Shown: positions 1-64,000 of the stretch, one piece after another
How the letters are laid out: each line of letters opens with the position of its first letter
Position numbering within the stretch: the stretch's first letter is position 1
Source of the DNA: Candidatus Woesebacteria bacterium RIFCSPLOWO2_01_FULL_39_23
GTDB lineage: Bacteria; Patescibacteriota; Microgenomatia; UBA8517
Assembly: GCA_001793095.1 (NCBI GenBank)
Contig: MGHG01000009.1
Coordinates: forward strand, 15,450-79,449
DNA: 64,000 nucleotides
Direction of reading: 5' to 3'
Translations under genes and position numbers: made by a program
The notes under the pieces: model-generated
Seen by the model: only the letters and a program-made list of their open reading frames with translations
Database searches by the model: none
What the model was told of the DNA's origin: nothing

Positions 1-2
1 AT

Positions 3-1340
3 ATGGCGACAAAAGTGTCTCCAAAGCTTAGTCCCAAAATTCCACCTCATTCGATTGAAGCGGAAGAATCGGTTATCGGTGCACTTCTGATGGACCGCGA
101 CGCTATTGTGGCGATTGCAGAATTTTTAAGTCCGACGGATTTTTATGACCGACGGCACCAAGATATTTATATGTGTGTTCTGGCTTTATATGAAGAGCGG
201 GCACCGGTTGATATTCTTACGGTTTCAGAAAAATTAAAAAAGGCTAAATATTTGAAAGGGGTTGGTGGAACAACATATCTGGCCGAACTTGCCAATCGGG
301 TTCCGACCTCCGCGCACGTTGAACATTACGGAAAAATTGTTAAGGACGCAGCAACCAAAAGGTCGTTACTTTCGGCGGCGGGGAATATCGTCGAGTTGTC
401 GTTTGACGACGGTTTATCATCAGGTGATCTTCTGGACAAGGCAGAAGCTTCGATATTTGCTTTAACTCAAAAACACTTGGCCCAATCATTTACTTCAGTC
501 CGCAGTGCACTTGCAGAGAGTTTTGACAGGCTGGATGAGTTACACAAACGAGCTGATGGGTTAAGGGGAATACCAACGGGTTTTAAAGATATCGACGATA
601 CACTTGCTGGTCTTCAGGCTTCTAATTTGATTATTTTAGCAAGTCGCCCTGGAGTGGGGAAAACGTCACTCTCTCTCAATATCGCGCAAAACGTCGCCGT
701 AAAGTATAAAAGACCGGTCGGTTTCTTCTCGCTCGAAATGAGCAAAGAGGAGCTTGTCGACAGACTTTTGGTTGCACAAGCCGATATTGATGCTTGGAAA
801 TTAAAAACAGGAAAGCTCTCAGAAGATGATTTTACGTCACTGTCAAACGCGATGGGGGAATTGGCCGAAGCACCTCTCTATATCGATGATACACCTGCTT
901 TATCGATACTTGAGATGCGGACAAAAGCCAGAAGACTTCAAGTAGAAACGGGACTTGATCTTTTGGTAGTTGATTATCTGCAGCTTGCCCGTTCCCGACA
1001 ACTCGAAAACCGCGTTCAGGAGGTTTCTGAGATTTCTCAGGGGTTAAAAAACTTAGCCCGTGAACTTAAAATTCCTGTTCTTGCATTGTCTCAACTTTCG
1101 CGTGCGGTCGAGCAAAGGGGAGGTCCGAAAAGACCACAACTCGCCGATCTGAGGGAATCCGGCGGCATCGAACAGGATGCTGATGTTGTTATGTTTATAT
1201 GGCGCGAGGATGAGGATAATACTGAAAATATTGCGCTTGACGTCGCAAAACACAGAAACGGTCCACTAGCTTCTTTGAAACTGCGCTTCAGGGGAGAGCG
1301 AATCAAGTTCTACGGTCGCGAAGTGAAGCGCAGCAAGTAA
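3..1340 (+). CDS. dnaB: Replicative DNA helicase DnaB
   Basis: 445 aa. N-terminal PPHSIEAEESVIGALLMD is DnaB-like. Walker A GVGKTS. RecA-like C-domain motifs are present. Confidence 0.9.
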   Translation: MATKVSPKLSPKIPPHSIEAEESVIGALLMDRDAIVAIAEFLSPTDFYDRRHQDIYMCVLALYEERAPVDILTVSEKLKKAKYLKGVGGTTYLAELANRVPTSAHVEHYGKIVKDAATKRSLLSAAGNIVELSFDDGLSSGDLLDKAEASIFALTQKHLAQSFTSVRSALAESFDRLDELHKRADGLRGIPTGFKDIDDTLAGLQASNLIILASRPGVGKTSLSLNIAQNVAVKYKRPVGFFSLEMSKEELVDRLLVAQADIDAWKLKTGKLSEDDFTSLSNAMGELAEAPLYIDDTPALSILEMRTKARRLQVETGLDLLVVDYLQLARSRQLENRVQEVSEISQGLKNLARELKIPVLALSQLSRAVEQRGGPKRPQLADLRESGGIEQDADVVMFIWREDEDNTENIALDVAKHRNGPLASLKLRFRGERIKFYGREVKRSK

Positions 1341-1432
1341 GCAGCCACAAGGTTTTGTGCAAAAACCATTTGACTTCAATCAAACTTAAATTTGAAGTGG
1401 AAATCTGGTAAAATACACTCAGGTTGCGATGC

Positions 1433-1517
1433 GCCGAGGTGGCGGAATGGCAGACGCGCAGGTCTCAAAAACCTGTGAGGCTCACACCTCGTGGAGGTTC
1501 GACTCCTCTCCTCGGCA
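1433..1517 (+). tRNA. tRNA-Leu, anticodon CAA
   Basis: Hand-folded cloverleaf. Acceptor GCCGAGG/CCTCGGC. Anticodon stem CAGGT/ACCTG with loop CTCAAAA (U33, A37). Long variable arm GAGG-CTCACA-CCTC. T-loop TTCGACT. Discriminator A as in Leu tRNAs. Confidence 0.8.
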
Positions 1518-1581
1518 CTTACTCTCTATGTGCTTTATTATCTTGTAAAACATAACTTAGAAGAAGTAAAATACCCCTGTT

Positions 1582-2667
1582 ATGAGTTTAGTTGACCCCA
1601 GAGTTAAAAAACAGGCTGAGATATTGATTGACCACTCGCTAAAGGTTAAAAAGGGTGAAAAAGTTGTCGTGATAGGCAATTTTCAGGCAAAAGATTTGAT
1701 GCTTGAGATATATAGACTTTTGGTTAAAAGTGGGGTAGTGGATGTTATTAATAAATTTGACACATATGATTTTGCCGAAACGTTTTTCAAAGAAGCTAGT
1801 ACTGATCAGATTAATTATTTTCCCAAGTTTGACATGGAGGAGGTAAAGTATGCGGATTGCTATCTTCGTATAGCTGCTCCCATAAATACCCGAGGTTTAT
1901 CCGGAGTTGACCCTGATAAGATATCTCAAAGATCGAAAGTCTTAAAACCAATTACTGATTATCGGGTTGAGAAAACAAGATGGGTTATTACGCGATTTCC
2001 GACTGAATCTCAGGCTCAGGAGGCAGATATGTCGCTATCGGACTACGCGGATTTTGTTTTCAGTGCGATTAACAACGTCGATTGGAAAAAGCAGTTTAAA
2101 GAACAGGAGAAGCTGCGAATGAGAGTCGATACGACACAGACTGTTCGGATAATAGGCAGTGGCACTGATTTGAAATTAGGCATTAAAGGCAGAAAAGCAG
2201 TAAATGCCGCAGGTGAATTTAATATGCCGGACGGTGAGGTATTTACATCAGTTGTGGAGAACGAAGCAAATGGTTATATAACTTACTCATTCCCGGCTTT
2301 ATATCTCGGTAGGGAATTTAATGATGTTAGGTTGGAGTTTAAGAACGGAAAAGTTATCAGTGCCACAGCATCGAAGAATGAGGAAGCATTAAATAAAATA
2401 TTAGATATGGATGCCGGATCACGCTACATCGGGGAGTTGGGGATCGGAAATAATTTTAATATTAAGAAATTTACAAAAGATATTTTGTTTGATGAAAAAA
2501 TCGGAGGAAGTATTCATATAGCATTAGGAAAAGGTTACAAGGAGACAAAAAGTAACAATGTGTCCGCGTTACATTGGGATATGATAAAGGATTTGAGGGG
2601 CGAAGGAAAATTGTGGTTCGATAATAAACTGGTTCAGAAGAACGGTAAATGGCTTATAAATATTTAA
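1582..2667 (+). CDS. Aminopeptidase, M29 (AmpS/PepS/aminopeptidase T) family-like
   Basis: 361 aa. Overall resemblance to thermophilic-metalloprotease M29 aminopeptidases. Assignment by memory of family features, not a search. Confidence 0.55.
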   Translation: MSLVDPRVKKQAEILIDHSLKVKKGEKVVVIGNFQAKDLMLEIYRLLVKSGVVDVINKFDTYDFAETFFKEASTDQINYFPKFDMEEVKYADCYLRIAAPINTRGLSGVDPDKISQRSKVLKPITDYRVEKTRWVITRFPTESQAQEADMSLSDYADFVFSAINNVDWKKQFKEQEKLRMRVDTTQTVRIIGSGTDLKLGIKGRKAVNAAGEFNMPDGEVFTSVVENEANGYITYSFPALYLGREFNDVRLEFKNGKVISATASKNEEALNKILDMDAGSRYIGELGIGNNFNIKKFTKDILFDEKIGGSIHIALGKGYKETKSNNVSALHWDMIKDLRGEGKLWFDNKLVQKNGKWLINI

Positions 2668-2712
2668 TTTTCTTTGCCTGACTTTCTTTTCAAAGAAAGT
2701 CAGTGATAAGTA
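2668..2712 (+). promoter_or_regulatory. Conserved leader element: TTTTCTTTGCC + 10-bp hairpin (TGACTTTCTT/AAGAAAGTCA, loop TTCA) abutting the efp start codon
   Basis: Seen directly in the sequence. Three more copies occur in the same orientation relative to their genes (gyrA, rpsP, rpmF), and the stem arms covary. The purine-rich 3' arm is the only SD-like sequence before the ATG at 2712. Confidence 0.55.
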
Positions 2713-3272
2713 TGATTACGGTACAGGATCTAAAAAACGGCACAACATTTCAAATGGATGGAAGTCCGTATGTGGTTTTGAAATACGAACACATTAAAGT
2801 GGGTAGGGGATCGGCAACAATCAAGGTTAAAATAAGGAACCTTAAAAACGGATTAATTGCTGAAAAAAACTTCATCAACTCAGCTAAAGTCGAGGAAATT
2901 AATACCAAAAAAAGGCAGTTGCAATATCTGTATCGTGACGGTAAGGACTTATATTTTATGGATCCAAAAAACTATGACCAGATAAGTCTGAATGAAAGCA
3001 TACTGGGTAACGGAACGGCGTTTCTAAAAGACGGCATGGATGTGGATATCCTTTTTTGGGATGAAAAACCGCTGACCGTCGATCTACCTCCCAAAATGGA
3101 GCTTAAGGTAACCGAGACTGATCCGGGGGTTAAGGGAAACTCTGCCGCGAATGTCTATAAACCGGCAATTTTAGAAAATGGCTTGCAGGTTAAGGTGCCG
3201 CTTTTTATTAATAGCGGAGATAAAATTAGAGTTGATACACGAACGGGAGAGTATGTAGAGAGAGCAAAATAA
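2703..3272 (+). CDS. efp: Elongation factor P
   Basis: 189 aa. KNGTTFQMDGSPYVVLKYEHIKVGRGSATIKVKIRNLKNG is a typical EF-P KOW/OB arrangement. The true start is probably the ATG at 2712 rather than the GTG at 2703. Confidence 0.9.
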   Translation: MISMITVQDLKNGTTFQMDGSPYVVLKYEHIKVGRGSATIKVKIRNLKNGLIAEKNFINSAKVEEINTKKRQLQYLYRDGKDLYFMDPKNYDQISLNESILGNGTAFLKDGMDVDILFWDEKPLTVDLPPKMELKVTETDPGVKGNSAANVYKPAILENGLQVKVPLFINSGDKIRVDTRTGEYVERAK

Positions 3273-3319
3273 AAAAACTCCAAAAATCCAAAACTCAAAA
3301 TAGAAAAACAATAAATTTA

Positions 3320-3781
3320 TTACGCTCTTAGCCACCACAAAGCAGTTAAAATCGTAATTGTTTGCGTCAATAATCCCCAAGCTGGAGTGGTGTCCACCTG
3401 CAGGCTCTTTTGAAAGCCGATCCATTTTTTAATGAGATTATTTTTCCAATTTAAGAAAAAATATGGTGCTTCCACCAGGTCAGGTAAAACAGCGAAAAAT
3501 GATGCACCGATAATTGTAAGAGCTTGCGTAGCATTAGGGAGCGACCAGGAGGCGATAGTTAACCCGGATATTAATGCTATAAAGGAATCTAGTAAGACCA
3601 ATCTGAAAGATTGTGAGGTTACTTTACCGAATTTTACGGTTTCGACATTTAGGTGAGGGTTCCAATGGGGTACCTTTTCCAGTACGAAGTGGCTAATAAA
3701 TGCTAACGGGATTGCTAGGTAAGGATTGCCTACCTTTGAGGCGATTACAGCACCTACAATAACATGTGGCGTTTCTAACAC
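3320..3781 (-). CDS. Hypothetical membrane protein
   Basis: 153 aa hydrophobic ORF with no recognisable family motif. Confidence 0.35.
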   Translation of the reverse strand: MLETPHVIVGAVIASKVGNPYLAIPLAFISHFVLEKVPHWNPHLNVETVKFGKVTSQSFRLVLLDSFIALISGLTIASWSLPNATQALTIIGASFFAVLPDLVEAPYFFLNWKNNLIKKWIGFQKSLQVDTTPAWGLLTQTITILTALWWLRA

Positions 3782-3872
3782 AATGTATAATCATATACCT
3801 TTTCGTCAACGGTAGGCAAACCTGGTATCAGTAAAGTTTGGCCTTCTTGAATCTGGTATAATAATCCTTTGA

Positions 3873-4496
3873 TTGGGGAAACCGTTTGGCATGTTAATTA
3901 ATGTTCTTTCCATAGCTATTAATTTATTCGGGGTGGTGCTTGCCTTTTTCTTTTTTTGGAGGAGACTGAAAGAAGACTATATTCCGGATCAGATTTTTAC
4001 ACTTGCATTTTGGGTTTTATTTACTTTCCTAGCTAGTTTAGCGCTAGCTTTACTTTTTGTGCATACACTTGCATTCTGGTTACCGCTTGTTACGTCTTTA
4101 ACGGTGTTGATATATTTAAGCAAACGTTCAGGAATGCATTTTTTTGAGGTCTTGGAAGCGGGAATATTATCTTTTCTGGCTTGGTTTTTCATATTTTCCT
4201 TGAGTTTACTTATAGCTAACAGAAGTTCGCAGGTATTTAGCCTGATTGGCATTAATTTAATTTCGCTTACTCTTTTTTTTCTGGTTGACGCGCATTATAA
4301 GAAGATTACATGGTACCGATCGGGTAGGGCAGGGTTTACGGGCATGTTTGTTGTCGGTCTTTATTTTCTGGTTAGATCAGGGGTTGCACTACTTTCTCCG
4401 AATATGTTAATCTTCATGACAGAATACGATGTTTTTATTTCAGGTATAATATCGTTTACAGCTTTTTTAACAATATTTAACTTAGCAAAAGCATGA
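3873..4496 (+). CDS. Hypothetical polytopic membrane protein
   Basis: 207 aa with about six predicted TM helices by eye. No catalytic motif recognised. Confidence 0.45.
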   Translation: MGKPFGMLINVLSIAINLFGVVLAFFFFWRRLKEDYIPDQIFTLAFWVLFTFLASLALALLFVHTLAFWLPLVTSLTVLIYLSKRSGMHFFEVLEAGILSFLAWFFIFSLSLLIANRSSQVFSLIGINLISLTLFFLVDAHYKKITWYRSGRAGFTGMFVVGLYFLVRSGVALLSPNMLIFMTEYDVFISGIISFTAFLTIFNLAKA

Positions 4497-4897
4497 AAAA
4501 TAAAAAACAAAGAAATAAAACAGCTAAAGGCAGTACAATCCGTTTTCCCGGAAATGTACTTACTCCGGTGGCAAAATTTCTTAAGGCTAATTTAAAGAAA
4601 CTTGAGTTCAGGAAAAAGGAGATTACAAAAGAAGATCCGTTTAAGAACAGCGCGAGGCTTGTTGATAATGCTTCGCCGGACGCTGATGCTGAGGAGCAGT
4701 TCAGTCACGCCAGAACAACGGCCATACGGGAACAGATAGACAGGAAAATTATTCAAACAAGAAAAGCGCTGACTCGAATAAAGATAGGGAAATATGGTAT
4801 TTGCGAGGATTGCGGAAAAATGATAGACACGGATAGGTTAATGGCTTATCCGGAAGCGACTCTGTGTGCTGAAGATCAGGCCAGGAGGGAGAAATAG
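4493..4897 (+). CDS. DksA/TraR-family C4 zinc-finger protein
   Basis: 134 aa. C-terminal CEDCGKMID...LCAEDQ four-Cys finger with a coiled-coil N region. Start overlaps the upstream gene by 4 nt. Confidence 0.7.
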   Translation: MKNKKQRNKTAKGSTIRFPGNVLTPVAKFLKANLKKLEFRKKEITKEDPFKNSARLVDNASPDADAEEQFSHARTTAIREQIDRKIIQTRKALTRIKIGKYGICEDCGKMIDTDRLMAYPEATLCAEDQARREK

Positions 4898-4934
4898 TTA
4901 ATTCGTTAGTTAGTTATTTTGTTCATCGTAATAT

Positions 4935-4956
4935 CCGCCCTAAGGCGGTTTTTTAG
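4935..4956 (+). terminator. Rho-independent terminator after the dksA-like gene
   Basis: CCGCC-ctaa-GGCGG hairpin followed by TTTTTT. Confidence 0.7.
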
Positions 4957-4971
4957 TGCTAGAATAATTGT

Positions 4972-5763
4972 ATGGAACCTAAAGTAATATTTGAGGATGA
5001 GTACATTCTTGTAATAGATAAACCGTCGGGGTGGGTAGTGAATGACGCAGACACCACCAAAAATATTATTACTGTTCAAGGCTGGCTAGCGAAAAATTGT
5101 AAATATGAACTAGCTCAAGACAGCGTTTATAGGAGTGGAATAGTTCATAGGTTGGATAAAGAGACGAGCGGGGTACTCATTATTGCTAAAACAAAAGACT
5201 TGTTTACTAATTTACAGGCACAATTTAAGAATAGGCAAATTAATAAAAGTTATATAGCACTTGTACACGGCATTGTTGATCCGCCTGCCGGCGGAGAAGG
5301 GGAGATAAATATAGCTGTCGGGAGATTACCTTGGAATAGACGTAGATTCGGAGTACTTCCGGGAGGTAGGGAAGCAATAACACGCTATCGCGTAAATTCC
5401 AATTACCAATTCCTCTCCGAGCCGGAGAGCTCTCTTTCCGAGTCGGAGATTCTTCCAAGTCGGAGACCGAGCCGGAGGCTAAAATCCAATGAGAAATATA
5501 CACTTCTTGAGCTTTATCCTAAAACCGGAAGAACTCACCAACTAAGAATTCATCTTAAATATCTAGGACACCCGATTGTGTCTGATGGTTTTTATGCTGG
5601 CAGAAAAACATCCAGAGAGGACCTTAAATGGTGTAACAGGATGTTTTTACATGCTCAGAAAATACAATTTTCTCATCCTATTAACGCGAAGCCAATAGAA
5701 ATCGAATCTCCGATTCCAGCCGATTTAGTAGAAGCTCTTAAACTTCTTAGTGAAATAACTTAG
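4972..5763 (+). CDS. RluA-family pseudouridine synthase carrying an in-frame repeat insertion
   Basis: 263 aa. HRLDKETSGVLIIAKT catalytic-Asp motif and GRTHQLRIH motif. About 30 extra residues (SEPESSLSESEILPSRRPSRRLKS) are encoded by a palindromic repeat array at 5413-5478. Confidence 0.85.
   Translation: MEPKVIFEDEYILVIDKPSGWVVNDADTTKNIITVQGWLAKNCKYELAQDSVYRSGIVHRLDKETSGVLIIAKTKDLFTNLQAQFKNRQINKSYIALVHGIVDPPAGGEGEINIAVGRLPWNRRRFGVLPGGREAITRYRVNSNYQFLSEPESSLSESEILPSRRPSRRLKSNEKYTLLELYPKTGRTHQLRIHLKYLGHPIVSDGFYAGRKTSREDLKWCNRMFLHAQKIQFSHPINAKPIEIESPIPADLVEALKLLSEIT
5413..5478 (+). repeat. Tandem palindromic repeat array (units around CTCCGAG[C/T]CGGAG) inserted in-frame in rluA
   Basis: ctctccgagccggag / ttccgagtcggag / ccaagtcggag / accgagccggag. 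Each unit is an interrupted palindrome CTCCG-N3-CGGAG. Related arrays occur at 27881-27951 and 36505-36545. Confidence 0.6.
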
Positions 5764-5824
5764 TATGTTTACCTGAGCTTTACAACGAACTGCTTACTCT
5801 TTAAACTGATATGAATTACTGCCC

Positions 5825-7495
5825 ATGAGTTTTACAGAAATATCGGTTATTTTTTTTACGGCTTCAATATTTGCAATATTGGCTAAAACTATTAAACAGC
5901 CCCTTTTGATTGGTTATATATTTGCTGGATTGCTTTTGGGGGCATTGGGACTTTCGGGAAACATCCACTCTTTTGAATCATTAAGTCAGCTGGGAATTGC
6001 TTTACTGCTGTTTCTTTTAGGTTTGGAAATGAATCTTTCTGAGGTCCACTTAATCGGAAAAGTTGCTTTTATTACAGGAGTAACTCAGATATTGGTTACG
6101 ACATTTTTTGGTTTTATTTTGAGTACGTTATTTGGATTTGATCGGTTGCCCTCGCTTTATATCGCGGCGGCACTTTCGTTTTCTTCGACAATTATCGTTA
6201 TAAAACTTTTGTCAGAAAAGAAGGATCTGAATAGTTTGTACGGAAAAATTTCTATCGGGTTTCTTCTGGTTCAGGACCTTTTTGCAATTCTTATCCTGAT
6301 ATTTTTGTCTGGCCTCAAGGCAGGTACAAATCCGGATTTTATGAATTTTGCCACTTTGTTTTTAAGGGCCATTGTTCTTTTGGTTTTGGTTTGGATTCTC
6401 GCCAAAAAAATTTTTCCTATTTTCATCGAAAAATATGTCGCCGGCTCAGGTGAGCTTCTGTTCGTTACTAGTATCGCCTGGGCATTGGGTTTTGCTGCTT
6501 TTGTCGCGGGTCCCATGGGATTTTCTGTCGAGATAGGAGGTTTTCTGGCAGGCCTGTCGTTATCGACTCTACCCGAACACTATCAGATAGCTTCGAAAAC
6601 AAAACCTTTGCGTGATTTTTTTCTAATAATCTTTTTCCTGCTTCTTGGATCAAAATTGGTTATATCGAGTGCATCTTTATTGTTAATGCCAACTGCTTTA
6701 GTTTTGTCGTTTTATGTTTTGGTGTCTCACACGGTAATACTGTTTGTGATATTGGGTTTTTTAGGCTTTAGAAAAAGAACTTCATTTTTGGTAGGTTTAA
6801 CGGTCGCACAGATATCGGAATTTTCGATAATATTAGTTGCTATAGGATTATCTTTGGGTCATATTACGGGACCAATAGTTTCTTTAATTACGATGGTAGG
6901 CATAATTACGATGACGATATCCACCTATCTGATATTGGGATCGGAAAATTTATACGAGAGATTTAAACATAAGTTATCTATATTTGAACGCAAGTTTCCG
7001 AAAGAGCTCTCAATTCCTATGCACTTCGAACTCGAAAATCACATAGTTCTTGTGGGCTGCGATAGGACGGGTAAATCAATATTGTCTTATCTGGTCAGAA
7101 AAAATTTAAAGATCGTTGTCATTGATTTTAACCCGAGTGTTTATTCGAAGCTTTGTGAGCAAAAAATACCGGTGATTTTGGGTGATGTTAATGATTCAGA
7201 CGTAGCAGATTTTGCATCAATTCGTGAAGCGGGATTGGTTATTTCCACAATAGGGAACTTTAATGACAATATCAGGCTTTTGGCCGAGCTTGATAGTCAA
7301 AAGCAAACGGTAGTTATTGTTGCTTCGACAAGATCTGAAGCACTGCGGTTATACGAGCGGGGAGCAAGTTATGTTATAGTACCCGAATTTTTGGCAGGGG
7401 AACATTTAAAGCATCTGTTAATTCACTTTAAAGGTTTCTATGCCAAATTTAAGAAAATAGGCCGGCGGCAACATGAGAAATTAATTAATGGATAG
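5825..7495 (+). CDS. Cation:proton antiporter (CPA/Kef-type) with C-terminal TrkA-N/RCK domain
   Basis: 556 aa. About 12 TM helices are followed by a Rossmann-like VLVGCDRTGKSI segment typical of RCK/TrkA-N. Confidence 0.75.
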   Translation: MSFTEISVIFFTASIFAILAKTIKQPLLIGYIFAGLLLGALGLSGNIHSFESLSQLGIALLLFLLGLEMNLSEVHLIGKVAFITGVTQILVTTFFGFILSTLFGFDRLPSLYIAAALSFSSTIIVIKLLSEKKDLNSLYGKISIGFLLVQDLFAILILIFLSGLKAGTNPDFMNFATLFLRAIVLLVLVWILAKKIFPIFIEKYVAGSGELLFVTSIAWALGFAAFVAGPMGFSVEIGGFLAGLSLSTLPEHYQIASKTKPLRDFFLIIFFLLLGSKLVISSASLLLMPTALVLSFYVLVSHTVILFVILGFLGFRKRTSFLVGLTVAQISEFSIILVAIGLSLGHITGPIVSLITMVGIITMTISTYLILGSENLYERFKHKLSIFERKFPKELSIPMHFELENHIVLVGCDRTGKSILSYLVRKNLKIVVIDFNPSVYSKLCEQKIPVILGDVNDSDVADFASIREAGLVISTIGNFNDNIRLLAELDSQKQTVVIVASTRSEALRLYERGASYVIVPEFLAGEHLKHLLIHFKGFYAKFKKIGRRQHEKLING

Positions 7496-7506
7496 TTAAT
7501 GAGTAT

Positions 7507-8484
7507 ATGGTAACGAGAACTAATGTTAGACACGTAAAAAAATTATTGAAGTCCAGGAATGAGCGTAAAAGGCGTGTAAGTAACAATAAGATGGGGAAGG
7601 GGAGTAGCATACTATCCAGAGCAATTTTGTTATTAGTTTTCCTCTTTGTACTAGTTCTTATTATTTTAGTGCGTGGAAAAAGGAGTTTGATCGAGGGAGT
7701 AAACAAAGTAAATATAGCTCTAAGGACGCATAACGACGATGTTGAAGTTTTAAGCTTCGATTTTAAGAGGGGTGAGATAAATGAAGTTATAATTCCGGGT
7801 GACACCGAGGTTGTTGTCGCAAGAGGTTTGGGTGAATTTAGACTGGAAAATGTATGGAGAGTTAGCGAGGACGAAGGCTTGGGCGGGGAACTCTTGGCCG
7901 AAACACTGACCAGTTATCTTAAAATTCCGGTTTATATATGGGCAGATGAAACGGCTGGGGCTTTGGCAGAAAAACATGTTATCGCATTGATCAAGGCGGT
8001 AATACTACCATACAAAACAAATTTGACGTTCTTAGACAAGGCCAAAATTGCATATTTTAATTTATCCGTGAAAAATACTAAAAGAGAAACAATAAATCTG
8101 GCTGACTATTCGTATTTAAAAAAACAGGTTTTGATTGACGGCGAGGAGGGTTTTGTACTATCGGGAAAACCTCCAAGTGAACTTTATAGTTTATATAGCG
8201 TTGAGGAAATTTCGGAAAAAGCTTTACGGGTATCTCTGGATGATGAGTCAGGAGAGGGAACGGTTTCTGAAAATCTTGCTCAGGTTATTGATGTTTTGGG
8301 TGCGAAAATCGCAGTAGTTAATACCAAAGAAGAAAAACGGGGTTTTTGTGAAGTTAAGGGGAGCAGTGATGTATTAATAAGTGAGCTTCAAAAGTTATTT
8401 AATTGTACGAGAGTTGCAGAGGTAAGTGATGATGTTTTTGATGTAAATATTAAGATCGGAAGTGATTTTTCGAAGGGATTTTAA
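7507..8484 (+). CDS. Hypothetical membrane-anchored protein (possibly LytR/CpsA/Psr-like)
   Basis: 325 aa. Basic N-terminus, a single TM helix, and an extracytoplasmic domain. The LCP assignment is weak. Confidence 0.3.
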   Translation: MVTRTNVRHVKKLLKSRNERKRRVSNNKMGKGSSILSRAILLLVFLFVLVLIILVRGKRSLIEGVNKVNIALRTHNDDVEVLSFDFKRGEINEVIIPGDTEVVVARGLGEFRLENVWRVSEDEGLGGELLAETLTSYLKIPVYIWADETAGALAEKHVIALIKAVILPYKTNLTFLDKAKIAYFNLSVKNTKRETINLADYSYLKKQVLIDGEEGFVLSGKPPSELYSLYSVEEISEKALRVSLDDESGEGTVSENLAQVIDVLGAKIAVVNTKEEKRGFCEVKGSSDVLISELQKLFNCTRVAEVSDDVFDVNIKIGSDFSKGF

Positions 8485-8486
8485 GT

Positions 8487-9188
8487 TTATTCTTCGAGAT
8501 CTTCTAAAGCAACTGTTTCGATCTCTCCGTCAGCTTTTTTGTGCACCAACTCAGGGGGAGTATACGAGATGTAGTCGATTTTCTCCGGTGGAAATGACGG
8601 AAAATCTCTGAATTTTGGCGGGCGCAACGTTTCTTTAATAAAAACCCTTACCTCGTTTTTGTTTGTTGATTTGATAAAAACTACATATTGATAACCTTGT
8701 AGAGACAACTTTTTTATTCTCGAAGACATATCATCGGAGAGTTTGCCTACATATTTAAGATCATTTGAGATTATTGAGACTCTATGGCTCCTTAGGCTCA
8801 TATTTACGACATCTCCGGCATCTAGTTTAGCCAGAATCTTGGGATCTCCAAGGTGAAGAAGTGTTACCGACTTTGTTTTCCCGGGTTCCTCGATGTAGTT
8901 TTGGGGAGTAATATTTATGGGTGCTTGCTTGTCCAACTTTTTGATATCTTTCCATTTTTCTAGAGATTTTAAAGCAATGGTATTAAAAGGGTCAATTGCA
9001 ACTACCTTTTGAGCGGTTTCTTTCGCTCTCTTGATGTCTCCGAGTTCGAAATACGCTCTTGAAAGGCGGTTAAGACAGTCGACATCTTCCGGTTCTTGTT
9101 TAATTATTTTGAGGTTTATTGTAAGGGCGTTGTCCCAATTACCTGTTAATGCTGCAGAAATGGCTTGTTGGGCAAGATCGGTATACAT
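8487..9188 (-). CDS. TPR-repeat protein
   Basis: 233 aa. The N-terminal half has TPR-like helical repeats (LNRLSRAYFELGDIKRAKETAQKVVAIDP). Confidence 0.45.
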   Translation of the reverse strand: MYTDLAQQAISAALTGNWDNALTINLKIIKQEPEDVDCLNRLSRAYFELGDIKRAKETAQKVVAIDPFNTIALKSLEKWKDIKKLDKQAPINITPQNYIEEPGKTKSVTLLHLGDPKILAKLDAGDVVNMSLRSHRVSIISNDLKYVGKLSDDMSSRIKKLSLQGYQYVVFIKSTNKNEVRVFIKETLRPPKFRDFPSFPPEKIDYISYTPPELVHKKADGEIETVALEDLEE

Positions 9189-9239
9189 TTTAGTTGGGAG
9201 TTGTTTTTTACTCTTTTGAGTATAGAAGCGTGGATTTAG

Positions 9240-9264
9240 TTGTCAAGAGGTTTTGGTGTATAAT
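9240..9264 (+). promoter_or_regulatory. Possible promoter (-10 TGTATAAT) for yebC
   Basis: gtgTATAAT at 9256-9264. The -35 is poor (ttgtca lies only 13 nt upstream). This is the divergent intergenic region. Confidence 0.3.
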
Positions 9265-9390
9265 ATCAGAGAACCTGAGACTCGGAAAACTCGGAGTACC
9301 GGAAAATCAGATAACCAGATATTCAAATCTTCTGACTTTCTGACTGTCCGATAATCTCAACTTCCGAGGATTTCGATTCTCTGTGATATT
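9263..9390. repeat. MITE-like intergenic element, about 128 bp, terminal inverted repeats ATATCAGAGAAYC
   Basis: atatcagagaacc at 9263-9275 pairs with gattctctgtgatat at 9376-9390. Internal ACTCGGA repeats. Related copies at about 20620-20730 and 23500-23597. Confidence 0.45.
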
Positions 9391-10146
9391 ATGTCAGGAC
9401 ATTCACATTATTCAACAATTAAAAGGCAAAAAGGTATAAAAGATGCTCAGAAGGGAAGAGTATTTTCTAAACTTTCAAGATTAATATCTTTAGCCGTAAA
9501 AGCGGGCGGCGGGATTACAGATCCTTCTGCTAACTATAAGCTGCGTATGGCGATTGAGTCTGCTAGGGCAGCCAATATGCCTAAGGAAAATGTAGAGCGA
9601 GCTATAAGTAGGGCGGGGGTCGAGGCGGAATCCCTTGAAGAGATGACTTATGAGGGTTACGGACCGATGGGTATAGCAGTTATTGTGGAGGTAACAACCG
9701 ATAGCAGAAACAGAACCGGACAAGAAATTAAAAACATTTTTGAAAGGGTGGGGGGGTCATTGGGTGGTCCCGGTTCAGTTTCGTTTAATTTTGATACGCA
9801 AGGATTAATTGTTATACCCAAAAGTGATAATGCTCAAACGCAAATTCTTAATCTTATTGATATGGGTGTAGAGGATTTTCAGGAAGAACAAGACTCAATC
9901 GAGATTTATACACAACAGGATAAAGTATCAGATATTAAAGAGAAATTGATAGCACAAGGTATAAACGTTGTTTCTTCGGATATTATAAAAAGACCCAAAA
10001 ATTATCAAACCCTGACAAATTCGGTTGAGGTGGAGCGGGCTTTGAATTTTTTAGAAAAAATTGAAGATCACGATGATGTACAAAAAGTGTTTACGAATAT
10101 AGATATTCCAGACGAACTTATTAATAAGCAGGAAGCTGCTTCTTAA
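9391..10146 (+). CDS. YebC/PmpR-family transcriptional regulator
   Basis: 251 aa. MSGHSHYSTIKRQKGIKDAQKGRVFSKL is the hallmark YebC N-terminus. Confidence 0.9.
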   Translation: MSGHSHYSTIKRQKGIKDAQKGRVFSKLSRLISLAVKAGGGITDPSANYKLRMAIESARAANMPKENVERAISRAGVEAESLEEMTYEGYGPMGIAVIVEVTTDSRNRTGQEIKNIFERVGGSLGGPGSVSFNFDTQGLIVIPKSDNAQTQILNLIDMGVEDFQEEQDSIEIYTQQDKVSDIKEKLIAQGINVVSSDIIKRPKNYQTLTNSVEVERALNFLEKIEDHDDVQKVFTNIDIPDELINKQEAAS

Positions 10147-10150
10147 TTTA

Positions 10151-10927
10151 ATGTCAAAAAGAAAACGTTTTGTAGTAACCTCAGTACTTCTTTCTTTGGG
10201 ATTTTTTGTAATTCAATTTATTGATATACAGACATATAAATTTATTGGTATGGGAGTGTTGTGTCTACTGACGCTTGTCTTATTTATTTGGTCGCTCAGA
10301 GAAGGGTTGGGGAAAAATCTTACATTACTTACTCTAATATTACCCGTTTCTTTTACTGCTTCGGTTGGTCTTTTTTGGTTTTTATTACCTGCAAGTTGGC
10401 TTCTTAGAATTCCTGTAATTCTTTTTTTTGCTGCCGGAACATATGCGTTGTCATTAACTTCCAATATATTTACTGTTTCAGCTATAAGAACAATAGCATT
10501 GCTTCGTGCGGCTAAAGGCGTAGGATTTTTACTCACTCTTGTTGTAATGTTCCTTATATACGACACAATATTTTCATTACGTACGGGTATGTTGATTACT
10601 AGCAGCTTGGTCTTTCTCTCGTCGCTTATACTTTTTTTACAGGGGTTTTGGACCGTGATACTAACTAATTATTTTTCAAATAAACTAGTTATGATTTCGA
10701 TAATAACATCACTTGTTGTAAGCGAGTCGGTTATAAGTATATATTTCTGGCCGGTTACAGTTGTTGTCGGTTCATTGTTTTTAACTATCGTATCTTATGT
10801 TTTATTGGGTTTAGGTCAGGCCATGCTCGAGGGGAGGCTTTTTCGCCAAACCGTCAGGGAATACCTTCTGGTGGGCACTGTTGTATTTATAGTTATGTTT
10901 CTTTCGACCCATTGGGCAGGCTCATAA
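10151..10927 (+). CDS. Hypothetical polytopic membrane protein
   Basis: 258 aa, highly hydrophobic, no motif recognised. Confidence 0.4.
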   Translation: MSKRKRFVVTSVLLSLGFFVIQFIDIQTYKFIGMGVLCLLTLVLFIWSLREGLGKNLTLLTLILPVSFTASVGLFWFLLPASWLLRIPVILFFAAGTYALSLTSNIFTVSAIRTIALLRAAKGVGFLLTLVVMFLIYDTIFSLRTGMLITSSLVFLSSLILFLQGFWTVILTNYFSNKLVMISIITSLVVSESVISIYFWPVTVVVGSLFLTIVSYVLLGLGQAMLEGRLFRQTVREYLLVGTVVFIVMFLSTHWAGS

Positions 10928-11776
10928 TATTAATATTGTAAAAATATTGACATTAGAGATTAAAATTTTGATAGGCCTAAGAAAGGGGAGTAGGGAGAGG
11001 TTAACGCCCTATAATAATTATAGGGTATACACCGGTACATTTTCACAGAAAGGTAAAAATGTTTTCACGCGCACAACAATCGACTTAAGTAGTGTCCAAA
11101 GAAATACCGAAATATTTATAGGCTTCGCGTTCGGAGTATAACGGTGATTAATGATATAGAATGATATAGTTTCTTCCTCACTTCAAGCCTAATTATGTTC
11201 TTTGTATTGTGGATAATTATTATAAAATAATTTGCATAGATTTTGATTTTGCACCCTCTCTCGATAGAGGAATATCCTTAATGTGTAAATTGTCCTTAAT
11301 AATATAATACTGGACGGTTATGAGAGAAGTGTCTGTATAGCTTCCCTTATTTCTCTTGTTCTCCGGGGACGGAGTGTGGTAAGGACTGATTTAGTAGTGA
11401 AGAAGTCAGAGAAGCGAAATTATATAATGTCGCACAATATAACTTTTACGACGTATATAAATTCAGCCAGGGGTAGAGCGTAATTAACATAGCTTTCTTA
11501 ACTCTAGCTTATACAAATATTTCTTATAATTATTTTCTAAGTTAATTTATCTTCTCCGAAATTGATGTCATTAAAATTCGTAAACCAAACATAACCCGAA
11601 GCCGAATTATATGCAATTTATACTCCCCTATTTATAATAAATTTCCGGATAATTAATAAACGCCGTATATACGGAAATATAAATACATTACTAAGACGAG
11701 CAACAGACCGTCTTTTTCTTAAAACCTACCTTAGAAACGATTTGGTGAGGCCAAATATTTCTTATTAACTGCATGT

Positions 11777-12553
11777 TTGCTAAGATACTGCATTATGCTT
11801 AAGGAACGCGAACCCATATCAAAAACTGGCAAACTTTTAGACTTAATGAGAATTTATGGTGTAAGTTTTGATCTGGACGGTGTAAAAGTATTGACATCAC
11901 CGGGAGCTATCAAAATTTACAATAAAAAGTGGGGAATTCCATATGGTTTGGTTAAATATCACGGTGATTTGTCAGATTATTTTTCAATGACCCAGTGGTT
12001 GACAGAAATTAATTCGCTCCATCGCGGTAAAATACAAGATCCGATGCATGAGGCTGTTAGTATTTGGAATAATGAAGAAAACTTAAGGACTGCACCAGTC
12101 GAATCAGGAGTAATATCGTTATTAAAATTGATGTACAACCATAAAGTAGATCCATACGATATAACCTCCAGACCGGTAAGTACAAAACAGACCACCGAAG
12201 AATGGATTAATAATAAATTGGGTGTGTTCGGAGATCTGACTAATAGACTTAATATGCAGGAAGGTGAAAATTTGAATCCTGAATTTAAAGCCGATCGCGC
12301 GGAATTATTGAAAATATTATTTCATTTTGAAGATTCGGGAAAACACGCTGAGAAAATCGCAGATAGAGGGATTGTTGTTGGACTTGTTATTAAGCCGTGG
12401 AGTGAAAATTATATTCCCCAACATCCTCTGATAATACGCCCAACACGGTATCACGGCAGACCGGAAATTGTACGGACGTTTTTGGCACTTCGCGACTTTG
12501 TTGCAACTAACCCTGAAATTATTAACTCCTTAATTGAAAAAAGATTCAAATAG
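11777..12553 (+). CDS. HAD-superfamily hydrolase, 5'(3')-deoxyribonucleotidase (NT5C)-like; real start probably the Met at 11846
   Basis: MRIYGVSFDLDGVKV gives HAD motif I (DxDGV) near the N-terminus when started at the internal Met. A later FHFEDSGK segment resembles the DD/EDS motif of NT5C-type enzymes. Confidence 0.4.
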   Translation: MLRYCIMLKEREPISKTGKLLDLMRIYGVSFDLDGVKVLTSPGAIKIYNKKWGIPYGLVKYHGDLSDYFSMTQWLTEINSLHRGKIQDPMHEAVSIWNNEENLRTAPVESGVISLLKLMYNHKVDPYDITSRPVSTKQTTEEWINNKLGVFGDLTNRLNMQEGENLNPEFKADRAELLKILFHFEDSGKHAEKIADRGIVVGLVIKPWSENYIPQHPLIIRPTRYHGRPEIVRTFLALRDFVATNPEIINSLIEKRFK

Positions 12554-12659
12554 CCAGTGTCGCACAATATTGACAGCGTGTATCAAATAGTGTAAGCTGA
12601 GTTATACTTAACAATTACCACTTGTCATTTGACATTTAGCATTTATAGTTTAATTAAGC

Positions 12660-13610
12660 ATGACTGCCCAATCATCTTCATCTGAAATAGCTAAAAAAGT
12701 TAATGATTTTTTGGAGTACCTCGAAGTTGAGAAAGGCTCCTCTCCCCTGACTATAAGGAACTATCGCCATTATTTAGGACGCTTTATGGACTTTTTGAGT
12801 AAAGAAGGTATACGGATGAATTTGGTCGATATTAACCCGGAAATAGTTCGCCAGTTCAGGGTTTATTTATCACGACTTCCCGGTTATAAACATCAAGGGA
12901 CAATTTGCAGAAAAACTCAAGGATATCACGCGATTGCGATTCGATCATTTCTCCGTTGGTTAATCAAAAACGATTTTAAAGTGATGTCTCCGGATAAAAT
13001 TGATTTACCGAAGGTCGCCGAGCGACAAGTTAAGTTTCTATCAAGTGAGGATGTCGGACGTTTGCTTAATTCCCCGTCACTTTCGACAATAAACGGGAAA
13101 AGAGATAAGGCGATTTTAGAAGTTCTTTACTCAACCGGGTTACGTGTGTCCGAACTGGTAAGACTTAATCGCGACGAAATTGATTTAGACAGGCGGGAAT
13201 TTGGGGTTGTCGGAAAAGGCGGACGAGCGCGAGTAGTATTTTTATCGAAGCGGGCTGCTGAATGGATTGATGCATATTCAAAAGTGAGAGCTGATCACTT
13301 CAAGCCTTTATTTATACGGCATAAAGGAAAAATTGATCCGGCGGTAGCGGATGAAAAAATGCGGCTTACGTCAAGATCGATTCAGAGAATGATAAAAAAG
13401 TATGTCAGGAAAATAAAGTTGACGGTGGACGCAACACCCCATGTCTTACGACATTCTTTTGCAACTGATCTTCTTATGGCGGGAGCCGATATTCGAAGTG
13501 TGCAGGAAATGCTGGGACATAAAAATATTCAAACTACTCAAATATACACCCACGTTACCCAACGCCACCTCAGGGAAATCCACGAGACGTTTCATGGAAA
13601 AGGAAATTAG
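12660..13610 (+). CDS. Tyrosine site-specific recombinase, XerC/XerD family
   Basis: 316 aa. C-terminal HVLRHSFATDLLMAGADIRSVQEMLGHKNIQTTQIYTHV holds the R-H-R-Y catalytic signature region. N-terminal SAM-like core-binding domain. Confidence 0.85.
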   Translation: MTAQSSSSEIAKKVNDFLEYLEVEKGSSPLTIRNYRHYLGRFMDFLSKEGIRMNLVDINPEIVRQFRVYLSRLPGYKHQGTICRKTQGYHAIAIRSFLRWLIKNDFKVMSPDKIDLPKVAERQVKFLSSEDVGRLLNSPSLSTINGKRDKAILEVLYSTGLRVSELVRLNRDEIDLDRREFGVVGKGGRARVVFLSKRAAEWIDAYSKVRADHFKPLFIRHKGKIDPAVADEKMRLTSRSIQRMIKKYVRKIKLTVDATPHVLRHSFATDLLMAGADIRSVQEMLGHKNIQTTQIYTHVTQRHLREIHETFHGKGN

Positions 13611-13612
13611 TA

Positions 13613-14146
13613 ATGAAAACTTTAATTTTACCCGGATATTCGGAACACAATAGAGATTGGGCTGAAGAGGTAGCTAAAAACTTAATGCCATCAGCTAAAA
13701 GTAATATAACTAAATCGGGAAAGAAAAGGAGTCAAATAATTGTACATGTATGGGATCATTGGTCAAAAGGTGGAAGCTTAAACATCAACTCAGAGGTAGA
13801 AAAGATATTAGTGGAAGTTGGGAAAGAAAAAGTAAATTTTATTGCGAAGTCAGTAGGTACGAAAGTGTTGATGTCTGTTGTTCCCCGGATTAAAGAACAA
13901 ATCAATAAGGTCATACTTTGCGGTATTCCGATTGACCCCGTCGGTTATGCGAAAGTATTAAAACAGATTGGATATGACAACCTAGTAATTTTTCAAAATT
14001 CACAAGACCCGTTTATGCCATATAAGGCAATAAAGTTATACATAAAAGCAGTCGATAAAAATATCAAAGTTATAGAAAAACCCCGATTTGACCATAGTTA
14101 TCCGTATTATTATGACTTTAAGTTATTTCTTAAAGGTAAATCCTAG
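13613..14146 (+). CDS. Small alpha/beta serine hydrolase, RBBP9/YdeN-like
   Basis: 177 aa. Starts ILPGYSEHN and has AKSVGT as a possible nucleophile-elbow variant. Weak, from memory of the family. Confidence 0.3.
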   Translation: MKTLILPGYSEHNRDWAEEVAKNLMPSAKSNITKSGKKRSQIIVHVWDHWSKGGSLNINSEVEKILVEVGKEKVNFIAKSVGTKVLMSVVPRIKEQINKVILCGIPIDPVGYAKVLKQIGYDNLVIFQNSQDPFMPYKAIKLYIKAVDKNIKVIEKPRFDHSYPYYYDFKLFLKGKS

Positions 14147-14162
14147 TTGGGGAAATAGCTAA

Positions 14163-16790
14163 CTACTTCTTTTCTTCCACTGCTTCTTCATCAGTAGTTT
14201 TTTCAAGAACGGTCATAGCGGCTACGGCATCTGTCTTATCAGTGAAACGCATGAGTATTACGCCTTGCGTCGCCCTGCCCATCTGCGGAATATTTTTTAA
14301 GGGCAGCTTGATAATTTGTCCGAATTTACTCGTTATTACTACCTGCTCGACATTTTCGGTAACCAAGGCTTCGGTTGCCAGATCGCCCGTTTTCGAATTA
14401 ACGACTGCTGCTTTTACCCCCTTCCCCGCCCTTTTCTGTTGCGGGAATAAGTGGGTTGGTGTTCTTTTACCCAACCCCTTGCCCGAAATCGTTAACATAT
14501 CTCTGAAATTTTTCCTTCTTTTATCATCACTTTTTTTATGGTCCGGCGGGAAAACTTCCATGCCTATAACAAGATCTTCTTTTTCAAGTTTAATTCCGGT
14601 TACTCCGCTTGTTGCCCGACCCATTGATCGCGCATTAGCTTCGGGAAATCTAATCGATTTACCTTTTTTTGTTAATAAAAATATATGGTCGTTTCCGGTT
14701 GTCTCGTGGACAGAAACCAGAGAATCATCCTTATCTAAACGGATTGCAATAATTCCGGAAGTCCGGATATTCGTAAATTCTTTGATCGACGTCTTTTTTA
14801 TCACACCTTTGGCTGTAGACATTATTAGGTAACTTCCTATTGTAGTCATAGGTAGAATCGACATAATACGCTCGTTTTGCTCTATGTTTAAAATGTTTAC
14901 GACAGCCTGACCCTTAGCCTGCCTTGAAGACTCCTGAATTTCCCAGGCTTTAGTTCCGTAGACCTTACCTTTATCAGTGAAGAATAAAATTGTATCGTGA
15001 GTTGTAGCGGAAATGATGTGCTCTATTTCGTCTTCTTCTTTGGTTGTCATACCCACCACCCCCTTGCCGCCGCGTCTTTGTGCTCTGTAAGTTGTTCTCG
15101 GCACCCTTTTTATATAACCGGTTTTCGTAATTGTGATCAGGGTTTCTTCTTTAGGCACAAGATCCTCTTCACTAAATTCTCCTATTTTAGCTTTATAAAT
15201 TTTAGTTTTACGTTCATCCCCAAATTTCTTTTTTGCATCCTCCAGTTCACCCATTATCATGTCTAAAACTTTATTGGGATCTCTGAGAATTGCGATTAAC
15301 CTGTCTATCAATTTCTTTATCTCATTATATTCTTCTAATATTTTTTCCCGCTCTAAAGCGGCAAGGCGCCTTAGTTGCATGTCCAATATTGCCGTAGCTT
15401 GGATGTCGCTGAGCGCAAATTTTGATATAAGATTGTTTTTGGCATCTTCCTGGGTTTTGCTTTTTCTAATTGTCGAAATTACCTCGTCTAAGTTGTCGAG
15501 CGCAATCATTAACCCTTCCAAAATATGGGCTCTTCTTTTAGCTTCCGTAAGATCGAATATTGTTCGTCGGATAATTACTTTAAGTCGGTGTTTGACATAC
15601 TCAACCACAATTTCTTTTAGACTTAAGGTGCGGGGTGTACCGTCGACCAAGGCTACGAAATTAGCAGGAAAAGAACTTTGAAGTTTGGTTAATTTATATA
15701 AATTATTTAGTACGGCTTTAGGTTTAGAATCGCGTTTTAGTTCAACTACGACCCTAAGTCCGTCTTTGTCTGATTCGTCACGCAGGTCAGATATGCCGAC
15801 TATTTTTTTCTCTCTGACTAAGTCTGCGATTTTTTTAACTAACTCTGCTTTATTGACTTGGTAAGGTATGGCACTAATAATAATAGACTCTTTACCTTTT
15901 TTACTCTCAGTTATTTCAGCAATACCACGAACCGTTATTTTGCCCCTACCAGTTGCATACACTTCTTTTATTGATGCCGCATCGTAAATAGTTGCACCGG
16001 TTGGAAAATCCGGACCGGGAATAAATTTAATCAACTCTTCCAGGGTAATTTCACTATCAAAATCAACATTATTTGCGTCGATCTCTTTATTTTCAAGTTT
16101 TTTCTCAACACCTGCTGCAACTAAGTTTATTTTTTTGATGACAAATTCAGTTTCTTCTTTCTGGTTTTCTTGATCTGTTATTACCCCACCCTTTTTTATT
16201 GCAGATACAATTCCGTCGATAACCTCTTTGAGATTGTGCGGAGGAATTTTTGTCGCCATGCCGACGGCGATGCCCTCTGACCCCATAAGCAGTAAGTTTG
16301 GCAGTAGTGCCGGAAGGTATACAGGTTCTTTTAAGGTCGCATCGAAATTATCGATCACCTCAACGGTATCTTTTTGAATATCCGTGAGGAGTAGATCTGA
16401 TATTGTTGCCAGCTTTACCTCAGTGTAGCGCATTGCTGCAGCGGAGTCTCCGTCGACCGATCCGAAATTACCCTGGCCTTTAATTAAGGGGTATCTTAAA
16501 GAAAAAGTTTGTGCCATTCTGACTAAAGAGTCATAAACGGCAACATCGCCATGGGGGTGATATTTACCCAACACTTCTCCGACAACTTTTGCCGACTTTG
16601 TGAAAGATGAACTAGGTCCGAGCCCCATTTGATACATTGCATAAAGTATTCTTCTGTGGACGGGCTTGAGCCCGTCTCTGACATCCGGAAGGGCTCGGGC
16701 TACAATAACGCTCATTGCATAATCAACGTAAGATTTAGCTAGTTCGGAGGTTATTTCGATGGGTTTAATTTTTCCAATATCCATATACAT
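14163..16790 (-). CDS. gyrA: DNA gyrase subunit A
   Basis: 875 aa. [22 protein letters not shown] with the active-site Tyr region. C-terminal beta-pinwheel repeats. Confidence 0.95.
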
Positions 16791-16830
16791 TTCGTTCTTT
16801 CTTTTCTAAAGAAAGAACGGCAAAGAAATT
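16791..16830 (-). promoter_or_regulatory. Conserved leader element (ATTTCTTTGCC + hairpin CGTTCTTTCT/AGAAAGAACG) abutting the gyrA start
   Basis: Read on the minus strand: ATTTCTTTGCC-GTTCTTTCTTT-agaaa-AGAAAGAAC-gaa-ATG. Same architecture as the efp, rpsP and rpmF copies. Confidence 0.5.
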
Positions 16831-16929
16831 TATAACGCAAATACTATTCTAAAATTCATAGTCCGTATCTTCTTTACCAAAGCGAGACAAAGAAATTAAT
16901 ACAGAAAACAAAAATGAGGCTGGATAGCC

Positions 16930-17829
16930 TTACTGTATTTTAGTCTTTTTTATACTCTGTGGCAAGGCCGAATAGGGGGTGGTCTTGACGTTAAAAAGTA
17001 CCAGTCCTGCAATCAAAAGTACGATCCCGACTATTAGCCAAAATTTAAAAATATCGGTAAGCAGAGCTGAACCGAGCGTTCCTGCAATAATGTCCCCCGC
17101 ATTTACTCTTGCGGCAATATTTTGCCCGAATATTCCGGCAGCAATCTTCATAATCCATGATAAAAACAAGATTAATATACCTGCAACTGTTATAAGTTTT
17201 GCCGGCCCGGATACACGATCGCTTTTACTTGAGGCAAGAGAATGTAATTTGACTAGTATTAAGGTAAGAATAAGCGAAAATAATAAATTCTTTCTCGCTC
17301 TTTGCCCGAGTAGAGAGAGACTTGTCAGACGATCTCTGTTGACATTAATTTCCGGATGTTCTTCGAGAACTTGTGTAACATTTATATTCTCGGTTGTTAG
17401 ATAATCAGGAAGACGCTCTATAGACTCTTTAGGTAAACCCCACTTCATGATTGGGAGATAAATTGTAAGTTCGGGAGTTTTTCCGTTAGCATAAATTAAG
17501 ATATTTTGTATATTCTTATCGGAAAAATCGCGAATATTTTCTTCACTAATTGGTGTTAAAAGTTTTTCTATCTGAGTATCGATTTCTTTCCTTTGACCCA
17601 CCGTCAGGTTGTTATAACTTTTATTCTGTTGTGCCAATTCCATTCTGAGAGAATTTCGAGCATATGCTTTTAATCCCTTTTCTAAATTCTTATATACCCC
17701 GGGTTTGGAGAAGGAGTTTTGATAGAACCTAGGATTAAGAAGAAAAAAAACTAACGTTGTGAGAATTAAGAGATAAATAATGGTAATGACTGTAAAAAAT
17801 CCAATTAGTGTTCTGACAAATGTTTTCAT
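16930..17829 (-). CDS. Hypothetical membrane protein
   Basis: 299 aa. N-terminal TM, a central soluble region, C-terminal TM helices. Confidence 0.4.
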   Translation of the reverse strand: MKTFVRTLIGFFTVITIIYLLILTTLVFFLLNPRFYQNSFSKPGVYKNLEKGLKAYARNSLRMELAQQNKSYNNLTVGQRKEIDTQIEKLLTPISEENIRDFSDKNIQNILIYANGKTPELTIYLPIMKWGLPKESIERLPDYLTTENINVTQVLEEHPEINVNRDRLTSLSLLGQRARKNLLFSLILTLILVKLHSLASSKSDRVSGPAKLITVAGILILFLSWIMKIAAGIFGQNIAARVNAGDIIAGTLGSALLTDIFKFWLIVGIVLLIAGLVLFNVKTTPYSALPQSIKKTKIQ

Positions 17830-18506
17830 GTGTGTTGCGAAGTTGACTCAGTATGATATGCGATACCGCCCTTGATTTTTAGACCAATGAACCTAATAAA
17901 TGTTGCATTTTCAGTTTCATGCATCTGTTCAGATGCATCCATTACGGTTGGGTTAAATAAACCGTTAACTTCGTTCTGTATTTCATCTAGACTGAAAAAC
18001 CGCTCAACAAGGCCTTGGGGGGTCTGATAAAAATTTTCGTGTAGCTTAAGTGACTTTAAAACTTCAGGGTCTTCTTTCGATTTAAGTAGGGTTGCGAATA
18101 TTCCACCGTCTTTTAATACGCGATGAATTTCTCTGAAAATTTGGTCTGTTATCGTATGAGAAAAATAATGCAGGACGGCGTGTGCGTAGACGACATTAAA
18201 AGCTTCGTTTTTAAAAGGCAATGGATGTCGTATATCGATATTTTGAAAATCAATTAGAAGTTTCTGTGCGTTGGCTTCCCATTTAGAAATTTCTAAGGCA
18301 GAATCAGAAAAGTCGGAACTTGTCACCTTATATCCCTGGTGTGCAAAGTAGCGGGAATCTTTACCTAAGCCCGCGCCCAGCTCCAGTATAATTCCTTCTT
18401 TCGGGAAATAACTTATCGCAAATTGTGCAAAAAGTGACGGATTATCATCCCAATCCTCTTGTTCGTATTTTTTCCACCATCCATCCCAGAAATCCTTCGT
18501 TTCCAT
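17826..18506 (-). CDS. Class I SAM-dependent methyltransferase
   Basis: ILELGAGLGKDS matches the SAM-binding motif I (GxGxG). Confidence 0.7.
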   Translation of the reverse strand: METKDFWDGWWKKYEQEDWDDNPSLFAQFAISYFPKEGIILELGAGLGKDSRYFAHQGYKVTSSDFSDSALEISKWEANAQKLLIDFQNIDIRHPLPFKNEAFNVVYAHAVLHYFSHTITDQIFREIHRVLKDGGIFATLLKSKEDPEVLKSLKLHENFYQTPQGLVERFFSLDEIQNEVNGLFNPTVMDASEQMHETENATFIRFIGLKIKGGIAYHTESTSQHT

Positions 18507-18518
18507 TCTGGTTATATA

Positions 18519-20528
18519 TTAAACCAAAAAAGGGGCAATAAGAAGAGCGACGATTTGAACAATTTTCATCATTGGGTTTAGTGCCGGGCCTGAAGTGTCT
18601 TTCAAAGGATCCCCCACTGTGTCTCCTACGACCGCTGCTTTATGTGTTTCGCTACCCTTTCCTCCGAAGTTCCCGTCCTCTATATATTTCTTGGCATTAT
18701 CCCATGCCCCGCCGCTATTGCACATAAAAAAGGCAAGCATTAGTCCTGAAGCAACTACTCCACCCAAAAACCCGCCAAGAGTTTCTGCGCCAAGCAGTCC
18801 TACAAGTACGGGTATAGTAATAACCAACGCTGCGGGTATAACGAGTTCTTTCTGTGCTGCGGCAGTAACTATTGCCACAGCGGTTGTATAATCAGGGAGT
18901 GCCTTCCCTTCCATAATGCCTTTTATTTCCCTGAATTGACGCCTCACTTCTTCAACTACCTGAAATGCAGCCCGGCCGACTGAGCCAACGAGTCTTGAGG
19001 AAAATAAAAATGGCAAAGCGGACCCTAATAGAAGTCCGATAAATACTCTTGGAATGGCGATGTCTATTGTTTTTAATCCCGTAGCTTCAAAGTATGTGGC
19101 GAATAGGCTTGAGGCGGCAACTGCAGCTGAGCCTACTGCAAAACCTTTTGTCAAAGCTTTGGTGGTATTACCAACTGCATCGAGCGCGGAAGTTACTTTT
19201 ACTGCTTTGCCTTTTAATCCGGCCATTTCAACCATACCCTGAGCATTGTCCGAGATAGGTCCGAATGTATCGAGAGACATAATAATTCCGGTTGTAGCCA
19301 GCATTCCCATGCCGGCTAATGAAATTCCATAAAATCCCAAGAATAGATATCCAAGTAAAATTGTTGCGGCGATTACAATGACTGAAACAAAAGTTGATTC
19401 CATTCCGAGAGATAAACCGCTGATCAGGTTTGTTCCGGCACCAGTTTGCGCAGCTTTCGCAGTTGCTACAACTGGTTTTTCTCCGGGACCGGTATAATAT
19501 TTAGTAATGTATAAAAGTGCCAGCATTGAAACGATCCCAGTAATAGCCGCATATCCAGCTCTCGGCTCTTTTAATAAATAGGTTGCAAGAAGCATAAATA
19601 TAACTACGGCCGATACAGCTGATATTACGAAACCGCGGATGAGAGGATTAATTGGATTTTCTTTTTCGCTTTTTGCTTTAACAAAGAAGGTTCCCAATAT
19701 TGAGGTCAGAATTGCACCTGACCTGGCTAATAATGGAAAGACTACTCCGGCTAAGCCAAATAAGTTTCCACCCAAAATCATAGCTGCGACTATCGTTAAA
19801 GCATAGCTTTCAAAGACATCCGCTGCCATTCCCGCGCAGTCACCGACGTTATCTCCTACATTGTCGGCGATTACGGCTGGATTTCTCGGATCGTCTTCCG
19901 GAATTCCTTTTTCGACTTTTCCGACCAAGTCTGCTCCGACGTCTGCGGCTTTAGTAAATATTCCTCCGCCAACTCGCATAAATAATGCAAGAAGTGCTGC
20001 ACCGAATCCGTAACCGACAAGTACATTGGTTGCATGAGCAGCTACGATATCAGGTCCGAGCGAAATGTAAGTAAAATAAGACCACATATAAATGAGTGAT
20101 ACCCCAAGAAGGCCCAAACCCACAACCAACATTCCGTTTACCGTTCCCGCACCAAACGCAATTTGCAATGCTTTATTCATACTCTGCTGCGAAGCATTTG
20201 CTGTGCGCACATTAGCCCGCACTGCTATCCACATTCCGAAGTAACCGATGATAGCGCTGAAACTAGCACCCAGGAGAAAGGTCACTGCAATTCCGAAACC
20301 CAGTCCCGCCCAAATAAGAAGAGTTAAAATCGCCATAATGGGAAAGACGACTTTAAATTGTTTTCGAAGATAACTCATTGCTCCTTCTCTCACTGCTTGT
20401 GCAATTTTTTGAAGTTTTTCTCCGCCTTCACTTTCTTTTGTAACCTGCCGGCTCAGATAGATGCCATAGAGAAGGGCAAAAAGTGATGTTGCCGGTGCGG
20501 CAAATAGGGCTATAAGTTGAATATCCAT
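18519..20528 (-). CDS. hppA: Membrane-bound proton/sodium-translocating pyrophosphatase
   Basis: 669 aa, about 16 TM. GGIFTKAADVGADLVGKVE and DNVGDNVGD are H+-PPase signatures. Confidence 0.9.
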   Translation of the reverse strand: MDIQLIALFAAPATSLFALLYGIYLSRQVTKESEGGEKLQKIAQAVREGAMSYLRKQFKVVFPIMAILTLLIWAGLGFGIAVTFLLGASFSAIIGYFGMWIAVRANVRTANASQQSMNKALQIAFGAGTVNGMLVVGLGLLGVSLIYMWSYFTYISLGPDIVAAHATNVLVGYGFGAALLALFMRVGGGIFTKAADVGADLVGKVEKGIPEDDPRNPAVIADNVGDNVGDCAGMAADVFESYALTIVAAMILGGNLFGLAGVVFPLLARSGAILTSILGTFFVKAKSEKENPINPLIRGFVISAVSAVVIFMLLATYLLKEPRAGYAAITGIVSMLALLYITKYYTGPGEKPVVATAKAAQTGAGTNLISGLSLGMESTFVSVIVIAATILLGYLFLGFYGISLAGMGMLATTGIIMSLDTFGPISDNAQGMVEMAGLKGKAVKVTSALDAVGNTTKALTKGFAVGSAAVAASSLFATYFEATGLKTIDIAIPRVFIGLLLGSALPFLFSSRLVGSVGRAAFQVVEEVRRQFREIKGIMEGKALPDYTTAVAIVTAAAQKELVIPAALVITIPVLVGLLGAETLGGFLGGVVASGLMLAFFMCNSGGAWDNAKKYIEDGNFGGKGSETHKAAVVGDTVGDPLKDTSGPALNPMMKIVQIVALLIAPFLV

Positions 20529-20541
20529 ATAAAAACAAAGC

Positions 20542-20558
20542 GACTCATAATATGAGTC
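20542..20558. promoter_or_regulatory. Perfect 17-bp palindrome GACTCATA-A-TATGAGTC 13 nt upstream of the hppA start
   Basis: Seen directly. Candidate operator or RNA hairpin. Confidence 0.3.
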
Positions 20559-20619
20559 TAAGTTGTATTGTATATTAGTAAATAATTATATGCAAACATG
20601 GTTTTATCAGCTTTAGCCA

Positions 20620-20730
20620 AAAGATCGGACAACTCGGACTACTCGGATGACGGAAGTCCGAATACTCGGACTGTCTGAAAATCGGATGGTCTGAGTTTTC
20701 AGAGTGATCTGATTCTCAGGTGAATTAGAC
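20620..20730. repeat. Degenerate copy of the ACTCGGA-containing intergenic element
   Basis: Three ACTCGGA units plus tccgaat. The end gattctcaggtg resembles the TIR of the 9263-9390 element. Confidence 0.3.
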
Positions 20731-20825
20731 GTCCAAAGTTGCAGTCTTCGCGTCCCGAATGATTTTCGCATTTGGCTTTTGAGTATTATTCATACACGCC
20801 TCATGCCAAAATCTGACGGGACAGC

Positions 20826-23470
<2,645 letters not shown>

Positions 23471-23499
23471 TACGGAAAGTATACAATATATATAGGTAC

Positions 23500-23597
23500 C
23501 CGGAGAACCTGAATACTCGGGTGACTCGGATGGTCAGAGAATCAAGTGGTCCGAAATTCCGAAGTCGGATTATTCAGAGTTTTCTGGTTCTCTGATG
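23500..23597. repeat. MITE-like intergenic element, about 100 bp, TIR (C)AGAGAACC
   Basis: ggagaacctgaatactcgggtgactcgga ... ggttctctgatg. The 5' 30 bp align with the 9263 element. Confidence 0.4.
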
Positions 23598-23673
23598 AGC
23601 GGTGCAGTTAAACAGTAATTGTTATACGCTTAAAGAGCTTGTAGTTACTGCTTCCATTGTGTAATAATGGTTT

Positions 23674-25413
23674 ATGGCTGCCCGAAATATTTTTCCGCAA
23701 GACGTAAGCTCGACAAACCAGAAAACTTTAGCAGATATTCTTGTGGCAAAAGGCGTCTTGGATAGCGAGCATGCGAGGCAAGTAAAATTCAGTGAAATTC
23801 AAACAGGTAAAAGTCAGGAAGATATTTTATCCGAGCAAAATGTTGTAAGTGAGGCAGATTTAGTCCGAGCTAAAGCCGAACTTTATAATGTAACTTATGT
23901 TGATTTGGATACGCAGCCTGCTTCACCCGAAGCTCTCTCATCCCTCCCCCAGCAGGTGGCTGAGCGATTCGGTGTTTTTCCAATTACAGTTGATCTGACC
24001 AATAAAGTAATAGTTATAGCAATGAAGGACCCCCTCGACCTGGCTGCGATCAGTTTTGTGGAACAAAAAACGGGTCTTCGGGTAGATCCGCGTGCGGCGG
24101 AACCGACGAAAATAGCTAACTATATAGCCAGCGGATATTCAACGTCGCTTGCTAAGGAGGTAACGGAGGCTCTTAAGGAAGTTGCTCCGGAAAAAAAACG
24201 TGTTCAAATACTTGATATGGGAGTCGGCGGTGTAATCAGAGAAGAAAGAGTTGCCGAGGTTGTTAATCACATCCTCTCCTTTGCCGTCAAAGCGCGTGCC
24301 AGCGATATTCATATTGAACCTCAGGAAAAGATGACGAGAGTCCGTTACAGAATTGACGGTATCTTACAAGAGAAGCTGACTACACCCAAAGAGCTGCATG
24401 AGGCTCTTATTTCGAGAATTAAGATTCTCTCGGGAATGAAAATTGACGAAAAGCGGGTTCCTCAAGACGGTAGGTTTAATTTTTCGACGGGAGACGAAGA
24501 TGTAGATCTTCGTATCTCAACTCTTCCGACGGCGTGGGGTGAAAAGGTCGTAATGCGACTTCTCAAGAAAACCGGCGGTGTACCGAGTTTGTCTGAACTT
24601 GGCCTCAGGGGTAGGGCTTTAAAAAACCTTGGAGATGCCATCCTCAGGCCTCACGGTATAATTTTGATTTGCGGACCTACCGGATCAGGTAAAACGACAA
24701 CCTTGTATTCGATAATCCAAAATATCTCAACACCTAAAGTTAATATTGTTACCTTGGAGGATCCGATCGAATATAAAATTGCCGGGGTTAATCAGGTGCA
24801 GGTAAATCCTGTTGCCGGTTTGACTTTTGCATCCGGTCTTCGAGCTTTTCTAAGACAGGATCCGAATGTCATATTGGTCGGAGAGATTCGCGACCAAGAG
24901 ACGGCTGACTTAGCAGTTCAAGCAGCACTAACGGGTCATTTAGTGTTTTCTACCTTGCATACCAATGATGCTTCCGGAGCGCTCCCGAGACTATTAGATA
25001 TGGGTGCTGAACCGTATTTACTGGCATCGTCTATGACCGCTGTCGTTGCACAAAGGGTTGTCAGGAAGATCCATGCGGATTGCAAAGAAGGCTATTCTCC
25101 CGATGCAAAGATTGTAGGAGAGATAAAAGAGGGATTGGGTCCGCTTTGGAAGCCCGAAGGCAATGTTTCCTTTTATAAAGGTAAAGGCGATCCTGAATGC
25201 GGTAATACGGGCTATTACGGTAGAGTCGGAATATTTGAGGTCTTGCCTGTTACCGAAAAAGTGAGTAGGCTTATACTAGAAAAATCACCTGCATCGGAGA
25301 TGGATGCTGTCGCGAAAGAGGAAGGCATGATTTCGATGAAGCAGGATGGGTTTCTTAAAGTAATCGAGGGCATAACAACGATCGAGGAAGTCTTAAGGGT
25401 AGCACAAGAGTGA
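23674..25413 (+). CDS. pilB: Type IV pilus assembly ATPase PilB/GspE
   Basis: 579 aa. N-terminal GSPII_E_N-like domain. Walker A GPTGSGKTTTLYS, Asp/His boxes and a tetra-Cys motif. Confidence 0.9.
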   Translation: MAARNIFPQDVSSTNQKTLADILVAKGVLDSEHARQVKFSEIQTGKSQEDILSEQNVVSEADLVRAKAELYNVTYVDLDTQPASPEALSSLPQQVAERFGVFPITVDLTNKVIVIAMKDPLDLAAISFVEQKTGLRVDPRAAEPTKIANYIASGYSTSLAKEVTEALKEVAPEKKRVQILDMGVGGVIREERVAEVVNHILSFAVKARASDIHIEPQEKMTRVRYRIDGILQEKLTTPKELHEALISRIKILSGMKIDEKRVPQDGRFNFSTGDEDVDLRISTLPTAWGEKVVMRLLKKTGGVPSLSELGLRGRALKNLGDAILRPHGIILICGPTGSGKTTTLYSIIQNISTPKVNIVTLEDPIEYKIAGVNQVQVNPVAGLTFASGLRAFLRQDPNVILVGEIRDQETADLAVQAALTGHLVFSTLHTNDASGALPRLLDMGAEPYLLASSMTAVVAQRVVRKIHADCKEGYSPDAKIVGEIKEGLGPLWKPEGNVSFYKGKGDPECGNTGYYGRVGIFEVLPVTEKVSRLILEKSPASEMDAVAKEEGMISMKQDGFLKVIEGITTIEEVLRVAQE

Positions 25414-25496
25414 TGGCAACTTAGAACTCAAATGTTAAAACTAACAACTTTTTTCTGAAATTTTAAGCTTTAAGTTATAAGTTTTGAGCTAAAAGC

Positions 25497-26558
25497 ATGG
25501 CTATTAAAGATTTATTAGAACTTACAGTCCAAAGAGGTGCATCTGATTTACATATCATTGCCGGCCTCCCGCCCTATTTACGCGTTCAAGGCAATCTTCT
25601 TGCGGTCAAAAGTGAGGCCATCATGACTCAAGATATCATTGAAAAGTACCTTAAGGAAATCTTAAACCCTGAAAACTTAGAGCGCTTTGGTGTCAACCGT
25701 GAGCTTGACTTTTCACTTTCATTCAGCGCTAAGTCAAGATTCAGGGTAAATGCTTACACCCAAAGAGGTTCTTTTGCGATATCTTTCAGAAATATCCCGA
25801 TTGAAATCCCTCCGATTGATGAACTGGGTCTTCCGAAAATACTCCATGCATTTACTACGCTCCGGCAGGGTTTTGTCTTAGTTACCGGACCAACCGGTCA
25901 TGGTAAATCAACCACAATTGCCTCAATGCTTAATGAGATAAATGAGACCCGATCCTGTCATATTATTACAATTGAAGACCCGATTGAATTTTTGTTCAAA
26001 CCCAGAAATTCAATAGTCTCGCAACGTGAGATGGGTGGTGACACTCATTCCTGGCAAATTGCCCTAAGAAGTGTGCTTAGGGAGGATCCTGATGTTGTCC
26101 TTGTCGGAGAAATGCGGGATTACGAAACAATTTCAGCTGCGCTAACGGTTGCAGAAACCGGGCATTTGGTTTTTGCAACGCTTCACACCAACTCAGCCGC
26201 GCAAACAATCGATAGAATTGTTGATGTTTTTCCCGATGAACAGCAAAAGCAGGTCAGACTCCAACTGTCAAATGTCGTTGAAGCCGTATTTTCTATGCGT
26301 TTAATTCCGACGGTATCCGGAGACCGAGCAGTTGCTTACGAAGTTATGCTGGGAACCTCGGCTATTAAGAGCTCTATTCGTGAGGGTAAAACGCACCAGA
26401 TTGACAATATTTTACAAACTTCGACAGAGGTAGGTATGAATACTATAGAGATGTCTCTAGCTTCACTTATCAAAAGCGGGAGAATTACCCTTGAAACCGC
26501 ACAGTCTTTTTCACTTCGACCGGAAGAGCTTTCAAGACTTATGCGATCAGGGAGATAA
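25497..26558 (+). CDS. pilT: Twitching-motility retraction ATPase PilT
   Basis: 353 aa. GPTGHGKSTT Walker A. PilT-like N-terminus ASDLHI. Confidence 0.9.
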   Translation: MAIKDLLELTVQRGASDLHIIAGLPPYLRVQGNLLAVKSEAIMTQDIIEKYLKEILNPENLERFGVNRELDFSLSFSAKSRFRVNAYTQRGSFAISFRNIPIEIPPIDELGLPKILHAFTTLRQGFVLVTGPTGHGKSTTIASMLNEINETRSCHIITIEDPIEFLFKPRNSIVSQREMGGDTHSWQIALRSVLREDPDVVLVGEMRDYETISAALTVAETGHLVFATLHTNSAAQTIDRIVDVFPDEQQKQVRLQLSNVVEAVFSMRLIPTVSGDRAVAYEVMLGTSAIKSSIREGKTHQIDNILQTSTEVGMNTIEMSLASLIKSGRITLETAQSFSLRPEELSRLMRSGR

Positions 26559-26588
26559 GCATGTCAATTAACGGCTCTCTCGTTTTTT

Positions 26589-27794
26589 ATGAAGCGTTTT
26601 AAGTATAAAGCCAGAAATAAGGATGGTGGTGTAGTTGTCGGAGAGGTAGAAGCGGTAAATGATATTACGGCTGCGAAGCTTCTAAGACAGAAAGGTTTAA
26701 CAATTATCTCCATTAATCCAAAGCGTGAACTTGGTTTTAATTTCCTTAAAAAATATAAAGAAAAGGTAACAAGTAATGATATTACAAACTTTACCCGGCA
26801 GTTTGCGACGATGATCAATGCCGGCCTTCCTGTAACTGAATCACTTCTGATACTGCGAAACCAATCAAAAGGCAGATTCCAGGCTATAATTGGTGAGATC
26901 CTGTCAGATGTCGAAGGGGGTCATCCCCTATCGAGTGCCCTAGCTAAGCATCCCCGCGCATTTAGTAAAACTTATATTGCCTTGGTTAAATCGGGCGAAG
27001 TTGGTGGCGTGCTGGATAGAGTTTTAGCCAGACTTGCAGATAACTTGGAAAGGCAGCAGGAATTTAAAGGTAAAGTAAAAAGCGCGATGATTTATCCGGT
27101 GATAATTGTTTTCGGGATGAGCGCAGTTGCATTTATCATGCTTACATTCGTAGTTCCGAAATTAACCGAGCTGTATGATCAGTTTGATGCTGATTTACCG
27201 ATAACTACTAAAGTGTTAATTGCACTTTCAACCGTGATGAGTAAATTCTGGCCTTTTGTACTTATTGGATTTGCAGTTCTTCTTTACCTCTTCAGGCTAT
27301 ATCACGCTACTAAAAAAGGTAAGAAGAAAATTGATCAGCTTATTTTAAAAGTTCCGCTTGTAGGGGACCTTACCAAAAAAGTAATTCTGACGGATTTAAC
27401 ACGGACATTGTCTCTGATGGTCGGCTCCGGTGTTTCGATTCTTGAAAGTTTAAGCATATCAAGCGAAGTTGTAGGAAACACGGTTATGTCGGAATCCCTG
27501 GATGATATATCGACGATGGTTGAAAAGGGTTTTCCTGTCGCCTACTCTTTTGCAAAACACACTGAAGCTTTTCCTCCTATTTTAGCCCAAATGATTTCTG
27601 TGGGCGAGGAAACGGGTAAAGTTGACGAAGTTTTGGAAAAAGTAAGCCACGTTTTCGAAGTTGAAAGTGATGCTAAACTTAAAGCCATTACAGCGGCTAT
27701 TGAACCGCTTATACTAATAGTGCTTGGGGTTGGAGTAGCCTTTTTGGTGATATCAATAATCATGCCTATTTATAATCTGACAACACAACTTTAG
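26589..27794 (+). CDS. pilC: Type IV pilus platform protein PilC/GspF
   Basis: 401 aa. Two GspF repeats, three TM helices, conserved ALVKSGEVGG-type segments. Confidence 0.9.
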   Translation: MKRFKYKARNKDGGVVVGEVEAVNDITAAKLLRQKGLTIISINPKRELGFNFLKKYKEKVTSNDITNFTRQFATMINAGLPVTESLLILRNQSKGRFQAIIGEILSDVEGGHPLSSALAKHPRAFSKTYIALVKSGEVGGVLDRVLARLADNLERQQEFKGKVKSAMIYPVIIVFGMSAVAFIMLTFVVPKLTELYDQFDADLPITTKVLIALSTVMSKFWPFVLIGFAVLLYLFRLYHATKKGKKKIDQLILKVPLVGDLTKKVILTDLTRTLSLMVGSGVSILESLSISSEVVGNTVMSESLDDISTMVEKGFPVAYSFAKHTEAFPPILAQMISVGEETGKVDEVLEKVSHVFEVESDAKLKAITAAIEPLILIVLGVGVAFLVISIIMPIYNLTTQL

Positions 27795-27880
27795 GTAGGT
27801 ATGCTACTTGACATCAAGCCCAAATTTATAACATACTGGATATAGAAATAAATTTCTAAGCGCAAAAAACTTAGAAGAAT

Positions 27881-27951
27881 GGAGGCCTCCGGCCTTTGAG
27901 GGCCTCTCCCCGAGCTGGAGAGCTCTCTGAGCTGGAAGCTGGCCCGGAGGG
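27881..27951. repeat. Palindromic repeat array (GGAGGCCTCC; GGCC-tttgag-GGCC; CCGAGCTGGAG x2) in the pilC-pilA spacer
   Basis: Same CCGAG-N-GGAG family as 5413-5478 and 36505-36545. It lies immediately 5' of the pilA RBS. Confidence 0.5.
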
Positions 27952-27969
27952 AGGTGAAACTTAAAATAA

Positions 27970-28527
27970 ATGACTGCCTATTTTAAAAAGTTTATGGATG
28001 ATAGTCGTAGAGGTTTCACTCTTATTGAGCTTCTTATAGTTATGGCAATTCTTGGAGTGTTAGCTGTTGTTGTTCTTGTGGCTATTAACCCTATTCAACA
28101 GCTGGCAAGAACCCGAGATACAGGTAGGAAATCAGGTGTAACTCAGTTAGGCCATGCCTTGGATGCGTACTACACAGCCAGAAATGGAGAATATGTGGCG
28201 GAAGGTACTACGTGGATCACTGCGCTGTCAACGTCCGGTGAACTGTCTACAATTCCAAGTTTAATTCAGTACGGAATTTCCGGTATAAGTGGTTGTTCTA
28301 ACGCCGGAGCCAATCCGCATAATAGCTGGTGTTATGATTTGGATACAACCGGGGGAACAAACGGACCGGCTGTGGTATATGCTGAACTCGAATCGAACGT
28401 TGAGAGGTCGAAATGCGGAAGTGGTGTGAGGGCGTGGTTTGTATACTCTTCTGCTGATGGTAGGGGCGGATTAATGTGTGATGCAGTACCGACACCTGGT
28501 ACTCAAAACTGGAATACTACACAATAA
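27970..28527 (+). CDS. pilA: Major type IV pilin (prepilin, class III signal)
   Basis: RG|FTLIELLIVMAILGVLAVVV has the N-methylation/cleavage motif with Glu+5. Two C-terminal Cys residues could form a disulfide loop. Confidence 0.8.
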   Translation: MTAYFKKFMDDSRRGFTLIELLIVMAILGVLAVVVLVAINPIQQLARTRDTGRKSGVTQLGHALDAYYTARNGEYVAEGTTWITALSTSGELSTIPSLIQYGISGISGCSNAGANPHNSWCYDLDTTGGTNGPAVVYAELESNVERSKCGSGVRAWFVYSSADGRGGLMCDAVPTPGTQNWNTTQ

Positions 28528-28714
28528 TATTAGTGTGTATTTAGCCTTAAGAAGAGCTCTTTTTTAATACGAAGAGCTCTTTCTTAAGGTGAGTTAAGTA
28601 TTACAGATTTTTAAACTACTAATGTAGCAAGCCTTCAAATTTCCCTCTATCTTAAAGCGACTCTGGGTTTTGATGCAAATGAGGCAACTCGTATTTTATA
28701 GCAAATCCAGAAAA

Positions 28715-28811
28715 CCGCAAGCGTAAGCTTGCGGATGAATGGATTAAAAACCATAACCAATCTGTAGGATTTGGTATGAAGCTAGAAGATACCACGAGCG
28801 TAAGCTCGTGG
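28715..28811. ncRNA. Tandem pair of GNRA-tetraloop hairpins with compensatory stem changes (strand undetermined)
   Basis: CCGCAAGC-GTAA-GCTTGCGG at 28715-28734 and CCACGAGC-GTAA-GCTCGTGG at 28792-28811. Pairing is kept through two compensatory changes. Neither strand has a U-tract. Confidence 0.35.
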
Positions 28812-28815
28812 AGCT

Positions 28816-30693
28816 TCATTCTATGAATAAAGTGTCTATTTCTTTCGCTTTTTGAAAGTAAAGCACAGACTTATTTTCGTCCTTGTATCGATCGAAAATA
28901 TATTTTGAGGTAGTGATGTAACTTCTTACATAAAATCTTCTGATATGTTCGAATACCAAATTTTCCGATATTAAATTATCATTGTTTTTTATCTCCTCGA
29001 GATGATACTTCGAGAATATATCATCAGCTCGGTTAAGGTATTCATCTTCGCTTACGGATTTTTCTTTATCTTCCAGTACCATTTGATAAATCATGCCGTA
29101 GGGAATTGTTACAATTTTTCCATATTTTTCATCTTCTATTGTAAAACCGGTGTCCGTAAAAACCTCTTTACCTTGAGCCAATAGAGGTGCTATGGAAGAA
29201 TAAACGATATTTTTATCAATTTTATTATGTCTTTCAATAAGAATTTTATTTATCTCACTTTCGCTTAGGCCATATATGGCCATTAATTGTTCTGTTCCGC
29301 CATGATTACCCGGGATTGAAATATCCGGTCTCGTTCCTTGTACGAGCTGAGTACTTAAGGTATTAAAAGCCAGGGAGTCGTCAACGACCAATAAAAGTGC
29401 ATTTTGTGGCAATGTAGTCAGGATATCTACGCCAAGGTTCTCGCCTATATGGACATTACTAAGATTAGTTTTTCGATAGTTTGTAATTAAGATTGAAAGA
29501 GGAACGACTAAAAAGCTGATATATACTGTTTTGGTAACTAAATTTATTAACTTTTTATTTTTTAGAATTTTCCAAACTGTTTCTAAAAACAATAGAACCC
29601 CAAACGGAAAGATTAGATCGAGGACTATTATTGATGATAAATAAAATCGTTCAAGTATTGCTATTGTTCCGTAGTTAGTCAAATCAAGCCCTGCTATTAG
29701 TATAAAAATAGGACCCAGGAATAAATAACAACCTAAGAACAATATAAATGTTGTTAGTTTCCTTTTTCTGTCACCGTTTCTTAAAAGAAGATAAACAAAG
29801 CCCAATAAAGCAAATAAAACCGGGATAATCGTTGCATAATTTTTCAGGTATATTAGGTATGCGTCGGCATTTGTTAAAACGATATTTTGCTTATAACCTG
29901 TGAGCACGTTGTTCCAGCCGTAATCTTTACGGGTAATTATTGCTATTAGATTTTGAATGTTGACTACTCTGCCCCAGTTAAGAGGTGGGTTTTTTGACGC
30001 GGCGATTGGGATATATAAGTAAGGAAGTAATCCAAGTATAACAACAAATAGTGATTTTAGGAGAAGTTTAAAGTTTATTACTAATCTCCAATCAGTGACT
30101 AATATGACAAGACCAATTACCGGAAAAATTAAGACTATTGATAAATTGTTGGTTAAGGATAAGCCTATGAAAAAAGCAGTAGCAAGAATATATTTTTCTT
30201 GCTTATCGTAGATATATAATAGTGTTGAATAAATGATAGCAAGTATGAAAAAATTGTGTAGCGAAAATACTTCGACCACTTCAGCGTATATCCAGAAAGG
30301 GTAAGTAAAGGCAACAGTAAGAGCAGATATCGCGGATATTATTTTGTTTTTACTGATTTTATTAACTATTAGATATACAAGAACCACAGATAGTGTGGAA
30401 GAAAGACTAGACACTAGGCCAACTCTCCACGCTGGTGGTTTATTTATTGGCAGAAGGAGCGATAATATTCCTAAGATTGTGTAAAGTGGATAACCTGAAG
30501 GATGGGCGATGCCTTTAACGTAAGCCGCTGATAAAAAATCACCGGAATCTCCGCCAAAAACTGAAGGAGATAGGTTGTGGATATAGACTAGAAAAGTAAA
30601 GATAAATATTGACCCTTCAACTTTATGAATTTTTTGTATCTTAAGTTTTAGAATTCTTTTTAATGCATCAATCATATTTCTAGTTAATTCCAA
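28816..30693 (-). CDS. DUF2723/TMEM260-like GT-C-fold membrane glycosyltransferase
   Basis: 625 aa, polytopic. N-terminal GGDSGDFLSAAYVKGIAHPSGYPLYTILG matches the DSGxF...HPPGYPLY hallmark of the DUF2723/PMT-like family (from memory). Confidence 0.5.
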   Translation of the reverse strand: MELTRNMIDALKRILKLKIQKIHKVEGSIFIFTFLVYIHNLSPSVFGGDSGDFLSAAYVKGIAHPSGYPLYTILGILSLLLPINKPPAWRVGLVSSLSSTLSVVLVYLIVNKISKNKIISAISALTVAFTYPFWIYAEVVEVFSLHNFFILAIIYSTLLYIYDKQEKYILATAFFIGLSLTNNLSIVLIFPVIGLVILVTDWRLVINFKLLLKSLFVVILGLLPYLYIPIAASKNPPLNWGRVVNIQNLIAIITRKDYGWNNVLTGYKQNIVLTNADAYLIYLKNYATIIPVLFALLGFVYLLLRNGDRKRKLTTFILFLGCYLFLGPIFILIAGLDLTNYGTIAILERFYLSSIIVLDLIFPFGVLLFLETVWKILKNKKLINLVTKTVYISFLVVPLSILITNYRKTNLSNVHIGENLGVDILTTLPQNALLLVVDDSLAFNTLSTQLVQGTRPDISIPGNHGGTEQLMAIYGLSESEINKILIERHNKIDKNIVYSSIAPLLAQGKEVFTDTGFTIEDEKYGKIVTIPYGMIYQMVLEDKEKSVSEDEYLNRADDIFSKYHLEEIKNNDNLISENLVFEHIRRFYVRSYITTSKYIFDRYKDENKSVLYFQKAKEIDTLFIE

Positions 30694-32716
30694 TTATTTT
30701 TTCTAGGTCATCAGTTATCTTATCATCCCAAAAAGACTTTGCGGTATCAAAACCATTTTTTATTAACCTTTTAGTTTTGTTTGTATTTCTAATGGTTTTT
30801 CTGATTAAGTCTTTTTCCCAAAGATCTTCTAAATTATTTACTATAATAGCATTATGATTATTCTTGGCATATTCAAGAACTCCACCATTATTTGTTGAAA
30901 CAACTAAGCAACCCGATGCCATAGCTTCCAATCCAGGTATTGGCATTCCCTCTGTTCGACTTGTCGAAAGTAGTACGTCGTGTTTTCGATAAAGTTTAAT
31001 AATTTCTTCTTTCGGGGGATCAGAAATAAACTTGTCGAACAGCTTAGAATAAGGTTTTTTTTCTCTGCTTACTAACGTAAATGAATAGTCTCCATTTTTA
31101 TTCTTTAGCATTTTTACAACTTTTGTCAAAAGGTCCGTTCCCTTAACAGTAGTGTACCAAGATATTACAGAAAGCACTTTAGTCCGTCTGTTATAAAATT
31201 TCCTATTTAAAGAATTTTGCTTTTCTTGCTGACTCATTCTGAACCTTTTATCTAAAATACAATATGTTATTTTCTGAACATTGGAATTCCCGATTTCCTT
31301 AACTTTAGATTCCATAAATTTACTATGAACAATATTTTTAGTGGGTAGTTTGTAAGCATATTCCGCTAGTTTTTTAAAACCGATGAAATTGTGCATGCTC
31401 GGTCCCCAATCTTGTGAAAAAAAGAACTTCTTCTTTGCACGCATAAAATATAAAATATATGCTGTTGGCCAAAAAGTTGCGATGAGGACATCGGGTGCTT
31501 TCTTGAAACACGCCAAGATGAAATTATCGCAGTCGGCTTGTAATTTAAACCAATTTTGTTTTCTTCCCAGCAAAAAGAAGATATTTACGTGATAGCCTTT
31601 GTCTATAAAATTATTTGCTTGTTTAAACACGATTTCACTTCCAGTATTTTTAGAAGTATTAAATACTAAATAGCTGATATTTCCCTTTGAGGACCACTCG
31701 AGTGTGCTAAAAGTCTTTTTCTTTTTGAGGTAGTGATCAAAAATAATGCTTCCTGGGTAAATTGGAAGTTTGTCATTATTTAACCCCCGTTTTCTGAAAA
31801 GCCTGATGTAAAAACCGTGTTTAATAAAATCTAGATGCGCAAAAAACAAAGATTTTAAGTAAGGTCTTTGTCTACTGACGAAGTAATAGACATATGCAAC
31901 AATTTCTTGACCTATTCTGGCAGGAAGAATCTTAATGAGAGCTCGCCTATCAAGATTCCTGATAAGTATGTAAAGGTTATTACGATGTTCCCAATACCTT
32001 TTTAAAACAACATTTTTACTGGCTGATGCAGCAACCTTGTGATAAACAGTTGAATCTGAGGTGAATACAACTTTATAACCTGCACGCCATACGCGCCAAC
32101 AAAAATCAATTTCTTCCATATAATTAAAAAGGTCTTCATTAAATAAGCCACCGACCTTGTCAATAATGGACTTTCTGATTATGCAGGCTGAACCACTCGC
32201 CCAAAATATTGGCCAAGTGCCATCGTATTGTCCCGTATCTACTTCTTGGGTATTAAATATTCTCCCTCGTGTAAAAGGAAAACCGTATTTATCGATAAAG
32301 CCTCCTGCAGCGCCGGCATAGTCAAAGTAATTTTTTCTCTGTATCATTTTGATTTTCGGTTGAACAACTGCTATTTGTTTATCGTTTTCTATCAATAAGA
32401 CCAACGAATTTAACCAATTTGGGGTAACCTTGGTATCATTATTCAGAAGTACAATATATTTACCTGTTGTTTTTTTCAGTGCCCAATTATTACCTCCGGT
32501 AAAACCAAGATTTTTTTTAAACCGATATGTTTTAACAAAATCTTTAAATCTATTTTCCAAAATTACTGCCTCATTAATTTTTGAACCGTTATCGATTAAA
32601 ATTATTTCAAAGTTTGGATATTTTGTTTTTATTAAAGAGTTAAGACATTTAACTGTATCTTGTAAGCCATTAAAATTGAGAATTACTACTGATACTTTCG
32701 GAATATTTTTTTTCAT
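30680..32716 (-). CDS. Bifunctional glycosyltransferase: N-terminal GT2 domain fused to C-terminal GT1/GT4 domain
   Basis: VSVVILNFNG...IILIDNGS (GT2 DxD region) at the N-terminus. EGMPIPGLEAMASGCLVVSTNNGG (GT4 E-x7-E region) at the C-terminus. Confidence 0.7.
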   Translation of the reverse strand: MKKNIPKVSVVILNFNGLQDTVKCLNSLIKTKYPNFEIILIDNGSKINEAVILENRFKDFVKTYRFKKNLGFTGGNNWALKKTTGKYIVLLNNDTKVTPNWLNSLVLLIENDKQIAVVQPKIKMIQRKNYFDYAGAAGGFIDKYGFPFTRGRIFNTQEVDTGQYDGTWPIFWASGSACIIRKSIIDKVGGLFNEDLFNYMEEIDFCWRVWRAGYKVVFTSDSTVYHKVAASASKNVVLKRYWEHRNNLYILIRNLDRRALIKILPARIGQEIVAYVYYFVSRQRPYLKSLFFAHLDFIKHGFYIRLFRKRGLNNDKLPIYPGSIIFDHYLKKKKTFSTLEWSSKGNISYLVFNTSKNTGSEIVFKQANNFIDKGYHVNIFFLLGRKQNWFKLQADCDNFILACFKKAPDVLIATFWPTAYILYFMRAKKKFFFSQDWGPSMHNFIGFKKLAEYAYKLPTKNIVHSKFMESKVKEIGNSNVQKITYCILDKRFRMSQQEKQNSLNRKFYNRRTKVLSVISWYTTVKGTDLLTKVVKMLKNKNGDYSFTLVSREKKPYSKLFDKFISDPPKEEIIKLYRKHDVLLSTSRTEGMPIPGLEAMASGCLVVSTNNGGVLEYAKNNHNAIIVNNLEDLWEKDLIRKTIRNTNKTKRLIKNGFDTAKSFWDDKITDDLEKIIGIN

Positions 32717-33648
32717 ACTATGGACACCCTTTCTTTTTGAAGTATTAGATAAAGCTTGTAGAAGATATTTAAAATAATATTTTTAGGGAAAAAGGATTGT
32801 AAATAGAAAATATAGCTTTTAATGAATAGAGGCCGTTCTTTAATCAGTTTTAGAAAAGTCTTCCTTGAACTACTGCTATTACCTTCATAATAATTTTGTA
32901 TTGCATGGTAATAATAAGTGAGAAATTTAAAATCACATTGGAGCCTTTTTTGTATGGGTTGTGAATATGTGATCAAATGAGAGTATCGAATCCGGCTGTT
33001 GTTGTATATAACCTTATGTATGTTTTTAGTTAAGTTGGCACCATGCACGTTATAGGAATATGAGGGGTGATTTAGATAACCAAAGGGATATTTTTTTGCA
33101 AGCCTAAGCCATAATTCGAAATCTTCCACGGGTTCATATTTTTTTTGAAATAATTTAATTCCGACGAGAGCCTGTTTACGAACCATAACTGAGGGACAAA
33201 TAAGATAATTTTTTTTTAGCAATAGTGAAAGATAGGTATTTTCCGGCACATGATTAATGTATAAGAATTGTTTATTGTGTAAATAAAAATATGCATTTGT
33301 ATAACAGAACACACACCTGCTATTTAATTTTAAAAACTTAACTTGTTTATTGATTTTATCAGGTTTAATAGTATCGTCGTCGTCAAGAAAACAGATATAT
33401 TTGCCTTTAGCTTTTTTAAGGCCGTAGTTTCTGGAATCTGCAGGCCCACTGTTTTTTTTACGATAATACTTAATTCGCTTGTCGTTATCTCTTTTAACTA
33501 CTTGTTCAGTGTTGTCATTCGATCCGTCATCAACAACTATTATTTCAAGATTGGTATAGTCCTGTTTGGTTACGCTGTCCAGAGCTCTTTGTAACATTAC
33601 TACCCTATTGTAAGTAGGTATGATCACACTTACGAGACAGTCATTCAT
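32713..33648 (-). CDS. Family 2 glycosyltransferase
   Basis: VSVIIPTYNRVVMLQRALDSV...LEIIVVDDGSNDNT is a classic GT2 N-terminus. Confidence 0.75.
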   Translation of the reverse strand: MNDCLVSVIIPTYNRVVMLQRALDSVTKQDYTNLEIIVVDDGSNDNTEQVVKRDNDKRIKYYRKKNSGPADSRNYGLKKAKGKYICFLDDDDTIKPDKINKQVKFLKLNSRCVFCYTNAYFYLHNKQFLYINHVPENTYLSLLLKKNYLICPSVMVRKQALVGIKLFQKKYEPVEDFELWLRLAKKYPFGYLNHPSYSYNVHGANLTKNIHKVIYNNSRIRYSHLITYSQPIQKRLQCDFKFLTYYYHAIQNYYEGNSSSSRKTFLKLIKERPLFIKSYIFYLQSFFPKNIILNIFYKLYLILQKERVSIV

Positions 33649-33760
33649 GATCTGAGAATAATATATAGTTGGTTAAATTACCATGATTGAATTATGATTT
33701 ATTTATTAGTTTTTAATATGAGTACATCAAGTTTATATTTCCGGTTGAAATTAGTTCCAA

Positions 33761-33790
33761 TTGACATACTAAATAAAGTACAGATAGAAT
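33761..33790 (+). promoter_or_regulatory. Sigma70-like promoter for the second pilin gene
   Basis: TTGACA, a 17-18-bp spacer, then ATAGAAT. Confidence 0.4.
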
Positions 33791-33843
33791 GAAATAATTA
33801 GAATAAGCGAGGGGGTGAAAAAAATTTAATACTTACTGCCTAT

Positions 33844-34449
33844 ATGAAGAAGATAAAAAATATTAAGTTATATGGCTTCACCCTTATAGAACTTCTAATT
33901 GTACTTGCAATTTTGGGGGTTTTAGCCGTTGTAGTACTCATCGCCATTAATCCAACCCAACAGTTGGCCAAAGGCAGAGATACTGGTAGAAAGTCATCAG
34001 TTACACAATTGGGGCGGGAGTTAGCTTCTTATTTTACTGCCCGTGCAATTTTTCCAAGAAACAACAATTGCACTAATATGACTAGTAACTGGATGGATTG
34101 TTTAGTTGCGGCGGGATCTTTAAGAGAAATTGTCGGTCCGATAAACTATAGTGCTAACGCAAGATGTAAAACCGCTGGAGGCGGTGGATCGTCGCTTTGT
34201 CCTTGTACAACAGGTACGGGTGCAGGTTTACAGTGGGGAGTGCAAAATGACTGGTGTTATGTAGTGCAATCGGCGTTAGGTGATGCTGCGGTTGTATACG
34301 CACCTTTAGAATCAGATACCCTTACAAGATCATGTCCTGCCGGACAATGGGCTTATTTTATTTGGTCTAGTGCTGATGCGCGCGCAGGAACAATCTGCAC
34401 GGCTGCAGGTTCGAGACCGGCTCCCGGAACACATACATTTATAGATTAA
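33844..34449 (+). CDS. Major type IV pilin paralog
   Basis: YG|FTLIELLIVLAILGVLAVVVLIAINPTQQLAKGRDTGRKS. About 60 N-terminal residues are nearly identical to the 27970 pilin. The C-terminal region differs. Confidence 0.8.
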   Translation: MKKIKNIKLYGFTLIELLIVLAILGVLAVVVLIAINPTQQLAKGRDTGRKSSVTQLGRELASYFTARAIFPRNNNCTNMTSNWMDCLVAAGSLREIVGPINYSANARCKTAGGGGSSLCPCTTGTGAGLQWGVQNDWCYVVQSALGDAAVVYAPLESDTLTRSCPAGQWAYFIWSSADARAGTICTAAGSRPAPGTHTFID

Positions 34450-34479
34450 GAAAGGGGAATATTTTCTGTCCAACCGTAT

Positions 34480-35289
34480 TTGGTGTTAATAATCATTTTA
34501 TATTTACTGGTTTCTGTACTGGGCTTGGTAGCGGGTTCTTTTATTAGTGCTTTGTCTTATCGTCTGCCTCTTGGAATAAAAATTACTAAGGGGAGGTCGT
34601 TTTGTGATAATTGTGGGACGAAAATTGCCTGGTATGATAATATACCTGTCTTTTCTTACTTTTTATTAGATGGGAAGTGTCGATGTTGTAAAAAAGAGAT
34701 TTCACTACGCTACAGTTTAATTGAATTTTCTACACTTCTCGTCTTTTTATCCATTGCCTATTTCTATGTGAGTTGTGTTTCTACTCTTGGTAGTGCGGTT
34801 TGCCAGTGGCGAAATCTTTTGGGATCCGGAGCACTCCCCTACCTTCTAATGCTAGCGGCGGGTTTTGTAACACTTGCAGTCATTGATTTGGAACATCAGA
34901 TGATTCCGGATAAAATCACGCTATCTTTATTTGCGATAACGTCATTGATCCTTATTTTTTTAAACCCCGATTATGCTTATCAAAGTTTTCTGGCAGGATT
35001 CCTAGCAGCACTTTTTCTTCTTCTAATCCATCTTGCAACCAAAGGTAAAGGTATGGGGCTGGGAGACGTTAAACTGGCGCTATTGGGCGGTGTGATATTG
35101 GGGTGGAGATCGACAGTCCCCTGGTTAATGCTTAGTTTTATCATAGGTGCGGTAGTAGGATTAATTTTGATTTTATTTGGGAAAGCAAAGTTTGGTAAAC
35201 ACATTCCGTTCGGACCGTTTTTGGTTGTATCTTTTTTTCTGGCATTGGTATTTGGAGACAGAATGTTTAGTAGCATCCTTCGATTATGA
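34480..35289 (+). CDS. pilD: Prepilin peptidase / N-methyltransferase PilD (A24 family)
   Basis: N-terminal CxxC...CxxC zinc region (CDNCGTKI...CRCCKKEI), the two catalytic Asp segments, and polytopic topology. Confidence 0.85.
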   Translation: MVLIIILYLLVSVLGLVAGSFISALSYRLPLGIKITKGRSFCDNCGTKIAWYDNIPVFSYFLLDGKCRCCKKEISLRYSLIEFSTLLVFLSIAYFYVSCVSTLGSAVCQWRNLLGSGALPYLLMLAAGFVTLAVIDLEHQMIPDKITLSLFAITSLILIFLNPDYAYQSFLAGFLAALFLLLIHLATKGKGMGLGDVKLALLGGVILGWRSTVPWLMLSFIIGAVVGLILILFGKAKFGKHIPFGPFLVVSFFLALVFGDRMFSSILRL

Positions 35290-35885
35290 AGCCTTTTACC
35301 AAAAGTGAAATTAAAGGTGTATCGATCATCTTACTGGTTATATTCAGCGTTACTGCTATTAACCTAAAAGTGGCTCTTAGGCGTGCGCGGGATGCACAAA
35401 GGAGAGATGATGTGGGTGCGCTGGATTCGGCGTTAAATAAGTATCAGGTTGATTTTGGTTTTTTCCCCCCTTCGACAACAGATGGTAAAATTCTAGCCTG
35501 TAAAGGCCCGAATTATTCGCCCTTGCCGGAAAATATGGAAAAAGAAGAAAGGATGAAAGCCTTTTTAGCGATGCTTAAGGGTTGCGTTTGGGGTAAAGAT
35601 GCTTTTAGGGATGTAAACGACGACTCCTATCCCCCGTATATAAAAATACTGCCGGCTGATCCGAAATCAGATGAAGGTATAAGCTATTTTTATATTTCGA
35701 ACGGCAACCGTTTTCAGATATATACTTATTTGGAGGGAGGAGATGGCGAAATCGGCTTTCGACAGGGAATTGTAGACCGTCAACTCCCCTGCGGTAACCA
35801 GATTTGCAACTTTGGACGATCCTATGGCGCGACCCCACTTGAAAAATCCATCGAAGAGTACGAGAATGATATATTGGGGAAATAA
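35286..35885 (+). CDS. Atypical GspG-like pseudopilin lacking a canonical G|FTLxE cleavage motif
   Basis: Hydrophobic N-helix followed by RRARDAQRRDD (pseudopilin-like). ILPADPKSDEGISYFY resembles the GspG ADPWG region. No Glu+5. Confidence 0.45.
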   Translation: MKPFTKSEIKGVSIILLVIFSVTAINLKVALRRARDAQRRDDVGALDSALNKYQVDFGFFPPSTTDGKILACKGPNYSPLPENMEKEERMKAFLAMLKGCVWGKDAFRDVNDDSYPPYIKILPADPKSDEGISYFYISNGNRFQIYTYLEGGDGEIGFRQGIVDRQLPCGNQICNFGRSYGATPLEKSIEEYENDILGK

Positions 35886-35924
35886 GCCTTTAACTTATAA
35901 CTAACTACTTATAACTTAATAAAC

Positions 35925-36482
35925 ATGCCTACTTTTAAAAAATCTTTAGTCATCAGTCCCAAGTCGCCAGTTAATTTGGGCTTTACACTTATCGAGATGT
36001 TGATAGTCATGGCGATGATAGCTCTTTTGGCAACATTATTTATTACAGGTTTTCCGGCTTCGCAGCGCAGGGCGCGGGATGCCCAAAGACGGAGTGATCT
36101 GAATAATTACAACGCACTTTTACGCGAATATGGAAGCCGGCACGAAGGTTTATACCCGGGTGCAAACGGCAGTGGTATTGAAATGAAATGCGGCGGAATG
36201 GGGTGTATTGGACTTTATTTATGCAACCTTTTAGGTATAAGTAGCACTGCATGTCACGTTGATCGGTATGATAGGCAGACTGAGTGTTTCAATAATGAGT
36301 TGTGCATTTATTATTATCAGGGAAGTAGTTGCGACGACGGCAGTGCGTGTGCTGAAAGTTTTGTCTTAAGAGCAAGGCTTGAGAGCGAAGCGGGGTGGGT
36401 GTACTACTGCTCAAATGGCTCAAATGGAATTGCCGCAGAGGGAACAACCTGGGATACTTTAGCCGGTTACTGTCCGATATAG
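35925..36482 (+). CDS. Prepilin-type minor pilin / pseudopilin
   Basis: LG|FTLIEMLIVMAMIALLATL plus ARDAQRRSDL. Confidence 0.75.
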   Translation: MPTFKKSLVISPKSPVNLGFTLIEMLIVMAMIALLATLFITGFPASQRRARDAQRRSDLNNYNALLREYGSRHEGLYPGANGSGIEMKCGGMGCIGLYLCNLLGISSTACHVDRYDRQTECFNNELCIYYYQGSSCDDGSACAESFVLRARLESEAGWVYYCSNGSNGIAAEGTTWDTLAGYCPI

Positions 36483-36485
36483 TGT

Positions 36486-37061
36486 ATGGTAAAAGTCATG
36501 AGTCTCAAGTCTCTCCGAGCAGGAGGTCTCTCCGAGCCGGAGGCAAAAGTCAAAAGTTATTCTGGTTTTACTTTGGTCGAGATGCTGGTGGTCCTGGCAA
36601 TAATAGTTGTCATTTTATCTATGTCGGCATTTGGTATAGGGAGTTCTATGGAGTCAGCAAGAGATTCAAGAAGAAAAAACGATTTAAGGCAATATCACGA
36701 TCTATTAAAAGAATATGCCGGCAGGCATCAGGGTTTCTATCCGCAACGTACTGCAGTTGTTGCCGCATCCGATCTTAATAACGAGACAAACGACAGTTTG
36801 TGTAACGACTTGGGGTTAGATGCTGCGGATACAACAACTGATTGTCCGGGCGATCCAAGAGATGGTTCAACCAAAACGGTCGGAGCTTATACCTATACAC
36901 TTCGATATACATACATAACAACAGGAGGAACATGTACGGGCGGATCAGCCTGTGCTAGTGCTTATGTTTTGAGGGCAGTGTTAGAATCTTCGGACGTGTC
37001 GTGGAGTATAGATCAAGACGGCATTGTCCGGGAAAGCATATTGGGAATAGCAGGCGATTAA
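36486..37061 (+). CDS. Prepilin-type minor pilin whose 26-aa leader peptide is encoded by a palindromic repeat array
   Basis: SG|FTLVEMLVVLAIIVVIL. The leader MVKVMSLKSLRAGGLSEPEAKVKSY contains the CTCTCCGAGC(A/C)GGAGG x2 repeat at 36505-36545. There is no alternative downstream start. Confidence 0.7.
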   Translation: MVKVMSLKSLRAGGLSEPEAKVKSYSGFTLVEMLVVLAIIVVILSMSAFGIGSSMESARDSRRKNDLRQYHDLLKEYAGRHQGFYPQRTAVVAASDLNNETNDSLCNDLGLDAADTTTDCPGDPRDGSTKTVGAYTYTLRYTYITTGGTCTGGSACASAYVLRAVLESSDVSWSIDQDGIVRESILGIAGD

Positions 37062-37064
37062 TAT

Positions 37065-37568
37065 ATGTTGAGTAGAAATTTAGGTTTCACATTGGTCGAG
37101 ATGCTTGTCGTTTTGGCGATTATCGCAATTATCGCTGCCGTCTCGGGAATCGGTATGCGCAATTCATTCGAATCAGCACGTGATGCCCAAAGGAAGTCTG
37201 ACTTAAGACAGTACCAGACAGCGCTTGAGCGCCAGGCAAATAATAATAACGGTTTTTATGAATCGAGAACAACCGCTGTCGACGCTCCTGGCGCAGCAGG
37301 TACTTTATGTGCTGATTTAGTCCTGACTAGCTGTCCTGTTGATCCAAGAAGATGTGCTGACACCACATGTACTGCTTTGAAAGACAATACTTGGATACAA
37401 TATACATATATTAGTGACGGCACCGGTTCCGGGAATCCGACCGGCAGGAATTATGTATTGTGGGCAAGACTTGAGAATGTTACAACGACTACCTATTGGG
37501 AAATATGCTCTAATGGAAAATCGGGTACGGTAACTACGGCTCCCACTAATTCAACCTGCGACCTTTAA
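37065..37568 (+). CDS. Prepilin-type minor pilin / pseudopilin
   Basis: LG|FTLVEMLVVLAIIAIIAAV plus ARDAQRKSDL. Confidence 0.75.
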   Translation: MLSRNLGFTLVEMLVVLAIIAIIAAVSGIGMRNSFESARDAQRKSDLRQYQTALERQANNNNGFYESRTTAVDAPGAAGTLCADLVLTSCPVDPRRCADTTCTALKDNTWIQYTYISDGTGSGNPTGRNYVLWARLENVTTTTYWEICSNGKSGTVTTAPTNSTCDL

Positions 37569-37570
37569 AT

Positions 37571-38194
37571 ATGATTAATAAACAACTCATGCCTAAGAGG
37601 CATAAGTTTTCTCGCCAAAGCTCGAAGAGTTTGTTCACTGCTTCGCTTCAGCACAGGGCTAAAAGCCCTGAGTTTTCGCGAAGTATGAATAAATTGCACC
37701 ATGCCTTTACTCTTGTTGAACTTCTTGTAGTAATAGCAATAATTGTGATGCTTTTGGCCGCTTCCCTGATTGGTATACAGGGGTCAAAAGAAACAACAAG
37801 AGATGTGAGAAGGAAGGCTGATTTGGAAGCAATAAGAGAAGCGCTTGAGCTGTATAAAGCAGATAATAACGTTTATCCTTATTCTAATCCTGAAAACGCG
37901 TGTGATTCAAGCGAGGGATCATGCGGCACTGCTTGTACATCCGGAACAAATTCCTGCGGAGGCGTTGCCTGGGCAGCACCGATGACTAACCTTCAACCCA
38001 ATTTTATTGCTGATCTACCGGAAGACTCGATTAATGATGACACACATTTTTACTACTACGAACCCGTTTGTAATCAAACTTCGACTGTATGTGGCGTTTC
38101 GAAGACTTGTACGGGAATTAATAATTGCTGTGCGTACGAGCTGGGGACGCAGCTCGAAGCCGATTCGACATGGTATCGGGTCTGCAGTCCTTAG
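37571..38194 (+). CDS. Prepilin-type minor pilin (probable start at Met 37685, MNKLHHA|FTLVELL)
   Basis: FTLVELLVVIAIIVML with Glu+5. Ala at position -1 instead of Gly. Confidence 0.7.
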   Translation: MINKQLMPKRHKFSRQSSKSLFTASLQHRAKSPEFSRSMNKLHHAFTLVELLVVIAIIVMLLAASLIGIQGSKETTRDVRRKADLEAIREALELYKADNNVYPYSNPENACDSSEGSCGTACTSGTNSCGGVAWAAPMTNLQPNFIADLPEDSINDDTHFYYYEPVCNQTSTVCGVSKTCTGINNCCAYELGTQLEADSTWYRVCSP

Positions 38195-38203
38195 TCCACA
38201 AAA

Positions 38204-38740
38204 ATGATACATTTTCTTCGCAAGGGTTATTCACTAGTCGAACTTTTGGTCGTTATTTCGATAATTATGGTCGTTTTTACGATCGTTAATGCCAATTATC
38301 GTGCTTATACACGAAAAAGGGCACTTGACGGTGTAGCTGAAGGCATAAAAGCCGATATAAGACTTGCCCAAGAATATGCTATTTCCGGCAAGAAACCTGC
38401 TGGTTCGTGCGATGCCTTGCAGGGAATTTATTTTAGAAGAATGGCAGGTTCGTATTATAGAATAGAAGCATATTGTAAAGTGGGTGGTGTAAATAGAACT
38501 TGTACTACCTCCCCCGGATATCCGGATTTATGTTATAAAGATGCAGTATATTTACCTTCTGGCTATACTATGGGAAATATCGTACCAGTCACACCTCTGA
38601 ATAATATTATATATTTCAAACTTGGCGGGAGGGGAAATTATTTAGACCCAGCAAGTTCGCCTTACTCCATTACTATTACGCAACCTTATACTTCGGCGAC
38701 CAAGGCAATCTATTTTACGGCGGGAGGAGAAGTATATTGA
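38204..38740 (+). CDS. Prepilin-type minor pilin
   Basis: KG|YSLVELLVVISIIMVVF. Confidence 0.7.
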   Translation: MIHFLRKGYSLVELLVVISIIMVVFTIVNANYRAYTRKRALDGVAEGIKADIRLAQEYAISGKKPAGSCDALQGIYFRRMAGSYYRIEAYCKVGGVNRTCTTSPGYPDLCYKDAVYLPSGYTMGNIVPVTPLNNIIYFKLGGRGNYLDPASSPYSITITQPYTSATKAIYFTAGGEVY

Positions 38741-39279
38741 TGAAAACTAATAACTTAAAACTTATAACTAATAACTTTAATTTGGGTTTACCCCGTACAA
38801 ACGCTCCCCGATACCCGATCGGGGTAAGTTCTGTGCGGGGACAGTCGATGGTTGAAGTTGTGTTTGCCATCGGAATAGCAGCCATTATATTGACTACTGT
38901 TGTTTCCGTTTCAGTATCTTCAGTTCGAAATTCGACTTTTTCAAAATTAAACTCTCAGGCCAATAGATATGCTCAGGATCTGAGCGAATGGTTACGCCGC
39001 CAAAGAGATCTTGATTGGGCGACGTTTAAAGCTAAAGCGAATACAACGGGCATTACCTACTGTTTTAAAACACCAAACCCGACTGCCTGGCCGGCTTCGG
39101 GAGTTTGCGGTAGTTCAGATTTTATGACAGGGACGAAGTTTATAAGACAAGCAAAGTTAAGTCTACCAAGCACAGATCCGTTGGTATTATCCGAAGTAAC
39201 TGTATCCTGGACTGACAGTCAAGGAACACATTCCGTAGTTTCAATAACGAAATTGGTGGACTGGAGGGCGCAACCGTGA
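38737..39279 (+). CDS. Prepilin-type minor pilin with a long leader (PilV/PilW-like)
   Basis: RG|QSMVEVVFAIGIAAIILTT with Glu+5. 35-aa leader. Confidence 0.55.
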   Translation: MMKTNNLKLITNNFNLGLPRTNAPRYPIGVSSVRGQSMVEVVFAIGIAAIILTTVVSVSVSSVRNSTFSKLNSQANRYAQDLSEWLRRQRDLDWATFKAKANTTGITYCFKTPNPTAWPASGVCGSSDFMTGTKFIRQAKLSLPSTDPLVLSEVTVSWTDSQGTHSVVSITKLVDWRAQP

Positions 39280-39797
39280 GGCAGAAGGCATATTCGTTAG
39301 TTGAAATATTAATTGTGATAGCAGTTTTTGCGGTTTTATCTATCGTAAGTACAATGGTCATTCAAACTGTATTGAAAAATGCAAACAAAACTCAATCTCA
39401 AATTAATGTTCGGGAAAACCTTGGCTATGTCATGTCTGTAATTGAACGGCAATTACAGTTATCCAAAGGTATAACGGTATGCCCAATTATCGACCCTTAT
39501 AAAGTAGATTTTACTTCAGAAACGGGAGTTGCAGCTTCATTTGTTTGTGAAAATATAGGGCTAACCGATCCGCAGGTTGCATCATATTCGGGTGTAACTA
39601 CCCCCGCTACTAAATATCGACTTACATCCAGTAGCGTGATTATTGATTACTGTAATTTTAGCTGCACTCACACGTTAGGGCAAAGAGATCTTGTTAAATT
39701 TTCAATTTCCGGCCACCAATTAAATAATTTTGAAGCTGAAGGTGCAACAGTTGTCATGCAAACCGAAATTCTTCTCCGCAACTATTCGAAGTATTAA
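39276..39797 (+). CDS. Prepilin-type minor pilin
   Basis: KA|YSLVEILIVIAVFAVLSIV. Confidence 0.65.
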   Translation: MRQKAYSLVEILIVIAVFAVLSIVSTMVIQTVLKNANKTQSQINVRENLGYVMSVIERQLQLSKGITVCPIIDPYKVDFTSETGVAASFVCENIGLTDPQVASYSGVTTPATKYRLTSSSVIIDYCNFSCTHTLGQRDLVKFSISGHQLNNFEAEGATVVMQTEILLRNYSKY

Positions 39798-39936
39798 TGT
39801 AATCTTTTTACCGACCTCATAATTATTTTTTGATTTTATACGGTTTGATATGGTATAATATGCACACAAATGTATATTAATTGTTTTAGAATTTTGTTAT
39901 TTGATTTATTCGAGTTTAACTCGAGGTGATTTATAA

Positions 39937-39960
39937 CCCTCCTTAAAGGAGGGTTTTTTA
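39937..39960 (+). terminator. Rho-independent terminator after the minor-pilin operon
   Basis: CCCTCC-ttaaa-GGAGGG followed by TTTTTT. Confidence 0.7.
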
Positions 39961-39970
39961 AAGGTAAAGT

Positions 39971-41128
39971 ATGTCGACACGCGAGCATAATTTGGGAAAG
40001 TTAAAAGAACCCATTAAGCGACCAATGACAAGAAGAGAATTTATTCGTGCAGCGTTTGGAGTAGCAGGTGGATTGGTGGCCGCAAAGACAGGTGCAGATC
40101 TATTGATTAATTATGTTGTAAAAAAGGATGAAGTCGTAGCAACCGGTGAAGGACAAAATAGTGATGTATCAGGAGGAGAAAACATGCCTTCTTCAACCGA
40201 TGTTTTACAAGGTAATCCGGCGAATACTCCGATCGGTCCTTCGGATAAGTTACCTTTAGGTACGCAAGTAGTAACCGATGTACCACCATCACTTACTCCG
40301 ACAACGCAGCCCTCACCTGCTCAAACTGAAGCCCCCGTTCCGACTGATTATTCACCCATACCGGAGGTTCTTAATGATAAAGTACAAGATAAAGTTATTG
40401 AGTTAAAGAAAAAGGGTGTAGATATCCACATTAAGGTGGATGACGTAGGAGATGCTCATATGTCGATAAATATGGGTAAAAATAATAGGTTAGAATGGGG
40501 TTTGATTAAAGTAGATACTACACCTGAGAAAGAAAACAATGTATTTATAACAACTGCGAAGAATGAACCTGTCTCATTCAATTTTGAAAGTTTCGGTGTA
40601 GATAATGGTGATCTAGTTATTAAGGATAAAGAGGGTTTATATGGAGCGAAGGGGAAAGTACTGTTAAAGTTTCATGAAGGAAATTGGGTTGCTGATAGAC
40701 TACTATTCTTGGCTGCCGGCCCAAAGCCGAGAATTTGTGATAATGGTTTACCAACCGGCGGAGCCGATAATCTGTTAACGGGTGTATTGATTTCCTCAAC
40801 AGCGGTAGGTTTTTATGATAAGGGCGGATATCTACACAATGTTAATCATTTGGGAATTGAGGATAAATTTGGAGTTGTCGGTCTATGTAAGAAAGAAGCA
40901 TCTGGTGGCGGAAAATGTAGAATTGTAAAACCAGAAGTAGCTCAAGCAGCATTGGTTGAATGGGATCGTAATAAGATTGGTCGACAAATAGGTCTGGATG
41001 TCTTTGTTAATAGAAATGAAGAAACAAAAGAGCTAGCGGATGCTATTAAAAGCGGTGAAAACTTTCCGGAGTTAAGTCCTGACTACTCCCTACCGATAAA
41101 CACATTATACGAATGGAGTCCACAATAA
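39971..41128 (+). CDS. Hypothetical secreted protein with Tat-like signal (TRREFIRAAFGVAGGLVA)
   Basis: 385 aa. An S/T-R-R-x-F-I/L motif followed by a hydrophobic stretch. Pro/Thr-rich linker, then a globular domain with conserved Cys and His. Confidence 0.4.
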   Translation: MSTREHNLGKLKEPIKRPMTRREFIRAAFGVAGGLVAAKTGADLLINYVVKKDEVVATGEGQNSDVSGGENMPSSTDVLQGNPANTPIGPSDKLPLGTQVVTDVPPSLTPTTQPSPAQTEAPVPTDYSPIPEVLNDKVQDKVIELKKKGVDIHIKVDDVGDAHMSINMGKNNRLEWGLIKVDTTPEKENNVFITTAKNEPVSFNFESFGVDNGDLVIKDKEGLYGAKGKVLLKFHEGNWVADRLLFLAAGPKPRICDNGLPTGGADNLLTGVLISSTAVGFYDKGGYLHNVNHLGIEDKFGVVGLCKKEASGGGKCRIVKPEVAQAALVEWDRNKIGRQIGLDVFVNRNEETKELADAIKSGENFPELSPDYSLPINTLYEWSPQ

Positions 41129-41140
41129 TAGTGCAATTAA

Positions 41141-42112
41141 ATGTCAACCGATAGATTACGTACTTCAGGACTTTCTACTAGAGATTTTCTTAAGATCTCG
41201 GCAGCTGCTTCATTAGCTGCAACGGGTTTATATTTATCTAATGAAAATAATAAAATAGGCTTTAATAAAATATTTGATTTTATTGTTAAACTAAGCCACG
41301 ATAGCAATGCGATTGAATTACAAAGATCAGACTATCTTAAAATTTATTATCCGCTATCGCGTGAACTTCCAATTAAACAGGATGGCGTTATCGACTCGGG
41401 TATATCGGATACAGATTGGTTTAACTATACAAATTTAAGGATTAATTCCGTAAGTTTTCAAAAGTTAATACAATTTTATGAAAAATTAGCCGTTGATGGT
41501 AAGCAATACGAATACAACTTTAATAATGGCGCGGTTGATTTAAGTCATAAATTTCGAATAGGCTTAAAAAGCGAGCGTAAACACACATGCGTTATTACCT
41601 CAGATATTAATCCTACGCCCGATTGGACAATGGGTTTGAAAACAGCAACTGTAAATATGCTACTTAAAAGTAAGGAGAATGAAGATATTATTCCTGGAAG
41701 AACTATGACGATAGTTAGCGTTCCTTCCAACATTGAAAATTATCCCAAAGTTGAAGTGAATAAAAACCTTAAATCAATAGTGAGTACGTCAATGGCGACC
41801 GAGGCATTTAATATGACCTCGTACGTTAACTCGGATTTACAAGAAAATTACACCGGAAAGACCGAAGCTGGATATCAAGGTGATTTTGCAGGAGAAATTA
41901 CAGCTAACTCTATTGGTTTAATGTTTGTTGCGAAACAATTAGGTTTAAATTATAAACAATTTGAGGATAGTATAATTGAAAAGGATGGAAATATTAGGTA
42001 TATCAAATTGGGATTTAGTTATATCATAAACGGTAAGAGAATACTGGCAACACCTTTTATGGATAAAGATATGTACAACAAAATTCCTAATATTGGCTTA
42101 CCCATATCATAG
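41141..42112 (+). CDS. Hypothetical secreted protein (signal STRDFLKISAAASLAATG, Tat-like but R-D rather than R-R)
   Basis: 323 aa, no family recognised. Confidence 0.35.
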   Translation: MSTDRLRTSGLSTRDFLKISAAASLAATGLYLSNENNKIGFNKIFDFIVKLSHDSNAIELQRSDYLKIYYPLSRELPIKQDGVIDSGISDTDWFNYTNLRINSVSFQKLIQFYEKLAVDGKQYEYNFNNGAVDLSHKFRIGLKSERKHTCVITSDINPTPDWTMGLKTATVNMLLKSKENEDIIPGRTMTIVSVPSNIENYPKVEVNKNLKSIVSTSMATEAFNMTSYVNSDLQENYTGKTEAGYQGDFAGEITANSIGLMFVAKQLGLNYKQFEDSIIEKDGNIRYIKLGFSYIINGKRILATPFMDKDMYNKIPNIGLPIS

Positions 42113-42183
42113 TTCTTCCCTACTTTAGTTGTGTTATTGAATAAATGGTGGTAAATCTGCTAAATTGGTATGAGATTCATTAA

Positions 42184-42783
42184 ATGGAAGAAGCGGCTAA
42201 TTTAATAAACACTCAAAGAAAGAATAAATTTCCGATATTTATTTATCTGATATTTTTGATATTATTTATAGCTGTAGTTGTATTAGCTTCTGTTTTGATA
42301 ATTTCCAAGCTTCCGTGTAGAGGCTACCTTGGAAAACCACAGTTTACGGGAGTAGTAGACCAAGAAAAAAACCTAGTCAGGGGTGATGATAATTTTTCAT
42401 CTATTAAGGTTAAGTCGTGCATTTTATCGCTGCAAAAAACAGATGAAAATGAGGTTGTATATAAGGTTGGTATATTTCGTGATTATTTTAGAATGGAAAA
42501 GTTCGATATTAGAATTGGAGGAAAATATCCCAAGGTTGCTGTATGTAATATTGATAAAGATGGTAAGTGCAAAGTTATAAACGCTCAAGATATAACACTA
42601 AACCTAAAACTGAAAAATATTTATAGTTTTTATTTTGTAGTTGTAGACAAAAAGTCGCAGTTAATTGAAACAAACTCTGAATATGAGAAATTTATGGATA
42701 GCTTAACAAAATTCTTGATAAACGAGTCTACTTATCAATCTAGCGGTGAAGTTGTTCAAATATCGCAAATAGATTTTGATTAA
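42184..42783 (+). CDS. Hypothetical N-terminally membrane-anchored protein
   Basis: 199 aa with a single TM helix near the N-terminus. Confidence 0.35.
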   Translation: MEEAANLINTQRKNKFPIFIYLIFLILFIAVVVLASVLIISKLPCRGYLGKPQFTGVVDQEKNLVRGDDNFSSIKVKSCILSLQKTDENEVVYKVGIFRDYFRMEKFDIRIGGKYPKVAVCNIDKDGKCKVINAQDITLNLKLKNIYSFYFVVVDKKSQLIETNSEYEKFMDSLTKFLINESTYQSSGEVVQISQIDFD

Positions 42784-45323
42784 TGATTATGAAAAGAATA
42801 TTATTTATTTTGTTTGGATTTACATCATTTATAATATTTTTTGGAGTTAGTAGAAGTATTGTAAATGCACAATGCGGGGACGGTCAATTTTGCGGTCTTG
42901 ACCAGGGTTACGATGCTACAGTAAGCCAAAATGTCAAGTATTGTTTTAGGAATGGTACAACATGGGAGTGTTCAAATACCCCGGCAAATGACTTCTGGTT
43001 ATGCGATGGTAGCTTTCCCTGCAGTGTTGCGGGAGGTGGCGGCGGTCCGGGGGGAAATTGTTCATACGTTGGTGATGTCCCATCTTGTTCACTTAATGTG
43101 ACTGCGGGTGGTTGCCCTGCTGATCCTACCGCGTGTAATGGTTGTGACATTGATCTGGTTGCTGATTCCTGCGACCCCATAAGTGTTCCAGTTTATACAG
43201 GTTGCTGTGTGGGTGCAGGGGGAGAATGTTCTTCCGAGTCTGAAGCGGGTTGTAATAGCGGTCAAAATGTGGGAGATTCGTGTGGCGGTGGTAGCATATG
43301 TATTGACTCGGGTAGCGAGGGAGGGGATGGTAAACCGATTTGTAATTGTGGTGGCGGAGGGAATGAAATTAATTGGTTACGGGCGAGAATAATGCTCGAT
43401 GCTAATGAAAATAATTTATTTGACGAGGGTGATGAATATTATGTCCAGGACAATAATATATTGAGCTGTTCGAATCTAGCGAATAATTATGTTACATTTA
43501 CAAACCTTTCTCCCTTAAAAATTTCCCCGGTTGGTTTTACTACGATAGACGTTCCAACAATTTGCCATTTAAGTGGTGAAAACGACAACAATCACCCCAA
43601 ATTTCCTTGGGCTATTGAACAACTTAATACAGATACGAGCTTTACTTTCAATTTTACCCTCCCCGCTAGTTACGAATTAGTTAATGTCGACAGGGGGAGT
43701 TGCAGTGTTTCGTCCCCTACGCAAGTAACATGTTCCGGTTGGGGCGGTGGTATTCAGGAAGTAACATTTTTAATCAGGTATAAAAGGAATACCTGTACGG
43801 TATCGGTCAGTCCTGCAACCGATAACAGTGTTCCCGGAAGTACGACAGTCACTTTAAGTGGAACGAATTATGACACTAATCCCGCTGACACCGTAAACCT
43901 AAATGTAATACGAAACGATTTTAAACAAGTTCCGAATTGGCAGACATCAATTACTCCCAACTCCCCTGCCGTTACAGAGACATTATCTAACGGTGTATAT
44001 TATTATAAAATTCCGGCTGCGGGATGTACGTCGTCTAATGGAACAGCATGCAGCAAAACAACTACCGTTAATCTTCCGGCGGCTGATTATACTTTTTTCT
44101 GTGATGTCCCCTACGCTCCATTTCAATGTTCTGGAAATCCCAATTGTACATATGAAGGAGGTACAATGGACTGCTCTGGTGGTGGTTGGGTTTCCTGTTC
44201 AGAGAGCGATCACACGCCATTTAGTGTCTATTTACAATGTCCATCCAATAGAACCAGTGTCTGTGACGGTACAGGAACTTCAGTTACTACGAGTTGGACC
44301 AATTTTTCGACGAATGATGCTGACAGCTATTACCATGAATTGGACGATAATCCAAATTCTTCACCGTATGTCGTAACAAATTCCGCGACGTCACCTTTAA
44401 CTCAATCTGTGATTGCCGGTACGCCATACAGATGGGAAATTCGAGGAAATCGGACTAATGACGATACTGAACCTCTTCCTGTCGGACCAACGGGCGGATG
44501 TTGGATCAGCTTTACGTGTAATCCGCCAGCCGCTCTTCCCTGGTGGCGGGTAACGGGATCAGGTATAACTGCTAACGGATTTATTCAATCAACCATACCT
44601 GCTGCCGGAATGTATTTAATTAACGATCCACCCGGTGTATTACAATACAATAATGACAATCCGCCAAGTCTGGGTTTGGGAAGTATTTCGAGTACGGGTT
44701 GGAACGTGAATTTAGCATCAGCCCATACCTATACGTATGATTTCTTCAGAAATAAGCTTCCCTCTTCAGTTACACCCACTCAACTAACAAACTGCACAAT
44801 CGCAGCAGCTAACCTAACTATCGGTGGTATGGAGTGGCCTGCCGGTTCAAACTACTTTTGGTATGAAACAACCTGTGCCAATAGTAGTATAACCATAGGG
44901 AGCTTAACCGATATCTCGATTAATTTGTTAGATAGAAAAGTAATATTATTTGCAAAGGACAAAGTGGTCAATATCACTAAACCAATCTTCTTAAATAATG
45001 GCAAAGGGTTTTTCGGCCTGTTTACAAGCAACGATATCTCCGTCGCTTCCTCAGTCGGCGGCTTAGCTGATACGTCACCGGATCTTGAGGGCATATTTTT
45101 TACTGAGGGTGATTTCAAATCGGGGGTTGGCAACTATGGCGAGGAACAGCTGCATGTGCGAGGCTCAGTTGCCGCAAATACTTTTACACTGGCGGGTCAG
45201 AGGAATTTACCTGATGATTCGGCAGATCCGGCTGAGCACTTTGAATTTGCACCCGATCTCATCTTTAATTTTCCTAAAGTACTCTCTCCAAGACTGATTA
45301 ACTGGAAAGAAGTTGCTCCCTAG
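42783..45323 (+). CDS. Large secreted Cys/Gly-rich protein (candidate pilus-associated adhesin, PilY1-position analog)
   Basis: 846 aa. Signal peptide. The N-terminal 200 residues contain more than 30 Cys, with G-runs. The C-terminal domains are Thr/Ser/Asn-rich. Sits between the minor pilins and pilX. Confidence 0.45.
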   Translation: MIMKRILFILFGFTSFIIFFGVSRSIVNAQCGDGQFCGLDQGYDATVSQNVKYCFRNGTTWECSNTPANDFWLCDGSFPCSVAGGGGGPGGNCSYVGDVPSCSLNVTAGGCPADPTACNGCDIDLVADSCDPISVPVYTGCCVGAGGECSSESEAGCNSGQNVGDSCGGGSICIDSGSEGGDGKPICNCGGGGNEINWLRARIMLDANENNLFDEGDEYYVQDNNILSCSNLANNYVTFTNLSPLKISPVGFTTIDVPTICHLSGENDNNHPKFPWAIEQLNTDTSFTFNFTLPASYELVNVDRGSCSVSSPTQVTCSGWGGGIQEVTFLIRYKRNTCTVSVSPATDNSVPGSTTVTLSGTNYDTNPADTVNLNVIRNDFKQVPNWQTSITPNSPAVTETLSNGVYYYKIPAAGCTSSNGTACSKTTTVNLPAADYTFFCDVPYAPFQCSGNPNCTYEGGTMDCSGGGWVSCSESDHTPFSVYLQCPSNRTSVCDGTGTSVTTSWTNFSTNDADSYYHELDDNPNSSPYVVTNSATSPLTQSVIAGTPYRWEIRGNRTNDDTEPLPVGPTGGCWISFTCNPPAALPWWRVTGSGITANGFIQSTIPAAGMYLINDPPGVLQYNNDNPPSLGLGSISSTGWNVNLASAHTYTYDFFRNKLPSSVTPTQLTNCTIAAANLTIGGMEWPAGSNYFWYETTCANSSITIGSLTDISINLLDRKVILFAKDKVVNITKPIFLNNGKGFFGLFTSNDISVASSVGGLADTSPDLEGIFFTEGDFKSGVGNYGEEQLHVRGSVAANTFTLAGQRNLPDDSADPAEHFEFAPDLIFNFPKVLSPRLINWKEVAP

Positions 45324-45380
45324 ATGTTTATATTCCTCTTTGTTAATTGACCGGTAAGTTACTGATTGCTAAACTGAGAT

Positions 45381-46331
45381 ATGGTTAATCTGCCTGGTGA
45401 GAGGTATCGGGAGAAAGGTCAAGCACTTCTTATCGTCTTACTTGTTATGAGCGTTGCTATTACTATTGTCCTTTCCGTTGTGGCACGCTCAATCAGCGAC
45501 GTTTCGGTTACGACGCACGAAGAAGAATCTGTACGCGCATTCAGCGCCGCTGAAGCCGGAATTGAAGAGGCTCTATTATCCGGGTTATCTGTCGGTCAAA
45601 CTACGCTTTCTAATAACGCAAGTTATGAGGCTAATGTATTTGAAACAAGTCCATCGGGAAGGTTTTTTATATATCCCGGCACATTATTAACGGGTGATTC
45701 GGCGACGGTTTGGTTTGTTTCCCATGACTCGGATGGGAATTTATCCTGTTCTCCCTACTGTACGGCTCCGACAAGAATTGATGTTTGTTGGGGGAAAAAG
45801 GGTACTCTCGATAATGATCCTGAAACTCCTGCTATAGAGGTGACAATTGTTTATGATTATGATCCTATCACTTCTACCACGGGTTACGCAACCGGAGTAA
45901 ATCACAATTACCAATATTTGAGAGTCGTAAGAGCTACTTTTGACCCAAATGTTAGTCGTTCAGCGGATAATAAATTTAACTCGACAAATTTGGGTACCGA
46001 TTGTACGGGTCTTGATCAGGTCTATGAATTTCAAAAAGCTAATTTATTATTGAACAATGCCGCAGAAAGATTGTACCTTGACTGCTGGATTACTCCCGGG
46101 TGCGCAATTGCTATGAAAATAAGATTCTTTTATAACACAACTACCGCTCAACCCCTTGCAATAAACGATCTTTTGCCTGTTAGTACTAATTTTCCCCCAC
46201 AAGGCAAACTTATAGAGTCGGTAGGGACTTCCACGGATATATCGAGAAAAATAAGCGTGTTCCAAGGTTATCCCGAAGTTCCGGTTATTTTTGAGACTGC
46301 TGTTACCAGTAGTTCGGATATTCAGAAATAG
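45381..46331 (+). CDS. PilX-N-domain-like minor pilus assembly protein
   Basis: EKGQALLIVLLVMSVAITIVLSVVARS resembles the PilX_N consensus (QRGAALIVVLLLL...). Confidence 0.5.
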   Translation: MVNLPGERYREKGQALLIVLLVMSVAITIVLSVVARSISDVSVTTHEEESVRAFSAAEAGIEEALLSGLSVGQTTLSNNASYEANVFETSPSGRFFIYPGTLLTGDSATVWFVSHDSDGNLSCSPYCTAPTRIDVCWGKKGTLDNDPETPAIEVTIVYDYDPITSTTGYATGVNHNYQYLRVVRATFDPNVSRSADNKFNSTNLGTDCTGLDQVYEFQKANLLLNNAAERLYLDCWITPGCAIAMKIRFFYNTTTAQPLAINDLLPVSTNFPPQGKLIESVGTSTDISRKISVFQGYPEVPVIFETAVTSSSDIQK

Positions 46332-46335
46332 TTGT

Positions 46336-47343
46336 ATGATTGGGCTAGATATCGGGTCAAAAACAATAAAAATTGCTGAGCTTGAACGCTCCGGTCAGAC
46401 TTTTCGGCTTCGCGCCTCGGGCGTCGTTGGTTATAAAAGTACAAGCCCCGAGAAAATGAATGATGACAAAGAGCTTGTTATCATGAGCGATGTTATAAGA
46501 AAATTATGTAAAGAAGCGAGAATCGGAACTAAAGAGGTTGTAGTATCTCTTCCCGAAACTCAGGTTTTCACTCGGTTGGTCAAGTTCCCGCTATTAACTG
46601 ATTCGGAAATAGCATCGGCCGTTAAGTGGGAAGCCGAACAATATATTCCCTTTCCGGTTGATGAAGCGGTAATTGAACATCAAATTTTGGACCGTAAACC
46701 CAACTCCACTCCCCCGCAGGTTTTTGTCCTATTAATTGCAGCACCGAAATTATTGGTTGAAAAATACATTAGGCTTGCTGAAATGGCTAAGTTGGAGACG
46801 GTGGCTGTTGAAACTGAGCTTATTGCACTTGCCCGGTCAATTTGTCCCCCGGATCAAACGGTTATGGTAGCCGATTTTGGCGCACGAGCCACAAATATTG
46901 CAATTGTCCGGAATGGGAATCTTATGATGGCACGATCAATTCCTACCGCCGGGGATGCGCTGACGCGGGCTGTGTCCCAGGGCCTTGGAGTAGAAACATT
47001 TCAGGCAGAGGAATATAAAAAAGTCTATGGCTTATCTTCGAGTCAGCTTGAAGGAAAAATAAAGGGAGTTTTAAACCCGGTGCTCGCCATGGTAACGGAT
47101 GAAATGAAAAAGGCAATTCATTATTATAGTGCTGAAGGAGAAGGCGATCCTCCAAGAACTTTAGTACTTTCAGGTGGGACGTCGAGTATGCCTAATGTTA
47201 TTGCGGTGATGACTGAGCTGACGGGCATGGAGGTGGTTATCGGTAATCCTTTCGCTCGTATTCAGGTTGATCCTGAAGCAGCAAAAACACTTATGAGCTA
47301 TGCGCCGGTTTATTCGATAGCGGTAGGACTTGCTATGCGTTAA
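46336..47343 (+). CDS. pilM: Type IV pilus assembly protein PilM (actin-like ATPase fold)
   Basis: MIGLDIGSKTIKIAEL start and FtsA/PilM-like fold motifs. The ORF-track start at 46291 overlaps the previous gene; the ATG at 46336 is preferred. Confidence 0.85.
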   Translation: MIGLDIGSKTIKIAELERSGQTFRLRASGVVGYKSTSPEKMNDDKELVIMSDVIRKLCKEARIGTKEVVVSLPETQVFTRLVKFPLLTDSEIASAVKWEAEQYIPFPVDEAVIEHQILDRKPNSTPPQVFVLLIAAPKLLVEKYIRLAEMAKLETVAVETELIALARSICPPDQTVMVADFGARATNIAIVRNGNLMMARSIPTAGDALTRAVSQGLGVETFQAEEYKKVYGLSSSQLEGKIKGVLNPVLAMVTDEMKKAIHYYSAEGEGDPPRTLVLSGGTSSMPNVIAVMTELTGMEVVIGNPFARIQVDPEAAKTLMSYAPVYSIAVGLAMR

Positions 47344-47344
47344 T

Positions 47345-47875
47345 ATGGCCAGAAATATAAATTTATTACCTCTTGAGTTTGTACCGAATAAAAAACTGGT
47401 TCGTATGGGGGCTGCGCTAAAAAAGTTAGCGATAATAAGTTATATTTTCTTTTTCTTGGCTGCAGGATCAATTGCTTATGCTCTTTATCGCTACGACAAG
47501 CACATAAAAGAGTTACGCAATAATAGAAATACATTAGAAGCTGAACTTGATAACCTAAAAAAAACCGAGACTAAAATTGTTTATTTAAAAGATAGGGCGG
47601 ACAAAGCTCAAAAGGTAATTGATGCAAATACCACGCGAAGTTCTATTGTCACGTTTTCTGAATTTGATAACCACATACCGCCTGGCATATTAATATCAGA
47701 TATGGCATTTAGAGGAAGTAGGGCTACTTTTAAGGTAGCGGCAGAGAATTCTGGCAGTTTGAGCCAGATGGTGCAATACGTTATTGGTACGACCGTTTTT
47801 AAAGCAATAATATTAGGCGATATAAAATTAGGGGAAAACGGTAAGTATACGACTACTATTACGGTTGAAATTTAA
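47345..47875 (+). CDS. pilN: PilN-like pilus assembly protein
   Basis: MARNINLLPLEF (the INLLP motif), a single TM helix and a coiled coil. Confidence 0.6.
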   Translation: MARNINLLPLEFVPNKKLVRMGAALKKLAIISYIFFFLAAGSIAYALYRYDKHIKELRNNRNTLEAELDNLKKTETKIVYLKDRADKAQKVIDANTTRSSIVTFSEFDNHIPPGILISDMAFRGSRATFKVAAENSGSLSQMVQYVIGTTVFKAIILGDIKLGENGKYTTTITVEI

Positions 47876-47877
47876 AT

Positions 47878-48582
47878 ATGGTTAATTTAGGGTTTGGTGA
47901 AAACGTAAAACTTAGAAGCTATAAAATAGTTTTAATTCCATTTTTTGCTTTAATTGTATTAATAATATTATTTATTTATGCCGCTACAACTGGTTATGGA
48001 AAGTTGAGAAGTCAAAAACAGATTATTGATGAATTGGAAAGAGATGACACAACGTTGGAAGCAAAAATAAATAATCTCAAAAACCTAGAAGCTCAAACTT
48101 ATCCTGACTCCACTGAGATGTTAATACGGTTTCCGAACGACAACCCCTCACTTTGGATGTTGGGACAGCTCATAAGAAAAGGTGAAGAAAGTGCCGTTAC
48201 ATTATTTGAACAAACTTTACTTTTCGATGAGGCCAGTCTGGAAAATATTACCGTTTCAACTATCAATTTCCAGGTTACCGGAAATAAAGAGAAAATTTTT
48301 GATTATTTGTTAAGTATCGACAACATATCCCCTATTTCGACTTTTGATTCTGTTGATTTCTCTGAAAGTGAGACTGCCCAGCAGGGTGCTCTTGTTAGTT
48401 TAAAGGTTTATTTTTCTCCTCTTCCAGAGGTACTTACTAATTTAAACGAAGTCGTTAATGAATTGACGCCTCTCGAGGTAACTACGCTAAATAAGCTTTC
48501 TGAGATGGAATTACCGGAATTTTCGACTCTCATGCCGAGCGCTAATTATGAACTGAAGGACCCCTTTAACTCTTTTCAGTAA
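47878..48582 (+). CDS. PilO-like pilus assembly protein
   Basis: Single TM helix, then a coiled-coil (LEAKINNLKNLEAQ) and a periplasmic-type domain. Follows pilMN. Confidence 0.4.
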   Translation: MVNLGFGENVKLRSYKIVLIPFFALIVLIILFIYAATTGYGKLRSQKQIIDELERDDTTLEAKINNLKNLEAQTYPDSTEMLIRFPNDNPSLWMLGQLIRKGEESAVTLFEQTLLFDEASLENITVSTINFQVTGNKEKIFDYLLSIDNISPISTFDSVDFSESETAQQGALVSLKVYFSPLPEVLTNLNEVVNELTPLEVTTLNKLSEMELPEFSTLMPSANYELKDPFNSFQ

Positions 48583-48802
48583 CTGACAGTGTAAATGCGG
48601 AATGCTCGAGCGTAGCTTTTACTCTTAATAATGCCCTAATTGCCTTTATGACCTTGCCTTCTTTTCCGATGACTATGCCCATGTTTTTCGGATCAATTAT
48701 TGCTGTGAGCTCGCTAAAACCGTTTTCCTGAATATGTTCTTCGATCTCGAAGCTATCCTTGTCGATTAAATTTTCTAATATGAATTGTAGTAAATTTTTC
48801 AT
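48566..48802 (-). CDS. KH-domain RNA-binding protein (UPF0109/YlqC-like)
   Basis: IIDPKNMGIVIGKEGKVIKAIRALL has the GxxG KH motif. Located downstream of rpsP, as in many bacteria. Confidence 0.8.
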   Translation of the reverse strand: MKNLLQFILENLIDKDSFEIEEHIQENGFSELTAIIDPKNMGIVIGKEGKVIKAIRALLRVKATLEHSAFTLSVTEKS

Positions 48803-48805
48803 AAG

Positions 48806-49027
48806 TTAATCTCCTATGAGTTTTTTTACTGCAGGGCTCAAAATGGCTCCTTTTTTTATCCAGGCATCGATTTTTGTTTTGTCGAAAATTTTGGTATTCT
48901 TTTTAGGGTTCCACGTACCCAATAAATCAATAGCACTGCCGCGCACTTTTTTCCGTTCGTCAATGGCAACTATTCTAAAAAAAGGTTTATTTTTGGTTCC
49001 TCCTCGTGCAAGTCTGATTTTAATCAT
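48806..49027 (-). CDS. rpsP: 30S ribosomal protein S16
   Basis: MIKIRLARGGTKNKPFFRIVAIDERKKVRG. Confidence 0.9.
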   Translation of the reverse strand: MIKIRLARGGTKNKPFFRIVAIDERKKVRGSAIDLLGTWNPKKNTKIFDKTKIDAWIKKGAILSPAVKKLIGD

Positions 49028-49073
49028 AAACTTAATCAGACTTTCTTTCAGAAAGAAAGTCTGGCAAAGAAAA
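49028..49073 (-). promoter_or_regulatory. Conserved leader element (TTTTCTTTGCC + hairpin AGACTTTCTTT/AAAGAAAGTCT) before the rpsP start
   Basis: Minus strand: TTTTCTTTGCC-AGACTTTCTTT-ctg-AAAGAAAGTCT-gattaagttt-ATG. Near-identical to the efp copy, with a compensatory T/A change in the stem. Confidence 0.55.
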
Positions 49074-49099
49074 TAACATAAAAATACTGAGTCATTGGA

Positions 49100-49128
49100 A
49101 TTGTAATGGAAAAACGATTTTTTTACAA
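49100..49128 (-). promoter_or_regulatory. Sigma70-like promoter of the rpsP operon (-35 TTGTAA, 17 bp, -10 TACAAT)
   Basis: The minus strand reads TTGTAAaaaaatcgtttttccatTACAAT. The -10 context tttccatTACAATtcca is shared with the rpmF promoter. Confidence 0.55.
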
Positions 49129-49797
49129 TTACAGGAATTTTTCCAGTGCGCTGGCTGCTGCGCTCTGTGCAGCCTCGCTCTTATTTTTACCTGCTCCTGT
49201 ACCTAAAGACTGTCCGTCGACAACAATTTCTATCGTAAATACTTTCGCATGATCCGGTCCCTCTTCGGATAGAACTCTATATTTCGGAGTTCCGAAACCT
49301 TTCGACTGCACAATTTCCTGTATGAGACTTTTAGGATCTTTTAGTTCTTTTTTAGCTTTAGCTTCGAGATCAACTAAGATATTATCTTTTATAAATGTTT
49401 CGGCCCCTGAGGTACCCTTATCCAAAAATAAAGCCCCGATTATGGCTTCTGTAGTATTGGCGAGAATTGAAGGATTTTCCCTACCCCCTCCGTCTTCCTC
49501 CCCCTTTGAAAGATAAATATATTTGCCTAAATCCATGTTTATTGCAACCTGCGAAAGGCTTATGGTGTTGACAAGTTGTGCTCTTAAGGCGGTTAAAAAT
49601 CCTTCCTCCTTTAGTGGAAATTTTTGGTATAAAGCGTTTGAAACAATAAATTCCAATACAGCATCGCCTAAAAATTCCAAACGTTCATTTGACCGTCTTT
49701 TACCCGGATTTTCGTTTACCCACGATCTATGAGTAAGAGCTAAATCCATTAAACCTTTATCGCCAAAAGTATTTTTAAGCTCAATGTATGTTTTCAT
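49129..49797 (-). CDS. rnc: Ribonuclease III
   Basis: ERLEFLGDAVLEFIVSNALY signature and a C-terminal dsRBD. Confidence 0.9.
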   Translation of the reverse strand: MKTYIELKNTFGDKGLMDLALTHRSWVNENPGKRRSNERLEFLGDAVLEFIVSNALYQKFPLKEEGFLTALRAQLVNTISLSQVAINMDLGKYIYLSKGEEDGGGRENPSILANTTEAIIGALFLDKGTSGAETFIKDNILVDLEAKAKKELKDPKSLIQEIVQSKGFGTPKYRVLSEEGPDHAKVFTIEIVVDGQSLGTGAGKNKSEAAQSAAASALEKFL

Positions 49798-49812
49798 GAT
49801 TAGAATAAGGTA

Positions 49813-50061
49813 TTAGATTTCATCTTGGGTGATGCTTTCGATAAGCTCACCCACTGTTTCGATGTTTATGAAATCGATTAAGGTTGTATCGAATTTATTT
49901 TCGGACAACAATTCGCTAAAATCAGTTAGATCCGTCGAACTCATATGCAGATCGTCTCTGAGGGAATCGTCCTCGTGGATATCTTCCTGCCCCAATCCAA
50001 GCTGTTCAGCGAGAAGTGTTTTTATTTTGAGTTGTTTATTTTCCATATTATTTTTCGTCAC
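49813..50061 (-). CDS. Acyl carrier protein-like
   Basis: 82 aa, acidic, four-helix pattern. DSL at the expected phosphopantetheine-Ser position (EDDSLRDDL). Confidence 0.5.
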
Positions 50062-50428
50062 TATGTCCGAATATTGTACCTAATACGCCATTGATAAAGG
50101 AAGGCGATGCTTCCCCGCCAAACTCCTTCGCAATTTCAACTGCCTCGTCTATTATAACCTTCGGAGGGTTTTTTTTAAGTTCCAATTCATAAATTGCCAA
50201 TCGGAGAATTGCTAAATCAATTTTATTTAGCTTATCAATCGGCCATATTGTAGCGGCTTTGGCTATAACTTCATCAATGTCTTTTTCTTTATCGAGAATG
50301 TCTTTTAAGCTGATCGGTAAGTTTGGTTGATGTGTAAAACTTTCGGCAAATAAGGCCTTGACGATATTGATGCGGTCAATATGGCGTGGATCTTTAGCTG
50401 TTTTCATATTTGAAGTTATGTCCCACAA
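50048..50428 (-). CDS. nusB: Transcription antitermination factor NusB
   Basis: 126 aa. [17 protein letters not shown] and [13 protein letters not shown] are NusB-like. Confidence 0.8.
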
Positions 50429-50443
50429 TCAGATTACAGGTGT

Positions 50444-50605
50444 CTAGCTGCGGTAGTATCCGCAATGCGGACAAGCTTTATGTGACTCCTTGAGTTTTTT
50501 ACAATTAGGACAGCGACTCAGGTTAGGCATGTTTGTTTTAAAATTTGCAAAACGCCTTTTGTTACTTCTTGACCTGGTATGCTTTTTCTTAGGTAAGGGT
50601 GTCAT
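50444..50605 (-). CDS. rpmF: 50S ribosomal protein L32 (53 aa; below the ORF-track cutoff)
   Basis: Hand translation of the minus strand: MTPLPKKKHTRSRSNKRRFANFKTNMPNLSRCPNCKKLKESHKACPHCGYYRS. Basic N-terminus plus a CxxC...CxxC zinc ribbon typical of L32. Confidence 0.8.
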   Translation of the reverse strand: MTPLPKKKHTRSRSNKRRFANFKTNMPNLSRCPNCKKLKESHKACPHCGYYRS

Positions 50606-50650
50606 AAACATTTCTCACCTTCTTTTAAAAGAAGGTGAGTCAAAGAAATG
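50606..50650 (-). promoter_or_regulatory. Conserved leader element (ATTTCTTTGAC + hairpin CTCACCTTCTT/AAGAAGGTGAG) before the rpmF start
   Basis: The minus strand reads ATTTCTTTGA-CTCACCTTCTT-ttaa-AAGAAGGTGAG-aaatgttt-ATG. The SD GAAGGTGAG lies entirely inside the 3' arm. Confidence 0.55.
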
Positions 50651-50673
50651 AAAACAAAGACAATACTCTTGGA

Positions 50674-50702
50674 ATTGTAATGGAAATATACTGTTCATGC
50701 AA
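50674..50702 (-). promoter_or_regulatory. Sigma70-like promoter of rpmF (-35 TTGCAT, 17 bp, -10 TACAAT)
   Basis: The minus strand reads TTGCATgaacagtatatttccatTACAATtccaag. The block tttccatTACAATtcca is identical to the rpsP promoter. Confidence 0.55.
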
Positions 50703-50860
50703 GACATAATCAGCTCTCTACGAATAAGGATGTTTAAGGTTCTAAATACCTACCTGTGTATTAATTGATATGTATATTAAAAACGCACTAGTTATATATA
50801 CTATATTTAGTGTTTTTTTTGCATTAATATCTTTTAAATCTTTTATCCAAGAAAATAAAT

Positions 50861-50888
50861 TCTACATCACTATGTTGAGATGTAGAAT
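50861..50888. promoter_or_regulatory. Inverted-repeat operator-like site TCTACATC-N10-GATGTAGA, 30 nt upstream of the TrpR-like gene
   Basis: tctacatcactatgttgagatgtaga. A second copy (acatcacaacgttgagatgtaga) overlaps the stop codon of the same gene at 51472-51499. Confidence 0.45.
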
Positions 50889-50918
50889 ATTTAACTCGAT
50901 CGTGATAGCATTATTTAA

Positions 50919-51491
50919 GTGAATTCAACAACATTTTACGATAAAGAAAAAAGATTAGACAAATTATCCAAATCAGAGCAGGAAGATTTATTATTTGATC
51001 TGATAAACGCATTTGCTGTAGTAAAAAATTCGGAAGATTCTGCTTTGCTTTTACACGACCTTTTAACTAAAAGAGAAGTTCAGAACTTATCAAAAAGACT
51101 TAGAATTGCAAAATTACTTTTAGCGGACGTATTACAGGAGGATATTACAAATAAACTTCATTGTAGTTATGCTACTATTACCAAAGTAAAAGTATGGCTG
51201 GATGAAGGTGGTGACGGTTTAAGAAAGGTAATCAGTAAATTACCAGAAAGAAAGTTAAAACCTAAATATGAAAAATCTTTAGTAAAACCGGACCTACCAA
51301 AAATATTAATAGCTTTAGCGCGAGAATATGGTTTTACTAAGGAAAAACATAAACTTGATAATTTTTTAAACGACCTTGAAGGCAAACATTTAATTGATAA
51401 ACAAATTAGACAAGTTTTTAACGATGAATTCAGGTCGCTTCATAGTGATAAAGTTAAAAAAGACTTTATTAAAACTACATCACAACGTTGA
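50919..51491 (+). CDS. TrpR-like (YerC/YecD family) HTH regulator with C-terminal extension; GTG start
   Basis: LSKRLRIAKLLLADVLQEDITNKLHCSYATITKV matches the YerC/YecD TrpR-like pattern (from memory). Confidence 0.45.
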   Translation: MNSTTFYDKEKRLDKLSKSEQEDLLFDLINAFAVVKNSEDSALLLHDLLTKREVQNLSKRLRIAKLLLADVLQEDITNKLHCSYATITKVKVWLDEGGDGLRKVISKLPERKLKPKYEKSLVKPDLPKILIALAREYGFTKEKHKLDNFLNDLEGKHLIDKQIRQVFNDEFRSLHSDKVKKDFIKTTSQR

Positions 51492-51499
51492 GATGTAGA
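51472..51499. promoter_or_regulatory. Second copy of the inverted-repeat site (CTACATC-N10-GATGTAG) overlapping the stop codon of the TrpR-like gene
   Basis: A direct repeat of the upstream site (ACATCAC-N3-GTTGAGATGTAGA shared). Confidence 0.4.
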
Positions 51500-51627
51500 T
51501 ATCCACAAAGTTAGACCATTATGTAGTATGTTGGTCAATTTTAATATGTTGCTAAATTTTGAAGTATTGGTATATTTTGTGATTATATTCTAAACGTAAC
51601 CGGAATATAACCGTAATTGTGGTTGTT

Positions 51628-53664
51628 TCAATTCGGGACGATGTTTTTTGATTTTATTTGAGCAATAAGTTGCCGGTAGTCATTGGGGTTTGAGATAACC
51701 TCTTTTGCAATCTCTTTGGCTTTTTTTATCAAATAGATATCCTGCCAGTTCGCAATTTTCAGATTATGAAAACCATGCTGACGGGTGCCGAAAATTTCAC
51801 CTGGGCCTCTTAATTTCAAATCTAGCTCAGCAAGTTCGAAGCCGGATTTATTTTCTTTCAATGCTTTTAGGCGTGCTCTTACTAGCCTTGAGGTATTTTC
51901 GGTAAACAGTAGACAGTACGACTTTTTTTCTCCTCTGCCGATTCTGCCTCGCAATTGGTGAAGTTGTGCTAAACCGAAACGTTCAGATGCCTCGATTATC
52001 ATAATTGTTGCATTTGGTATATCAATACCGACTTCAACTACGGGCGTAGATACAAGAATTTCTATATCTCCTTTACTGAATTTGTCTAACATTAAGTTCT
52101 TGTCTTTGGCTTTTTGTTTTCCGTGCAGAAGTCCTACGTGGTAGTCTTTAAAAATCTTTGTTAACTTTTCGTATTCCCGAGTCGCGGCTTTAATTTGTTT
52201 CATAGTTTCGATTTGTGGCTCTTCAATCAATGGACAAATCACGAAAGCTTGAGTTTTAAATTCTTTAATTTGTTTTTTGATCCAGTCATAAGCGGAGTTG
52301 CGTTTGAATTGAGGTACAATCCAGGTTGTTATTGGCCTTCTACCTCCTGGAAGCTCATCCAGCGTTGATAAATCAAGATCTCCGTAGAAAGTTAATGCTA
52401 CAGTACGGGGTATGGGTGTTGCAGTAAGTGTTAATACATGGGGCGAAGTTCTTCTGTCTCCGGCTTTTTTGATTAAATGTGCACGCTGTTCTACTCCGAA
52501 TCGGTGTTGTTCGTCTATTACTACTAATGCAACTTTGTCAAATTTGACCTTTTTGTGAATCAAAGCGTGTGTTCCGACAATAATGTCGCTTTTACCTAAG
52601 TCGGCTTTTACCCCCTCTGACGTGATTAAGCTTATTCTGACCTTAAAAGCAGCAAATATCGTATTGAGAGTGTTGAAGTGCTGGTTTGCGAGTATTTGAG
52701 TAGGAGCCATAAATACGCTTTGATAGCCTTCGGTAAACGCTGCAAATGCGGCAGCTGCCGCTACCGCAGTTTTGCCGCTTCCTACATCGCCCTCCAAAAG
52801 CCTATTCATAGGATAACTTTTACTTAAATCAGAAAAAATTTCTTTAACTGCATGCTTTTGGGAATCTGTTAAAGAAAAAGGGAGCGAGGCTAAGAACATG
52901 TCAAAGGTGTCGTTATCTATGTTTAAACTTTTTGCAACTTTAACTTTTTGCCAATCATTTTTTTTGTCGAGGCTTGAGACCTGGTGGTATAAAAGTTCGT
53001 CGAAAGCCAGTCTTTTTTTACCGATTTCAGCTTGTTCTAAGTTATCTGGGAAATGACTATGAAGTAGTGATGAGTAAAGATCGGGTAATTTTAGTTTTTT
53101 CAGGAGCTTATCCGGTAAAGGATCGGAAATCTCAGACTTATGAAGGTTTATAATAGTAAATATTTTTCCGCGGAGCCACTTTGAAGAGACCCTCGCCGTT
53201 TCCGGATAAATAGGCACAAGTCTTCCGGTATGTAAATTGTTTGATCCAATTTCCACGCTTTCATACTCAGGACTCATGAGCGTAATTTTTCTGTTGAAGA
53301 GAGTGGCTTTCCCGGAAAAAGAATATAATCCTCCTTTGGAGATATTTTTAATGAGATACGGTTGGTTAAACCAGACGACTTGCATTAATCCGCTTTTATC
53401 TTCTACTTCCCCGATTTGTATTTTTTTACCGTATCGGGTGTAAATATTTTTAATTGAGAGAATGGTACCTTTTATGGTAACTGTTTCTTCCGGTTGGACT
53501 TCCCGTATCGGTGACAGTGTTCGGAAATCGTTATACCGGTGAGGAACGTGGTAAAGCAGGTCACCAAGAGTAGTTATATCAAGTTTATTGAGCCTTTTAG
53601 CATACGCCGGACCAATCGTCGGAAGCTTACTCACGGGTAAATCCAAGTTCATACTTAAGATCAT
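51628..53664 (-). CDS. recG: ATP-dependent DNA helicase RecG
   Basis: 678 aa. N-terminal wedge/OB domain. Helicase motifs GDVGSGKT, DEQHRFG and QLRGRIGRG. Confidence 0.9.
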   Translation of the reverse strand: MILSMNLDLPVSKLPTIGPAYAKRLNKLDITTLGDLLYHVPHRYNDFRTLSPIREVQPEETVTIKGTILSIKNIYTRYGKKIQIGEVEDKSGLMQVVWFNQPYLIKNISKGGLYSFSGKATLFNRKITLMSPEYESVEIGSNNLHTGRLVPIYPETARVSSKWLRGKIFTIINLHKSEISDPLPDKLLKKLKLPDLYSSLLHSHFPDNLEQAEIGKKRLAFDELLYHQVSSLDKKNDWQKVKVAKSLNIDNDTFDMFLASLPFSLTDSQKHAVKEIFSDLSKSYPMNRLLEGDVGSGKTAVAAAAAFAAFTEGYQSVFMAPTQILANQHFNTLNTIFAAFKVRISLITSEGVKADLGKSDIIVGTHALIHKKVKFDKVALVVIDEQHRFGVEQRAHLIKKAGDRRTSPHVLTLTATPIPRTVALTFYGDLDLSTLDELPGGRRPITTWIVPQFKRNSAYDWIKKQIKEFKTQAFVICPLIEEPQIETMKQIKAATREYEKLTKIFKDYHVGLLHGKQKAKDKNLMLDKFSKGDIEILVSTPVVEVGIDIPNATIMIIEASERFGLAQLHQLRGRIGRGEKKSYCLLFTENTSRLVRARLKALKENKSGFELAELDLKLRGPGEIFGTRQHGFHNLKIANWQDIYLIKKAKEIAKEVISNPNDYRQLIAQIKSKNIVPN

Positions 53665-53783
53665 ACCACCTGCTAAAAAATATAAAAAAGAATGGGAAGA
53701 AACGTTGTTAGTAGAAGTGCAATAGTTGCAATCATTACGAGTACTTTTACAAACTTTTGTTGTTTTTTACTTCTTAGCATGTG

Positions 53784-54938
53784 TTATTTCACTTTGATAA
53801 ATCTTTTTTTACCTATTCTGATAATATCTCCTTTGGCTAAGTTAATAATACTATTGGGTATTAAAACTTTCTGGTCGTTAAGCTCGACTGCACCCTCTAA
53901 AACCAATTTTTTAGCGTGGACCGTACTCCCCGTGGCATTGGAAAGAATAGGTAGCATTCTGGCTTGATATTGCCCAGGTTTAATGAAAATTTCGATTTGC
54001 GCCTCGTTATATTTGTGCTCTTTATGTACTTGGTCAAATTTTAACTCGGCTTGGTTAGCTGAAGATTTGCCGAAATAATTTGACGTAATTTCTTTAGCTA
54101 GGTTTCTCTTGAGAAGATATGGATTTCGATCATTAGGTTTATTCTCTATTATGACGTTGGTACATAATTCGTAATACTCAGGAATCAAATCGTCTGATAT
54201 TGACATTACCTTTCCATATATATCGAAAGCATTTGTATTTATTGGAATGTAATTTCCTGCGGATTTACTCATCTTAGAGCCGTCAGTTCCTAATAAAAGT
54301 TTCATTATTACCACGTCTTGTTCTTTCTGTCCGTAGCGCTTTTGCATCTGTCTGCCCATAAGAAGGTTAAATTTCTGATCAGTCCCTCCCAACTCTACGT
54401 CGGCTCTCAGCCGTACTGAGTCATACCCCTGCATTAGTGGGTATAGAGTTTCAAGATAGGATACATCGTCACCCTCCTCAACTCTTTGACGGAAGTCTTT
54501 TCTCTCAAAAATTTGAGCGAGAGTTGCTTTTGATGCAAGTTCAAATATTTTATATAAATCCATTTTTGCTAACCAGGTACTGTTATACTCAAATTTTACT
54601 TTTTTTAAATCTAATATTTTCCCCGCCTGTTCCTTGTAAGACGTCATATTTTTTTCTATTTCTTCTTTTGTTAAAACTTTCCTTGAGACATTCCTTCCGC
54701 TAGGATCACCTATACTCGCGGTAAAATCTCCAATGACAAGAACTGCCTGATGTCCTAAATCTTGGAATTGGCGTAGTTTTCTTAGAACTACCGCATGACC
54801 CAAATGAAGATCTGTTCCCGTAGGATCAATTCCAAGTTTAACGATCAGTTTTTCACTGGATCTAAGCTTGTTAATGAGAGATTCTCTGACTATTATCTCA
54901 TCAACGCTGCTCGTCAAAACTTCATCGATTTTATCCAT
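53784..54938 (-). CDS. tyrS: Tyrosine--tRNA ligase
   Basis: HLGH (DLHLGHAV) and KMSKS motifs. C-terminal S4-like domain. Confidence 0.9.
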   Translation of the reverse strand: MDKIDEVLTSSVDEIIVRESLINKLRSSEKLIVKLGIDPTGTDLHLGHAVVLRKLRQFQDLGHQAVLVIGDFTASIGDPSGRNVSRKVLTKEEIEKNMTSYKEQAGKILDLKKVKFEYNSTWLAKMDLYKIFELASKATLAQIFERKDFRQRVEEGDDVSYLETLYPLMQGYDSVRLRADVELGGTDQKFNLLMGRQMQKRYGQKEQDVVIMKLLLGTDGSKMSKSAGNYIPINTNAFDIYGKVMSISDDLIPEYYELCTNVIIENKPNDRNPYLLKRNLAKEITSNYFGKSSANQAELKFDQVHKEHKYNEAQIEIFIKPGQYQARMLPILSNATGSTVHAKKLVLEGAVELNDQKVLIPNSIINLAKGDIIRIGKKRFIKVK

Positions 54939-55001
54939 AATAAATGCATTTTAATCCTAAATACTTGGTGCGTCAAAGCCCATTGGGTGTATCATTAATA
55001 G

Positions 55002-57686
55002 GTGGGAAAGTTTATGGATGAATTTAGGCATTTTAAGGGTGATTTGATACAATTTGTAGAGTCTAGAAAATTCATGGCTGTTTGGAAACAAAGATTACAA
55101 AAAAGAAATAGTTTTTATAGTACTAGGCAACGCAAAATCTCAGGAAATTCACTGAAAAGAAAACTTTATTTTCTGACAAAGTTTTCTTTTCTAGGTATTA
55201 TATTTTTATTTTTGAGCTCATTTATAGTATTTCCCCTTGTAGCCTACGATCTCCCCTCGCCGGAGAAAGTAGTAAGACACGAAGGATTCTCGACAAAGAT
55301 TTTGGACAGGAACGGCGAAGTTCTGTACGATATTTATGCCAACGAGAGGAGATCTCCTGCTAAATTTGAGGACATCCCAGATTATTTAAAGGAGGCAACA
55401 ATAGCAATAGAAGATAAGAATTTTTATAAACATAAGGGTTTTGACCCAACGGGAATATTAAGGGGTTTATCAAAGATTTTTACAACTGGAAGAGCTCAGG
55501 GAGGATCGACACTTACTCAGCAACTTGTTAAGAATGTTTTGGTGGGAAACGAGAGATCAATTTTCAGAAAAATTAAGGAATTTATTTTAGCTGTCCAAAT
55601 TGAGAAAAAGTACACTAAGGATGAAATATTGCAGATGTATTTGAACGAAGCCCCATACGGCGGAACTGCTTGGGGAGTTGAAGCCGCTTCCGAGATTTAT
55701 TTTGGTAAAAACGTAAAAGATTTAGATTTGGTAGAATCGGCGATTTTAGCGGGTCTTCCACAACGCCCTTCTTATTACTCACCTTATTCGACACATCCGG
55801 ATGCCTATGTAGACAGAACAAAAGGGGTCTTAAGGCGAATGCGAGAGGATGGGTATATTACCGAAGAACAAGAGAATGAGGTTGTCGACATGTTACCTGA
55901 TGTAAATTTTATCGGCAAAGGGGGAAATTTTAAGGCACCGCACTTCGTACAATATGTTCAAAGTGTTCTCGAGGATAGATACGGTGATACTATTATTGAG
56001 CAGGGAGGATTGAAAGTGACAACCACTCTTGATTGGAAACTTCAGGAGACCGCTCAGGAAATTGTGGCCGAAGAAATAGAAAAAGTGGCGAAGTTGAAGA
56101 TCGGTAACGGGGCAGCTGTAGTATTAAATCCTGAAACAGGTGAAATTCTTGCCATGGTAGGATCGAAGGACTTTAATGCACCTGATTATGATGGTCAATT
56201 CAATGTTACGACAGCCCCCCGCCAACCCGGATCCGCTATAAAACCCATTACTTATGCCACTGCTTTGAAAAAAGGTTATACACCTTCAACTTTGATCATG
56301 GACGTTCCGACAAAATTCCCGGGAGGTATCGGCCAGCCTGTTTATGAACCTGTAAATTACGATGGAAAATATCGCGGTCCGATTCAACTTCGCTATGCAT
56401 TGGCTAACTCAATTAACATTCCGGCCGTAAAAATGCTGGCGAGAGTCGGTATTAAAGACGTCCTTGAAACTGCCTATGATCTTGGTATATCGACCCTGCC
56501 GCCTACACAGGATACTTTAGACCGGGTTGGGTTATCTCTTACATTGGGCGGTGGTGAAGTCAGATTACTGGAGCTAACAGGCGCATATTCGGCTCTTATG
56601 AATAAGGGCTATAAAGTCGAACCGGTTTCAATATTAAAGATCGAGGACGCAAATGGGAAGATCATGGAAGAAAATAAACCCGAAAAGGGAAAACATGTAT
56701 TAAGTGACGAAGAAGCATATTTAATAGCCAATATTCTTTCAGATAACGATGCCAGATCCCAAGTCTTTGGGACGAATTCGCTCTTAAATATACCCGGAAA
56801 AACCGTAGCCGTTAAAACCGGAACAACAAATGACAAGAAAGATAATTGGACAATCGGCGGTAATACACAAGCTTTGGTCGGGGTATGGGTGGGAAATAAC
56901 GACAACACGTCTATGCTGCAAGTCGCCTCGGGGGTGACAGGGGCTTCTCCGATTTGGAGAAAGATTTTATTGGAAGCACTGCAAGATAAACCCAATGTTC
57001 GTTTTGACGTGCCTGCCGGTATTGTAACTGCTGCAGTTGATACAGTTTCGGGTTTCGCTACCCATGATGGCTATCCGTCGAGGATTGAATTGTTTGTGAA
57101 AGGAACTGAACCGGGAGAGGATCCTATTCATGTTAAATTAAAAGTTTGTAAGTCTGACGGAAAATTGGCAACGCCTTCGGATATTGCAGCCGGGAATTAC
57201 GATGAAAAAGAATATTTTGTATTCAAAGAGGAAGATGCAACCGGTGGAATTGAAGGAGAAAATATGTGGCAAAAAGGTATTTTGGATTGGATGGCGACAC
57301 AGGCTGATTCTAAATATCATCCCCCGACTGATTATTGCGGAACGCAAAATCCGGTTAATGTGGAATTTGTATCACCTCACGACCATGATTCCAATTTACC
57401 CAATAAGTTTAATATGGAGGTACGAGCCGATTCGACGGCAGATATAATCGAAGTGACATTTGAGATTGATGGGATGAAACTTCGCTCATTTACAGCTCCT
57501 CCCTATAAAGACGATGTTGAGCTTACGGACGGTATCCACGAACTGCGTGCAATAGCCCGCGATTCCAATGGCAAGGAATCGGATAGACGGATAAAAATAG
57601 GTGTACACGTTCCCTGGGACTACTCCCCTTCCCCGACACCAACGGTTACTCCCATTCCTTCGCCCGTAATTACGCTCACATTGTAA
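55002..57686 (+). CDS. Class A penicillin-binding protein (PBP1A-type transglycosylase/transpeptidase) with C-terminal Ig-like extension
   Basis: GT51 motifs (EDKNFYKHKGFD, RAQGGSTLTQQL). Transpeptidase motifs SAIKP, SxN and KTGT. Pro/Thr-rich C-terminal tail. Confidence 0.85.
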   Translation: MGKFMDEFRHFKGDLIQFVESRKFMAVWKQRLQKRNSFYSTRQRKISGNSLKRKLYFLTKFSFLGIIFLFLSSFIVFPLVAYDLPSPEKVVRHEGFSTKILDRNGEVLYDIYANERRSPAKFEDIPDYLKEATIAIEDKNFYKHKGFDPTGILRGLSKIFTTGRAQGGSTLTQQLVKNVLVGNERSIFRKIKEFILAVQIEKKYTKDEILQMYLNEAPYGGTAWGVEAASEIYFGKNVKDLDLVESAILAGLPQRPSYYSPYSTHPDAYVDRTKGVLRRMREDGYITEEQENEVVDMLPDVNFIGKGGNFKAPHFVQYVQSVLEDRYGDTIIEQGGLKVTTTLDWKLQETAQEIVAEEIEKVAKLKIGNGAAVVLNPETGEILAMVGSKDFNAPDYDGQFNVTTAPRQPGSAIKPITYATALKKGYTPSTLIMDVPTKFPGGIGQPVYEPVNYDGKYRGPIQLRYALANSINIPAVKMLARVGIKDVLETAYDLGISTLPPTQDTLDRVGLSLTLGGGEVRLLELTGAYSALMNKGYKVEPVSILKIEDANGKIMEENKPEKGKHVLSDEEAYLIANILSDNDARSQVFGTNSLLNIPGKTVAVKTGTTNDKKDNWTIGGNTQALVGVWVGNNDNTSMLQVASGVTGASPIWRKILLEALQDKPNVRFDVPAGIVTAAVDTVSGFATHDGYPSRIELFVKGTEPGEDPIHVKLKVCKSDGKLATPSDIAAGNYDEKEYFVFKEEDATGGIEGENMWQKGILDWMATQADSKYHPPTDYCGTQNPVNVEFVSPHDHDSNLPNKFNMEVRADSTADIIEVTFEIDGMKLRSFTAPPYKDDVELTDGIHELRAIARDSNGKESDRRIKIGVHVPWDYSPSPTPTVTPIPSPVITLTL

Positions 57687-57722
57687 ATTTGTCTTCTGTG
57701 ATATAATACTTTACGAATTAAT

Positions 57723-58082
57723 ATGTCACCCGAACAGCATACAGATAACCATACTTTCGAGGTTTTAATTGATGATCAGAAAGTAATTATTAATCCTAAT
57801 AAAAAAGACGAATTATCCAATTTGGTCTTGGATACAATAGGACAGGCACATGCTGACTTAAGATCTATGGAAAGAAGCGTACACTTTAAACCGAGTGGAA
57901 GACGTCGTACAAAACACGAATCCTCACAAGTTAGGAAAGAAGTCCAACCCAAAATTGAAGAACTCAGAAGGCAGTTAAAAGTGCTCCATGGAGAAAAATC
58001 CTTACCTGCAATACATACTGTAAAAGATAAAGATGGTAATGTGGTAGGTTTGGGTTTTAAAAACTCGTTAGTCTCAAGTTAG
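57723..58082 (+). CDS. Hypothetical protein
   Basis: 119 aa, basic middle region, no motif recognised. Confidence 0.3.
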   Translation: MSPEQHTDNHTFEVLIDDQKVIINPNKKDELSNLVLDTIGQAHADLRSMERSVHFKPSGRRRTKHESSQVRKEVQPKIEELRRQLKVLHGEKSLPAIHTVKDKDGNVVGLGFKNSLVSS

Positions 58083-60097
58083 TTTTCCTTGATAGTCACT
58101 CCATACTTCGTTCTTAATATTCTGAATATTTCCTTCCTAATTTTATCCACCTCTGAGTCTGTTAGTGTTCTATTTGGAGACTGGTAAGAAATCCTAAAGG
58201 TGTATGAATCACCGAAAATATCCATTAGTCTAACTTCTGTTAATTGGTCATGTGTTGATTGAATAGCGGCTATTACTTTACCTATTTCGGTTTTGGTAGG
58301 GATGATAAGTGTCAAATCTTCAATTTGAGGAGGGAAATTTGGCCATAACGCTACGGGTATCACTGCGGCGTTATCAAGCAATTTATCAAGATAAATTTCG
58401 GTAAAATAAGTATCTTGTAGCATGCCCCCGATCCCTATAACCGCCTTTTTAACACGTATGTTAAAAGATTTAGCAAGGCCAGAATTATCGGCTGACGAGT
58501 ACTGCATCTCCGTAATTTGCATGAGTTTCAGAAACGCCTCTAGATAGCCTTTGAATTTTCTAAAATCGTTATTTTTTTTATTCCAATATGCAATTCCTAG
58601 AGCTCGATTTTCAATGTATTTTGAATTTTTTTGATAATAGATTTTTCCTACTTCAAAAATTCTGGCGCTTTCGCCTCGTTCATTTTTTATTTTAGTAACA
58701 TAACTAATGAGACTCGGTAAAATTGTCATTCTCATCTCCTCGATTTCGGGTGATGGGCGATTTTCAATTGTTATCGGTGATGCCTTATCGCTTAATAAGA
58801 GGTTGTATTTTTGCAATTCAGGATTAACAAACGGCAGGCTTATGATCTCATCAAAACCAAGAGAGGTTAGCGAATTCTTGATGTCATTTTCTTGCTTGAT
58901 AAAATCCGGTGTAATATTTTCGGGTATTTCGAGCGCTAAAGTCTTGGTTGAAATTTCGTCGTAACTTAAAATTCTAAGGATTTCTTCGATTACATCTTCC
59001 TGACCTTCAACATCGGTTCTGAAAGTTGGAATTTGTACTTCGATTTCATTATCATTAACGGAAATTATATTAAAGTAAAGTCTTTTTAGAATTTTTAATA
59101 CAGCATCCTTCTCTATTATTAATCCCGATAAAGAAGTAAGATAATTAAAGTTCAGTATTAGTGTTCGAGGTTTTACGGGTTTGGGATAGTAATCAAATAT
59201 CCCGCCGTCAATGCTTCCCCAATTATATTTTTTAAGAAGATATAAAAACCTTTTAATGCCTTCTTCAACAAGATTGGAGTCCAGCTCTTTCTCGTGCCTA
59301 ATCCCCGCGTCGGTCAGAAGATAATGTCGATGAACGGTTCTCCGAATATTGGCTTGGTTATAGCTTGCGGCTTCGAGTAAGACGTGGGTAGTCATATCGC
59401 TAATCGAATGATACTTACCGCCAACTGCTCCAGCTACTGAAAGAACTGATTTTTCGTCAGCCCATACGAGGTCGTCCGATATCAATTTAATGTTCATATC
59501 CTGAAATGTTGTTATTTCCTCGCCAACTTTAGCAAGTCGGACTTTTAAGAATTTCCCCAGTTTTTCCGAATCAAAAGCATGCATCGGTTGACCGGTTTCG
59601 AGCATTACATAGTTAGTAAGATCAACAATATTATTGAGGGCGGGTATTCCGTACTCTTCCAATCTTCGGCGAATCTCCGGAGGAGAGGGAGTAATTTTGA
59701 CGTCTTTTATTCTTATTGCCATGACACGCTTAACGAATTGTGATTCAGCGTTTATTGTGAAGTCTTTCAATGCGTGTGTGAGTTTGGTATCTTGATATAA
59801 AGGAAGTTCTTTGAGTTGTTTATCAAAAATGGCTGAAATTTCCCTAGCGATACCCCGAATTGAATAGCAGTCGGCTCTGTTACCTCGTAGTTCCAGGTCA
59901 AGTATGCGATTTTCATTAACTTCGTCAATTTTATCCAGCATATGTCCAGCCATCGTAAGACGGTCAGTTAGTACGGATAATTTATCGGGTAAGCTGACGT
60001 ACTCTTTGAGCCAATTAATTGGGAATCGCATATTAGTACTTAATGTCTCCGTTATATAAACTTCGGATATCGGATATTCCGAATCTGTCCATGACAA
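58079..60097 (-). CDS. pheT: Phenylalanine--tRNA ligase beta subunit
   Basis: 672 aa. MRFPINWLKEYV N-terminus, with B3/B4, B5 and FDX-ACB-like regions. Confidence 0.9.
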   Translation of the reverse strand: MSWTDSEYPISEVYITETLSTNMRFPINWLKEYVSLPDKLSVLTDRLTMAGHMLDKIDEVNENRILDLELRGNRADCYSIRGIAREISAIFDKQLKELPLYQDTKLTHALKDFTINAESQFVKRVMAIRIKDVKITPSPPEIRRRLEEYGIPALNNIVDLTNYVMLETGQPMHAFDSEKLGKFLKVRLAKVGEEITTFQDMNIKLISDDLVWADEKSVLSVAGAVGGKYHSISDMTTHVLLEAASYNQANIRRTVHRHYLLTDAGIRHEKELDSNLVEEGIKRFLYLLKKYNWGSIDGGIFDYYPKPVKPRTLILNFNYLTSLSGLIIEKDAVLKILKRLYFNIISVNDNEIEVQIPTFRTDVEGQEDVIEEILRILSYDEISTKTLALEIPENITPDFIKQENDIKNSLTSLGFDEIISLPFVNPELQKYNLLLSDKASPITIENRPSPEIEEMRMTILPSLISYVTKIKNERGESARIFEVGKIYYQKNSKYIENRALGIAYWNKKNNDFRKFKGYLEAFLKLMQITEMQYSSADNSGLAKSFNIRVKKAVIGIGGMLQDTYFTEIYLDKLLDNAAVIPVALWPNFPPQIEDLTLIIPTKTEIGKVIAAIQSTHDQLTEVRLMDIFGDSYTFRISYQSPNRTLTDSEVDKIRKEIFRILRTKYGVTIKEN

Positions 60098-61034
60098 TCC
60101 GGTCTAATCCCATCCCGAAAGCGAAACCGCTAATTTCTCTCGGGTTATAACCGGCATTTTTTAAAATAATGGGGTGGATCATACCAGATCCGAGCATTTC
60201 TATCCAACCTCTTCCTTTGCATACACTACAACCTTTCATCTTGCAGAATTGGCAATCCAAATCCAATCCTGCTCCCGGTTCAACTTCTGGGTAATATTTA
60301 CACCTGAACCTGATATGGCGTTTTTCCCCAAAGAATTTCTTAACAAAGTAAAATAGAGTGCCTTTAAGATCGGCCATTGAAAGACCCTGCTGTAAAGCGA
60401 AACCTTGGAATTGATAAAACATAGCATTATTACTGGCGTTAGCCTTTTCCTCGCGATAGCATTTACCCGCAACGACGATTCTAAAGGGTGGTTTTATATC
60501 AGATAATGCTCTTGCTTCAACGGAAGAAGTATGTGTCCTAAGGACATAATCCGGCTCCTGAATGTAGAGAGCATCCTGCAGGCTTCTTGCTGGGTGATCT
60601 TTGGGCAAATTAAGTTTTCCGAAGTTAAATTCATCTGTTTCAATCTCGGGACCCTCATACATAGAAAATCCTAGATGATGAAAGATTTTAAACATGTCAT
60701 TAATCACAATTGATGTCGGGTGCAAGTGTCCGATTTTATATTCAATTCCGGGAACTGAGGCATCAAACCATGTTTTTTTTAATGACTCTCGGTTAATAAT
60801 TTCATTCTTCTTTTGGTTTAAAGCACTTTCAATAGCATGTTTAGCTTCATTTATGGAAATTCCTACTTCTCCTCGCTCCTCGGTTTTTAAGTTCTTTAAC
60901 TCTTTTGTCAAGCTGTTTACTTTTCCGTTTCTGCCTAGATAAGAAATTTTCAATTCATCTATTTCAGCCAATAAAATGACGTCCATAATTCGTGCAATGG
61001 CTTCGTTTTTTAGGTTTAAAATATCTTCACGCAT
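60033..61034 (-). CDS. pheS: Phenylalanine--tRNA ligase alpha subunit
   Basis: Class II motifs (FRxE, GxGxGxxR-type). KDHPARSLQDALYI. Confidence 0.9.
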   Translation of the reverse strand: MREDILNLKNEAIARIMDVILLAEIDELKISYLGRNGKVNSLTKELKNLKTEERGEVGISINEAKHAIESALNQKKNEIINRESLKKTWFDASVPGIEYKIGHLHPTSIVINDMFKIFHHLGFSMYEGPEIETDEFNFGKLNLPKDHPARSLQDALYIQEPDYVLRTHTSSVEARALSDIKPPFRIVVAGKCYREEKANASNNAMFYQFQGFALQQGLSMADLKGTLFYFVKKFFGEKRHIRFRCKYYPEVEPGAGLDLDCQFCKMKGCSVCKGRGWIEMLGSGMIHPIILKNAGYNPREISGFAFGMGLDRIVMDRFGISDIRSLYNGDIKY

Positions 61035-61169
61035 GTTTAGATAGTAGTTGATAGTTTATGGTTGATGGAAAAATGCCATGAACTCAATACTAACTAACTA
61101 CTAAACTTATTTATATGTATTTTAGACGATTTTACTTGGTAATTGTAAATGTGTTTGCATCAGAACTCT

Positions 61170-61430
61170 TCAGATAGCATTCTTATTGGGGTCTGAACCC
61201 CAAGATATTTTATTTCTCATCTGTTCTTCGGTTTCACCAAGCTTTTTTAGTAATTCCTCAGTTTCTCTATCTTGCTTTCTTTTACTCACAGTAATTTGTA
61301 TCAACCTTCTATTCTCACGCGAATTACCGTATGTTCGATTAAGCCAGCCGGCAATCCGTGTAGCTCCTCTATTAGATTTAGATTCTTTTACCTTTTGTAA
61401 ACCATCTTCCAGGCTTTCAATATTTGTCAT
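61170..61430 (-). CDS. Small hypothetical protein (87 aa from the Met with a strong SD AAAGAGGTGA), possibly ribbon-helix-helix-like
   Basis: Minus strand: aaagaggtgacaaatATG. It lies between rplT and pheS, where E. coli has the pheM leader. A strand-helix-helix pattern (RLIQITVSK, then two helices) is only suggestive. Confidence 0.35.
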   Translation of the reverse strand: MTNIESLEDGLQKVKESKSNRGATRIAGWLNRTYGNSRENRRLIQITVSKRKQDRETEELLKKLGETEEQMRNKISWGSDPNKNAI

Positions 61431-61570
61431 ATTTGTCACCTCTTTTTTTACGATTAATAACTTAATGACATACCCTACGCAACTTAGCTTTTGCCTTTTT
61501 AATACTGTTCGTATACGGCTCAAGCTGCGTTTACTGTAGGGTCGTTTTATTTTTAGTAAATTAAAGCTGT

Positions 61571-61597
61571 AAAACGAAAAAACCCCGCCGGTGCGGG
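61571..61597 (-). terminator. Rho-independent terminator after rplT
   Basis: The minus strand reads CCCCGC-accg-GCGGGG followed by TTTTTTcgTTTT. Confidence 0.75.
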
Positions 61598-61684
61598 GTT
61601 AATCCACAACAAGCTCTAACCCCGCGTTAGGTGAGGTTAAAGCTAAAATATTTAACTACTAAATTTCTCATATTGAAAAGTATT

Positions 61685-62032
61685 TTAATTCTTTTCCTTA
61701 ACACTGTCAACAATTTTAGTAAAAGTTGTCGGATCGGTTGCAGCAATATCTGATAATATTTTCCTATCGAGCTCAATCTTTTTATTTTTTAATGCTGCAA
61801 TAAATTTGCTGTAACTTAAGCCTTCCTGTTTGACTGCAGCACTCAACCTCGTAATCCACAGCCTGCGTAAGGTTCGTTTTTTGTTTTTTCTACCGGCAAA
61901 AGCATATTGGCCAGCATGTAATAACGCCTCTTTACCTGCTTTGATACGCCTCTGTCGGGCATGTCTGAATCCACGCGTAGCAAGCCGGACTTTTCTGTGG
62001 CGCCTTGCTGTGATTGATTTTACTCTTGTCAT
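61685..62032 (-). CDS. rplT: 50S ribosomal protein L20
   Basis: MTRVKSITARRHRKVRLATRGFRHARQRRIKAGKEALLHAG. Confidence 0.9.
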   Translation of the reverse strand: MTRVKSITARRHRKVRLATRGFRHARQRRIKAGKEALLHAGQYAFAGRKNKKRTLRRLWITRLSAAVKQEGLSYSKFIAALKNKKIELDRKILSDIAATDPTTFTKIVDSVKEKN

Positions 62033-62048
62033 AAATTTAGTAATTAGG

Positions 62049-62249
62049 TTATTTGGCGATTTTTATGATTTCATAATCTCCCGGATTATTACCAAGCAAA
62101 AGAGTTCTATCTTCGACATCTTGTCTTTTTGATGCAATTGCTATTAATCCTTCGCTTGTAAAACTGGCATGTTTGCCGGGATGAAGCTTTTTAAGCGTTT
62201 CAGTTAAATTGTTTATATGGTAACCAATAGTACGTTCGTTATTATTCAT
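62049..62249 (-). CDS. Small hypothetical protein (66 aa) wedged between rpmI and rplT
   Basis: Start 5 nt after the rpmI stop, with an AGGAAG SD 9 nt upstream. Stop 16 nt before the rplT start. Same strand, no homology recognised. Confidence 0.4.
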   Translation of the reverse strand: MNNNERTIGYHINNLTETLKKLHPGKHASFTSEGLIAIASKRQDVEDRTLLLGNNPGDYEIIKIAK

Positions 62250-62254
62250 GACTA

Positions 62255-62449
62255 TTATCTTCCTAATGCTTTTTTAATTTTCTTTGCGTAATAACCCGTT
62301 AACTCGATTTGCTTTTTCAACGCTCTTTTTCTTTTACTGCTTTTTTTTGCGTTAAGATGTCGCCTAAAACCTTGGTGTCTTAGTAATTTCCCCTTTTTTG
62401 TTACGCGTATTCTTTTTGTTATAATCTTTTTTGTTTTTTGTTTTCCCAT
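62255..62449 (-). CDS. rpmI: 50S ribosomal protein L35
   Basis: MGKQKTKKIITKRIRVTKKGKLLRHQGFRRH. Confidence 0.9.
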   Translation of the reverse strand: MGKQKTKKIITKRIRVTKKGKLLRHQGFRRHLNAKKSSKRKRALKKQIELTGYYAKKIKKALGR

Positions 62450-62524
62450 AGTTTCGCTTCTTGAGCGCTCAATGATATATCATAACTCCCTCCTTGTGCA
62501 ACTTCAATTATAAAAATAGATAAT

Positions 62525-63082
62525 TTATTTTTGGTCATTTTCCGTTTCTGTTTGGAGTTTGGGTTTGTTGACCGGTGAAATAGTCATAGCTAAATGCCGG
62601 CCGAAAAATTTCGGTTCTGAATCTATTGTAATTGAACCACCGAGTTCATTGGTTGTTTTTGTTAAGAGGTCATATCCGAATTCTTTTCTACCCATTTGTC
62701 TTCCCTTGAAAACTACCACCAATCTGACTTTATTTTTATCAGCTAAAAACTCTTTCACTCTTTCTAGTCGGGTTGTGTAGTCATGATCACCGATGAAGGG
62801 GGAGAACCTGATTTCTTTCAATCCTCCACTTTTTGAACCTTTTTTTTCGCGCCGCAATTTTTTCTCTTCCTGATATCTAAATTTTCCAAGTTCTACAATT
62901 TTTGTTACGGGGGGTTTTGCGTTGGGGGCTATCTCGACTAAATCAAGCCCTGCCTTTCGTGCTTCATCGAGGGCTTGTGATAATTTCAATACTCCGATCT
63001 GTTTCCCGTCAGCACCGACTACCCGAACTTCCGGTGCATGTATCTGTTGATTAATTCTCCAATAAAGATTAGCTGTTTTCAA
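62525..63082 (-). CDS. infC: Translation initiation factor IF-3 (non-ATG start, TTG in the ORF track)
   Basis: INQQIHAPEVRVVGADGKQIGVLKLSQALDEARKAGLDLVEIAPNAKPPV. An unusual start codon is the norm for infC. Confidence 0.85.
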   Translation of the reverse strand: MKTANLYWRINQQIHAPEVRVVGADGKQIGVLKLSQALDEARKAGLDLVEIAPNAKPPVTKIVELGKFRYQEEKKLRREKKGSKSGGLKEIRFSPFIGDHDYTTRLERVKEFLADKNKVRLVVVFKGRQMGRKEFGYDLLTKTTNELGGSITIDSEPKFFGRHLAMTISPVNKPKLQTETENDQK

Positions 63083-63143
63083 TTTCCTTTAAGTTACATG
63101 AAGTTTACTGTATCTATGTTTTTCAATCAAGTATTTCTTTATT

Positions 63144-63164
63144 TGACAAGGTCCGACCTTGTCA
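63144..63164 (-). promoter_or_regulatory. Perfect 10-bp-stem palindrome TGACAAGGTC-c-GACCTTGTCA overlapping the thrS stop codon, upstream of infC
   Basis: Seen directly. No U-tract follows on the minus strand. Confidence 0.4.
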
Positions 63165-63998
63165 GAACGATTTTTGATCGGATTTCCAGATAGCCTTATC
63201 ACCTATTTCATTTTTAATATTTTTTATAAAAATATCTAAGCTGAAAGGTCCGTCTGATTCGCCACTTCTTGCGCGTTGCATGACTGTATTTGTTTTCATC
63301 TCTCTGTCTCCGACTATTAACATATAATTTACTTTTTCATTTTGTGCATCACGTATTTTACCAGGCAGAGTTGCATTACGATCATCTAGTTCAGCTCTAA
63401 TATCGTTTTCGCGTAAAGTATTGCTAATTTTATTTGCATAATCCATGTGACGGGTTGAAATAGGCAAGACTTTTACCTGTACAGGAGAAAGCCAGGTTGG
63501 AAAATTGCCTCCGTAGTGCTCAATCAAAAAACCTATAAACCGCTCATGTGATCCGAGGGGGGCGCGATGGATTACAACCGCCAATTGTTTATTGCCTTTT
63601 GCGTCCGTATATTCAAGGTTAAATCTCGTAGGCATGTATAAATCGAGTTGGTTTGTGGAAATACCAAATTCCCTTCCAACAGATGAAGTTATATTAAAGT
63701 CTACTTTAGGTCCATAAAAAGCTGCTCCGCCAACATCATCAATATGTTTGATGGCTGATTTATCAATAGCATTGCGCATCATTTTTTCCGCTTTGTCCCA
63801 GAGAGCTTTGTCACCATGATATTTATCCCTTTTCTTCTCATCAGGTAAACCGATGACGATGTGATAGTCTTTTTTAGTTAAGCCAAGAGTGTTGTAATAG
63901 TATTCGTGTAACTTTAGAACGTCCAAAAACTCCTTTTCCGCCTGATCTTCAGTGCAGTAAATGTGTGCATCGTTTTGTTGAATGAATCTAACTCGCAT
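63162..63998 (-). CDS. thrS: Threonine--tRNA ligase, C-terminal part (5' end beyond the window edge)
   Basis: Class II catalytic core and anticodon-binding domain motifs (RxE region, GGAAFYGPKVDF). The ORF is open to the window end. Confidence 0.85.
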   Translation of the reverse strand: MRVRFIQQNDAHIYCTEDQAEKEFLDVLKLHEYYYNTLGLTKKDYHIVIGLPDEKKRDKYHGDKALWDKAEKMMRNAIDKSAIKHIDDVGGAAFYGPKVDFNITSSVGREFGISTNQLDLYMPTRFNLEYTDAKGNKQLAVVIHRAPLGSHERFIGFLIEHYGGNFPTWLSPVQVKVLPISTRHMDYANKISNTLRENDIRAELDDRNATLPGKIRDAQNEKVNYMLIVGDREMKTNTVMQRARSGESDGPFSLDIFIKNIKNEIGDKAIWKSDQKSF

Positions 63999-64000
63999 TA

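Follow-up and report, generated by a model that had tools for sequence, protein, structure and literature searches.

Four genes of Candidatus Woesebacteria RIFCSPLOWO2_01_FULL_39_23, efp, gyrA, rpsP and rpmF (encoding EF-P, GyrA, S16 and L32 according to Pfam), are preceded by look-alike leaders, in which a short box is followed directly by a hairpin standing close to the start codon. In our study, we asked whether these leaders are translational switches that bury the ribosome-binding site (RBS), as a first-pass annotation had proposed, or elements of a different kind. The window, i.e. the whole stretch of DNA analysed, covers 64 kb of this genome. Comparison of the window with relatives favours reading the module as an undescribed REP-like repeat rather than an RBS-hiding switch.

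Architecture and fold of the module

Read 5' to 3', the module of about 48 nt comprises a T-rich run, the box TTTCTTTG(C/A)C, a 12-bp stem and the flank GA-R-W-A. The consensus stem is perfectly palindromic, C-NNN-CTTTCTTT / AAAGAAAG-N'N'N'-G, and the stems in the window reach 11-12 bp, as the box contributes its final C to a pair with a G past the 3' arm. Positions of the copies and of the accompanying promoters are given in Table 1. With the covariance model the efp, gyrA, rpsP and rpmF copies score 61.1, 61.6, 67.2 and 58.2 bits, respectively, and in all four the hairpin ends 7-12 nt before the start. Of two ATG candidates for gyrA, at 16790 and 16784, the ortholog points to the second, while the rpmF hairpin carries one compensated inner pair, C-G replacing U-A. 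An unfiltered search of the window with the model returned no copy beyond these four and a decayed fifth, 67 nt upstream of the gyrA copy (19 bits, E = 0.07), and 16 kb of extra flank on the source contig held no new one.

Table 1. Module copies and associated promoters in the 64-kb window
Feature	Coordinates	Strand	Details
efp copy	2665..2708	+	box TTTCTTTGCC 2669-2678; hairpin 2678-2703 (CTGACTTTCTT/AAGAAAGTCAG), 11-12 bp
efp copy, context			3' flank TGATA; efp ATG 2712; stop codon of upstream M29 peptidase ends at 2667
gyrA copy	16788..16832	-	box 16828-16819; 12-bp hairpin 16819-16793 (CGTTCTTTCTTT/AAAGAAAGAACG)
decayed extra copy upstream of gyrA copy	16859..16899	-	box TTTCTTTGTC and degenerate short hairpin
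rpsP copy	49032..49076	-	box 49072-49063; 12-bp hairpin 49063-49037 (CAGACTTTCTTT/AAAGAAAGTCTG); ATG 49027
rpsP promoter, sigma-70-type	49100..49128	-	TTGTAA-17-TACAAT; 27 nt upstream of box (promoter scan)
rpmF copy	50609..50652	-	box TTTCTTTGAC 50648-50639; hairpin 50639-50614 (CTCACCTTCTT/AAGAAGGTGAG), 11-13 bp; ATG 50605
probable rpmF promoter	50674..50702	-	TTGCAT-17-TACAAT; 25 nt upstream of box (read directly)

The four leaders are present as they had been described at first reading. The box TTTCTTTGMC was found five times against 0.76 expected, and the composite pattern of box and both inner arms four times, compared with 0.00 in 100 shuffles. Counting perfect stems of 9 bp or more, the 64 kb contain just seven hairpins, of which four are module copies, and the hairpins of the window copies fold at z = -3.2 to -5.2 relative to shuffles. 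The fifth box match, 22024-22033 (-), lies within gyrB and has no hairpin.

Across copies the palindrome spans 27-31 nt around a centre (loop) of 3-7 nt. The symmetry often runs into the loop, giving a perfect palindrome of 26 bp in the rpmF copy and a palindrome of 27 bp around a single central base in the rpsP copy. In 46 aligned copies the three outer pairs make use of AU, UA, GC and CG with no mismatch or wobble in 138 cells, and the closing C-G pair is invariant; this alignment omits three matches to the search pattern of CPR type (L039, L075, L085), in which outer or closing pairs are not Watson-Crick. Over all CPR-like copies our own tally gave one G.T pair in about 650. Invariance of the box and inner stem at the 96 loci scanned below is imposed by the search pattern, and unbiased support for their conservation comes only from the window copies and five copies found by the model.

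The claim that the stem sequences differ and stay complementary is thus borne out by the covariation in the 46 copies, as well as by compensated orthologs of rpmF (L070) and gyrA (L014). Since the variable stem positions covary, it is the folded hairpin that is selected and not a linear duplex site, and with a loop of 3-7 nt a rigid dimer on duplex DNA would not fit. To that extent the annotation was right in placing selection on structure rather than on a DNA-binding site. Its restriction to RNA fares less well: selection may act on RNA or on single-stranded or cruciform DNA, and the scarcity of G.U pairs, together with the occurrence of both orientations described below, leans away from a purely sense-RNA element.

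In a positional profile of 52 copies the T-rich run at -9 to -1 is the only signal upstream of the box. Variant inner stems or divergent members, sought for three-way covariation, were not detected down to E = 10 in the model search. An unbiased hairpin census yielded canonical copies, terminators and assorted unrelated hairpins only. The module itself was rejected as an intrinsic terminator: GA-R-W-A follows the hairpin, and the T-rich run is on its 5' side. Canonical terminators with T-tracts are present elsewhere in these genomes, and two copies appeared in a simple terminator scan through scattered T's alone.

Distribution, orientation and gene boundaries

A pattern scan of 185,579 species genomes gave 101 matches at 96 loci. 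About 50 matches belong to some 20 low-GC assemblies of Woesebacteria, Microgenomates and Patescibacteria, with several per genome. True copies score at least 43 bits with the covariance model and noise below 20 bits, with none in between. This genome holds four copies and the decayed one in about 80 kb, and relatives several per 8-kb sample. Outside CPR, few genomes carry the module, several copies each, beside unrelated genes (thrS, potA, srlB); the identical box and inner stem occur patchily in some Firmicutes, Thermodesulfobacteriota and Nitrospirota genomes, and Rfam searches near these non-CPR copies detected no tRNA- or rRNA-linked element. Tandem arrays were noticed in Oscillospiraceae, and decayed or tandem copies at gyrA and at L009:527, which point to insertion having happened repeatedly.

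The genes next to the module are strongly enriched for translation, transcription and division machinery. They encode ribosomal proteins, EF-P, NusA, NusG, FtsZ, GyrA and ATP synthase (the identity of DnaK rests on a 15-residue N-terminus), and further copies stand 6-11 nt upstream of genes for tRNA-Arg, Lys, Leu, Pro and Glu and for tmRNA, the last identified by Rfam. Other translation genes of the same genome lack the module, namely those for L31, RF-1, IF3-L35-L20, ThrRS, HisRS and trigger factor. The statement that no described element bears this signature still stands: Rfam at the gathering threshold found one tRNA and no module match in the whole window, a permissive Rfam search with two copies gave chance-level matches only, and literature searches on the box itself, CPR promoter and leader motifs, extragenic palindromes and Patescibacteria stem-loop or noncoding RNA yielded no description of it.

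The annotation had the element always in the orientation of its gene. This is true within the window and fails for the family: 35 copies point forward and 15 are reversed (binomial p = 0.0066), and in relatives about 30% run antisense to the genes beside them. In the ribosomal-protein operon of L009, all genes of which are on one strand (Pfam), there are four copies, antisense at L2|S19, S3|L16 and S14|S8 and sense at S17|L14; the reversed S14|S8 copy also occurs in a second genome, L090. The copy at ftsZ is forward in L021 and reversed in L057. Comparably frequent occurrence inside coding regions had, like random orientation, been named as evidence against the original reading; no copy lies within a coding region in the window or in the sampled relatives.

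Irrespective of orientation, the hairpin end abuts a coding boundary in every copy. A forward hairpin is separated by 7-12 nt from the start codon downstream of it, or by 6-11 nt from the 5' end of a tRNA (median 8), and a reverse one lies 2-13 nt, mostly 7 nt, past the stop codon of an opposite-strand gene. On the box side the distance to the neighbouring gene varies from 0 to 120 nt; the box, which would be single-stranded, faces away from the abutted gene and is equally intact in reversed copies. Apparent 'orphan' copies, considered as leaders of new RNA genes, were rejected as such, Rfam being empty downstream; they are reversed copies abutting 3' ends of opposite-strand genes. Some copies are situated in convergent regions with no gene to regulate, e.g. 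past the 16S 3' end in L081, and copies in L012, L061, L062 and L081 follow a terminator and precede the next promoter, a position in which transcription should be low.

Transcription context and insertion in relatives

The rpsP promoter contains a 17-mer, TTCCATTACAATTCCAA (49111-49095), which is shared with the rpmF leader. The rpmF promoter was missed by the simple scan because its -35 matches 3/6 positions; both of its hexamer regions are kept in L070, and the linker between it and the box has diverged. As promoters stand 16-30 nt upstream of the box, the module falls inside transcripts, and we infer that it is transcribed. Many genes of this genome are leaderless, with a -10 box 6-10 nt before ATG, and Shine-Dalgarno (SD) motifs are seen at about 8/59 starts. 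On the 52-copy profile we rejected an upstream promoter at constant spacing from the box, with the box as discriminator; a -10 element downstream of the hairpin was also rejected, since ATG or the tRNA 5' end comes within 6-12 nt.

Several orthologous junctions are empty. The same TGGTAAAAT promoter precedes tRNA-Leu(CAA) in the window, where no module is present, and in L038, where a module stands downstream of it. At pheS|pheT the window reads TAAtATG, compared with a 52-nt insert in L078, and comparison of the empty and filled junctions revealed no clear target-site duplication, at most a GT dinucleotide. In all four close relatives recovered from metagenomes, efp is leaderless and has no module (0/4). 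Likewise, in four syntenic relatives rpmF is leaderless without module, and rnc and rpsP overlap or are 7 nt apart, with neither the module nor its spacer. These five junctions, each with or without the module depending on the genome, indicate that it is inserted DNA placed downstream of pre-existing promoters; moreover, its absence from efp, rpmF and rpsP orthologs means that it is not a gene-linked regulatory leader.

Insertion need not have been recent. The rpmF copy has survived in both the window and L070, with compensation at one pair, next to a linker that has diverged, and the gyrA copies of the window and L014 differ in the outer stem and are fully compensated. Because outer stems differ within one genome and orthologous copies persist across species, the module is old and stably inherited, not recently mobile. 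Its mobility is putative. A tblastn search with E. coli RayT linked no mobilising enzyme to the module in the approximately 2% of each genome covered; the palindrome flanking the one RAYT-like Y1_Tnp gene found (L053:6880-7638, Pfam E = 7e-7) is not that of the module but AGCGAAATTYATTTCGCG.

Readings of the module and their weight

The reading we prefer, tentatively and at somewhat less than even confidence, is that of a REP-like dispersed palindromic element, the transcribed hairpin of which caps or insulates the adjoining cistron end and which is kept by a factor recognising box and stem. The module would have been copy-pasted between an existing promoter and a gene start, or into an operon junction, and then transcribed in 5' leaders and intercistronic spacers, where it should fold into a very stable hairpin against one coding boundary. 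Most likely this hairpin would act as a structural cap or punctuation mark, insulating and stabilising the adjoining cistron end, and it might also keep the inserted DNA compact, so that neighbouring signals remain close together. Conservation of the box and inner stem implies a sequence-specific partner that recognises the folded hairpin, putatively an enzyme that mobilises or maintains the module, or else a nucleic-acid-binding protein of the host. The capping role is proposed by analogy only, and the partner is deduced from the conservation.

By its features the module fits the REP class: it is a palindrome of the 20-40-nt class in dispersed, strictly extragenic copies, found in both orientations and clustered or in tandem. 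REPs and BIMEs of enterobacteria and pseudomonads, which have RAYT partners and number tens to hundreds of dispersed copies, are likewise short extragenic palindromes with a conserved motif directly 5' of the hairpin foot; they share with the module the dispersal, the two orientations, the intercistronic and gene-end sites, the compensatory stem changes and the tandem or clustered copies, and transcribed REPs are known as stable hairpins protecting adjoining mRNA. The differences are also clear. The box is the 10-mer TTTCTTTGMC instead of the GTAG tetranucleotide, the stem is perfect and fixed at 12 bp whereas the REP hairpin is imperfect, and copies are single and not paired as REPINs. Furthermore, 70% of copies face a downstream gene start, tRNA leaders included, while classical REPs favour 3' ends, and REPs have a cognate RAYT, which for the module was not found in the ~2% of each genome covered. 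MITEs are defined by terminal inverted repeats and a target-site duplication; at pheS|pheT the latter would amount to no more than the GT dinucleotide.

As regards the proposed capping, stabiliser hairpins such as those of E. coli ompA, the B. subtilis aprE and ermC leaders and the cggR-gapA junction form a stable barrier at a cistron edge, as the module would, and chloroplast intercistronic caps (3' inverted repeats, PPR10 sites) protect the upstream 3' or the downstream 5' end. These elements, however, are gene-specific and have no common sequence, whereas the module is one sequence at dozens of loci. Enrichment at essential, highly expressed genes, where selfish insertion is most harmful, argues against the REP-like reading and for a positive host function, which the label 'REP-like' leaves unspecified. 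The age and stable inheritance of the copies weigh against it too, as do the lack of a linked mobilising enzyme in the sequence covered and of a clear target-site duplication at pheS|pheT. In addition, the intact box of reversed copies, which a sense-RNA role does not explain, hints at recognition at the DNA level.

Unlikely, though the least so of the alternatives, is a regulatory operator, i.e. a regulon signal in leaders of growth genes, the box and hairpin of which are read by an RNA- or DNA-binding protein. It might serve as a growth-rate or starvation brake, acting by a roadblock or as a translational or decay operator. The enrichment of targets for translation, transcription and division machinery, the fixed position just upstream of the gene and the better conservation of box and inner stem than of the adjacent leader are all in its favour, and the bimodal scores without decayed intermediates suggest purifying selection on each copy. 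Nevertheless, the gene association is labile: the same genes have no module in relatives, and other translation genes of the same genome lack it. Nor does an operator sit well with 30% of copies being antisense, with those in convergent regions that have no target gene, or with the copies beside unrelated genes outside CPR. CIRCE, the HrcA operator of dnaK and groE, is similar in being a perfect inverted repeat between promoter and start codon, and it is both a DNA operator, with HrcA binding duplex DNA, and an mRNA hairpin. Unlike the module, it has fixed arms, a fixed 9-nt spacer, no covarying part and no 5' box, and is confined to chaperone operons.

Recognition of DNA could take a structural form, in which the AT-rich palindrome extrudes as a cruciform near heavily transcribed genes and is bound by, or buffers, a topology or nucleoid protein, the RNA hairpin being a by-product. 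The strictly Watson-Crick pairs agree with this, as do the symmetry reaching into the loop in the rpmF and rpsP copies, the equally intact box in both orientations and the copies of L012, L061, L062 and L081 where little transcription is expected. Gyrase binds BIME/REP clusters in E. coli, and one copy precedes gyrA itself. We still regard this explanation as decidedly unlikely: the asymmetric rule tying the hairpin end to the coding boundary is unexpected for a purely structural DNA site, no candidate is known for the putative binding protein, and extrusion of a 27-31-bp palindrome in vivo is hypothetical.

We give very little credence to the module being itself a promoter, the box of which would provide the -35 (TTGCCN/TTGACN) and the 3' arm a weak -10 (GAAAGT), with a start site 3-5 nt before ATG or the tRNA 5' end and hence near-leaderless transcripts. 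The box does contain TTGAC or TTGCC, TTGMCN and GAARGN are for the most part 14-18 nt apart (mode 16), and column 39, T in 41/46 copies, would match the -7 T of a -10 element; spacing to the gene start varies little, leaderless designs are common in the clade, and copies in L081, L020 and L035 come directly after a terminator, leaving no space for a separate promoter. Against these points, GAAAGT matches TATAAT at 3/6 positions and some copies have GAAAGA or GAAAGG. Upstream promoters are conserved: orthologous tRNA-Leu retains TGGTAAAAT with or without module, and the rpmF promoter is kept across species. In Oscillospiraceae a canonical TTGACA...TATAAT promoter follows the hairpin. Reversed copies would fire antisense into ribosomal-protein genes, and covariation in a promoter spacer would have no rationale.

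Just as improbable is a site of boxA/nut type, in which the box would be the boxA of this lineage, bound by NusB-NusE, and the hairpin its boxB-like companion, both serving to load a complex for antitermination or processivity on transcripts of stable RNAs and ribosomal proteins. E. coli boxA is GCTCTTTAACAA and that of B. subtilis TGTTCTTTGAAAA. The box resembles them, with a UCUUU(G) core, and a boxA-like GTACTTTGACA upstream of the L081 23S gene shares CTTTGAC with the TTTCTTTGAC variant. As in lambda nut and rrn boxA-boxB sites, a U/C-rich box stands by a hairpin early in the transcribed region, in the box-then-hairpin order of lambda nut, and upstream of Nus-factor genes (nusA, nusG and the rpmF-nusB operon). 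However, an antitermination site would serve no purpose 8 nt ahead of a tRNA of 75 nt or of a short gene. The module differs from nut and boxA-boxB sites in that a conserved hairpin abuts the box, in preceding very short genes and in its antisense copies, which amount to 30%; the one rRNA leader examined, that of the L081 23S gene, has no module, unlike with rrn boxA. Orthologs lack the module, and its patchy non-CPR distribution is at odds with a universal factor.

In sense RNA there is a slim chance that the box folds into the major groove of its own hairpin as a U.A-U / C+.G-C triple helix, which may constitute a hypothetical stability knot of ENE/MALAT1 type. The mirror symmetry of 5'-UUUCUUU-3' and its parallel alignment with the purine arm 5'-AAAGAAA-3' fit three U.A-U triples, one C+.G-C and three U.A-U in Hoogsteen geometry, while the linker of 2 nt (G, C/A) would span the deep groove along the five outer pairs, as loop 1 does in H-type pseudoknots. 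If true, this would explain an outer stem free in sequence yet fixed in length, the zero spacing between box and stem, and the invariance of box and inner stem. ENEs similarly bring together one A-rich and two U-rich strands, interrupted at a C/G position, but they clamp a 3' A-tract in eukaryotic and viral RNAs, and the triple helix of the module is purely hypothetical. Reversed copies speak against such a triplex as a general role, as do variants of the box that lack corresponding changes in the stem; the sole inner-pair change (rpmF, C-G), unmatched in the box, would affect a terminal triple.

Finally, an RNA thermometer or autoregulatory translational operator of four core genes, sequestering the SD sequence as originally proposed, is highly improbable and largely refuted on computational evidence. 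Its basis is that the CUUUCU tail of 16S rRNA in a relative (L081) complements the 3' arm AGAAAG, which lies about 12-14 nt from AUG, that AAGGUGA lies within the rpmF arm, and that the hairpin overlaps the expected 30S footprint. The same module, however, precedes tRNA and tmRNA genes, which have no RBS, antisense copies exist, and the efp, rpmF and rpsP orthologs do without it. The observation that the only SD-like sequence is in the 3' arm loses its force in a largely leaderless clade with SD motifs at ~8/59 starts. FourU and ROSE thermometers and ribosomal-protein operators do resemble the module in that a pyrimidine-rich arm pairs with a purine-rich stretch near the start codon. Thermometers, on the other hand, are short, imperfect, marginally stable helices on a true SD that melt at about 30-42 °C, whereas the perfect 11-12-bp stems (-13.7 to -17.9 kcal/mol for the ~60-nt segments holding the window stems) will not melt in the physiological range. 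Operators of ribosomal proteins mimic rRNA sites and travel with their operon; neither holds for the module, which is one sequence at efp, gyrA, tRNA genes, nusA, ftsZ and others and is absent from rpsP and rpmF in syntenic relatives.

Returning to the REP-like repeat, its occurrence has consequences for the biology of this group. CPR bacteria have tiny, gene-dense genomes and, to our knowledge, almost no experimentally known cis-elements. In such genomes a 48-nt module is reused at dozens of gene boundaries, those of tRNA, tmRNA and core growth genes included, and the implied partner, along with a layer of transcript (or DNA) organisation, is undescribed for CPR. The patchy presence in Firmicutes, Thermodesulfobacteriota and Nitrospirota suggests horizontal spread or a common recognition protein. 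Caution is also advisable in general, as a repeated 'leader motif' before attractive genes can be an inserted repeat and not a regulon signal. Through the module, the ancestrally leaderless or translationally coupled rpmF, efp, rpsP and pheT have acquired leaders whose hairpin stands 8 nt from the start codon, and initiation must still occur after a strong hairpin in an organism that hardly uses Shine-Dalgarno sequences.

Layout of the module and selection on its copies

Read directly, the four window sites have an identical layout, in which the last C of the box (TTTCTTTGCC, or TTTCTTTGAC at rpmF) is the first base of a perfect 11-12-bp stem of the form C-NNN-C(T/C)TTCTT(T), loop, (A)AAGAA(A/G)G-N'N'N'-G. 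The closing G lies 8-9 nt from the start codon (for gyrA counted to the second ATG), and the genes that follow encode EF-P, GyrA, S16 and L32 according to Pfam. The window's S16 is 100% identical to the protein of Candidatus Woesebacteria bacterium RIFCSPLOWO2_01_FULL_39_23, whose contig, in versions of up to 322 kb, turns up in many samples. In the window the box alone matched five times against 0.76 expected, the fifth exact box being probably a chance match, and box plus both inner arms matched four times against 0.00 in shuffles, which bears out the four look-alike leaders described in the first-pass annotation. An unbiased scan of the 64 kb for perfect hairpins with stems of 9 bp or more gave only seven, of which four are module copies. 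Folding of the window hairpins was 3-5 standard deviations better than that of shuffled sequence, and the approximately 60-nt segments containing the stems fold at -14 to -18 kcal/mol; such stability of perfect 11-12-bp stems is unlike that of an RNA thermometer. No Rfam family matched the module, either in the window or in a permissive search over two copies, and the searchable literature yielded no description of it, in keeping with the initial statement that no described element carries this signature.

An unfiltered covariance model returned exactly the four window copies and one decayed copy (see the table). A second decayed partial copy was noticed in L009, an S10-spc ribosomal-protein operon locus. 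Decayed copies carry the box with the hairpin eroded or missing, and those of the window and L009 lie 45-67 nt upstream of intact copies, which hints at more than one insertion at one place, or at a local duplication there.

In an alignment of 46 copies all four Watson-Crick combinations (AU, UA, GC, CG) occur at the three outer pairs, whose 138 cells hold neither mismatch nor wobble. The stem is closed by C-G in every copy, and an A comes directly after it in 90%; this alignment omits L039, L075 and L085, CPR-like pattern matches with non-Watson-Crick outer or closing pairs. As was expected if the stem is selected, its arms diverge in relatives with compensatory change: the gyrA copies of the window and of locus L014 have outer stems GTT/AAC and TAA/TTA, fully compensated, and at rpmF, where window and locus L070 share promoter hexamers and module around a diverged 20-nt linker, one inner C-G pair has become T-A, both arms having changed. 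Judging from these alignments, selection is acting on the copies in place. Invariance of box and inner stem at the scanned loci was imposed by the search pattern; independent support for it comes from the four window copies, from five copies found only by the model, and from the covariance model search and unbiased hairpin census, which gave no intermediate-scoring or variant family.

Hosts, neighbouring genes and orientation

A scan of one genome per species (185,579 species) for box plus inner arms, with outer stem and closing base left free, gave 101 matches at 96 loci. About half of the matches fall in some 20 low-GC assemblies (Woesebacteria, Microgenomates, 'Patescibacteria group') and a few Saccharibacteria, usually several per genome. 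Four MAGs labelled 'Gammaproteobacteria' have NusG nearly identical to that of Woesebacteria, and therefore are probably mislabelled Patescibacteria of the same group. The 'uncultured Gammaproteobacteria' MAGs with the element (L002, L007, L009, L028, L039, L086 (CAZVJU01); L044, L079, L089, L047, L059) have 37-43% GC and NusG N-termini nearly identical to the Woesebacteria ones.

Beyond CPR, the species scan found several copies per genome in a few lineages, with box and inner stem identical to those of the module and outer stems rich in GC: Oscillospiraceae, Butyricicoccus, Ruminococcus and Christensenellaceae MAGs, and Thermodesulfobacteriota and Nitrospirota MAGs; Ilyomonas (Chitinophagaceae) has copies with imperfect stems. 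Oscillospiraceae MAGs carry box and hairpin as tandem arrays that repeat every 56-103 nt; these are not CRISPR arrays, since the whole unit is repeated. Some of them stop right at TTGACA, the -35 element of the thrS T-box leader promoter, and other copies precede potA or srlB. Such a patchy, multi-copy pattern agrees better with horizontal spread of repeat families than with a host signal of universal occurrence.

In Woesebacteria/Microgenomates-type genomes the module stands 7-12 nt (median 8) before the start codon. Beyond the four translation and DNA-topology core genes first noted, it precedes nusA, nusG, rplK, rplN, rpmF, rpsT, ftsZ, pilM, atpG, gyrA, pheT, nrdR, and the genes of class-I LysRS and a proton pyrophosphatase, among others. 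Part of these names come from N-terminal sequence alone; NusA, LysRS, PilM, CYTH and the L009 ribosomal proteins were confirmed by Pfam. A ribosomal-protein operator was rejected because the targets are so varied and association with any single gene changes readily in evolution. At 6-11 nt the module also precedes genes for tRNA-Arg, Lys, Leu, Pro and Glu and one tmRNA (confirmed by Rfam), so the signal cannot be primarily about ribosome binding. At locus L058 a tRNA-like 5' half, called by neither ARAGORN nor Rfam, may belong to an intron-containing tRNA gene; such genes were recently reported for Patescibacteria (PMC13011429).

The initial proposal of a hairpin that buries the ribosome binding site has, moreover, little to act on: only about 8 of 59 window starts have a Shine-Dalgarno motif, and many first genes of the window show a -10-like TAnnnT box 6-10 nt before the ATG, a leaderless design. 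Relatives' efp (TGGTAAAAT, then 7-9 nt, ATG) and rpmF (GGGTTAAAAT, then 7 nt, ATG) are built likewise, and initiation in this organism appears to be mostly leaderless or independent of SD. The proposed mechanism as a whole (burial, thermometer or operator) finds no support.

Nor does the rule that copies follow the gene's own orientation extend to the family, about 15 of 50 classifiable copies being antisense to flanking genes; this orientation is biased (binomial p = 0.0066 against 50:50), not exclusive. In the L009 operon, whose genes all lie on one strand (Pfam), the copies at L2-S19, S3-L16 and S14-S8 are antisense and that at S17-L14 is sense. Reversed copies occur at S14-S8 in a second genome (L090), at S11-S4 (L047), at S8-L6 (L071) and before dnaK (L089), and at ftsZ the copy is forward in L021 but reversed in L057. 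The copy in the Woesebacterium locus L081 stands next to a canonical terminator in a convergent region, 170 nt beyond the 3' end of the 16S gene. The terminator after this 16S gene and an opposite-strand 503-aa ORF between the gene and the tRNA-23S unit leave the rRNA genes unlinked. In all cases the module's hairpin end abuts a coding boundary, either a same-strand start codon or an opposite-strand stop codon (2-13 nt to the latter, mostly 7), and the box end lies 0-120 nt from its neighbour.

Coordinates of features in the window and in loci sampled from the species scan (L handles)
Feature	Location	Strand	Remarks
Decayed copy	window 16859-16899	-	covariance model; 67 nt upstream of gyrA copy; box kept, hairpin eroded
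Second decayed partial copy	L009, around 487-526
Fifth exact box TTTCTTTGAC	window 22024-22033	-	inside gyrB coding region; without hairpin
17-mer TTCCATTACAATTCCAA	window 49111-49095, 50685-50669	-	includes -10 box TACAAT and next bases
17-mer TTCCATTACAATTCCAA, rpmF leader	L070, around 7685-7700
TAnnnT start examples	window 1559-1584, 3857-3875, 4956-4974, 12644-12662, 53939-53955
Oscillospiraceae arrays	L013 3183-3465, 7418-7797; L061 2159-2391, 4978-5031; L062 5590-5719
Further Oscillospiraceae arrays	L017 2438-2693; L034 3930-4223
tRNA-like 5' half (GGCGACCCCATCGTCTAACGG...)	L058, around 2700-2822	-	begins 8 nt past element
boxA-like GTACTTTGACA	L081, around 3285-3300	-	upstream of 23S gene
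Y1 (IS200/RAYT-like) transposase, HYH motif	L053 6880-7638	+	Pfam Y1_Tnp, E = 7e-7; gene interrupted
Palindrome AGCGAAATT(T/C)ATTTCGCG	L053, near 7330-7350, 7665-7685		short, differs from module; interrupts/follows Y1 gene

Filled and empty junctions

Five junctions could be compared with and without the module. Before tRNA-Leu(CAA) the window has promoter tttgaagtggaaatcTGGTAAAAT, 16 nt and the tRNA, and locus L038 has the same promoter, 21 nt, module, 6 nt and the tRNA; the pheS-pheT junction reads TAAtATG in the window and TAG-gt-[module]-AGAATGT-ATG in L078. At the remaining three the window is filled: the nearest relatives' efp (56-61% identity) is leaderless with no module by covariance model, rpmF is leaderless and without module in four syntenic relatives, and rnc and rpsP, overlapping or 7 nt apart in four syntenic relatives, are separated by a 101-nt spacer with a TTGTAA-17-TACAAT promoter and the module. 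These natural comparisons mark the module as inserted DNA. A 17-mer, TTCCATTACAATTCCAA, common to the rpsP spacer and the rpmF leader (kept in that of L070), lies upstream of both copies and hints at intragenomic copying of a larger segment; the rnc-rpsP spacer, without counterpart in relatives, may be such a promoter-plus-module segment of about 90 nt.

A possible transcript-capping role and its alternatives

Our preferred reading, tentative and by analogy, is that the module is a REP-like dispersed extragenic palindrome of distinctive anatomy that caps transcripts. Independent origin at dozens of loci is impossible for a composite of 48 nt in which about 30 positions are fixed, so the module would have spread by insertion and then persisted for long under selection for pairing and for box and inner-stem sequence. 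As the hairpin always stands against one coding boundary with the single-stranded box facing away, the simplest unifying role would be that of a structural cap or punctuation in the transcript. The role is carried over from REP hairpins, 5' stabilisers and chloroplast intercistronic caps, which act in this manner. A forward copy would place a stable hairpin at or near the 5' edge of the downstream cistron or pre-tRNA, a reverse copy would supply a 3' hairpin for the upstream cistron, and in both orientations the insert would be looped out, keeping stop and start signals close. That box and stem are both conserved points to a specific partner. In L053, an element-bearing Patescibacteria MAG, a Y1-transposase (RAYT-like) gene is flanked by a palindrome different from the module; the two may make up an independent REP/RAYT system of this CPR genome.

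Recognition at the DNA level is a serious alternative: G.U pairs are nearly absent, palindromic symmetry runs into the loops and boxes are intact in reversed copies. Loops vary from 3 to 7 nt, too much for a rigid dimer on duplex DNA, and the form recognised would therefore be a folded hairpin. The original claim of a selected RNA hairpin rather than a DNA-binding site stands, by covariation and loop length, against such a dimer, but single-stranded DNA or a cruciform fits as well. A regulatory role is a serious alternative too, favoured by enrichment at highly expressed essential genes. The module is probably not a promoter: TTGMCN, a 14-18-nt spacer and GAAAGT recall one, but the -10 is poor, antisense copies would fire into ribosomal-protein genes, and conserved upstream promoters are present. 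The filled/empty junctions likewise show separate promoters upstream, so that the module would be transcribed within leaders and is not needed as a promoter. A boxA/nut site is also unlikely: although the box has the UCUUU(G) core in common with boxA and L081 carries a boxA-like GTACTTTGACA, the 23S rRNA leader of that locus has no module, and copies precede very short genes or are antisense. A triple helix in sense RNA, with the mirror-symmetric box UUUCUUU lying parallel to the purine arm AAAGAAA of its own hairpin, is very improbable: the sequence meets the needs of seven Hoogsteen triples (three U.A-U, one C+.G-C, three U.A-U), the 2-nt linker across the 5-bp outer stem has pseudoknot loop 1 geometry, and the fixed outer-stem length, zero box-stem spacing and invariant inner stem would be explained, but reversed copies and uncompensated box variants speak against it. 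An intrinsic terminator was dismissed, since the T-run precedes the hairpin instead of following it and these genomes have canonical terminators at other places.

The module thus appears to be undescribed, a REP-like variant or perhaps a signal with a regulatory or structural function that derives from such a repeat; its interest for CPR biology is moderate to good.

Follow-up and report, generated by a model that had tools for sequence, protein, structure and literature searches.

A 33-nucleotide hairpin repeat, probably a non-autonomous mobile element, lies in frame in Woesebacteria genes and recurs in distant bacteria

A 64,000-nt window of the genome of Candidatus Woesebacteria bacterium RIFCSPLOWO2_01_FULL_39_23 (contig MGHG01000009.1) contains three arrays of a short palindromic repeat, two of them inside genes. 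We consider it probable (roughly 65%) that these arrays are a very small, non-autonomous mobile hairpin repeat, similar in kind to REPs and Rickettsia palindromic elements (RPEs), that its host genes tolerate in frame. The repeat is dispersed over unrelated sites and genomes, is found in filled and empty site pairs that differ by 33 nt without target duplication, is read in three different frames, and is located in loops.

The repeat is a 17-nt hairpin paired into a dimer

The repeat unit is a 17-nt hairpin, CTCTCCG-AGC-CGGAGAG, whose stem has 7 bp and whose loop is the trinucleotide AGC or AGT. Units are paired head to tail to give a 33/34-nt dimer with the consensus CTCTCCGAGCYGGAGRN CTCTCCGAGCCGGARG(C). 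An earlier note, made from the sequence alone, had placed arrays in rluA, in the pilC-pilA spacer and in a prepilin leader, and all three are present; the variable 12-21-bp units that it described are instead this fixed hairpin, and the element is the dimer. The exact extents are 5413-5479 (site 1), 27881-27954 (site 2, with the dimer at 27906-27939) and 36511-36544 (site 3). All three arrays are on the + strand, which is the strand of positive GC skew, and the GC content of the window is about 39%.

The motif is far more frequent than chance predicts, contrary to the outcome that the earlier note had named as a refutation. The core CCGAGYCGGAG has four exact matches in the window, all on the + strand, against 0.03 expected, and the 17-mer CTCTCCGAGCCGGAGAG with up to 3 mismatches has five + strand matches, at sites 1-3, against 0.05 expected. 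An unsupervised repeat search recovers sites 1-3 as a single 23-nt family (at 5413, 27906 and 36511; 83-91% identity). Related 21-nt units (CTCC plus a 5-bp hairpin) are not found in the window beyond chance (5 matches, 3.9 in controls). No further copies were found in 17 kb of extra flank, giving three arrays in 81 kb of genome.

Fold prediction gives the dimer as a nested hairpin, in which the adjacent arms of units are able to pair with either neighbour. The folding energies of the arrays, whose sequence is low-complexity and GC-rich, show no clear gain over shuffles (z -0.4 to -2.5). An Rfam 15 covariance-model scan of the window and six loci at gathering score matched only a tRNA. Four dimer variants are all free of stop codons in each of their six frames.

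The same window sequence was assembled from dozens of samples; site 2 is identical in 7 assemblies and the RluA protein in 70 blocks of the collection. No presence/absence polymorphism of the arrays was detected among the sampled populations. We read the arrays in this genome, which are few, mutually diverged and fixed in the population, as old relics rather than as an active burst.

Site 1 extends a surface loop of an RluA-family enzyme

Site 1 lies within a pseudouridine synthase gene and comprises the following features.

4972-5763, + strand: host gene 1, an RluA/RluD-family pseudouridine synthase of 263 aa (Pfam PF00849 on the identical product; PDB matches to RluD, RluC and RluA; AlphaFold model).
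5413-5433, + strand: 5′ part of the outer dimer, unit CTCTCCGAGCCGGAGAG plus CTCT (from the sequence).
5434-5466, + strand: inner 33-nt dimer CTTTCCGAGTCGGAGAT TCTTCCAAGTCGGAGA (from the sequence), which we infer to be nested in the outer dimer.
5467-5479, + strand: 3′ part of the outer dimer, CCGAGCCGGAGGC (from the sequence; exact core match).

When 5413-5433 is joined to 5467-5479 the product is CTCTCCGAGCCGGAGAGCTCTCCGAGCCGGAGGC, which has one mismatch to the copy in metagenome locus L038 and two to that in L079. On its sequence, site 1 would be a consensus pair, CTCTCCGAGCCGGAGAGCTCT followed by CCGAGCCGGAGGC, that has been broken after CTCT by a diverged 33-nt pair at 5434-5466. The loops are AGT in both inner units and AGC in both outer units, and the 33 nt of the inner dimer equal the insertion size in gatB and in the composite repeats described below.

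The insert in rluA measures 66-67 nt and 22 aa. It keeps the frame, as the earlier note had claimed, and is shorter than the 25-30 or so linker residues given there. These 22 residues are missing in the closest species-level relatives and in all 119 other homologues among the matches listed, 4 of which have unrelated inserts at the same loop; there are no RluA homologues between 62% and 100% identity. The syntenic rluA loci of three related Woesebacteria have other sequences at the same point, one of them a different GC-rich hairpin; the loop is therefore an insertion hotspot, and this lineage acquired the present array. Repeat modules are absent from 42 kb of these three genomes.

Two structural comparisons agree with the earlier expectation that the rluA copy occupies a loop. 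The alignment to RluD (1PRZ) breaks at query residues 147-175, which correspond to the insert. The AlphaFold model has a mean pLDDT of 89.9, and within it the insert (pLDDT 54-61) forms the tip of a predicted β-hairpin whose strands are residues 136-147 and 175-183.

The tip of the RluA β-hairpin (window 5395-5495; loci L149 and L151 in relatives) has inserts that differ between lineages and are bracketed by ATTTCCAAT-like copies. The L151 gene has a 15-nt direct repeat, ATTTCCAATTTCCAA, and the L149 gene has other GC-rich hairpins, GCCTGCGCCGAGGCTTCGGCGGGCAGGC. A Levybacteria rluA (L002, 2270-2380) is interrupted elsewhere in the gene by another kind of palindromic element, which is AT-rich (…AATCCGAAATACGAAA…TTTCGAATTTCGAGATTCGAATTTCG…), keeps the frame and adds about 24 aa (SEIRNKSEIQNSNDQNGFEFRDSNFEFS).

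Site 3 lengthens a prepilin leader peptide

Site 3 falls in the part of a prepilin-like gene that encodes the leader.

36486-37061, + strand: host gene 2, a prepilin-like protein of 191 aa with a 27-aa leader before G/FTLVE (translation; weak N_methyl match on the identical product; 6221 homologues at E <= 0.001).
36511-36544, + strand: site 3 dimer CTCTCCGAGCAGGAGGT CTCTCCGAGCCGGAGGC, within the leader-peptide codons (sequence and 17-mer scan; Tandem Repeats Finder, period 17, 2.1 copies).

There is no start codon between the repeat and G/FTLVE, so the repeat is translated within the leader. The closest prepilin homologue among the matches listed (P0202, 56-61% identity) has a leader of 17 aa, about 10 aa shorter, and removal of 33 nt from site 3 keeps the frame and leaves a leader of 16 aa, against the 17 aa of P0202. 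In most of the 150 homologues listed of the 6221, the match begins within about the first 10 residues, implying that their leaders are short. The earlier note had taken the extra residues to be non-ancestral, and the orthologues that have none of them (the rluA relatives, the 119 listed RluA homologues and the P0202 leader) bear this out.

The type IV pilus locus of the window (23674-28527 and 33844-39797) encodes pilB, a pilT-like gene, pilC, a pilin, a prepilin peptidase and about nine pilin-like genes. The predicted leaders of the pilin-like genes of the window range from 6 to 44 residues, the 44-aa leader belonging to the ORF at 37571.

Site 2 lies in the pilin 5′ region and matches composites from other bacteria

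The third array is intergenic and is made up of a dimer enclosed by other hairpin units.

27808-27837, + strand: promoter-like site TTGACA-18-CATACT, upstream of site 2 (consensus scan, 10/12 matches; a prediction, which places site 2 in a predicted 5′ UTR).
27881-27905, + strand: left GC-rich hairpin units of site 2 (GGAGGCCTCC; GGCC-TTTGA-GGGCC-T), which align with GCCGCCGGCCCACGAGGGCCT of metagenome loci L058 and L132.
27906-27939, + strand: site 2 dimer CTCCCCGAGCTGGAGAG CTCTCTGAGCTGGAAGC, of a GAGCT/GGAAGC subfamily (about 50/55 positions match the L058 composite core).
27940-27954, + strand: site 2 right arm TGGCCCGGAGGGAGG (same arm in L035, L058, L064, L132 and the phage contig L154).
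27970-28527, + strand: pilin gene downstream of site 2, 185 aa, with a GFTLIE N terminus (translation; Pfam N_methyl PF07963 on the identical product).

The right arm closes a GGGCC/GGCCC hairpin around the dimer (GGGCC-T ... T-GGCCC). With two mismatches in each unit, site 2 is more diverged than the other sites and clearly homologous to them. It aligns with the composites of L035, L058, L064 and L132, and is about 91% identical over 55 nt to the Desulfobacterales-like composite of L058 (about 50/55 by hand count), a match that excludes convergence as its explanation.

Site 2 ends in GGAGG, 15 nt before the pilin ATG, and on its sequence may affect the stability or translation of the pilin mRNA. 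The repeats might therefore be kept for a function of their own, as RNA hairpins that stabilize or regulate an mRNA or supply a ribosome-binding site, with the coding copies as a by-product. Such a function would suit the position of site 2 between a promoter-like site and the pilin start, and also the copy in the phage contig, whose GGAGGGGG end is 12 nt from a start codon; REPs that lie 3′ of genes are moreover known to function as RNA elements (PMC3733652). Nevertheless, we think it fairly improbable that this is how the repeats arose. The copies in rluA, the leader peptide and gatB are not so placed, the Rfam scan gives no match, the folding z-scores are weak, and a role at one site leaves the dispersal of the repeat unexplained. 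If site 2 has an RNA function, this is more plausibly a secondary use than the origin of the repeat.

The predicted pilin 5′ UTR also has a 7-bp hairpin, TTCTAAG-N9-CTTAGAA, at 27853-27877, immediately 5′ of site 2.

The repeat recurs in distant bacteria and in a phage-like contig

To search for the family outside this genome, JGI metagenome contigs were scanned with the 22-nt degenerate pattern CTCYCCGAGYNGGAGRNCTCTC, which identified at least 115 loci. Among the loci listed, flank clustering gave 156 clusters from 192 flanks, corresponding to at least about 70 separate contexts and to many samples rather than one genome. Identical 33-mers occur in >50 unrelated contexts.

Most of the loci listed have a GC content of 41-52% and carry the pair CTCTCCGAGCTGGAGGA CTCTCCGAGCCGGAAGC. 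Further hairpin units enclose the pair in a nested arrangement; these consist of YCCCTCC and a 5-bp stem (GGGCC/GGCCC, GGGGC/GCCCC or GAGCC/GGCTC) and occur in both orientations. The 90%-identity clusters into which proteins of these contigs fall bear the names Desulfobacterales bacterium or Deltaproteobacteria bacterium CG_4_8_14_3. L079 is a second Woesebacterium with the repeat, its nearest GatB homologues being named Woesebacteria, and on two contigs of GC 0.7 (L039 and L114) the pair lies within riboflavin synthase. A phage-like IMG/VR contig (L154; 14.6 kb, GC 0.49) has a composite at 6780-6900, between a 756-aa gene and the next gene, with its GGAGGGGG end 12 nt from the ATG of the latter. 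The earlier proposal of a lineage-specific insertion thus holds for the inserts, which orthologues lack, and not for the family, which also occurs in the second Woesebacterium, in Desulfobacterales-like MAGs, in a 70% GC organism and in a phage contig.

A BLAST search with the 57-nt composite core gave no match in plasmid and phage collections, although the low-complexity filter may hide short ones. In viral contigs, the exact 17-mer gave 3 single-unit matches in coding sequence, which is the chance level. The repeat sequence was not found in the searched literature.

The Desulfobacterales-like locus L091 has composites of about 240 nt (1210-1520 and 1950-2200) bounded by ACCCCGTTAGAAAT … ATTTCTAACGGGGT, one of which adds 80 aa in frame to a pirin.

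Filled and empty sites differ by 33 nt

The gatB gene of the second Woesebacterium reads ...GTACA[CTCTCCGAGCCGGAGGCCTCTCCGAGCCGGAGG]CGATCA..., whereas orthologues without the insert read ...ATACA/TCATAC... and ...AAACA/CCATAC... (L152 and L153; 77% and 70% protein identity, respectively). The length difference between L079 and these orthologues is exactly 33 nt, or 11 aa (SPSRRPLRAGG). Alignment of the filled and empty alleles reveals no duplicated flank and only a 1-nt ambiguity, and comparison with Thermotoga GatB (3AL0_B) places the insertion point in a variable loop. The same step is seen in the composites, in which GCCCCT-CT-GGGGC (3 copies) and GCCCCT + 35 nt + GGGGC (53 copies) differ by 33 nt. 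Genic inserts measure 33 nt in gatB, 33 nt in the prepilin gene and 66 nt in rluA.

A pyruvate dehydrogenase cluster with members of 367 and 357 aa was considered as a further filled/empty pair and rejected, because the proteins differ only in their start codons.

These data bear on the possibility that the arrays arose in place, by slippage or template switching at a fortuitous hairpin, with the likeness between sites reflecting convergence on a GC-rich palindrome. The arrays are tandem with a 17-nt period, arms that can pair with either neighbour favour slippage, and the rluA loop, a hotspot for indels, is flanked by direct repeats of ATTTCCAAT in the window, L149 and L151, all of which would suit an origin of this kind. 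However, it cannot yield either the roughly 91% identity that site 2 shows to the Desulfobacterales-like composites across 55 nt or the identical 33-mers in >50 unrelated contexts; the empty gatB sites contain no seed copy, and insert sizes step by 33 nt and not by 17 nt. We regard origin in place as improbable, and as already largely refuted by the site 2 alignment and the gatB empty sites.

The coding copies use three different frames of the same repeat strand: frame 0 in rluA (LSEPES), frame 2 in the prepilin gene (LRAGGLSEPE) and frame 1 in gatB of L079 (SPSRRPLRAGG). Copies occur in non-coding DNA as well, and the repeat acts at the level of DNA and not of protein. Among the 118 metagenome copies, 8 lie in ORFs that reach at least 100 codons on both sides, 8 more in ORFs that reach 60-99 codons, and about 102 outside long ORFs; in the window, two of the three arrays are in coding sequence. 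Real genes with composite inserts, as judged by Pfam, encode a pirin (insert between its two cupin domains), a CpsB/CapC phosphatase (in which the insert divides the profile match), an indolepyruvate-oxidoreductase-like protein and a radical SAM protein.

It is very unlikely that the inserted peptides (SEPES, SRRPSRR and LRAGG) were selected as flexible or charged protein linkers. Although the inserts are hydrophilic and lie in loops, three frames in three genes yield unrelated peptides, which already contradicts selection for a particular peptide, copies also occur in non-coding DNA, and the rluA insert has low model confidence and is missing in all homologues among the matches listed. Nor does an idealized translated 17-nt array, searched on both strands, match any protein family (nothing at E <= 10, the 11-aa matches being too short to score). 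GC-rich palindromes are hard to sequence, but assembly or sequencing artefacts can be dismissed almost completely given the identical sequence in independent NCBI, JGI, ENA and Logan assemblies made with different assemblers.

Candidate transposases and a possible route of insertion

We looked for transposases by ORF clustering and profile searches over 513 kb of module-bearing loci. Six ORFs belong to the IS200-like Y1 transposase family (Pfam PF01797, E 2e-10 to 1.7e-15), and their best NCBIfam family is the REP-associated tyrosine transposase (RAYT; E 1e-19 to 3e-23, with one ORF above the cut-off). Three of the six are within 200 nt of a module, which looks like an enrichment because RAYT genes usually number about one per genome (PMC5581495). 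The association may still be indirect, as modules may simply favour hairpin loops and REPs flank RAYT genes for reasons of their own. In L082 the RAYT-like gene (3740-4360 in gene orientation) is flanked by GTAG hairpins, GTAGGGTCGGCC… upstream and the inverted GTAGGGCAGGCCACTGTGCCTGCC downstream; this is the layout of a classical REPtron, and a CTCC-type composite sits inside the loop of the upstream hairpin. The window and its 17 kb of flank contain no transposase of any kind.

In L076 a RAYT-like gene is flanked by the terminal hairpins of L091-type composites.

No consistent target sequence was found. A T precedes the element in 7 of 9 contexts, and the left flanks (TACA, AAGT, ATTC, CCCT, GCCT, CAAT and TTCT) have only this frequent final T in common. 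Integration of the Cas1 spacer type, suggested by the 33-nt size, was rejected because a single sequence is seen at all sites, with no duplication of a repeat.

One mechanism, which we hold only tentatively, is that a non-autonomous hairpin element is moved as single-stranded DNA by a Y1 HUH transposase acting in trans. The element would enter as single-stranded hairpin DNA through a RAYT or an IS200/IS605-type Y1 HUH transposase, and the Woesebacteria would have received it by horizontal transfer.

On the reading of a mobile hairpin repeat, which we hold as probable, the element is added in steps of 33 nt. Because this length is divisible by three and none of the six frames contains a stop, a coding copy adds 11 harmless residues, and lasts only where the protein tolerates it, as at the RluA β-hairpin tip, in a cleaved leader peptide or in the GatB variable loop. 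Copies also enter the loops of other hairpins, including earlier copies of the element itself, which produces nested composites such as those at sites 1 and 2. Weighing against this reading are the lack of a transposase in the 81 kb, the small number of arrays there and their lack of polymorphism, the missing GTAG or CGTC tag, the possibly indirect link to RAYT genes, the failure to find a consistent target, the weak folding scores and the absence of modules from 42 kb of related Woesebacteria.

A broader and similarly doubtful reading is that the 33-nt dimer may be a mobile element of minimal size whose very construction keeps the frame, and that it has hairpin loops and copies of itself as targets, crosses phyla, is possibly carried by phages and repeatedly remodels the surface loops of housekeeping enzymes; the groups it would have crossed are Woesebacteria (candidate phyla radiation), Desulfobacterota and a high-GC lineage. 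If this is true, the copies in a reduced Woesebacteria genome without its own transposase are a record of DNA traffic from co-resident or host bacteria.

Comparison with known palindromic elements

The interpretation given in the earlier note is for the most part supported, and the comparison with REP/BIME elements and Rickettsia RPEs that it had drawn is apt. Like REPs, BIMEs and REPINs, the repeat is a short imperfect palindrome found single, dimeric and clustered, and both the 17-nt unit and the dimer are stem-loops in the sense of REPs, which are palindromes of about 20-40 nt. Some of its copies are inside ORFs, as has been reported for some REPs (PMC3733652). In other genomes, Y1_Tnp/RAYT-like genes are found in the vicinity of copies, and target duplication is absent. 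Described REP superfamilies, however, are marked by a conserved GTAG or CGTC tag at one end of the palindrome (PMC3733652). Neither tag occurs in any unit of sites 1-3 or in the consensus dimers, where the conserved ends are CTCTCC and GGAGG. The 33/34-nt dimer is head to tail, whereas REPs form inverted pairs with a spacer, and the same sequence is found across phyla, in contrast to the species- or genus-specific distribution that is usual for REP families. REPs are mostly extragenic, unlike two of the three copies in the window; the metagenome copies, about 102/118 of them extragenic, are REP-like in this respect. No RAYT gene lies within the 81 kb of this genome.

Rickettsia RPEs carry the CGTC tag, and their targets include a pseudouridine synthase gene (PMC3733652). 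The two families share palindromic repeats lying in frame in housekeeping genes whose protein tolerates them, and no transposase is known for RPEs. RPEs are about 100-150 bp in length, far longer than the present element. They also differ in being confined to Rickettsia, whereas the repeat described here is 33/34 nt long, has no CGTC and an unrelated sequence, occurs in several phyla and has a Woesebacterium as host.

Palindrome-associated elements derived from IS200/IS605 resemble the repeat in having terminal hairpins without inverted terminal repeats, in the lack of target duplication and in strand specificity. The repeat differs from them in that no fixed target tetranucleotide and no cognate TnpA were found for it and that it is far shorter than any described member. 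The mobile GC clusters and translational-bypass elements (byps) of yeast mitochondria are GC-rich hairpin modules scattered through an AT-rich genome, including its coding regions; these belong to eukaryotic organelles, and byps are skipped by the ribosome and need not keep the frame. The genic copies here, by contrast, are all in frame and stop-free, pointing to ordinary translation. MITEs are likewise small, non-autonomous, dispersed and sometimes in frame, but the repeat has no IS terminal inverted repeats and no target-site duplication (gatB), and its ends, CTCTCC and GGARG(C), are hairpin arms.

As intragenic REPs and an RPE in a pseudouridine synthase have already been described (PMC3733652), the phenomenon is not new in kind. 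What is distinctive is the 33-nt step, the stop-free design, the self-nesting and the sharing across phyla, including candidate-phyla-radiation bacteria. In-frame palindromic repeats, known from Rickettsia and some REP families, have been viewed as oddities bound to single lineages. In the present case, one 33-nt module occurs in a phage contig as well as in at least three groups of bacteria that are only distantly related, there are clean filled and empty alleles in an essential gene, and every insertion is frame-neutral by virtue of the module's size and sequence. If borne out, the module would be a simple and traceable source of loop insertions in conserved proteins and a marker of DNA exchange with candidate-phyla-radiation bacteria, whose mobile DNA is poorly known. 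Annotators should be aware that an unusual low-complexity segment of such a protein can represent repeat DNA.

Other features of the window

The window contains a tRNA gene at 1433-1517 (Rfam RF00005, 56 bits), between dnaB and a peptidase M29 gene. The ACTCGGA-containing elements, to which the earlier note had suggested a kinship of the repeat, turn out to be a separate family of about 110 nt with a 9-nt periodicity. Three homologous intergenic copies (9255-9385, 20600-20730 and 23490-23610; 69% column identity) sit upstream of yebC, between the H+-PPase gene and gyrB, and upstream of pilB. They are built on the 9-nt periodic pattern NNTC(G/A/T)GANN, the left half having TCGGA/TCAGA and the right half TCTGA/TCCGA.

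Follow-up and report, generated by a model that had tools for sequence, protein, structure and literature searches.

The closest known kind to the elements described here is the rRNA intervening sequence (IVS), and not the MITE of a DDE transposon. Leptospira carries one such IVS with an S23p/PF05635 ORF. Other systems against which the elements can be set are REPIN-RAYT, in which REP doublets accompany a single-copy Y1 transposase flanked by REPs, the arrays bound by ribbon-helix-helix (RHH) proteins, such as the ACTC boxes with 4-bp spacers of ParG/parH, the omega heptads and the metboxes of MetJ, and the ring proteins of the TRAP type, which bind tandem RNA repeats.

IVSs and the S23p/PF05635 ORF have been known since about 1990, and their origin, their mobility and the function of the protein are unexplained (PMC4990558, PMC11270868). 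Such an ORF is found in the IVS of Coxiella, where GACAGAT heptamers lie upstream of S23p and differ in number among strains (PMC4990558), as well as in rRNA insertions of CPR bacteria, for which a survey lists 23S_rRNA_IVP ORFs (PMC11270868). IVSs are excised from rRNA by RNase III (PMC4990558, PMC11270868), and the cleavage is known for the IVSs of Coxiella and Salmonella (PMC4990558). In the account that PMC4990558 gives of Lin 2006, S23p is a toroidal homopentamer (PDB 2GSC). A full-text literature search, the coverage of which was incomplete, returned nothing on dispersed ORF-less IVS arms or on such MITEs in CPR bacteria, and dispersed ORF-less IVS copies provisionally appear to be undescribed.

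Here we analyze 64 kb of a Woesebacteria genome (the window, which refers to this whole stretch) and three small intergenic elements within it that probably belong, as ORF-less members, to a family of IVS type.

Results

Three periodic palindromes

The window contains exactly three elements, at 9260-9392 (e1), 23499-23595 (e2) and 20623-20720 (e3). Each consists of ~8-12 repeat units, placed 8-9 nt apart, that share a YCNGA core (mostly TCNGA). Purines take the central position of this core in the 5' half of the array and pyrimidines in the 3' half, such that either strand would be able to form a long imperfect hairpin.

As a whole, e1 is an imperfect palindrome with no strand assigned, delimited by sequence, fold, unit map and nhmmer matches. 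Its core occupies 9266-9383, from TCAGAGAACC through GATTCTCTG, and the inverted repeat reaches ATAATATCA / TGATATTAT, overlapping the AT of the yebC ATG; the ends, ATATCAGAGAACC and GATTCTCTGTGATAT, are terminal inverted repeats. The 5' arm (9266-9319, + strand) opens with the terminal consensus of the family described below and consists of seven YCNGA units spaced by 8-9 nt, the centres of which are A, T, G, G, G, A and A. The 3' arm (9331-9383, + strand) is complementary to it and pyrimidine-centred, with the units TCTGA, TCTGA, TCCGA, TCCGA and a degenerate TTCGA/TCTCTG. Similarly unassigned to a strand, e2 starts with CCGGAGAACCTGAATACTCGGG at its left terminus and ends in GGTTCTCTGA at its right terminus, with CAGAGAATC in its interior at 23535 and a small hairpin making up its right two thirds, and e3 comprises 11 units with one canonical terminus, found at the right end only (CCTGAGAATCAGATCACTCTGAAAACTCAGA on the - strand), the left end being degenerate.

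The predicted RNA fold of e1 has an energy of -50.4 kcal/mol on the - strand (z -5.4) and of -42.5 kcal/mol on the + strand (z -4.2). For e3, the value on the + strand is -46.3 kcal/mol (z -4.7), and for e2 it is -40.4 kcal/mol (z -2.5). As in IVSs, where a PF05635 ORF is optional, the inverted arms of the window copies are thus predicted to form a long stem, at -40 to -50 kcal/mol.

An earlier note on this DNA had described e1-e3 as copies of a family of miniature elements that end in inverted repeats. The element sequences that it quoted are indeed present where it had placed them, and this family, small, non-coding and present in several copies, is real, as judged by motif statistics and profile matches. 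CAGAGAAYC matches the window six times, as compared to 0.68 matches expected, a number attained in none of 100 shuffles, and four of the six matches are element ends or lie within e2. For ACTCGGA, there are 11 matches as compared to 5.1 expected, six of them inside e1-e3. The TCNGA core, with a background across the window of 0.49 per 100 nt, reaches a density of at least 6 per 100 nt in only three regions of the 64 kb, and these are e1, e2 and e3. Chains of seven YCNGA units with 8-9-nt spacing are found in e1 and e3 only, the longest chain in 200 shuffles being of three units. Finally, an nhmmer profile built from 57 termini of other genomes, none of them from the window, matches the window at the three elements only, with E values of 8e-9 (+) and 6e-4 (-) for e1, 7e-9 (-) and 2e-7 (+) for e2 and 3e-9 for e3. 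We are highly confident that the window copies belong to this family. The CAGAGAAYC terminal inverted repeats and the ACTCGGA repeats of the earlier note are both present, although not as separate features, as both belong to a single periodic array; the inverted repeat CAGAGAAYC opens a terminal consensus of ~33 nt that is common to dozens of copies.

Position relative to genes and promoters

Unlike IVSs, which are located in 23S/16S rRNA genes, e1-e3 are intergenic, and a scan of the window at the Rfam gathering level yielded one tRNA only, with no rRNA and no match for the elements. e1 is flanked by yebC (ATG at 9391) and by a TPR gene (8487-9188, - strand), which has a strong promoter of its own (9246 to 9219). 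The TPR promoter-like site, TTGACA-16-TATACT (9219-9246, - strand), agrees with the consensus at 11 of 12 positions and is just left of e1. On the + strand, a perfect TATAAT box (9259-9264) stands 2 nt before the e1 core, and we infer that it acts as the yebC promoter. As e1 is placed between this box and the yebC ATG, it would form the yebC leader, in agreement with the proposal of the earlier note that such elements may donate leader sequence. Deleting e1 (9267-9383) would leave TATAAT, 9 nt and the ATG, which is the leaderless-type arrangement of yebC in the relative L104, so that the insertion of e1 appears to have fallen between the -10 box and the start codon.

e2 is found between a divergent holB-like gene (22838-23470) and pilB (23674). 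It ends 15 nt upstream of the holB-like -10 box TATACT (23478-23483, - strand), itself 7 nt before the ATG at 23470, where the -35 box TTGACT is found in relatives. e3 has the gyrB stop (20826) on one side and the hppA promoter (20596 to 20567) on the other, and is placed ~27 nt upstream of the promoter-like site TTTGCA-18-TACAAT (20567-20596, - strand). The earlier note had put its third element (20620-20730) before pilB; this placement was wrong, as the element actually lies between the gyrB stop and the hppA promoter, and it is the second element (23500-23597) that precedes pilB.

Shine-Dalgarno (SD) motifs are nearly absent throughout the window, and a -10-like box precedes the ATG of many first genes by 6-11 nt. 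On this sequence evidence, the source genome is SD-poor and largely leaderless. Pfam annotations over the whole window include no transposase, reverse transcriptase or PF05635 gene. The only integrase is of the Xer type and is syntenically conserved in relatives; aside from it, the statement of the earlier note that the window has no transposase holds.

Comparison with syntenic loci of relatives

The HppA of the window host is 87-88% identical to named Woesebacteria proteins, and a DUF5656 gene is present. For comparison, we used four Woesebacteria loci (L102-L105) of 22 kb each that keep the pilB...holB-gyrB-hppA synteny, and in these no arrays and no nhmmer terminus matches were found. The gyrB-hppA spacer of the window, at 297 nt, is longer than those of L104 (171 nt) and of L102 and L103 (81-84 nt); in L105, where an extra gene intervenes, the spacer that follows this gene is 9 nt. 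In L104, the spacer can be aligned with that of the window (~75% identity) to within a few nt of the e3 edge and then continues without e3; in this empty-site alignment, the left flank is aligned, while the right flank is too diverged for exact boundaries to be fixed. The holB promoter in all four relatives consists of TATAAT, CATAAT or TATACT, followed by 8-9 nt and the ATG. The Y1_Tnp of L103 was considered as a mobiliser and rejected; it goes with a different hairpin family (ACCCGACGGGT), and the Y1_Tnp gene is absent from the window.

As the corresponding spacers of the four Woesebacteria relatives lack them, e1-e3 look like insertions, and we consider an insertion origin of the window copies to be probable, with good confidence. 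Formally, the absence in relatives could reflect loss; the nearest of these are just ~87% identical in HppA. Three copies are thus present in 84 kb (the window with 10 kb on either side, in which no more copies were found), as compared to none at the syntenic sites of the four relatives, and this polymorphism should be read as a between-species comparison.

The window copies are no closer to one another than to copies in other genomes, and this mutual divergence gives no sign of recent activity. To judge from it, the family is old and of low density, rather than the outcome of a recent burst. Target-site duplications, which the earlier note had named as a check of its MITE reading, gave no signal by eye or by script among the 11 non-redundant elements with both canonical ends, where the best flank repeat averages 1.18 nt, as compared to 1.21 nt in mismatched-flank controls.

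The family in other genomes

Additional copies beyond the window, the lack of which would, according to the earlier note, have spoken against a family, were found in many related genomes. Dozens of copies are known from Woese-, Chisholm-, Collier- and Roizmanbacteria (Microgenomates, CPR). A terminus of ~33 nt, YCRGAGAAYCRGAAWACTCNGAAAACTCRGA, opens each arm and is inverted at the opposite end, both ends being present in most members. Within an arm, 5-8 units of 8-9 nt follow one another in tandem, and either strand can, as predicted from sequence, fold to an imperfect hairpin of ~35-60 bp. In 26 short members from many genomes, with 8-16 units per element, a spacing of 8 nt was counted 127 times and one of 9 nt 75 times. 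The core centre in the 5' halves is A in 81, G in 61, T in 25 and C in 4 units, and in the 3' halves T in 58, C in 37, A in 13 and G in 8; it pairs with the core centre of the opposite arm in 105 of 159 units. Many members have a -10-like box 1-3 nt ahead of the terminus, and in another genome, a gap of 3-4 nt separates elements from the 5' ends of tRNA-Lys and tRNA-Trp.

A terminus pattern applied to genome contigs, with one genome per species, gave 74 matches, which is about the number estimated by chance. Approximately 12 of these are real (CPR), each being followed by at least eight further units, and belong to Patescibacteria MAGs, Chisholmbacteria, two Woesebacteria and Collierbacteria, as well as to a few MAG contigs that bear other labels. 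The other matches, to Bacteroidales coding repeats, a conserved ANME/Methanosarcinales gene and the like, were rejected as not of the family. A stricter pattern applied to metagenome contigs gave 32 loci, with arrays detected at 31. A scan of viral contigs for pure arrays gave 25 loci, mostly 8-nt microsatellites with a TCGGA core and a few mixed-centre arrays, and is uninformative for the family, as there is no PF05635 gene near any of the 25 loci. The family-specific pattern had no match on viral contigs, and there is thus no sign of a phage vector.

A long form carrying a PF05635 gene

At eight loci, the arms lie ~400 bp apart around a 121-aa ORF and pair across it over 41-87 bp, the range for long forms as a whole being 38-87 bp. 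The purine-type arm is the 5' flank of the ORF, the end of which, W-R-S-D-K-F-stop (TGGCGTTCCGATAAATTCTGA), runs into the first units of the pyrimidine-type arm. The ORF matches PF05635, '23S rRNA-intervening sequence protein' (E 4e-16), and TIGR02436, 'four helix bundle protein' (E 3e-16), and the nearest solved structure to its product is the Xanthomonas S23p pentamer 2GSC. The PF05635 protein (IVP, S23p), a four-helix bundle, is a homologue of the DGR accessory protein Avd. The subfamily to which the 121-aa ORF belongs is widespread in Microgenomates, often on contigs of ~1 kb, and in one genome, Betzabe_MAG191, one long form (L045) is found together with two short forms (L042, L082).

The long form occurs in at least four contexts, namely 23S rRNA and at least three unrelated chromosomal sites, which include a spacer flanked by genes for a PMT-like glycosyltransferase and a Cys-rich surface protein (five loci, several species), a site upstream of mltG-rpoB and one adjoining mreB. 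The 23S rRNA genes that carry the PF05635 protein, at 69-71% identity, are those of Woesebacteria GW2011_GWB1_39_10b (L142) and of a Roizmanbacterium (L143), both located by an Rfam LSU match. There, the gene is flanked by TCRGA arrays as in the family and is nested in an intron-like insertion (weak group I match) at E. coli position ~2500-2590. A profile built without these two loci still matches their arms, with E values of 8e-10, 8e-8 and 4e-8. In the 84 kb of the source genome (the window and 10-kb flanks), no IVP gene, rRNA operon or long form was found, and tblastn and HMM searches of the window for the IVP gene were likewise negative; a trans partner in the source genome is thus hypothetical.

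Other PF05635 genes are also embedded in short repeats, which differ among lineages. Two distant homologues on one Chisholmbacteria contig have units of TGATAGA at ~10 nt and of GATCAAGC at 8 nt, respectively. The IVS in 23S helix 45 of Azospirillum lipoferum (pAZO_p2, L144) has CAGAGGA/CGGAGGA against TCCTCTG at 7 nt, plasmids of Geminocystis and Nostoc have (GGGAAAA)n upstream and (TTTTCCC)n downstream, Gemmatirosa has GGAGGGCA / CTCCTGCC, and Pseudanabaena and Oscillatoria have purine-rich units that are direct on both sides. As distinct IVP lineages are found in distinct repeat arrays, the IVP may recognise the repeat units. That a ring-shaped IVP recognises the arm repeats, as might be read from about nine examples, is a tentative proposal that we consider rather unlikely, and two cyanobacterial cases, in which the flanking arrays are direct and not inverted, count against the link. 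Were it so, ORF-less copies would depend on IVP in trans. In any event, the embedding of each PF05635 lineage in its own short tandem repeat gives the study of IVP function a testable handle.

Strand asymmetry and RNase III

Where the arms differ by a transition, one strand would have a G.U wobble and the opposite strand an A.C mismatch. Wobble-type mismatches are one-sided within elements, with 144 observed as compared to 130 +/- 4 expected (p 0.002), and in many elements, the fold on one strand is better by 10-20 kcal/mol. The wobble bias and the strand-biased folds give a modest hint of selection on an RNA. When examined for a consistent functional strand, the favoured fold strand did not track the downstream gene, being antisense to yebC in e1 and antisense to both neighbours in e3. 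As the palindrome is alike on both strands, orientation is hard to assign.

The window encodes a full-length RNase III with a dsRNA-binding domain (rnc, 49129-49797, - strand; 222 aa; PF00636, PF14622 and PF00035; mapped from L148 15142-15810), for which the stem of a transcribed element would be a substrate. RNase III may thus trim the hairpin off transcripts, as with rRNA IVSs, a step to which we assign slightly less than an even chance. Such trimming would allow insertions to be tolerated in leaders, beside tRNAs and in rRNA. With a 117-bp hairpin between the -10 box and the start codon in a largely leaderless genome, e1 represents a natural experiment.

Discussion

We consider it probable that e1-e3 are ORF-less, extra-ribosomal members of an IVS-type palindromic family, that is, old insertions of a non-DDE kind, which may be trimmed by RNase III and linked to IVP. 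The family would have spread by a mechanism other than a DDE transposase. The same arms are found in three settings, with an ORF in rRNA, with an ORF at chromosomal sites and without an ORF in promoters and leaders. This occurrence is direct comparative support for the old idea of IVSs as mobile elements, and suggests that the rRNA IVS is a dispersed, insertion-type element.

Other explanations of the arrays should be considered alongside this one. The earlier note had read the elements as MITE-like, and a classical MITE would be a deletion derivative of an IS that moves with the help of a DDE transposase acting in trans on the CAGAGAAYC terminal inverted repeats. The architecture bears this out in part, as the elements are small, have inverted termini and no coding capacity, occur in several copies, are absent from the syntenic sites of relatives and have a gene-carrying relative. 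The mechanism does not: there is no target-site duplication, no transposase is found in the window or next to any of about 45 family loci, and none with matching inverted repeats, as the earlier note had suggested seeking, at about 60 loci. The only gene found between such arms is PF05635, and not a transposase. Moreover, each terminus is made of the first units of the periodic array and is not a discrete inverted repeat, the same arms lie inside 23S rRNA genes, and conservation of the 33-nt terminus across candidate phyla with divergence of the copies within a genome is the opposite of a MITE burst. We consider such an origin quite improbable. The periodicity itself might instead point to local origin, with microsatellite-like arrays of 8-9 nt arising independently at each site by slippage and becoming palindromic by template switching. 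Unit number does vary, from 8 to 16 in the family and among Coxiella strains for the heptamers (PMC4990558), and 8-nt TCGGA-core microsatellites are found in unrelated viral contigs. Yet the ~33-nt terminus, spacers included, is common to different genomes and to the rRNA-borne form, with E values of 1e-8 to 1e-10, and independent slippage would not recreate it, which leaves this account with very little probability.

Two further explanations assign the arrays a local function. They might be non-mobile cis-regulatory operators, in which a small DNA-binding protein, on the model of RHH proteins at ParG/parH, omega or MetJ sites, would bind cooperatively to tandem iterons of 8-9 bp with a pseudo-palindromic TCNGA core, a possibility that fits the strict 8-9-bp periodicity of the TC-N-GA core and the contact of all three elements with promoter regions (e1 with TATAAT, e2 with the holB -35 and e3 ~27 nt upstream of the hppA -35). 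The intergenic spacers of a compact genome are, however, mostly promoter anyway, and four relatives with the genes and the synteny intact have no arrays at these promoters. The complementarity of purine and pyrimidine centres between the arms (105 of 159 pair) would also be unexpected for a symmetric dsDNA site, and the arms are also found around an ORF in rRNA genes and next to tRNAs; operators are accordingly a very improbable reading. The alternative at the RNA level is that of locus-specific structured RNAs (a leader or sRNA, such as a protein sponge with GGA motifs), each evolved for its own downstream gene. Strong folds (z -4 to -5), the -10-like box 1-3 nt before the terminus in many members and the per-element strand bias of wobble-type mismatches agree with this, but there is no Rfam match, the palindrome is the same on both strands and the elements are missing from orthologous leaders. 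The GGA/AGA motifs are buried in the stem and do not lie in loops, as they would in a Csr/Rsm sponge, and the downstream genes are unrelated (yebC, pilB/holB, hppA, tRNAs, mltG and others). RNAs of this kind thus seem hardly credible as the explanation.

A wider form of the IVS-type reading can also be proposed, although we regard it as unlikely. IVSs would be one face of a widespread mobile palindromic superfamily, in which the PF05635 ring recognises lineage-specific tandem repeats of 6-10 nt in the arms and aids spread or maintenance, and e1-e3 would be non-autonomous derivatives. Spread might go via hairpin RNA released by RNase III and a reverse transcriptase, and trimming from RNA would be what enables the hairpins to settle in promoters and leaders, at tRNA flanks and in rRNA.

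When compared with known systems, TRAP offers a mechanistic analogy only: S23p is a toroidal homopentamer and the arms present 5-8 evenly spaced short motifs, whereas IVP is unrelated to TRAP and ring-on-repeat binding is hypothetical. RHH arrays similarly have tandem 7-9-bp units, direct and inverted, near promoters, and ACTC is contained in ACTCGGA. The family arrays differ from these in that the window annotations include no cognate or adjacent RHH gene, in not being conserved at orthologous promoters (L102-L105) and in their hairpin symmetry with covarying centre bases. With REPIN-RAYT, the family has in common a small repeat-flanked gene at conserved sites in several species, together with dispersed, intergenic, gene-less hairpin doublets. 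The gene of the family, however, encodes a four-helix bundle and not an HUH/Y1 protein as in RAYTs, and the units form 8-9-nt arrays, whereas REPs are 20-40 nt long with a GTAG head. MITEs share with the family small, non-coding copies with inverted termini, several in number, present or absent in relatives and with a longer gene-carrying relative, but the family lacks target-site duplications, its partner gene is not a transposase, its termini are periodic and its within-genome copies are diverged.

As for rRNA IVSs, the window copies differ from them in lying in intergenic DNA and leaders, without an ORF and in several copies, and the rRNA-borne relatives lie near E. coli ~2500-2590 and not in helix 9, 25 or 45. 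Common to both are the long inverted arms, which form a stem around an optional PF05635 ORF of ~120 aa, and the short purine-rich tandem repeats within the arms, namely GACAGAT in Coxiella, CAGAGGA/CGGAGGA in Azospirillum and TCRGA plus 3-4 nt in the family. Furthermore, CPR 23S rRNA genes carry the protein subfamily and the arms of the family, and the window host has RNase III.

Distribution of the elements along the contig

The three hairpin elements, e1, e2 and e3, all lie within 14.3 kb of one another (window 9260-23595), and no further copies of their family were found in the other approximately 70 kb examined, comprising the rest of the window and the 10 kb flanking it on each side (L152 1-10000 and L153 1-10000). 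As there are just three copies, the statistical case for clustering is not compelling.

Other small repeats were also seen. The spacers surrounding the type IV pilus/pseudopilin genes contain recurring AT-rich AACTTATAACT-type repeats (35892-35916 and 38745-38783, with an inverted copy at 25452-25491). Two copies of a CTACATCAC..GTTGAGATGTAG hairpin (50855-50886 and 51468-51499; 84% identical) flank a Trp_repressor-like gene (50919-51491). A small palindrome, CTCTCCGAGCnGGAGAGCTCTCT, occurs three times (5413-5435, 27906-27928 and 36511-36533), once in the spacer that precedes a pilin gene and twice within ORFs. In the syntenic relatives, which lack e1-e3, ACCCGACGGGT-type hairpins were found near a Y1_Tnp gene (PF01797, RAYT/IS200-like; 231 aa) of L103 (hairpins at 7156-7251, gene at 6461-7156), and also in L102 (7010-7305). 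These hairpins are a REP-like family separate from e1-e3, and the family is absent from the window.

Promoters and gene starts

A promoter-like site on the minus strand (9388-9415; TTGAAT-16-CATAAT with TG) points into e1 from within the first codons of yebC. In many members of the e1-e3 family, too, a -10-like box is located 1-3 nt beyond the terminus. At gene starts, Shine-Dalgarno motifs are nearly missing throughout the window, and many first genes carry a TATAAT-like box 6-11 nt 5' of the ATG (e.g., at 1582, 3873, 4972, 12660, 32713-33648 and 53784-54938; among the relatives, holB in L102-L105 and yebC in L104). Taken together, these two features suggest that leaderless mRNAs are widespread in this Woesebacteria lineage.

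The leader of the pyrophosphatase gene hppA (20542-20596, minus strand) contains a promoter-like site and then, directly 5' of the ATG, a small GC-poor stem-loop with a run of Ts (GACTCATATTATGAGTC + TTTGTTTTT), which may act as a terminator or attenuator. This arrangement is kept directly upstream of hppA in L102 and L103 (about 9917-10000).

Similar arrays and nested insertions elsewhere

Arrays of 8-nt period with TCGGA/TCTGA/TCCGA cores and a mixed centre base occur in viral and giant-virus contigs of IMG/VR (L003, L012 and L022, at about 3787, 6818 and 10643; L016, L019, L020 and L025), where they lie close to AT-rich promoter-like DNA; no PF05635 gene was found near the arrays in these contigs. 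In the Pseudanabaena galeata plasmid pPg_01 (L149, 45968-46888), long arrays of direct (CTAAAAG)n and (CCAAAAG)n repeats flank a four-helix-bundle (PF05635-like) gene that is located between cas6 and cas4.

Besides a group I intron and a LAGLIDADG gene, a second intron-like insertion is present in the 23S rRNA genes of two CPR genomes, Woesebacteria GW2011_GWB1_39_10b (L142) and a Roizmanbacterium (L143) (regions 2850-3104 and 3830-4575 in L142, and 2718-3197 and 3830-4570 in L143). As the second insertion houses the gene for the intervening-sequence protein (PF05635) together with its arms, one selfish element is here nested within another.

Follow-up and report, generated by a model that had tools for sequence, protein, structure and literature searches.

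Two gene insertions in an otherwise ordinary, complete type IV pilus locus of Candidatus Woesebacteria

Candidatus Woesebacteria bacterium RIFCSPLOWO2_01_FULL_39_23 is an ultra-small groundwater bacterium of the CPR/Patescibacteria; the PilT protein described below is found on assembly GCA_001792065.1. Pili-like appendages link ultra-small groundwater cells to host cells (PMC7906910). Secretin-less, PilT-bearing pilus loci are already well documented for CPR bacteria, including loci without pilQ (PMC7143001). The gene cluster at positions 23674-48582 of the 64-kb stretch of DNA analysed here (the window) raises the question of whether it encodes a whole type IV pilus and which of its features are out of the ordinary. 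It contains genes for PilB, PilT, PilC, two PilA paralogues, PilD, eight pilin-like proteins, a large PilX/GspK-like pilin, PilM, PilN and PilO (Table 1). The first-pass annotation, which described a complete locus of the monoderm type, is thus borne out: PilT and PilMNO are present, and PilQ and PilP were not found in the 64 kb. The cluster is complete and genuine, and ordinary within CPR/Patescibacteria apart from two foreign gene islands. Very probably it is a type IVa-like pilus locus on the chromosome of a single-membrane Candidatus Woesebacteria cell, and two insertions have entered it.

Machinery genes and layout in the clade

The gene order is as first described, with the correction that the three glycosyltransferase genes lie on the minus strand. 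PilB scores about 540-550 bits against the NCBIfam GspE and PilB models, under the equivalog cut-offs. The presence of PilT, which had been claimed at the outset, is confirmed by a TIGR01420 score above the cut-off; PilT proteins usually show an AIRNLIREGK motif at the site that reads SAIKSSIREGK here. PilD shows the CxxC...CxxC cysteines and the GDVK motif. Translation most likely starts at ATG 46339 rather than TTG 46291 for pilM, and at ATG 47345 rather than TTG 47330 for pilN. Of 41 PilN orthologues, 8 also match Pfam PilN, and residues I5, N6, L7 and P9 vary little or not at all across the 41, giving a near-invariant INLLP motif. For PilO, 18 of 41 orthologues match Pfam PilO (best 7e-10) and 14 match T2SSM_b, and the best PDB match of the orthologue profile is Myxococcus xanthus PilO (3jc8, chain 3jc8_Oa; E = 2.7e-5). 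The pilM, pilN and pilO assignments, singled out beforehand as the point at which the annotation could fail, are upheld by the TIGR01175 score, the INLLP motif and the PilO profile. No Pfam Secretin or PilP match was obtained in any scanned ORF of the 64-kb window (all ORFs of at least 200 aa and most of those of 100-200 aa), in agreement with the annotated absence of PilQ and PilP. A secretin would be dispensable because an outer membrane is proposed to be absent.

Table 1. Features of the locus, in window coordinates
Feature	Position	Strand	Evidence
PilB, extension ATPase, 579 aa	23674..25413	+	Pfam T2SSE 1.8e-127; N-terminal MshEN/T2SSE_N domain, MshEN 1.6e-14
PilT, retraction ATPase, 353 aa	25497..26558	+	TIGR01420 pilT_fam 442 bits, cut-off 319
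PilC, platform protein, 401 aa	26589..27794	+	Pfam T2SSF 7.7e-63, two stretches
PilA1, candidate major pilin (G/FTLIELL)	27970..28527	+	N_methyl 7.9e-10
Glycosyltransferase island, three genes, between pilA1 and pilA2	28816..33648	-	Pfam
GT-C TMEM260-like/PMT_2 protein	28816..30693	-	Pfam
GT2+GT1 fusion	30680..32716	-	Pfam
GT2	32713..33648	-	Pfam
PilA2, second candidate major pilin	33844..34449	+	N_methyl 6.4e-7
PilD, prepilin peptidase/N-methyltransferase	34480..35289	+	A24_N_bact 3.7e-29, Peptidase_A24 4e-17
Non-canonical GspG-like pilin paralogue (MKP-FTKSE...)	35286..35885	+	TIGR01710 GspG 1.5e-8, under cut-off
Four GspG-like prepilin paralogues (35925-36482, 36486-37061, 37065-37568, 37571-38194)	35925..38194	+	N_methyl matches
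H-like minor pilin (G/YSLVELL)	38204..38740	+	Best NCBIfam PpdD, GspH, ComGD, all under cut-off
I/PilV-like minor pilin (RG/QSMVE)	38737..39279	+	TIGR02523 PilV 3.3e-6, under cut-off
J-like minor pilin (KA/YSLVE)	39276..39797	+	TIGR01711 GspJ top match 3.8e-6, under cut-off
Two orphan secreted proteins of the insert, 385 aa and 323 aa	39971..42112	+	No Pfam/NCBIfam match
199-aa protein, one N-terminal transmembrane helix	42184..42783	+	Translationally coupled to u846 gene
u846, 846-aa secreted protein, Sec signal	42783..45323	+	Cys/Gly-rich variable N-terminal part, conserved C-terminal domain
K/PilX-like large minor pilin (KG/QALLI)	45381..46331	+	PilX_N 0.008, GspK 1.5e-4, both under cut-off
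PilM	46339..47343	+	Pfam PilM_2 3.1e-50; TIGR01175 192 bits, cut-off 133
PilN	47345..47875	+	N-terminal MARNINLLP; Pfam PilN E = 0.011 (sub-threshold)
PilO	47878..48582	+	Orthologue profile against PDB; Pfam searches of orthologues

The locus was compared with 80 related loci, the best pilM relatives, many of them from Woesebacteria, Microgenomates or Patescibacteria. The relatives that were mapped have a fixed layout of pilB-T-C-A-D, a variable run of GspG-like pilins, H-I-J-K (our own labels for four distinct conserved minor pilins) and pilM-N-O, followed on the opposite strand by RNase III, nusB and recG. The Gram-positive type IV pili of Clostridium and Streptococcus sanguinis are reportedly likewise monoderm systems with pilB, pilT, pilC, pilD and pilMNO, and with no PilQ or PilP; the Woesebacteria locus shares this gene set, but its sequence relationship to them is remote and its H-I-J-K set and variable GspG-like array are specific to the clade. 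T4P-1 of the CPR bacterium Nanosynbacter lyticus TM7x (Saccharibacteria) is also a single locus with pilB, pilT, pilC, pilM, pilN, pilO, pilD and several pilins, among them minor pilins resembling T2SS pseudopilins and a large pilin of the PilX type whose accessory domain is rich in beta structure. Saccharibacteria make functional, PilT-dependent pili with PilMNO and such pseudopilin-like minor pilins (PMC11623550). In contrast to TM7x, the present locus belongs to a different class-level lineage (Microgenomates/Woesebacteria), has 11 pilin genes rather than 5, has a glycosyltransferase island separating its two pilA paralogues, and carries four inserted genes between its J-like and K-like pilins. 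Microgenomates bacterium Ch65, from the same superphylum group, likewise has a single locus with PilT, annotated GspJ/PilW-like minor pilins and no pilQ, but PilM alone is listed, PilN and PilO are not called, and neither a glycosyltransferase island nor a J/K insert is reported (PMC7143001).

Pilin inventory

The window holds nine canonical prepilin motifs ([GA]-[FYQ]-[ST]-x-x-E, then a hydrophobic stretch), all on the plus strand and all inside the locus; beyond these, the non-canonical GspG-like paralogue and the K-like gene are pilin-like. PilA1 and PilA2 are 44% identical across their full length, and an old duplication is indicated because the 5' DNA common to the two genes is only about 76% identical. 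A promoter-like site upstream of pilA2 (TTGACA-18-TAGAAT, 33761-33790) agrees with the consensus at 11 of 12 positions, a consensus match only.

Eight pilin-like genes do follow pilD, as annotated, but they do not form a single homogeneous group of minor pilins: five are of the GspG-like class, and the remaining three represent distinct H-, I- and J-like families. Nor is the array unusually long for the clade, as had been suggested; eight is a normal number because the count of pilins after pilD ranges from 2 to 11 in relatives (mode 7), and at least eight lie between pilD and the K-like gene in 16 of 53 related loci. The copy number of the GspG-like pilins differs among relatives. Four of the five here are mutually similar, the first three with pairwise identities of 35-44% across about 160 aa and the fourth resembling them mainly in its N-terminal half, whereas the non-canonical paralogue is weakly similar to these. 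Its family has the N-terminus MKxFTKxE, in the same register as the FTLxE pilins up to an ARD motif, and orthologues were detected in 52 of the 80 loci compared, mostly immediately 3' of pilD. The non-Gly residues noted at position -1 are real: this paralogue has no Gly there, the fourth GspG-like pilin has Ala, as do several of its orthologues, and the J-like pilin has Ala where at least 90% of aligned orthologues have Gly. The long leaders also described hinge on the choice of start codon. A leader of 34 aa is plausible for the I-like pilin because the upstream stop shares bases with ATG 38740 (TGATG), and this start is served by the Shine-Dalgarno sequence GGAGGAG; for the fourth GspG-like pilin, the choice between ATG 37571 and ATG 37685 is ambiguous.

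Taken in order, the four conserved minor pilins have H, I/PilV, J and K as their best NCBIfam matches; these subtype calls are provisional, every score being under the family cut-off. The H-like gene is single-copy and conserved in the relatives mapped, and the I-like family has the consensus GQSLFEVV. The K-like pilin has no Glu at position 5 and an invariant G13-Q14; homologues were detected in 78 of the 80 loci compared, and in every case mapped they immediately precede pilM. The AlphaFold2 model of the K-like pilin (pLDDT 85) combines a pilin-type N-terminal helix of 56 residues with an all-beta head, without a significant match to solved structures, GspK included. When minor-pilin profiles were searched against PDB sequences, only the common N-terminal helix was recognised, and nothing for K. 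The set resembles the FimU-PilVWX-PilY1 and GspHIJK tip complexes of diderm T4aP and T2SS (PMC7541494) in having four different minor pilins whose order is fixed, encoded by grouped, conserved single-copy genes, the last of them large and without Glu5. It differs in its sub-threshold family scores, in the lack of a GspK-like fold match for K and in that a PilY1 homologue or analogue is missing from the locus of most relatives.

The two insertions

Both the glycosyltransferase island and the four-gene insert between J and K are lineage-specific insertions. The GC content of the island is 0.327, against 0.42-0.43 in the flanking pilus genes. Its GT2 genes have a counterpart in none of the 80 related loci, and a GT-C homologue occurs in the pilus locus of eight relatives, beside pilA in all three that were mapped. 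This low-GC island is a candidate pilin O-glycosylation system; pilin O-glycosylation is also suspected for TM7x T4P-1 (PMC11623550).

The four genes described as hypothetical secreted or membrane proteins are indeed there, as an inserted variable module that splits J from K rather than as conserved pilus components: the J-K gap is at most 170 bp in 42 of 49 related loci, against 5.6 kb here. The 385-aa orphan bears a TAT-like RREFIRAA signal and the 323-aa orphan TRDFLK, proteins at the equivalent position in two relatives (L062 and L056) have RRDFLK signals too, and neither orphan has a homologue among the 80 related loci. The core of the module would be the pair formed by the membrane protein of about 200 aa and u846. 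The C-terminal domain of u846 (about residues 575-846, about 265 aa, ending WKEVAP) reaches an AlphaFold2 pLDDT of 87-98, a range that applies to this domain only, and has no significant PDB match by fold or sequence. With E <= 1e-3, u846 is matched by 798 or more clusters (50% identity), and among the 150 matches listed nearly all extend across the C-terminal region to residue 846. Judged by sequence, u846 is a member of a large uncharacterised family of secreted proteins with a variable, apparently adhesin-like N-terminus; members bear Big_2, fn3 and TSP_1 domains. A gene of about 170-233 aa without Pfam match lies immediately 5' of the family gene in contexts outside pilus loci as well (L084/L085, L086, L087, L088 and L090). 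Two such partners inspected there and those at J/K sites start with a hydrophobic stretch, and sequence similarity is only marginal.

Family genes lie exactly between J and K, in both orientations, in at least seven other genomes; besides the window, the loci with this placement include L045, L057, L059, L061 and L062. In L056, L058, L060 and L079, whose retrieved stretch does not take in J, they immediately precede K, and in two further loci they lie just downstream of pilO or nusB. Their recurrence between J and K could mean a functional link instead of a hotspot.

Proposed function and alternative readings

In the proposed model, prepilins would be cleaved and methylated by PilD, and a filament of PilA1 and/or PilA2 would be polymerised by PilB, docked on PilC and a PilM-PilN-PilO alignment complex, primed by an H-I-J-K tip complex and retracted via depolymerisation by PilT. 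The GspG-like run may supply alternative or low-abundance subunits; a heteropolymeric monoderm pilus structure cited in PMC11623550 suggests that several pilins may share one filament. Such a pilus might serve host-cell attachment, motility or DNA uptake. It could be mainly a competence pilus rather than one for adhesion or motility, supplying nucleotides and DNA to an organism unable to make them: DNA uptake has been proposed as a role of CPR type IV pili (PMC7143001), and the machinery is probably retractile, since PilT is present. We consider this reading rather unlikely here: comEA, comEC and dprA were not found in the 64-kb window, the presence of PilT and PilMNO sets the architecture apart from that of ComG, and Saccharibacteria pili experimentally serve host binding and twitching (PMC11623550), although these roles and DNA uptake are not mutually exclusive. 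Far less probable still is a type II secretion system or hybrid pseudopilus that exports proteins without an external fibre. Most pilins have their best sub-threshold matches among GspG/H/I/J/K models and the PilB protein has a slightly better score with the GspE model than with the PilB model, but core minor pilins are generally homologous to pseudopilins. PilT scores above its cut-off, PilM, PilN and PilO stand in place of GspL, GspM and GspC, GspD was not found in the 64-kb window, and CPR relatives bear external pili (PMC7906910, PMC11623550).

The J/K module could itself belong to the pilus, with u846 as a PilY1-like tip adhesin whose C-terminal domain docks the J/K complex and whose N-terminus binds the host, the genes upstream of u846 encoding chaperones or accessory factors. 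PilY1 likewise combines a conserved C-terminal part with a variable N-terminal one, and the sites of the family genes at J/K, K, pilO or nusB, their adhesin-type domains and weak DUF7305 matches within the C-terminal domain speak for such a role, as does the Saccharibacteria pilus adhesin, a large accessory-domain pilin (PMC11623550). We nevertheless hold it to be improbable. There is no PilY1 Pfam match and no significant fold match to the PilY1 propeller; the large majority of related pilus loci have no u846-family gene within 10 kb of pilM; and none of seven outside contexts (those named above with L083 and L089) has a pilin or PilM gene in the available flank. In most other loci the module lies opposite in strand to the pilus operon, J/K sites also gather nucleotidyltransferase/HepT-like, Fic-like and other small genes typical of variable islands, and independent insertions may be few because L056-L062 may be one clade. 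We therefore read the J/K insert as a separate cell-surface adhesin module at an insertion hotspot and not as a pilus component, and it is the sole part of the locus that merits follow-up.

Machinery and class of the pilus locus

On the plus strand of the window, between 23.6 and 48.7 kb, ORF listing and translation give pilB, pilT, pilC, pilA1, pilA2, pilD and eight pilin-like ORFs, followed 3' by four unannotated ORFs, a 316-aa PilX-like ORF, pilM, pilN and pilO. Between pilA1 and pilA2, the minus strand carries three glycosyltransferase genes, and the gene order read in the first-pass annotation is reproduced by this listing. PilB combines a T2SSE domain (Pfam, 1.8e-127) with MshEN and scores 541-551 bits against the PilB and GspE models, below their equivalog cut-offs, whereas PilT passes TIGR01420 (442 bits, cut-off 319). 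PilC contains T2SSF in two stretches (7.7e-63), and PilD matches A24_N_bact (3.7e-29) and Peptidase_A24 (4e-17). A motif scan of the 64 kb finds nine canonical prepilin N-termini, all nine in the pilus locus and on the same strand, and N_methyl matches support class III pilin signals (G↓F-x-x-x-E plus a hydrophobic helix). Binding of c-di-GMP by the PilB N-terminus is not claimed here, as the E-value of 0.014 from the motif model falls short of the cut-off.

The first-pass annotation had named the pilM, pilN and pilO assignments as the point at which its reading could fail, and these assignments stand. PilM is identified unambiguously, passing TIGR01175 (192 bits, cut-off 133). PilN begins with MARNINLLP, and aligning 41 positional orthologues shows little or no variation at I5, N6, L7 and P9; INLLP is the stretch of PilN to which PilM binds, a role reportedly established by Karuppiah and Derrick in 2011. 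The PilN of the window matches Pfam PilN at E = 0.011, below the cut-off, and 8 of the 41 orthologues match this family. For PilO, the protein of the window by itself gives no Pfam match; the top match of its orthologue profile among PDB sequences is Myxococcus xanthus PilO (3jc8, E = 2.7e-5), and 18 of 41 orthologues match Pfam PilO (best 7e-10) and 14 of 41 T2SSM_b.

Neither Secretin nor PilP gives a Pfam match in the scanned ORFs of the 64-kb window (all of at least 200 aa and most of 100-200 aa), and the gene 3' of pilO is encoded on the other strand. The lack of both components, claimed from the sequence alone, is borne out within this stretch. Measured against known classes, the PilQ and PilP of a diderm T4aP (Pseudomonas/Myxococcus type) are missing from the 64-kb window, while every component of a monoderm/CPR type IVa-like system is found, that is a PilB/GspE ATPase, PilT, PilC, PilD, class III pilins, PilM, PilN and PilO. 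The presence of PilT and PilMNO sets the locus apart from a competence (ComG) system, and no comE genes occur in the window; likewise, a type II secretion system is not indicated, with PilT present and GspD, GspC and GspL not found in the window. A complete monoderm T4aP-like machine with an intact PilT is encoded. The occurrence of type IV pili without pilQ in this superphylum is well established, and a closed Microgenomates genome encodes a single-locus pilus system with PilT and without pilQ (PMC7143001). Saccharibacteria have two functional pili with PilB, PilT, PilC, PilMNO and pseudopilin-like minor pilins (PMC11623550), and cryo-TEM has visualized pili-like appendages that join ultra-small groundwater cells to their hosts (PMC7906910). 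The core interpretation as a type IV pilus locus was correct, and the locus belongs to a known kind, of which it is a typical example.

The locus is chromosomal, since its flanks are made up of housekeeping genes, including dnaB, efp, gyrA, an H+-pyrophosphatase gene, gyrB, RNase III, nusB and recG, as well as genes for a class I Trp/Tyr-type aminoacyl-tRNA synthetase and a class A PBP, pheST, infC and thrS. The pyrophosphatase (H_PPase, 843 bits) is encoded between gyrA and gyrB and may contribute to membrane energisation in this minimal-metabolism organism. A tyrosine recombinase gene lies between unannotated ORFs, about 550 bp from the gyrA end. The Trp-repressor-family gene (3.6e-14), which has a homologue in 2 of 80 syntenic loci, is a small lineage-specific difference beside nusB/recG.

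Features of the window and of L-numbered loci (each L-numbered locus with its own positions)
Feature	Position	Strand	Annotation
DUF5656 protein	10151-10927		membrane protein with DUF5656 match
Tyrosine recombinase	12660-13610		Phage_integrase and SAM-like N-terminal domain, XerC/D-like
H_PPase	18519-20528		membrane-bound, H+-translocating pyrophosphatase
pilA1	27970-28527	+	candidate major pilin
Glycosyltransferase island	28816-33648	-	three genes
Promoter-like match	33761-33790		before pilA2
pilA2	33844-34449	+	candidate major pilin
Pilin ORF 35286	35286-35885	+	35286 family
Pilin ORF 37571	37571-38194	+	GspG-like
H	from 38204	+	best NCBIfam PpdD, GspH, ComGD; below cut-off
I	38737-39279	+	best NCBIfam PilV; below cut-off
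J	from 39276	+	best NCBIfam GspJ; below cut-off
Promoter-like match	39830-39859		before insert
Two hairpins	39909-39962		just before first gene of insert
Four-gene insert	39971-45323	+	between J and K
TAT-like signal proteins, window	39971-41128; 41141-42112	+	insert
u846	42783-45323	+	846-aa secreted protein
u846 conserved domain	about 44505-45320	+	~265 aa, C-terminal
Promoter-like match	45347-45375		before K
K	from 45381	+	best NCBIfam GspK; below cut-off
Trp-repressor-family protein	50919-51491		
TAT-like signal protein, L062	7126-8931	-	
TAT-like signal protein, L056	2850-4388	-	
Small variable-island genes, L058	8379-9051		
Small variable-island genes, L060	5757-8603		
Small variable-island genes, L059	2725-3375		
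Small variable-island genes, L045	8371-8868		
Small variable-island genes, L083	1501-3131		

Clade-wide layout and the pilin set

For comparison, ORFs were called within ±10 kb of pilM in 80 related loci (L003-L082), the best 80 pilM relatives among species-representative genomes, and matched to the proteins of the window by BLASTP; many of the records are titled Woesebacteria, Microgenomates or Patescibacteria. Many other MAGs with what is clearly a Woesebacteria-type locus bear the title "uncultured Gammaproteobacteria bacterium", and one each Bathyarchaeia and Bdellovibrionales, which are likely placeholder or mis-binned labels in public records. The mapped relatives share the layout pilB-pilT-pilC, pilA (1-3 copies), pilD, GspG-like pilins in varying number, H-I-J-K and pilM-pilN-pilO, followed 3' on the opposite strand by RNase III, nusB and recG. 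H, I, J and K, the last four minor pilins of the series, are distinct and single-copy in these relatives. Among the 53 loci in which pilD is included and K lies directly upstream of pilM, between 2 and 11 pilin ORFs separate pilD from K, with a mode of 7 and at least eight in 16, so that the eight of the window, flagged as an unusually long array, are typical of the clade.

These eight pilins differ in kind and comprise GspG-like paralogues, a member of the 35286 family (named, as are the other ORFs, by first coordinate) and the H, I and J families. ORFs 35925, 36486 and 37065 are paralogous over their full length (35-44% identity), and 37571 is related to them mainly across its N-terminal half. 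Orthologues of 35286 occur in 52 of the 80 related loci, usually directly after pilD. Members of this family start with MKxFTKxE, and their Glu5 and helix register match FTLxE/normal pilins; because the leader has three residues and there is no Gly at -1, processing by PilD appears doubtful, and the family may represent an unprocessed or differently processed pilin. The non-Gly -1 residues noticed in the first pass are real: 37571 has an Ala that recurs in its orthologues, and J also has an Ala, whereas at least 90% of its orthologues have Gly. The long leaders proposed for some members depend on which start codon is taken, and may be mere artefacts of ORF calling. In I, ATG 38740 overlaps the upstream stop codon (TGATG) and follows a GGAGGAG Shine-Dalgarno sequence, and this coupled start therefore favours a leader of 34 residues; in 37571 the leader is ambiguous, ATG 37571 and ATG 37685 being both possible starts, with a hairpin between them.

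Since all NCBIfam scores of H, I, J and K are below cut-off, these letters serve as working names and not as family memberships. Like GspK, K has no Glu5 (G↓QALLI). Profiles of the four families searched against PDB sequences recover the generic pilin N-terminal helix only, and nothing for K. The AlphaFold2 model of K (64-sequence alignment, pLDDT 85, pTM 0.77) consists of a 56-residue N-terminal helix and an all-beta head, for which Foldseek finds nothing in the PDB at E <= 1e-3; in the Foldseek searches with the K and u846 models, the Thermus pilin ComZ at rank 11 (E = 0.12, TM 0.14/0.21) falls short of significance and was set aside. The head of this predicted model recalls the unclassified beta-jelly-roll-like head of Saccharibacteria PilX1 (PMC11623550).

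Two variable islands

The glycosyltransferase island has a GC content of 0.327, compared with 0.42-0.43 in the flanking pilus genes. None of the 80 related loci has a counterpart of either of its two GT2-type genes. The third is a TMEM260-like GT-C gene with a borderline PMT_2 match and homologues in 8 other related loci, several of them from Gottesmanbacteria; it adjoins pilA in the window and in all three mapped relatives among these eight. Because the GT-C gene recurs beside pilA, O-glycosylation of the pilin can reasonably be inferred as its putative role. The two pilA products flanking the island are 44% identical, and the shared 5' DNA of their genes is about 76% identical, which points to an old duplication and led us to reject a recent tandem duplication acting as a recombination cassette.

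The four-gene insert places J and K 5.6 kb apart, as against a gap of at most 170 bp in 42 of 49 relatives, and BLASTP finds no homologue of its first three genes in the 80 related loci; the four hypothetical genes, initially listed within the pilus locus, are probably not pilus genes. The fourth encodes u846, which carries a Sec signal and is rich in Cys and Gly in its N-terminal part. A word-indexed search with full-length u846 returned only itself and one weak match, and three matches with the C-terminal domain alone; it was only exhaustive HMMER that revealed a family of at least 798 clusters (50% identity) at E <= 1e-3 and 604 at E <= 1e-10. Among the 150 matches listed, nearly all span residues ~575 to 846 of u846, and in the 60 sequences examined the match is the subject's own C-terminus, with a WKEVAP-like ending. 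This conserved domain is the only part modelled confidently by AlphaFold2 (pLDDT 87-98). No Pfam match was obtained for u846 itself. The only Pfam matches of the conserved domain are weak ones to DUF7305 in two relatives, and neither NCBIfam nor PDB sequences match it; Foldseek finds nothing for the u846 model in the PDB at E <= 1e-3, a literature search found no papers on DUF7305, and hhalign gives no relationship between the u846 and K families. Family members possess a Sec signal and a Cys-rich N-terminus but differ in their N-terminal and middle domains (Big_2, fn3, TSP_1 and Hint), a pattern typical of surface adhesins. Proteins encoded upstream of u846-family genes carry TAT-like signals (RREFIRAA, TRDFLK, RRDFLKAAG and RRDFLKLSA).

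The position of u846 beside the minor pilins raises the question of whether it is a true part of the pilus tip. Genes of its family lie between J and K in five related loci (L045, L057, L059, L061 and L062) and directly upstream of K in four (L056, L058, L060 and L079, J being outside the retrieved stretch), both orientations being represented, and just beyond pilO or nusB in two further loci. PilY1, too, combines a conserved C-terminus with a variable N-terminus. However, in the great majority of related pilus loci the 10 kb on either side of pilM contain no u846 gene, and seven contexts sampled outside these loci, where most family members are found, show no pilin or pilM gene in the available flank. 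The C-terminal beta-propeller of the PilY1/PilC tip adhesins is likewise absent from the Pfam and Foldseek results. A pilus-tip role for u846 is accordingly improbable in our view.

Outside the pilus loci, what is kept is a partner. A tightly coupled gene for a protein of ~170-233 aa with no Pfam match lies directly upstream of the u846-family gene in five of the seven contexts, in the manner of the 199-aa protein in the window; the latter and the two ~200-aa partners inspected all begin with a hydrophobic stretch. Homology among the partners is not established, the E-values being marginal and from a tiny database, and the pairing therefore relies on synteny, size and the checked N-terminal stretch. 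Further upstream, L084/L085 and L086 (outside contexts) encode a 520-536-aa protein with a lipoprotein-like signal, the counterparts of which in the window, L062 and L056 have TAT-like RRxF(L/I)K signals instead. The sites between J and K also hold nucleotidyltransferase/HepT-like, Fic-like and other small genes, as in variable islands; these were assigned by sequence reading and mutual similarity, and the nucleotidyltransferase/HepT-like and Fic genes of L083, an outside context, by Pfam. Such an accumulation is consistent with a variable-island hotspot. Considering the contexts without pilus genes, the retained partner, the small genes between J and K and the many loci without u846, the insert is probably a surface-protein module in its own right, which came to lie in an insertion hotspot. 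A bolder idea, which we rate as a long shot, is that this module (a TAT-like or lipoprotein-type secreted protein, a membrane protein of ~200 aa and a third protein whose Cys-rich/Ig-like N-terminus varies and whose ~265-aa C-terminal domain is conserved) is a widespread undescribed CPR surface system, recruited repeatedly in Woesebacteria as an exchangeable PilY1-like host-recognition head at the tip.

Putative control sites, proposed operation and significance

The strongest matches to a promoter-like consensus precede pilA2 and the insert, with a weaker one before K, all being pattern matches only. The site after J reads TTGATT-18-TATAAT with an upstream TG, within 39830-39962. Of the two hairpins that follow, also pattern matches only, the second, AACCCTCC-TTAAA-GGAGGGTT, is followed by a U-run overlapping the GGAGG just before ATG 39971; these structures could act either to terminate the pilin operon or, as part of a leader, to hide the ribosome-binding site.

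From general knowledge of type IV pili, PilD would process the prepilins, PilB together with PilC and PilMNO would polymerise PilA1 and/or PilA2 onto an H-I-J-K primer, and PilT would retract the filament. Likely uses, by analogy with Saccharibacteria, are host-cell attachment and twitching (PMC11623550), and possibly also DNA uptake (PMC7143001).

For the attachment of CPR/Patescibacteria to host cells, for their movement and possibly for DNA uptake, type IV pili are the best-supported means. The resolved Woesebacteria locus with its clade-wide layout provides an annotation template for genomes in which the majority of such genes still bear the label hypothetical; in it, conserved machinery is told apart from the copy-number-variable GspG-like pilin array and the two variable islands. 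The remaining interest lies in these islands, as places to seek candidate determinants of host specificity, and in the uncharacterised u846 family, which would be a sensible subject for structural and functional studies, pilus-linked or not.
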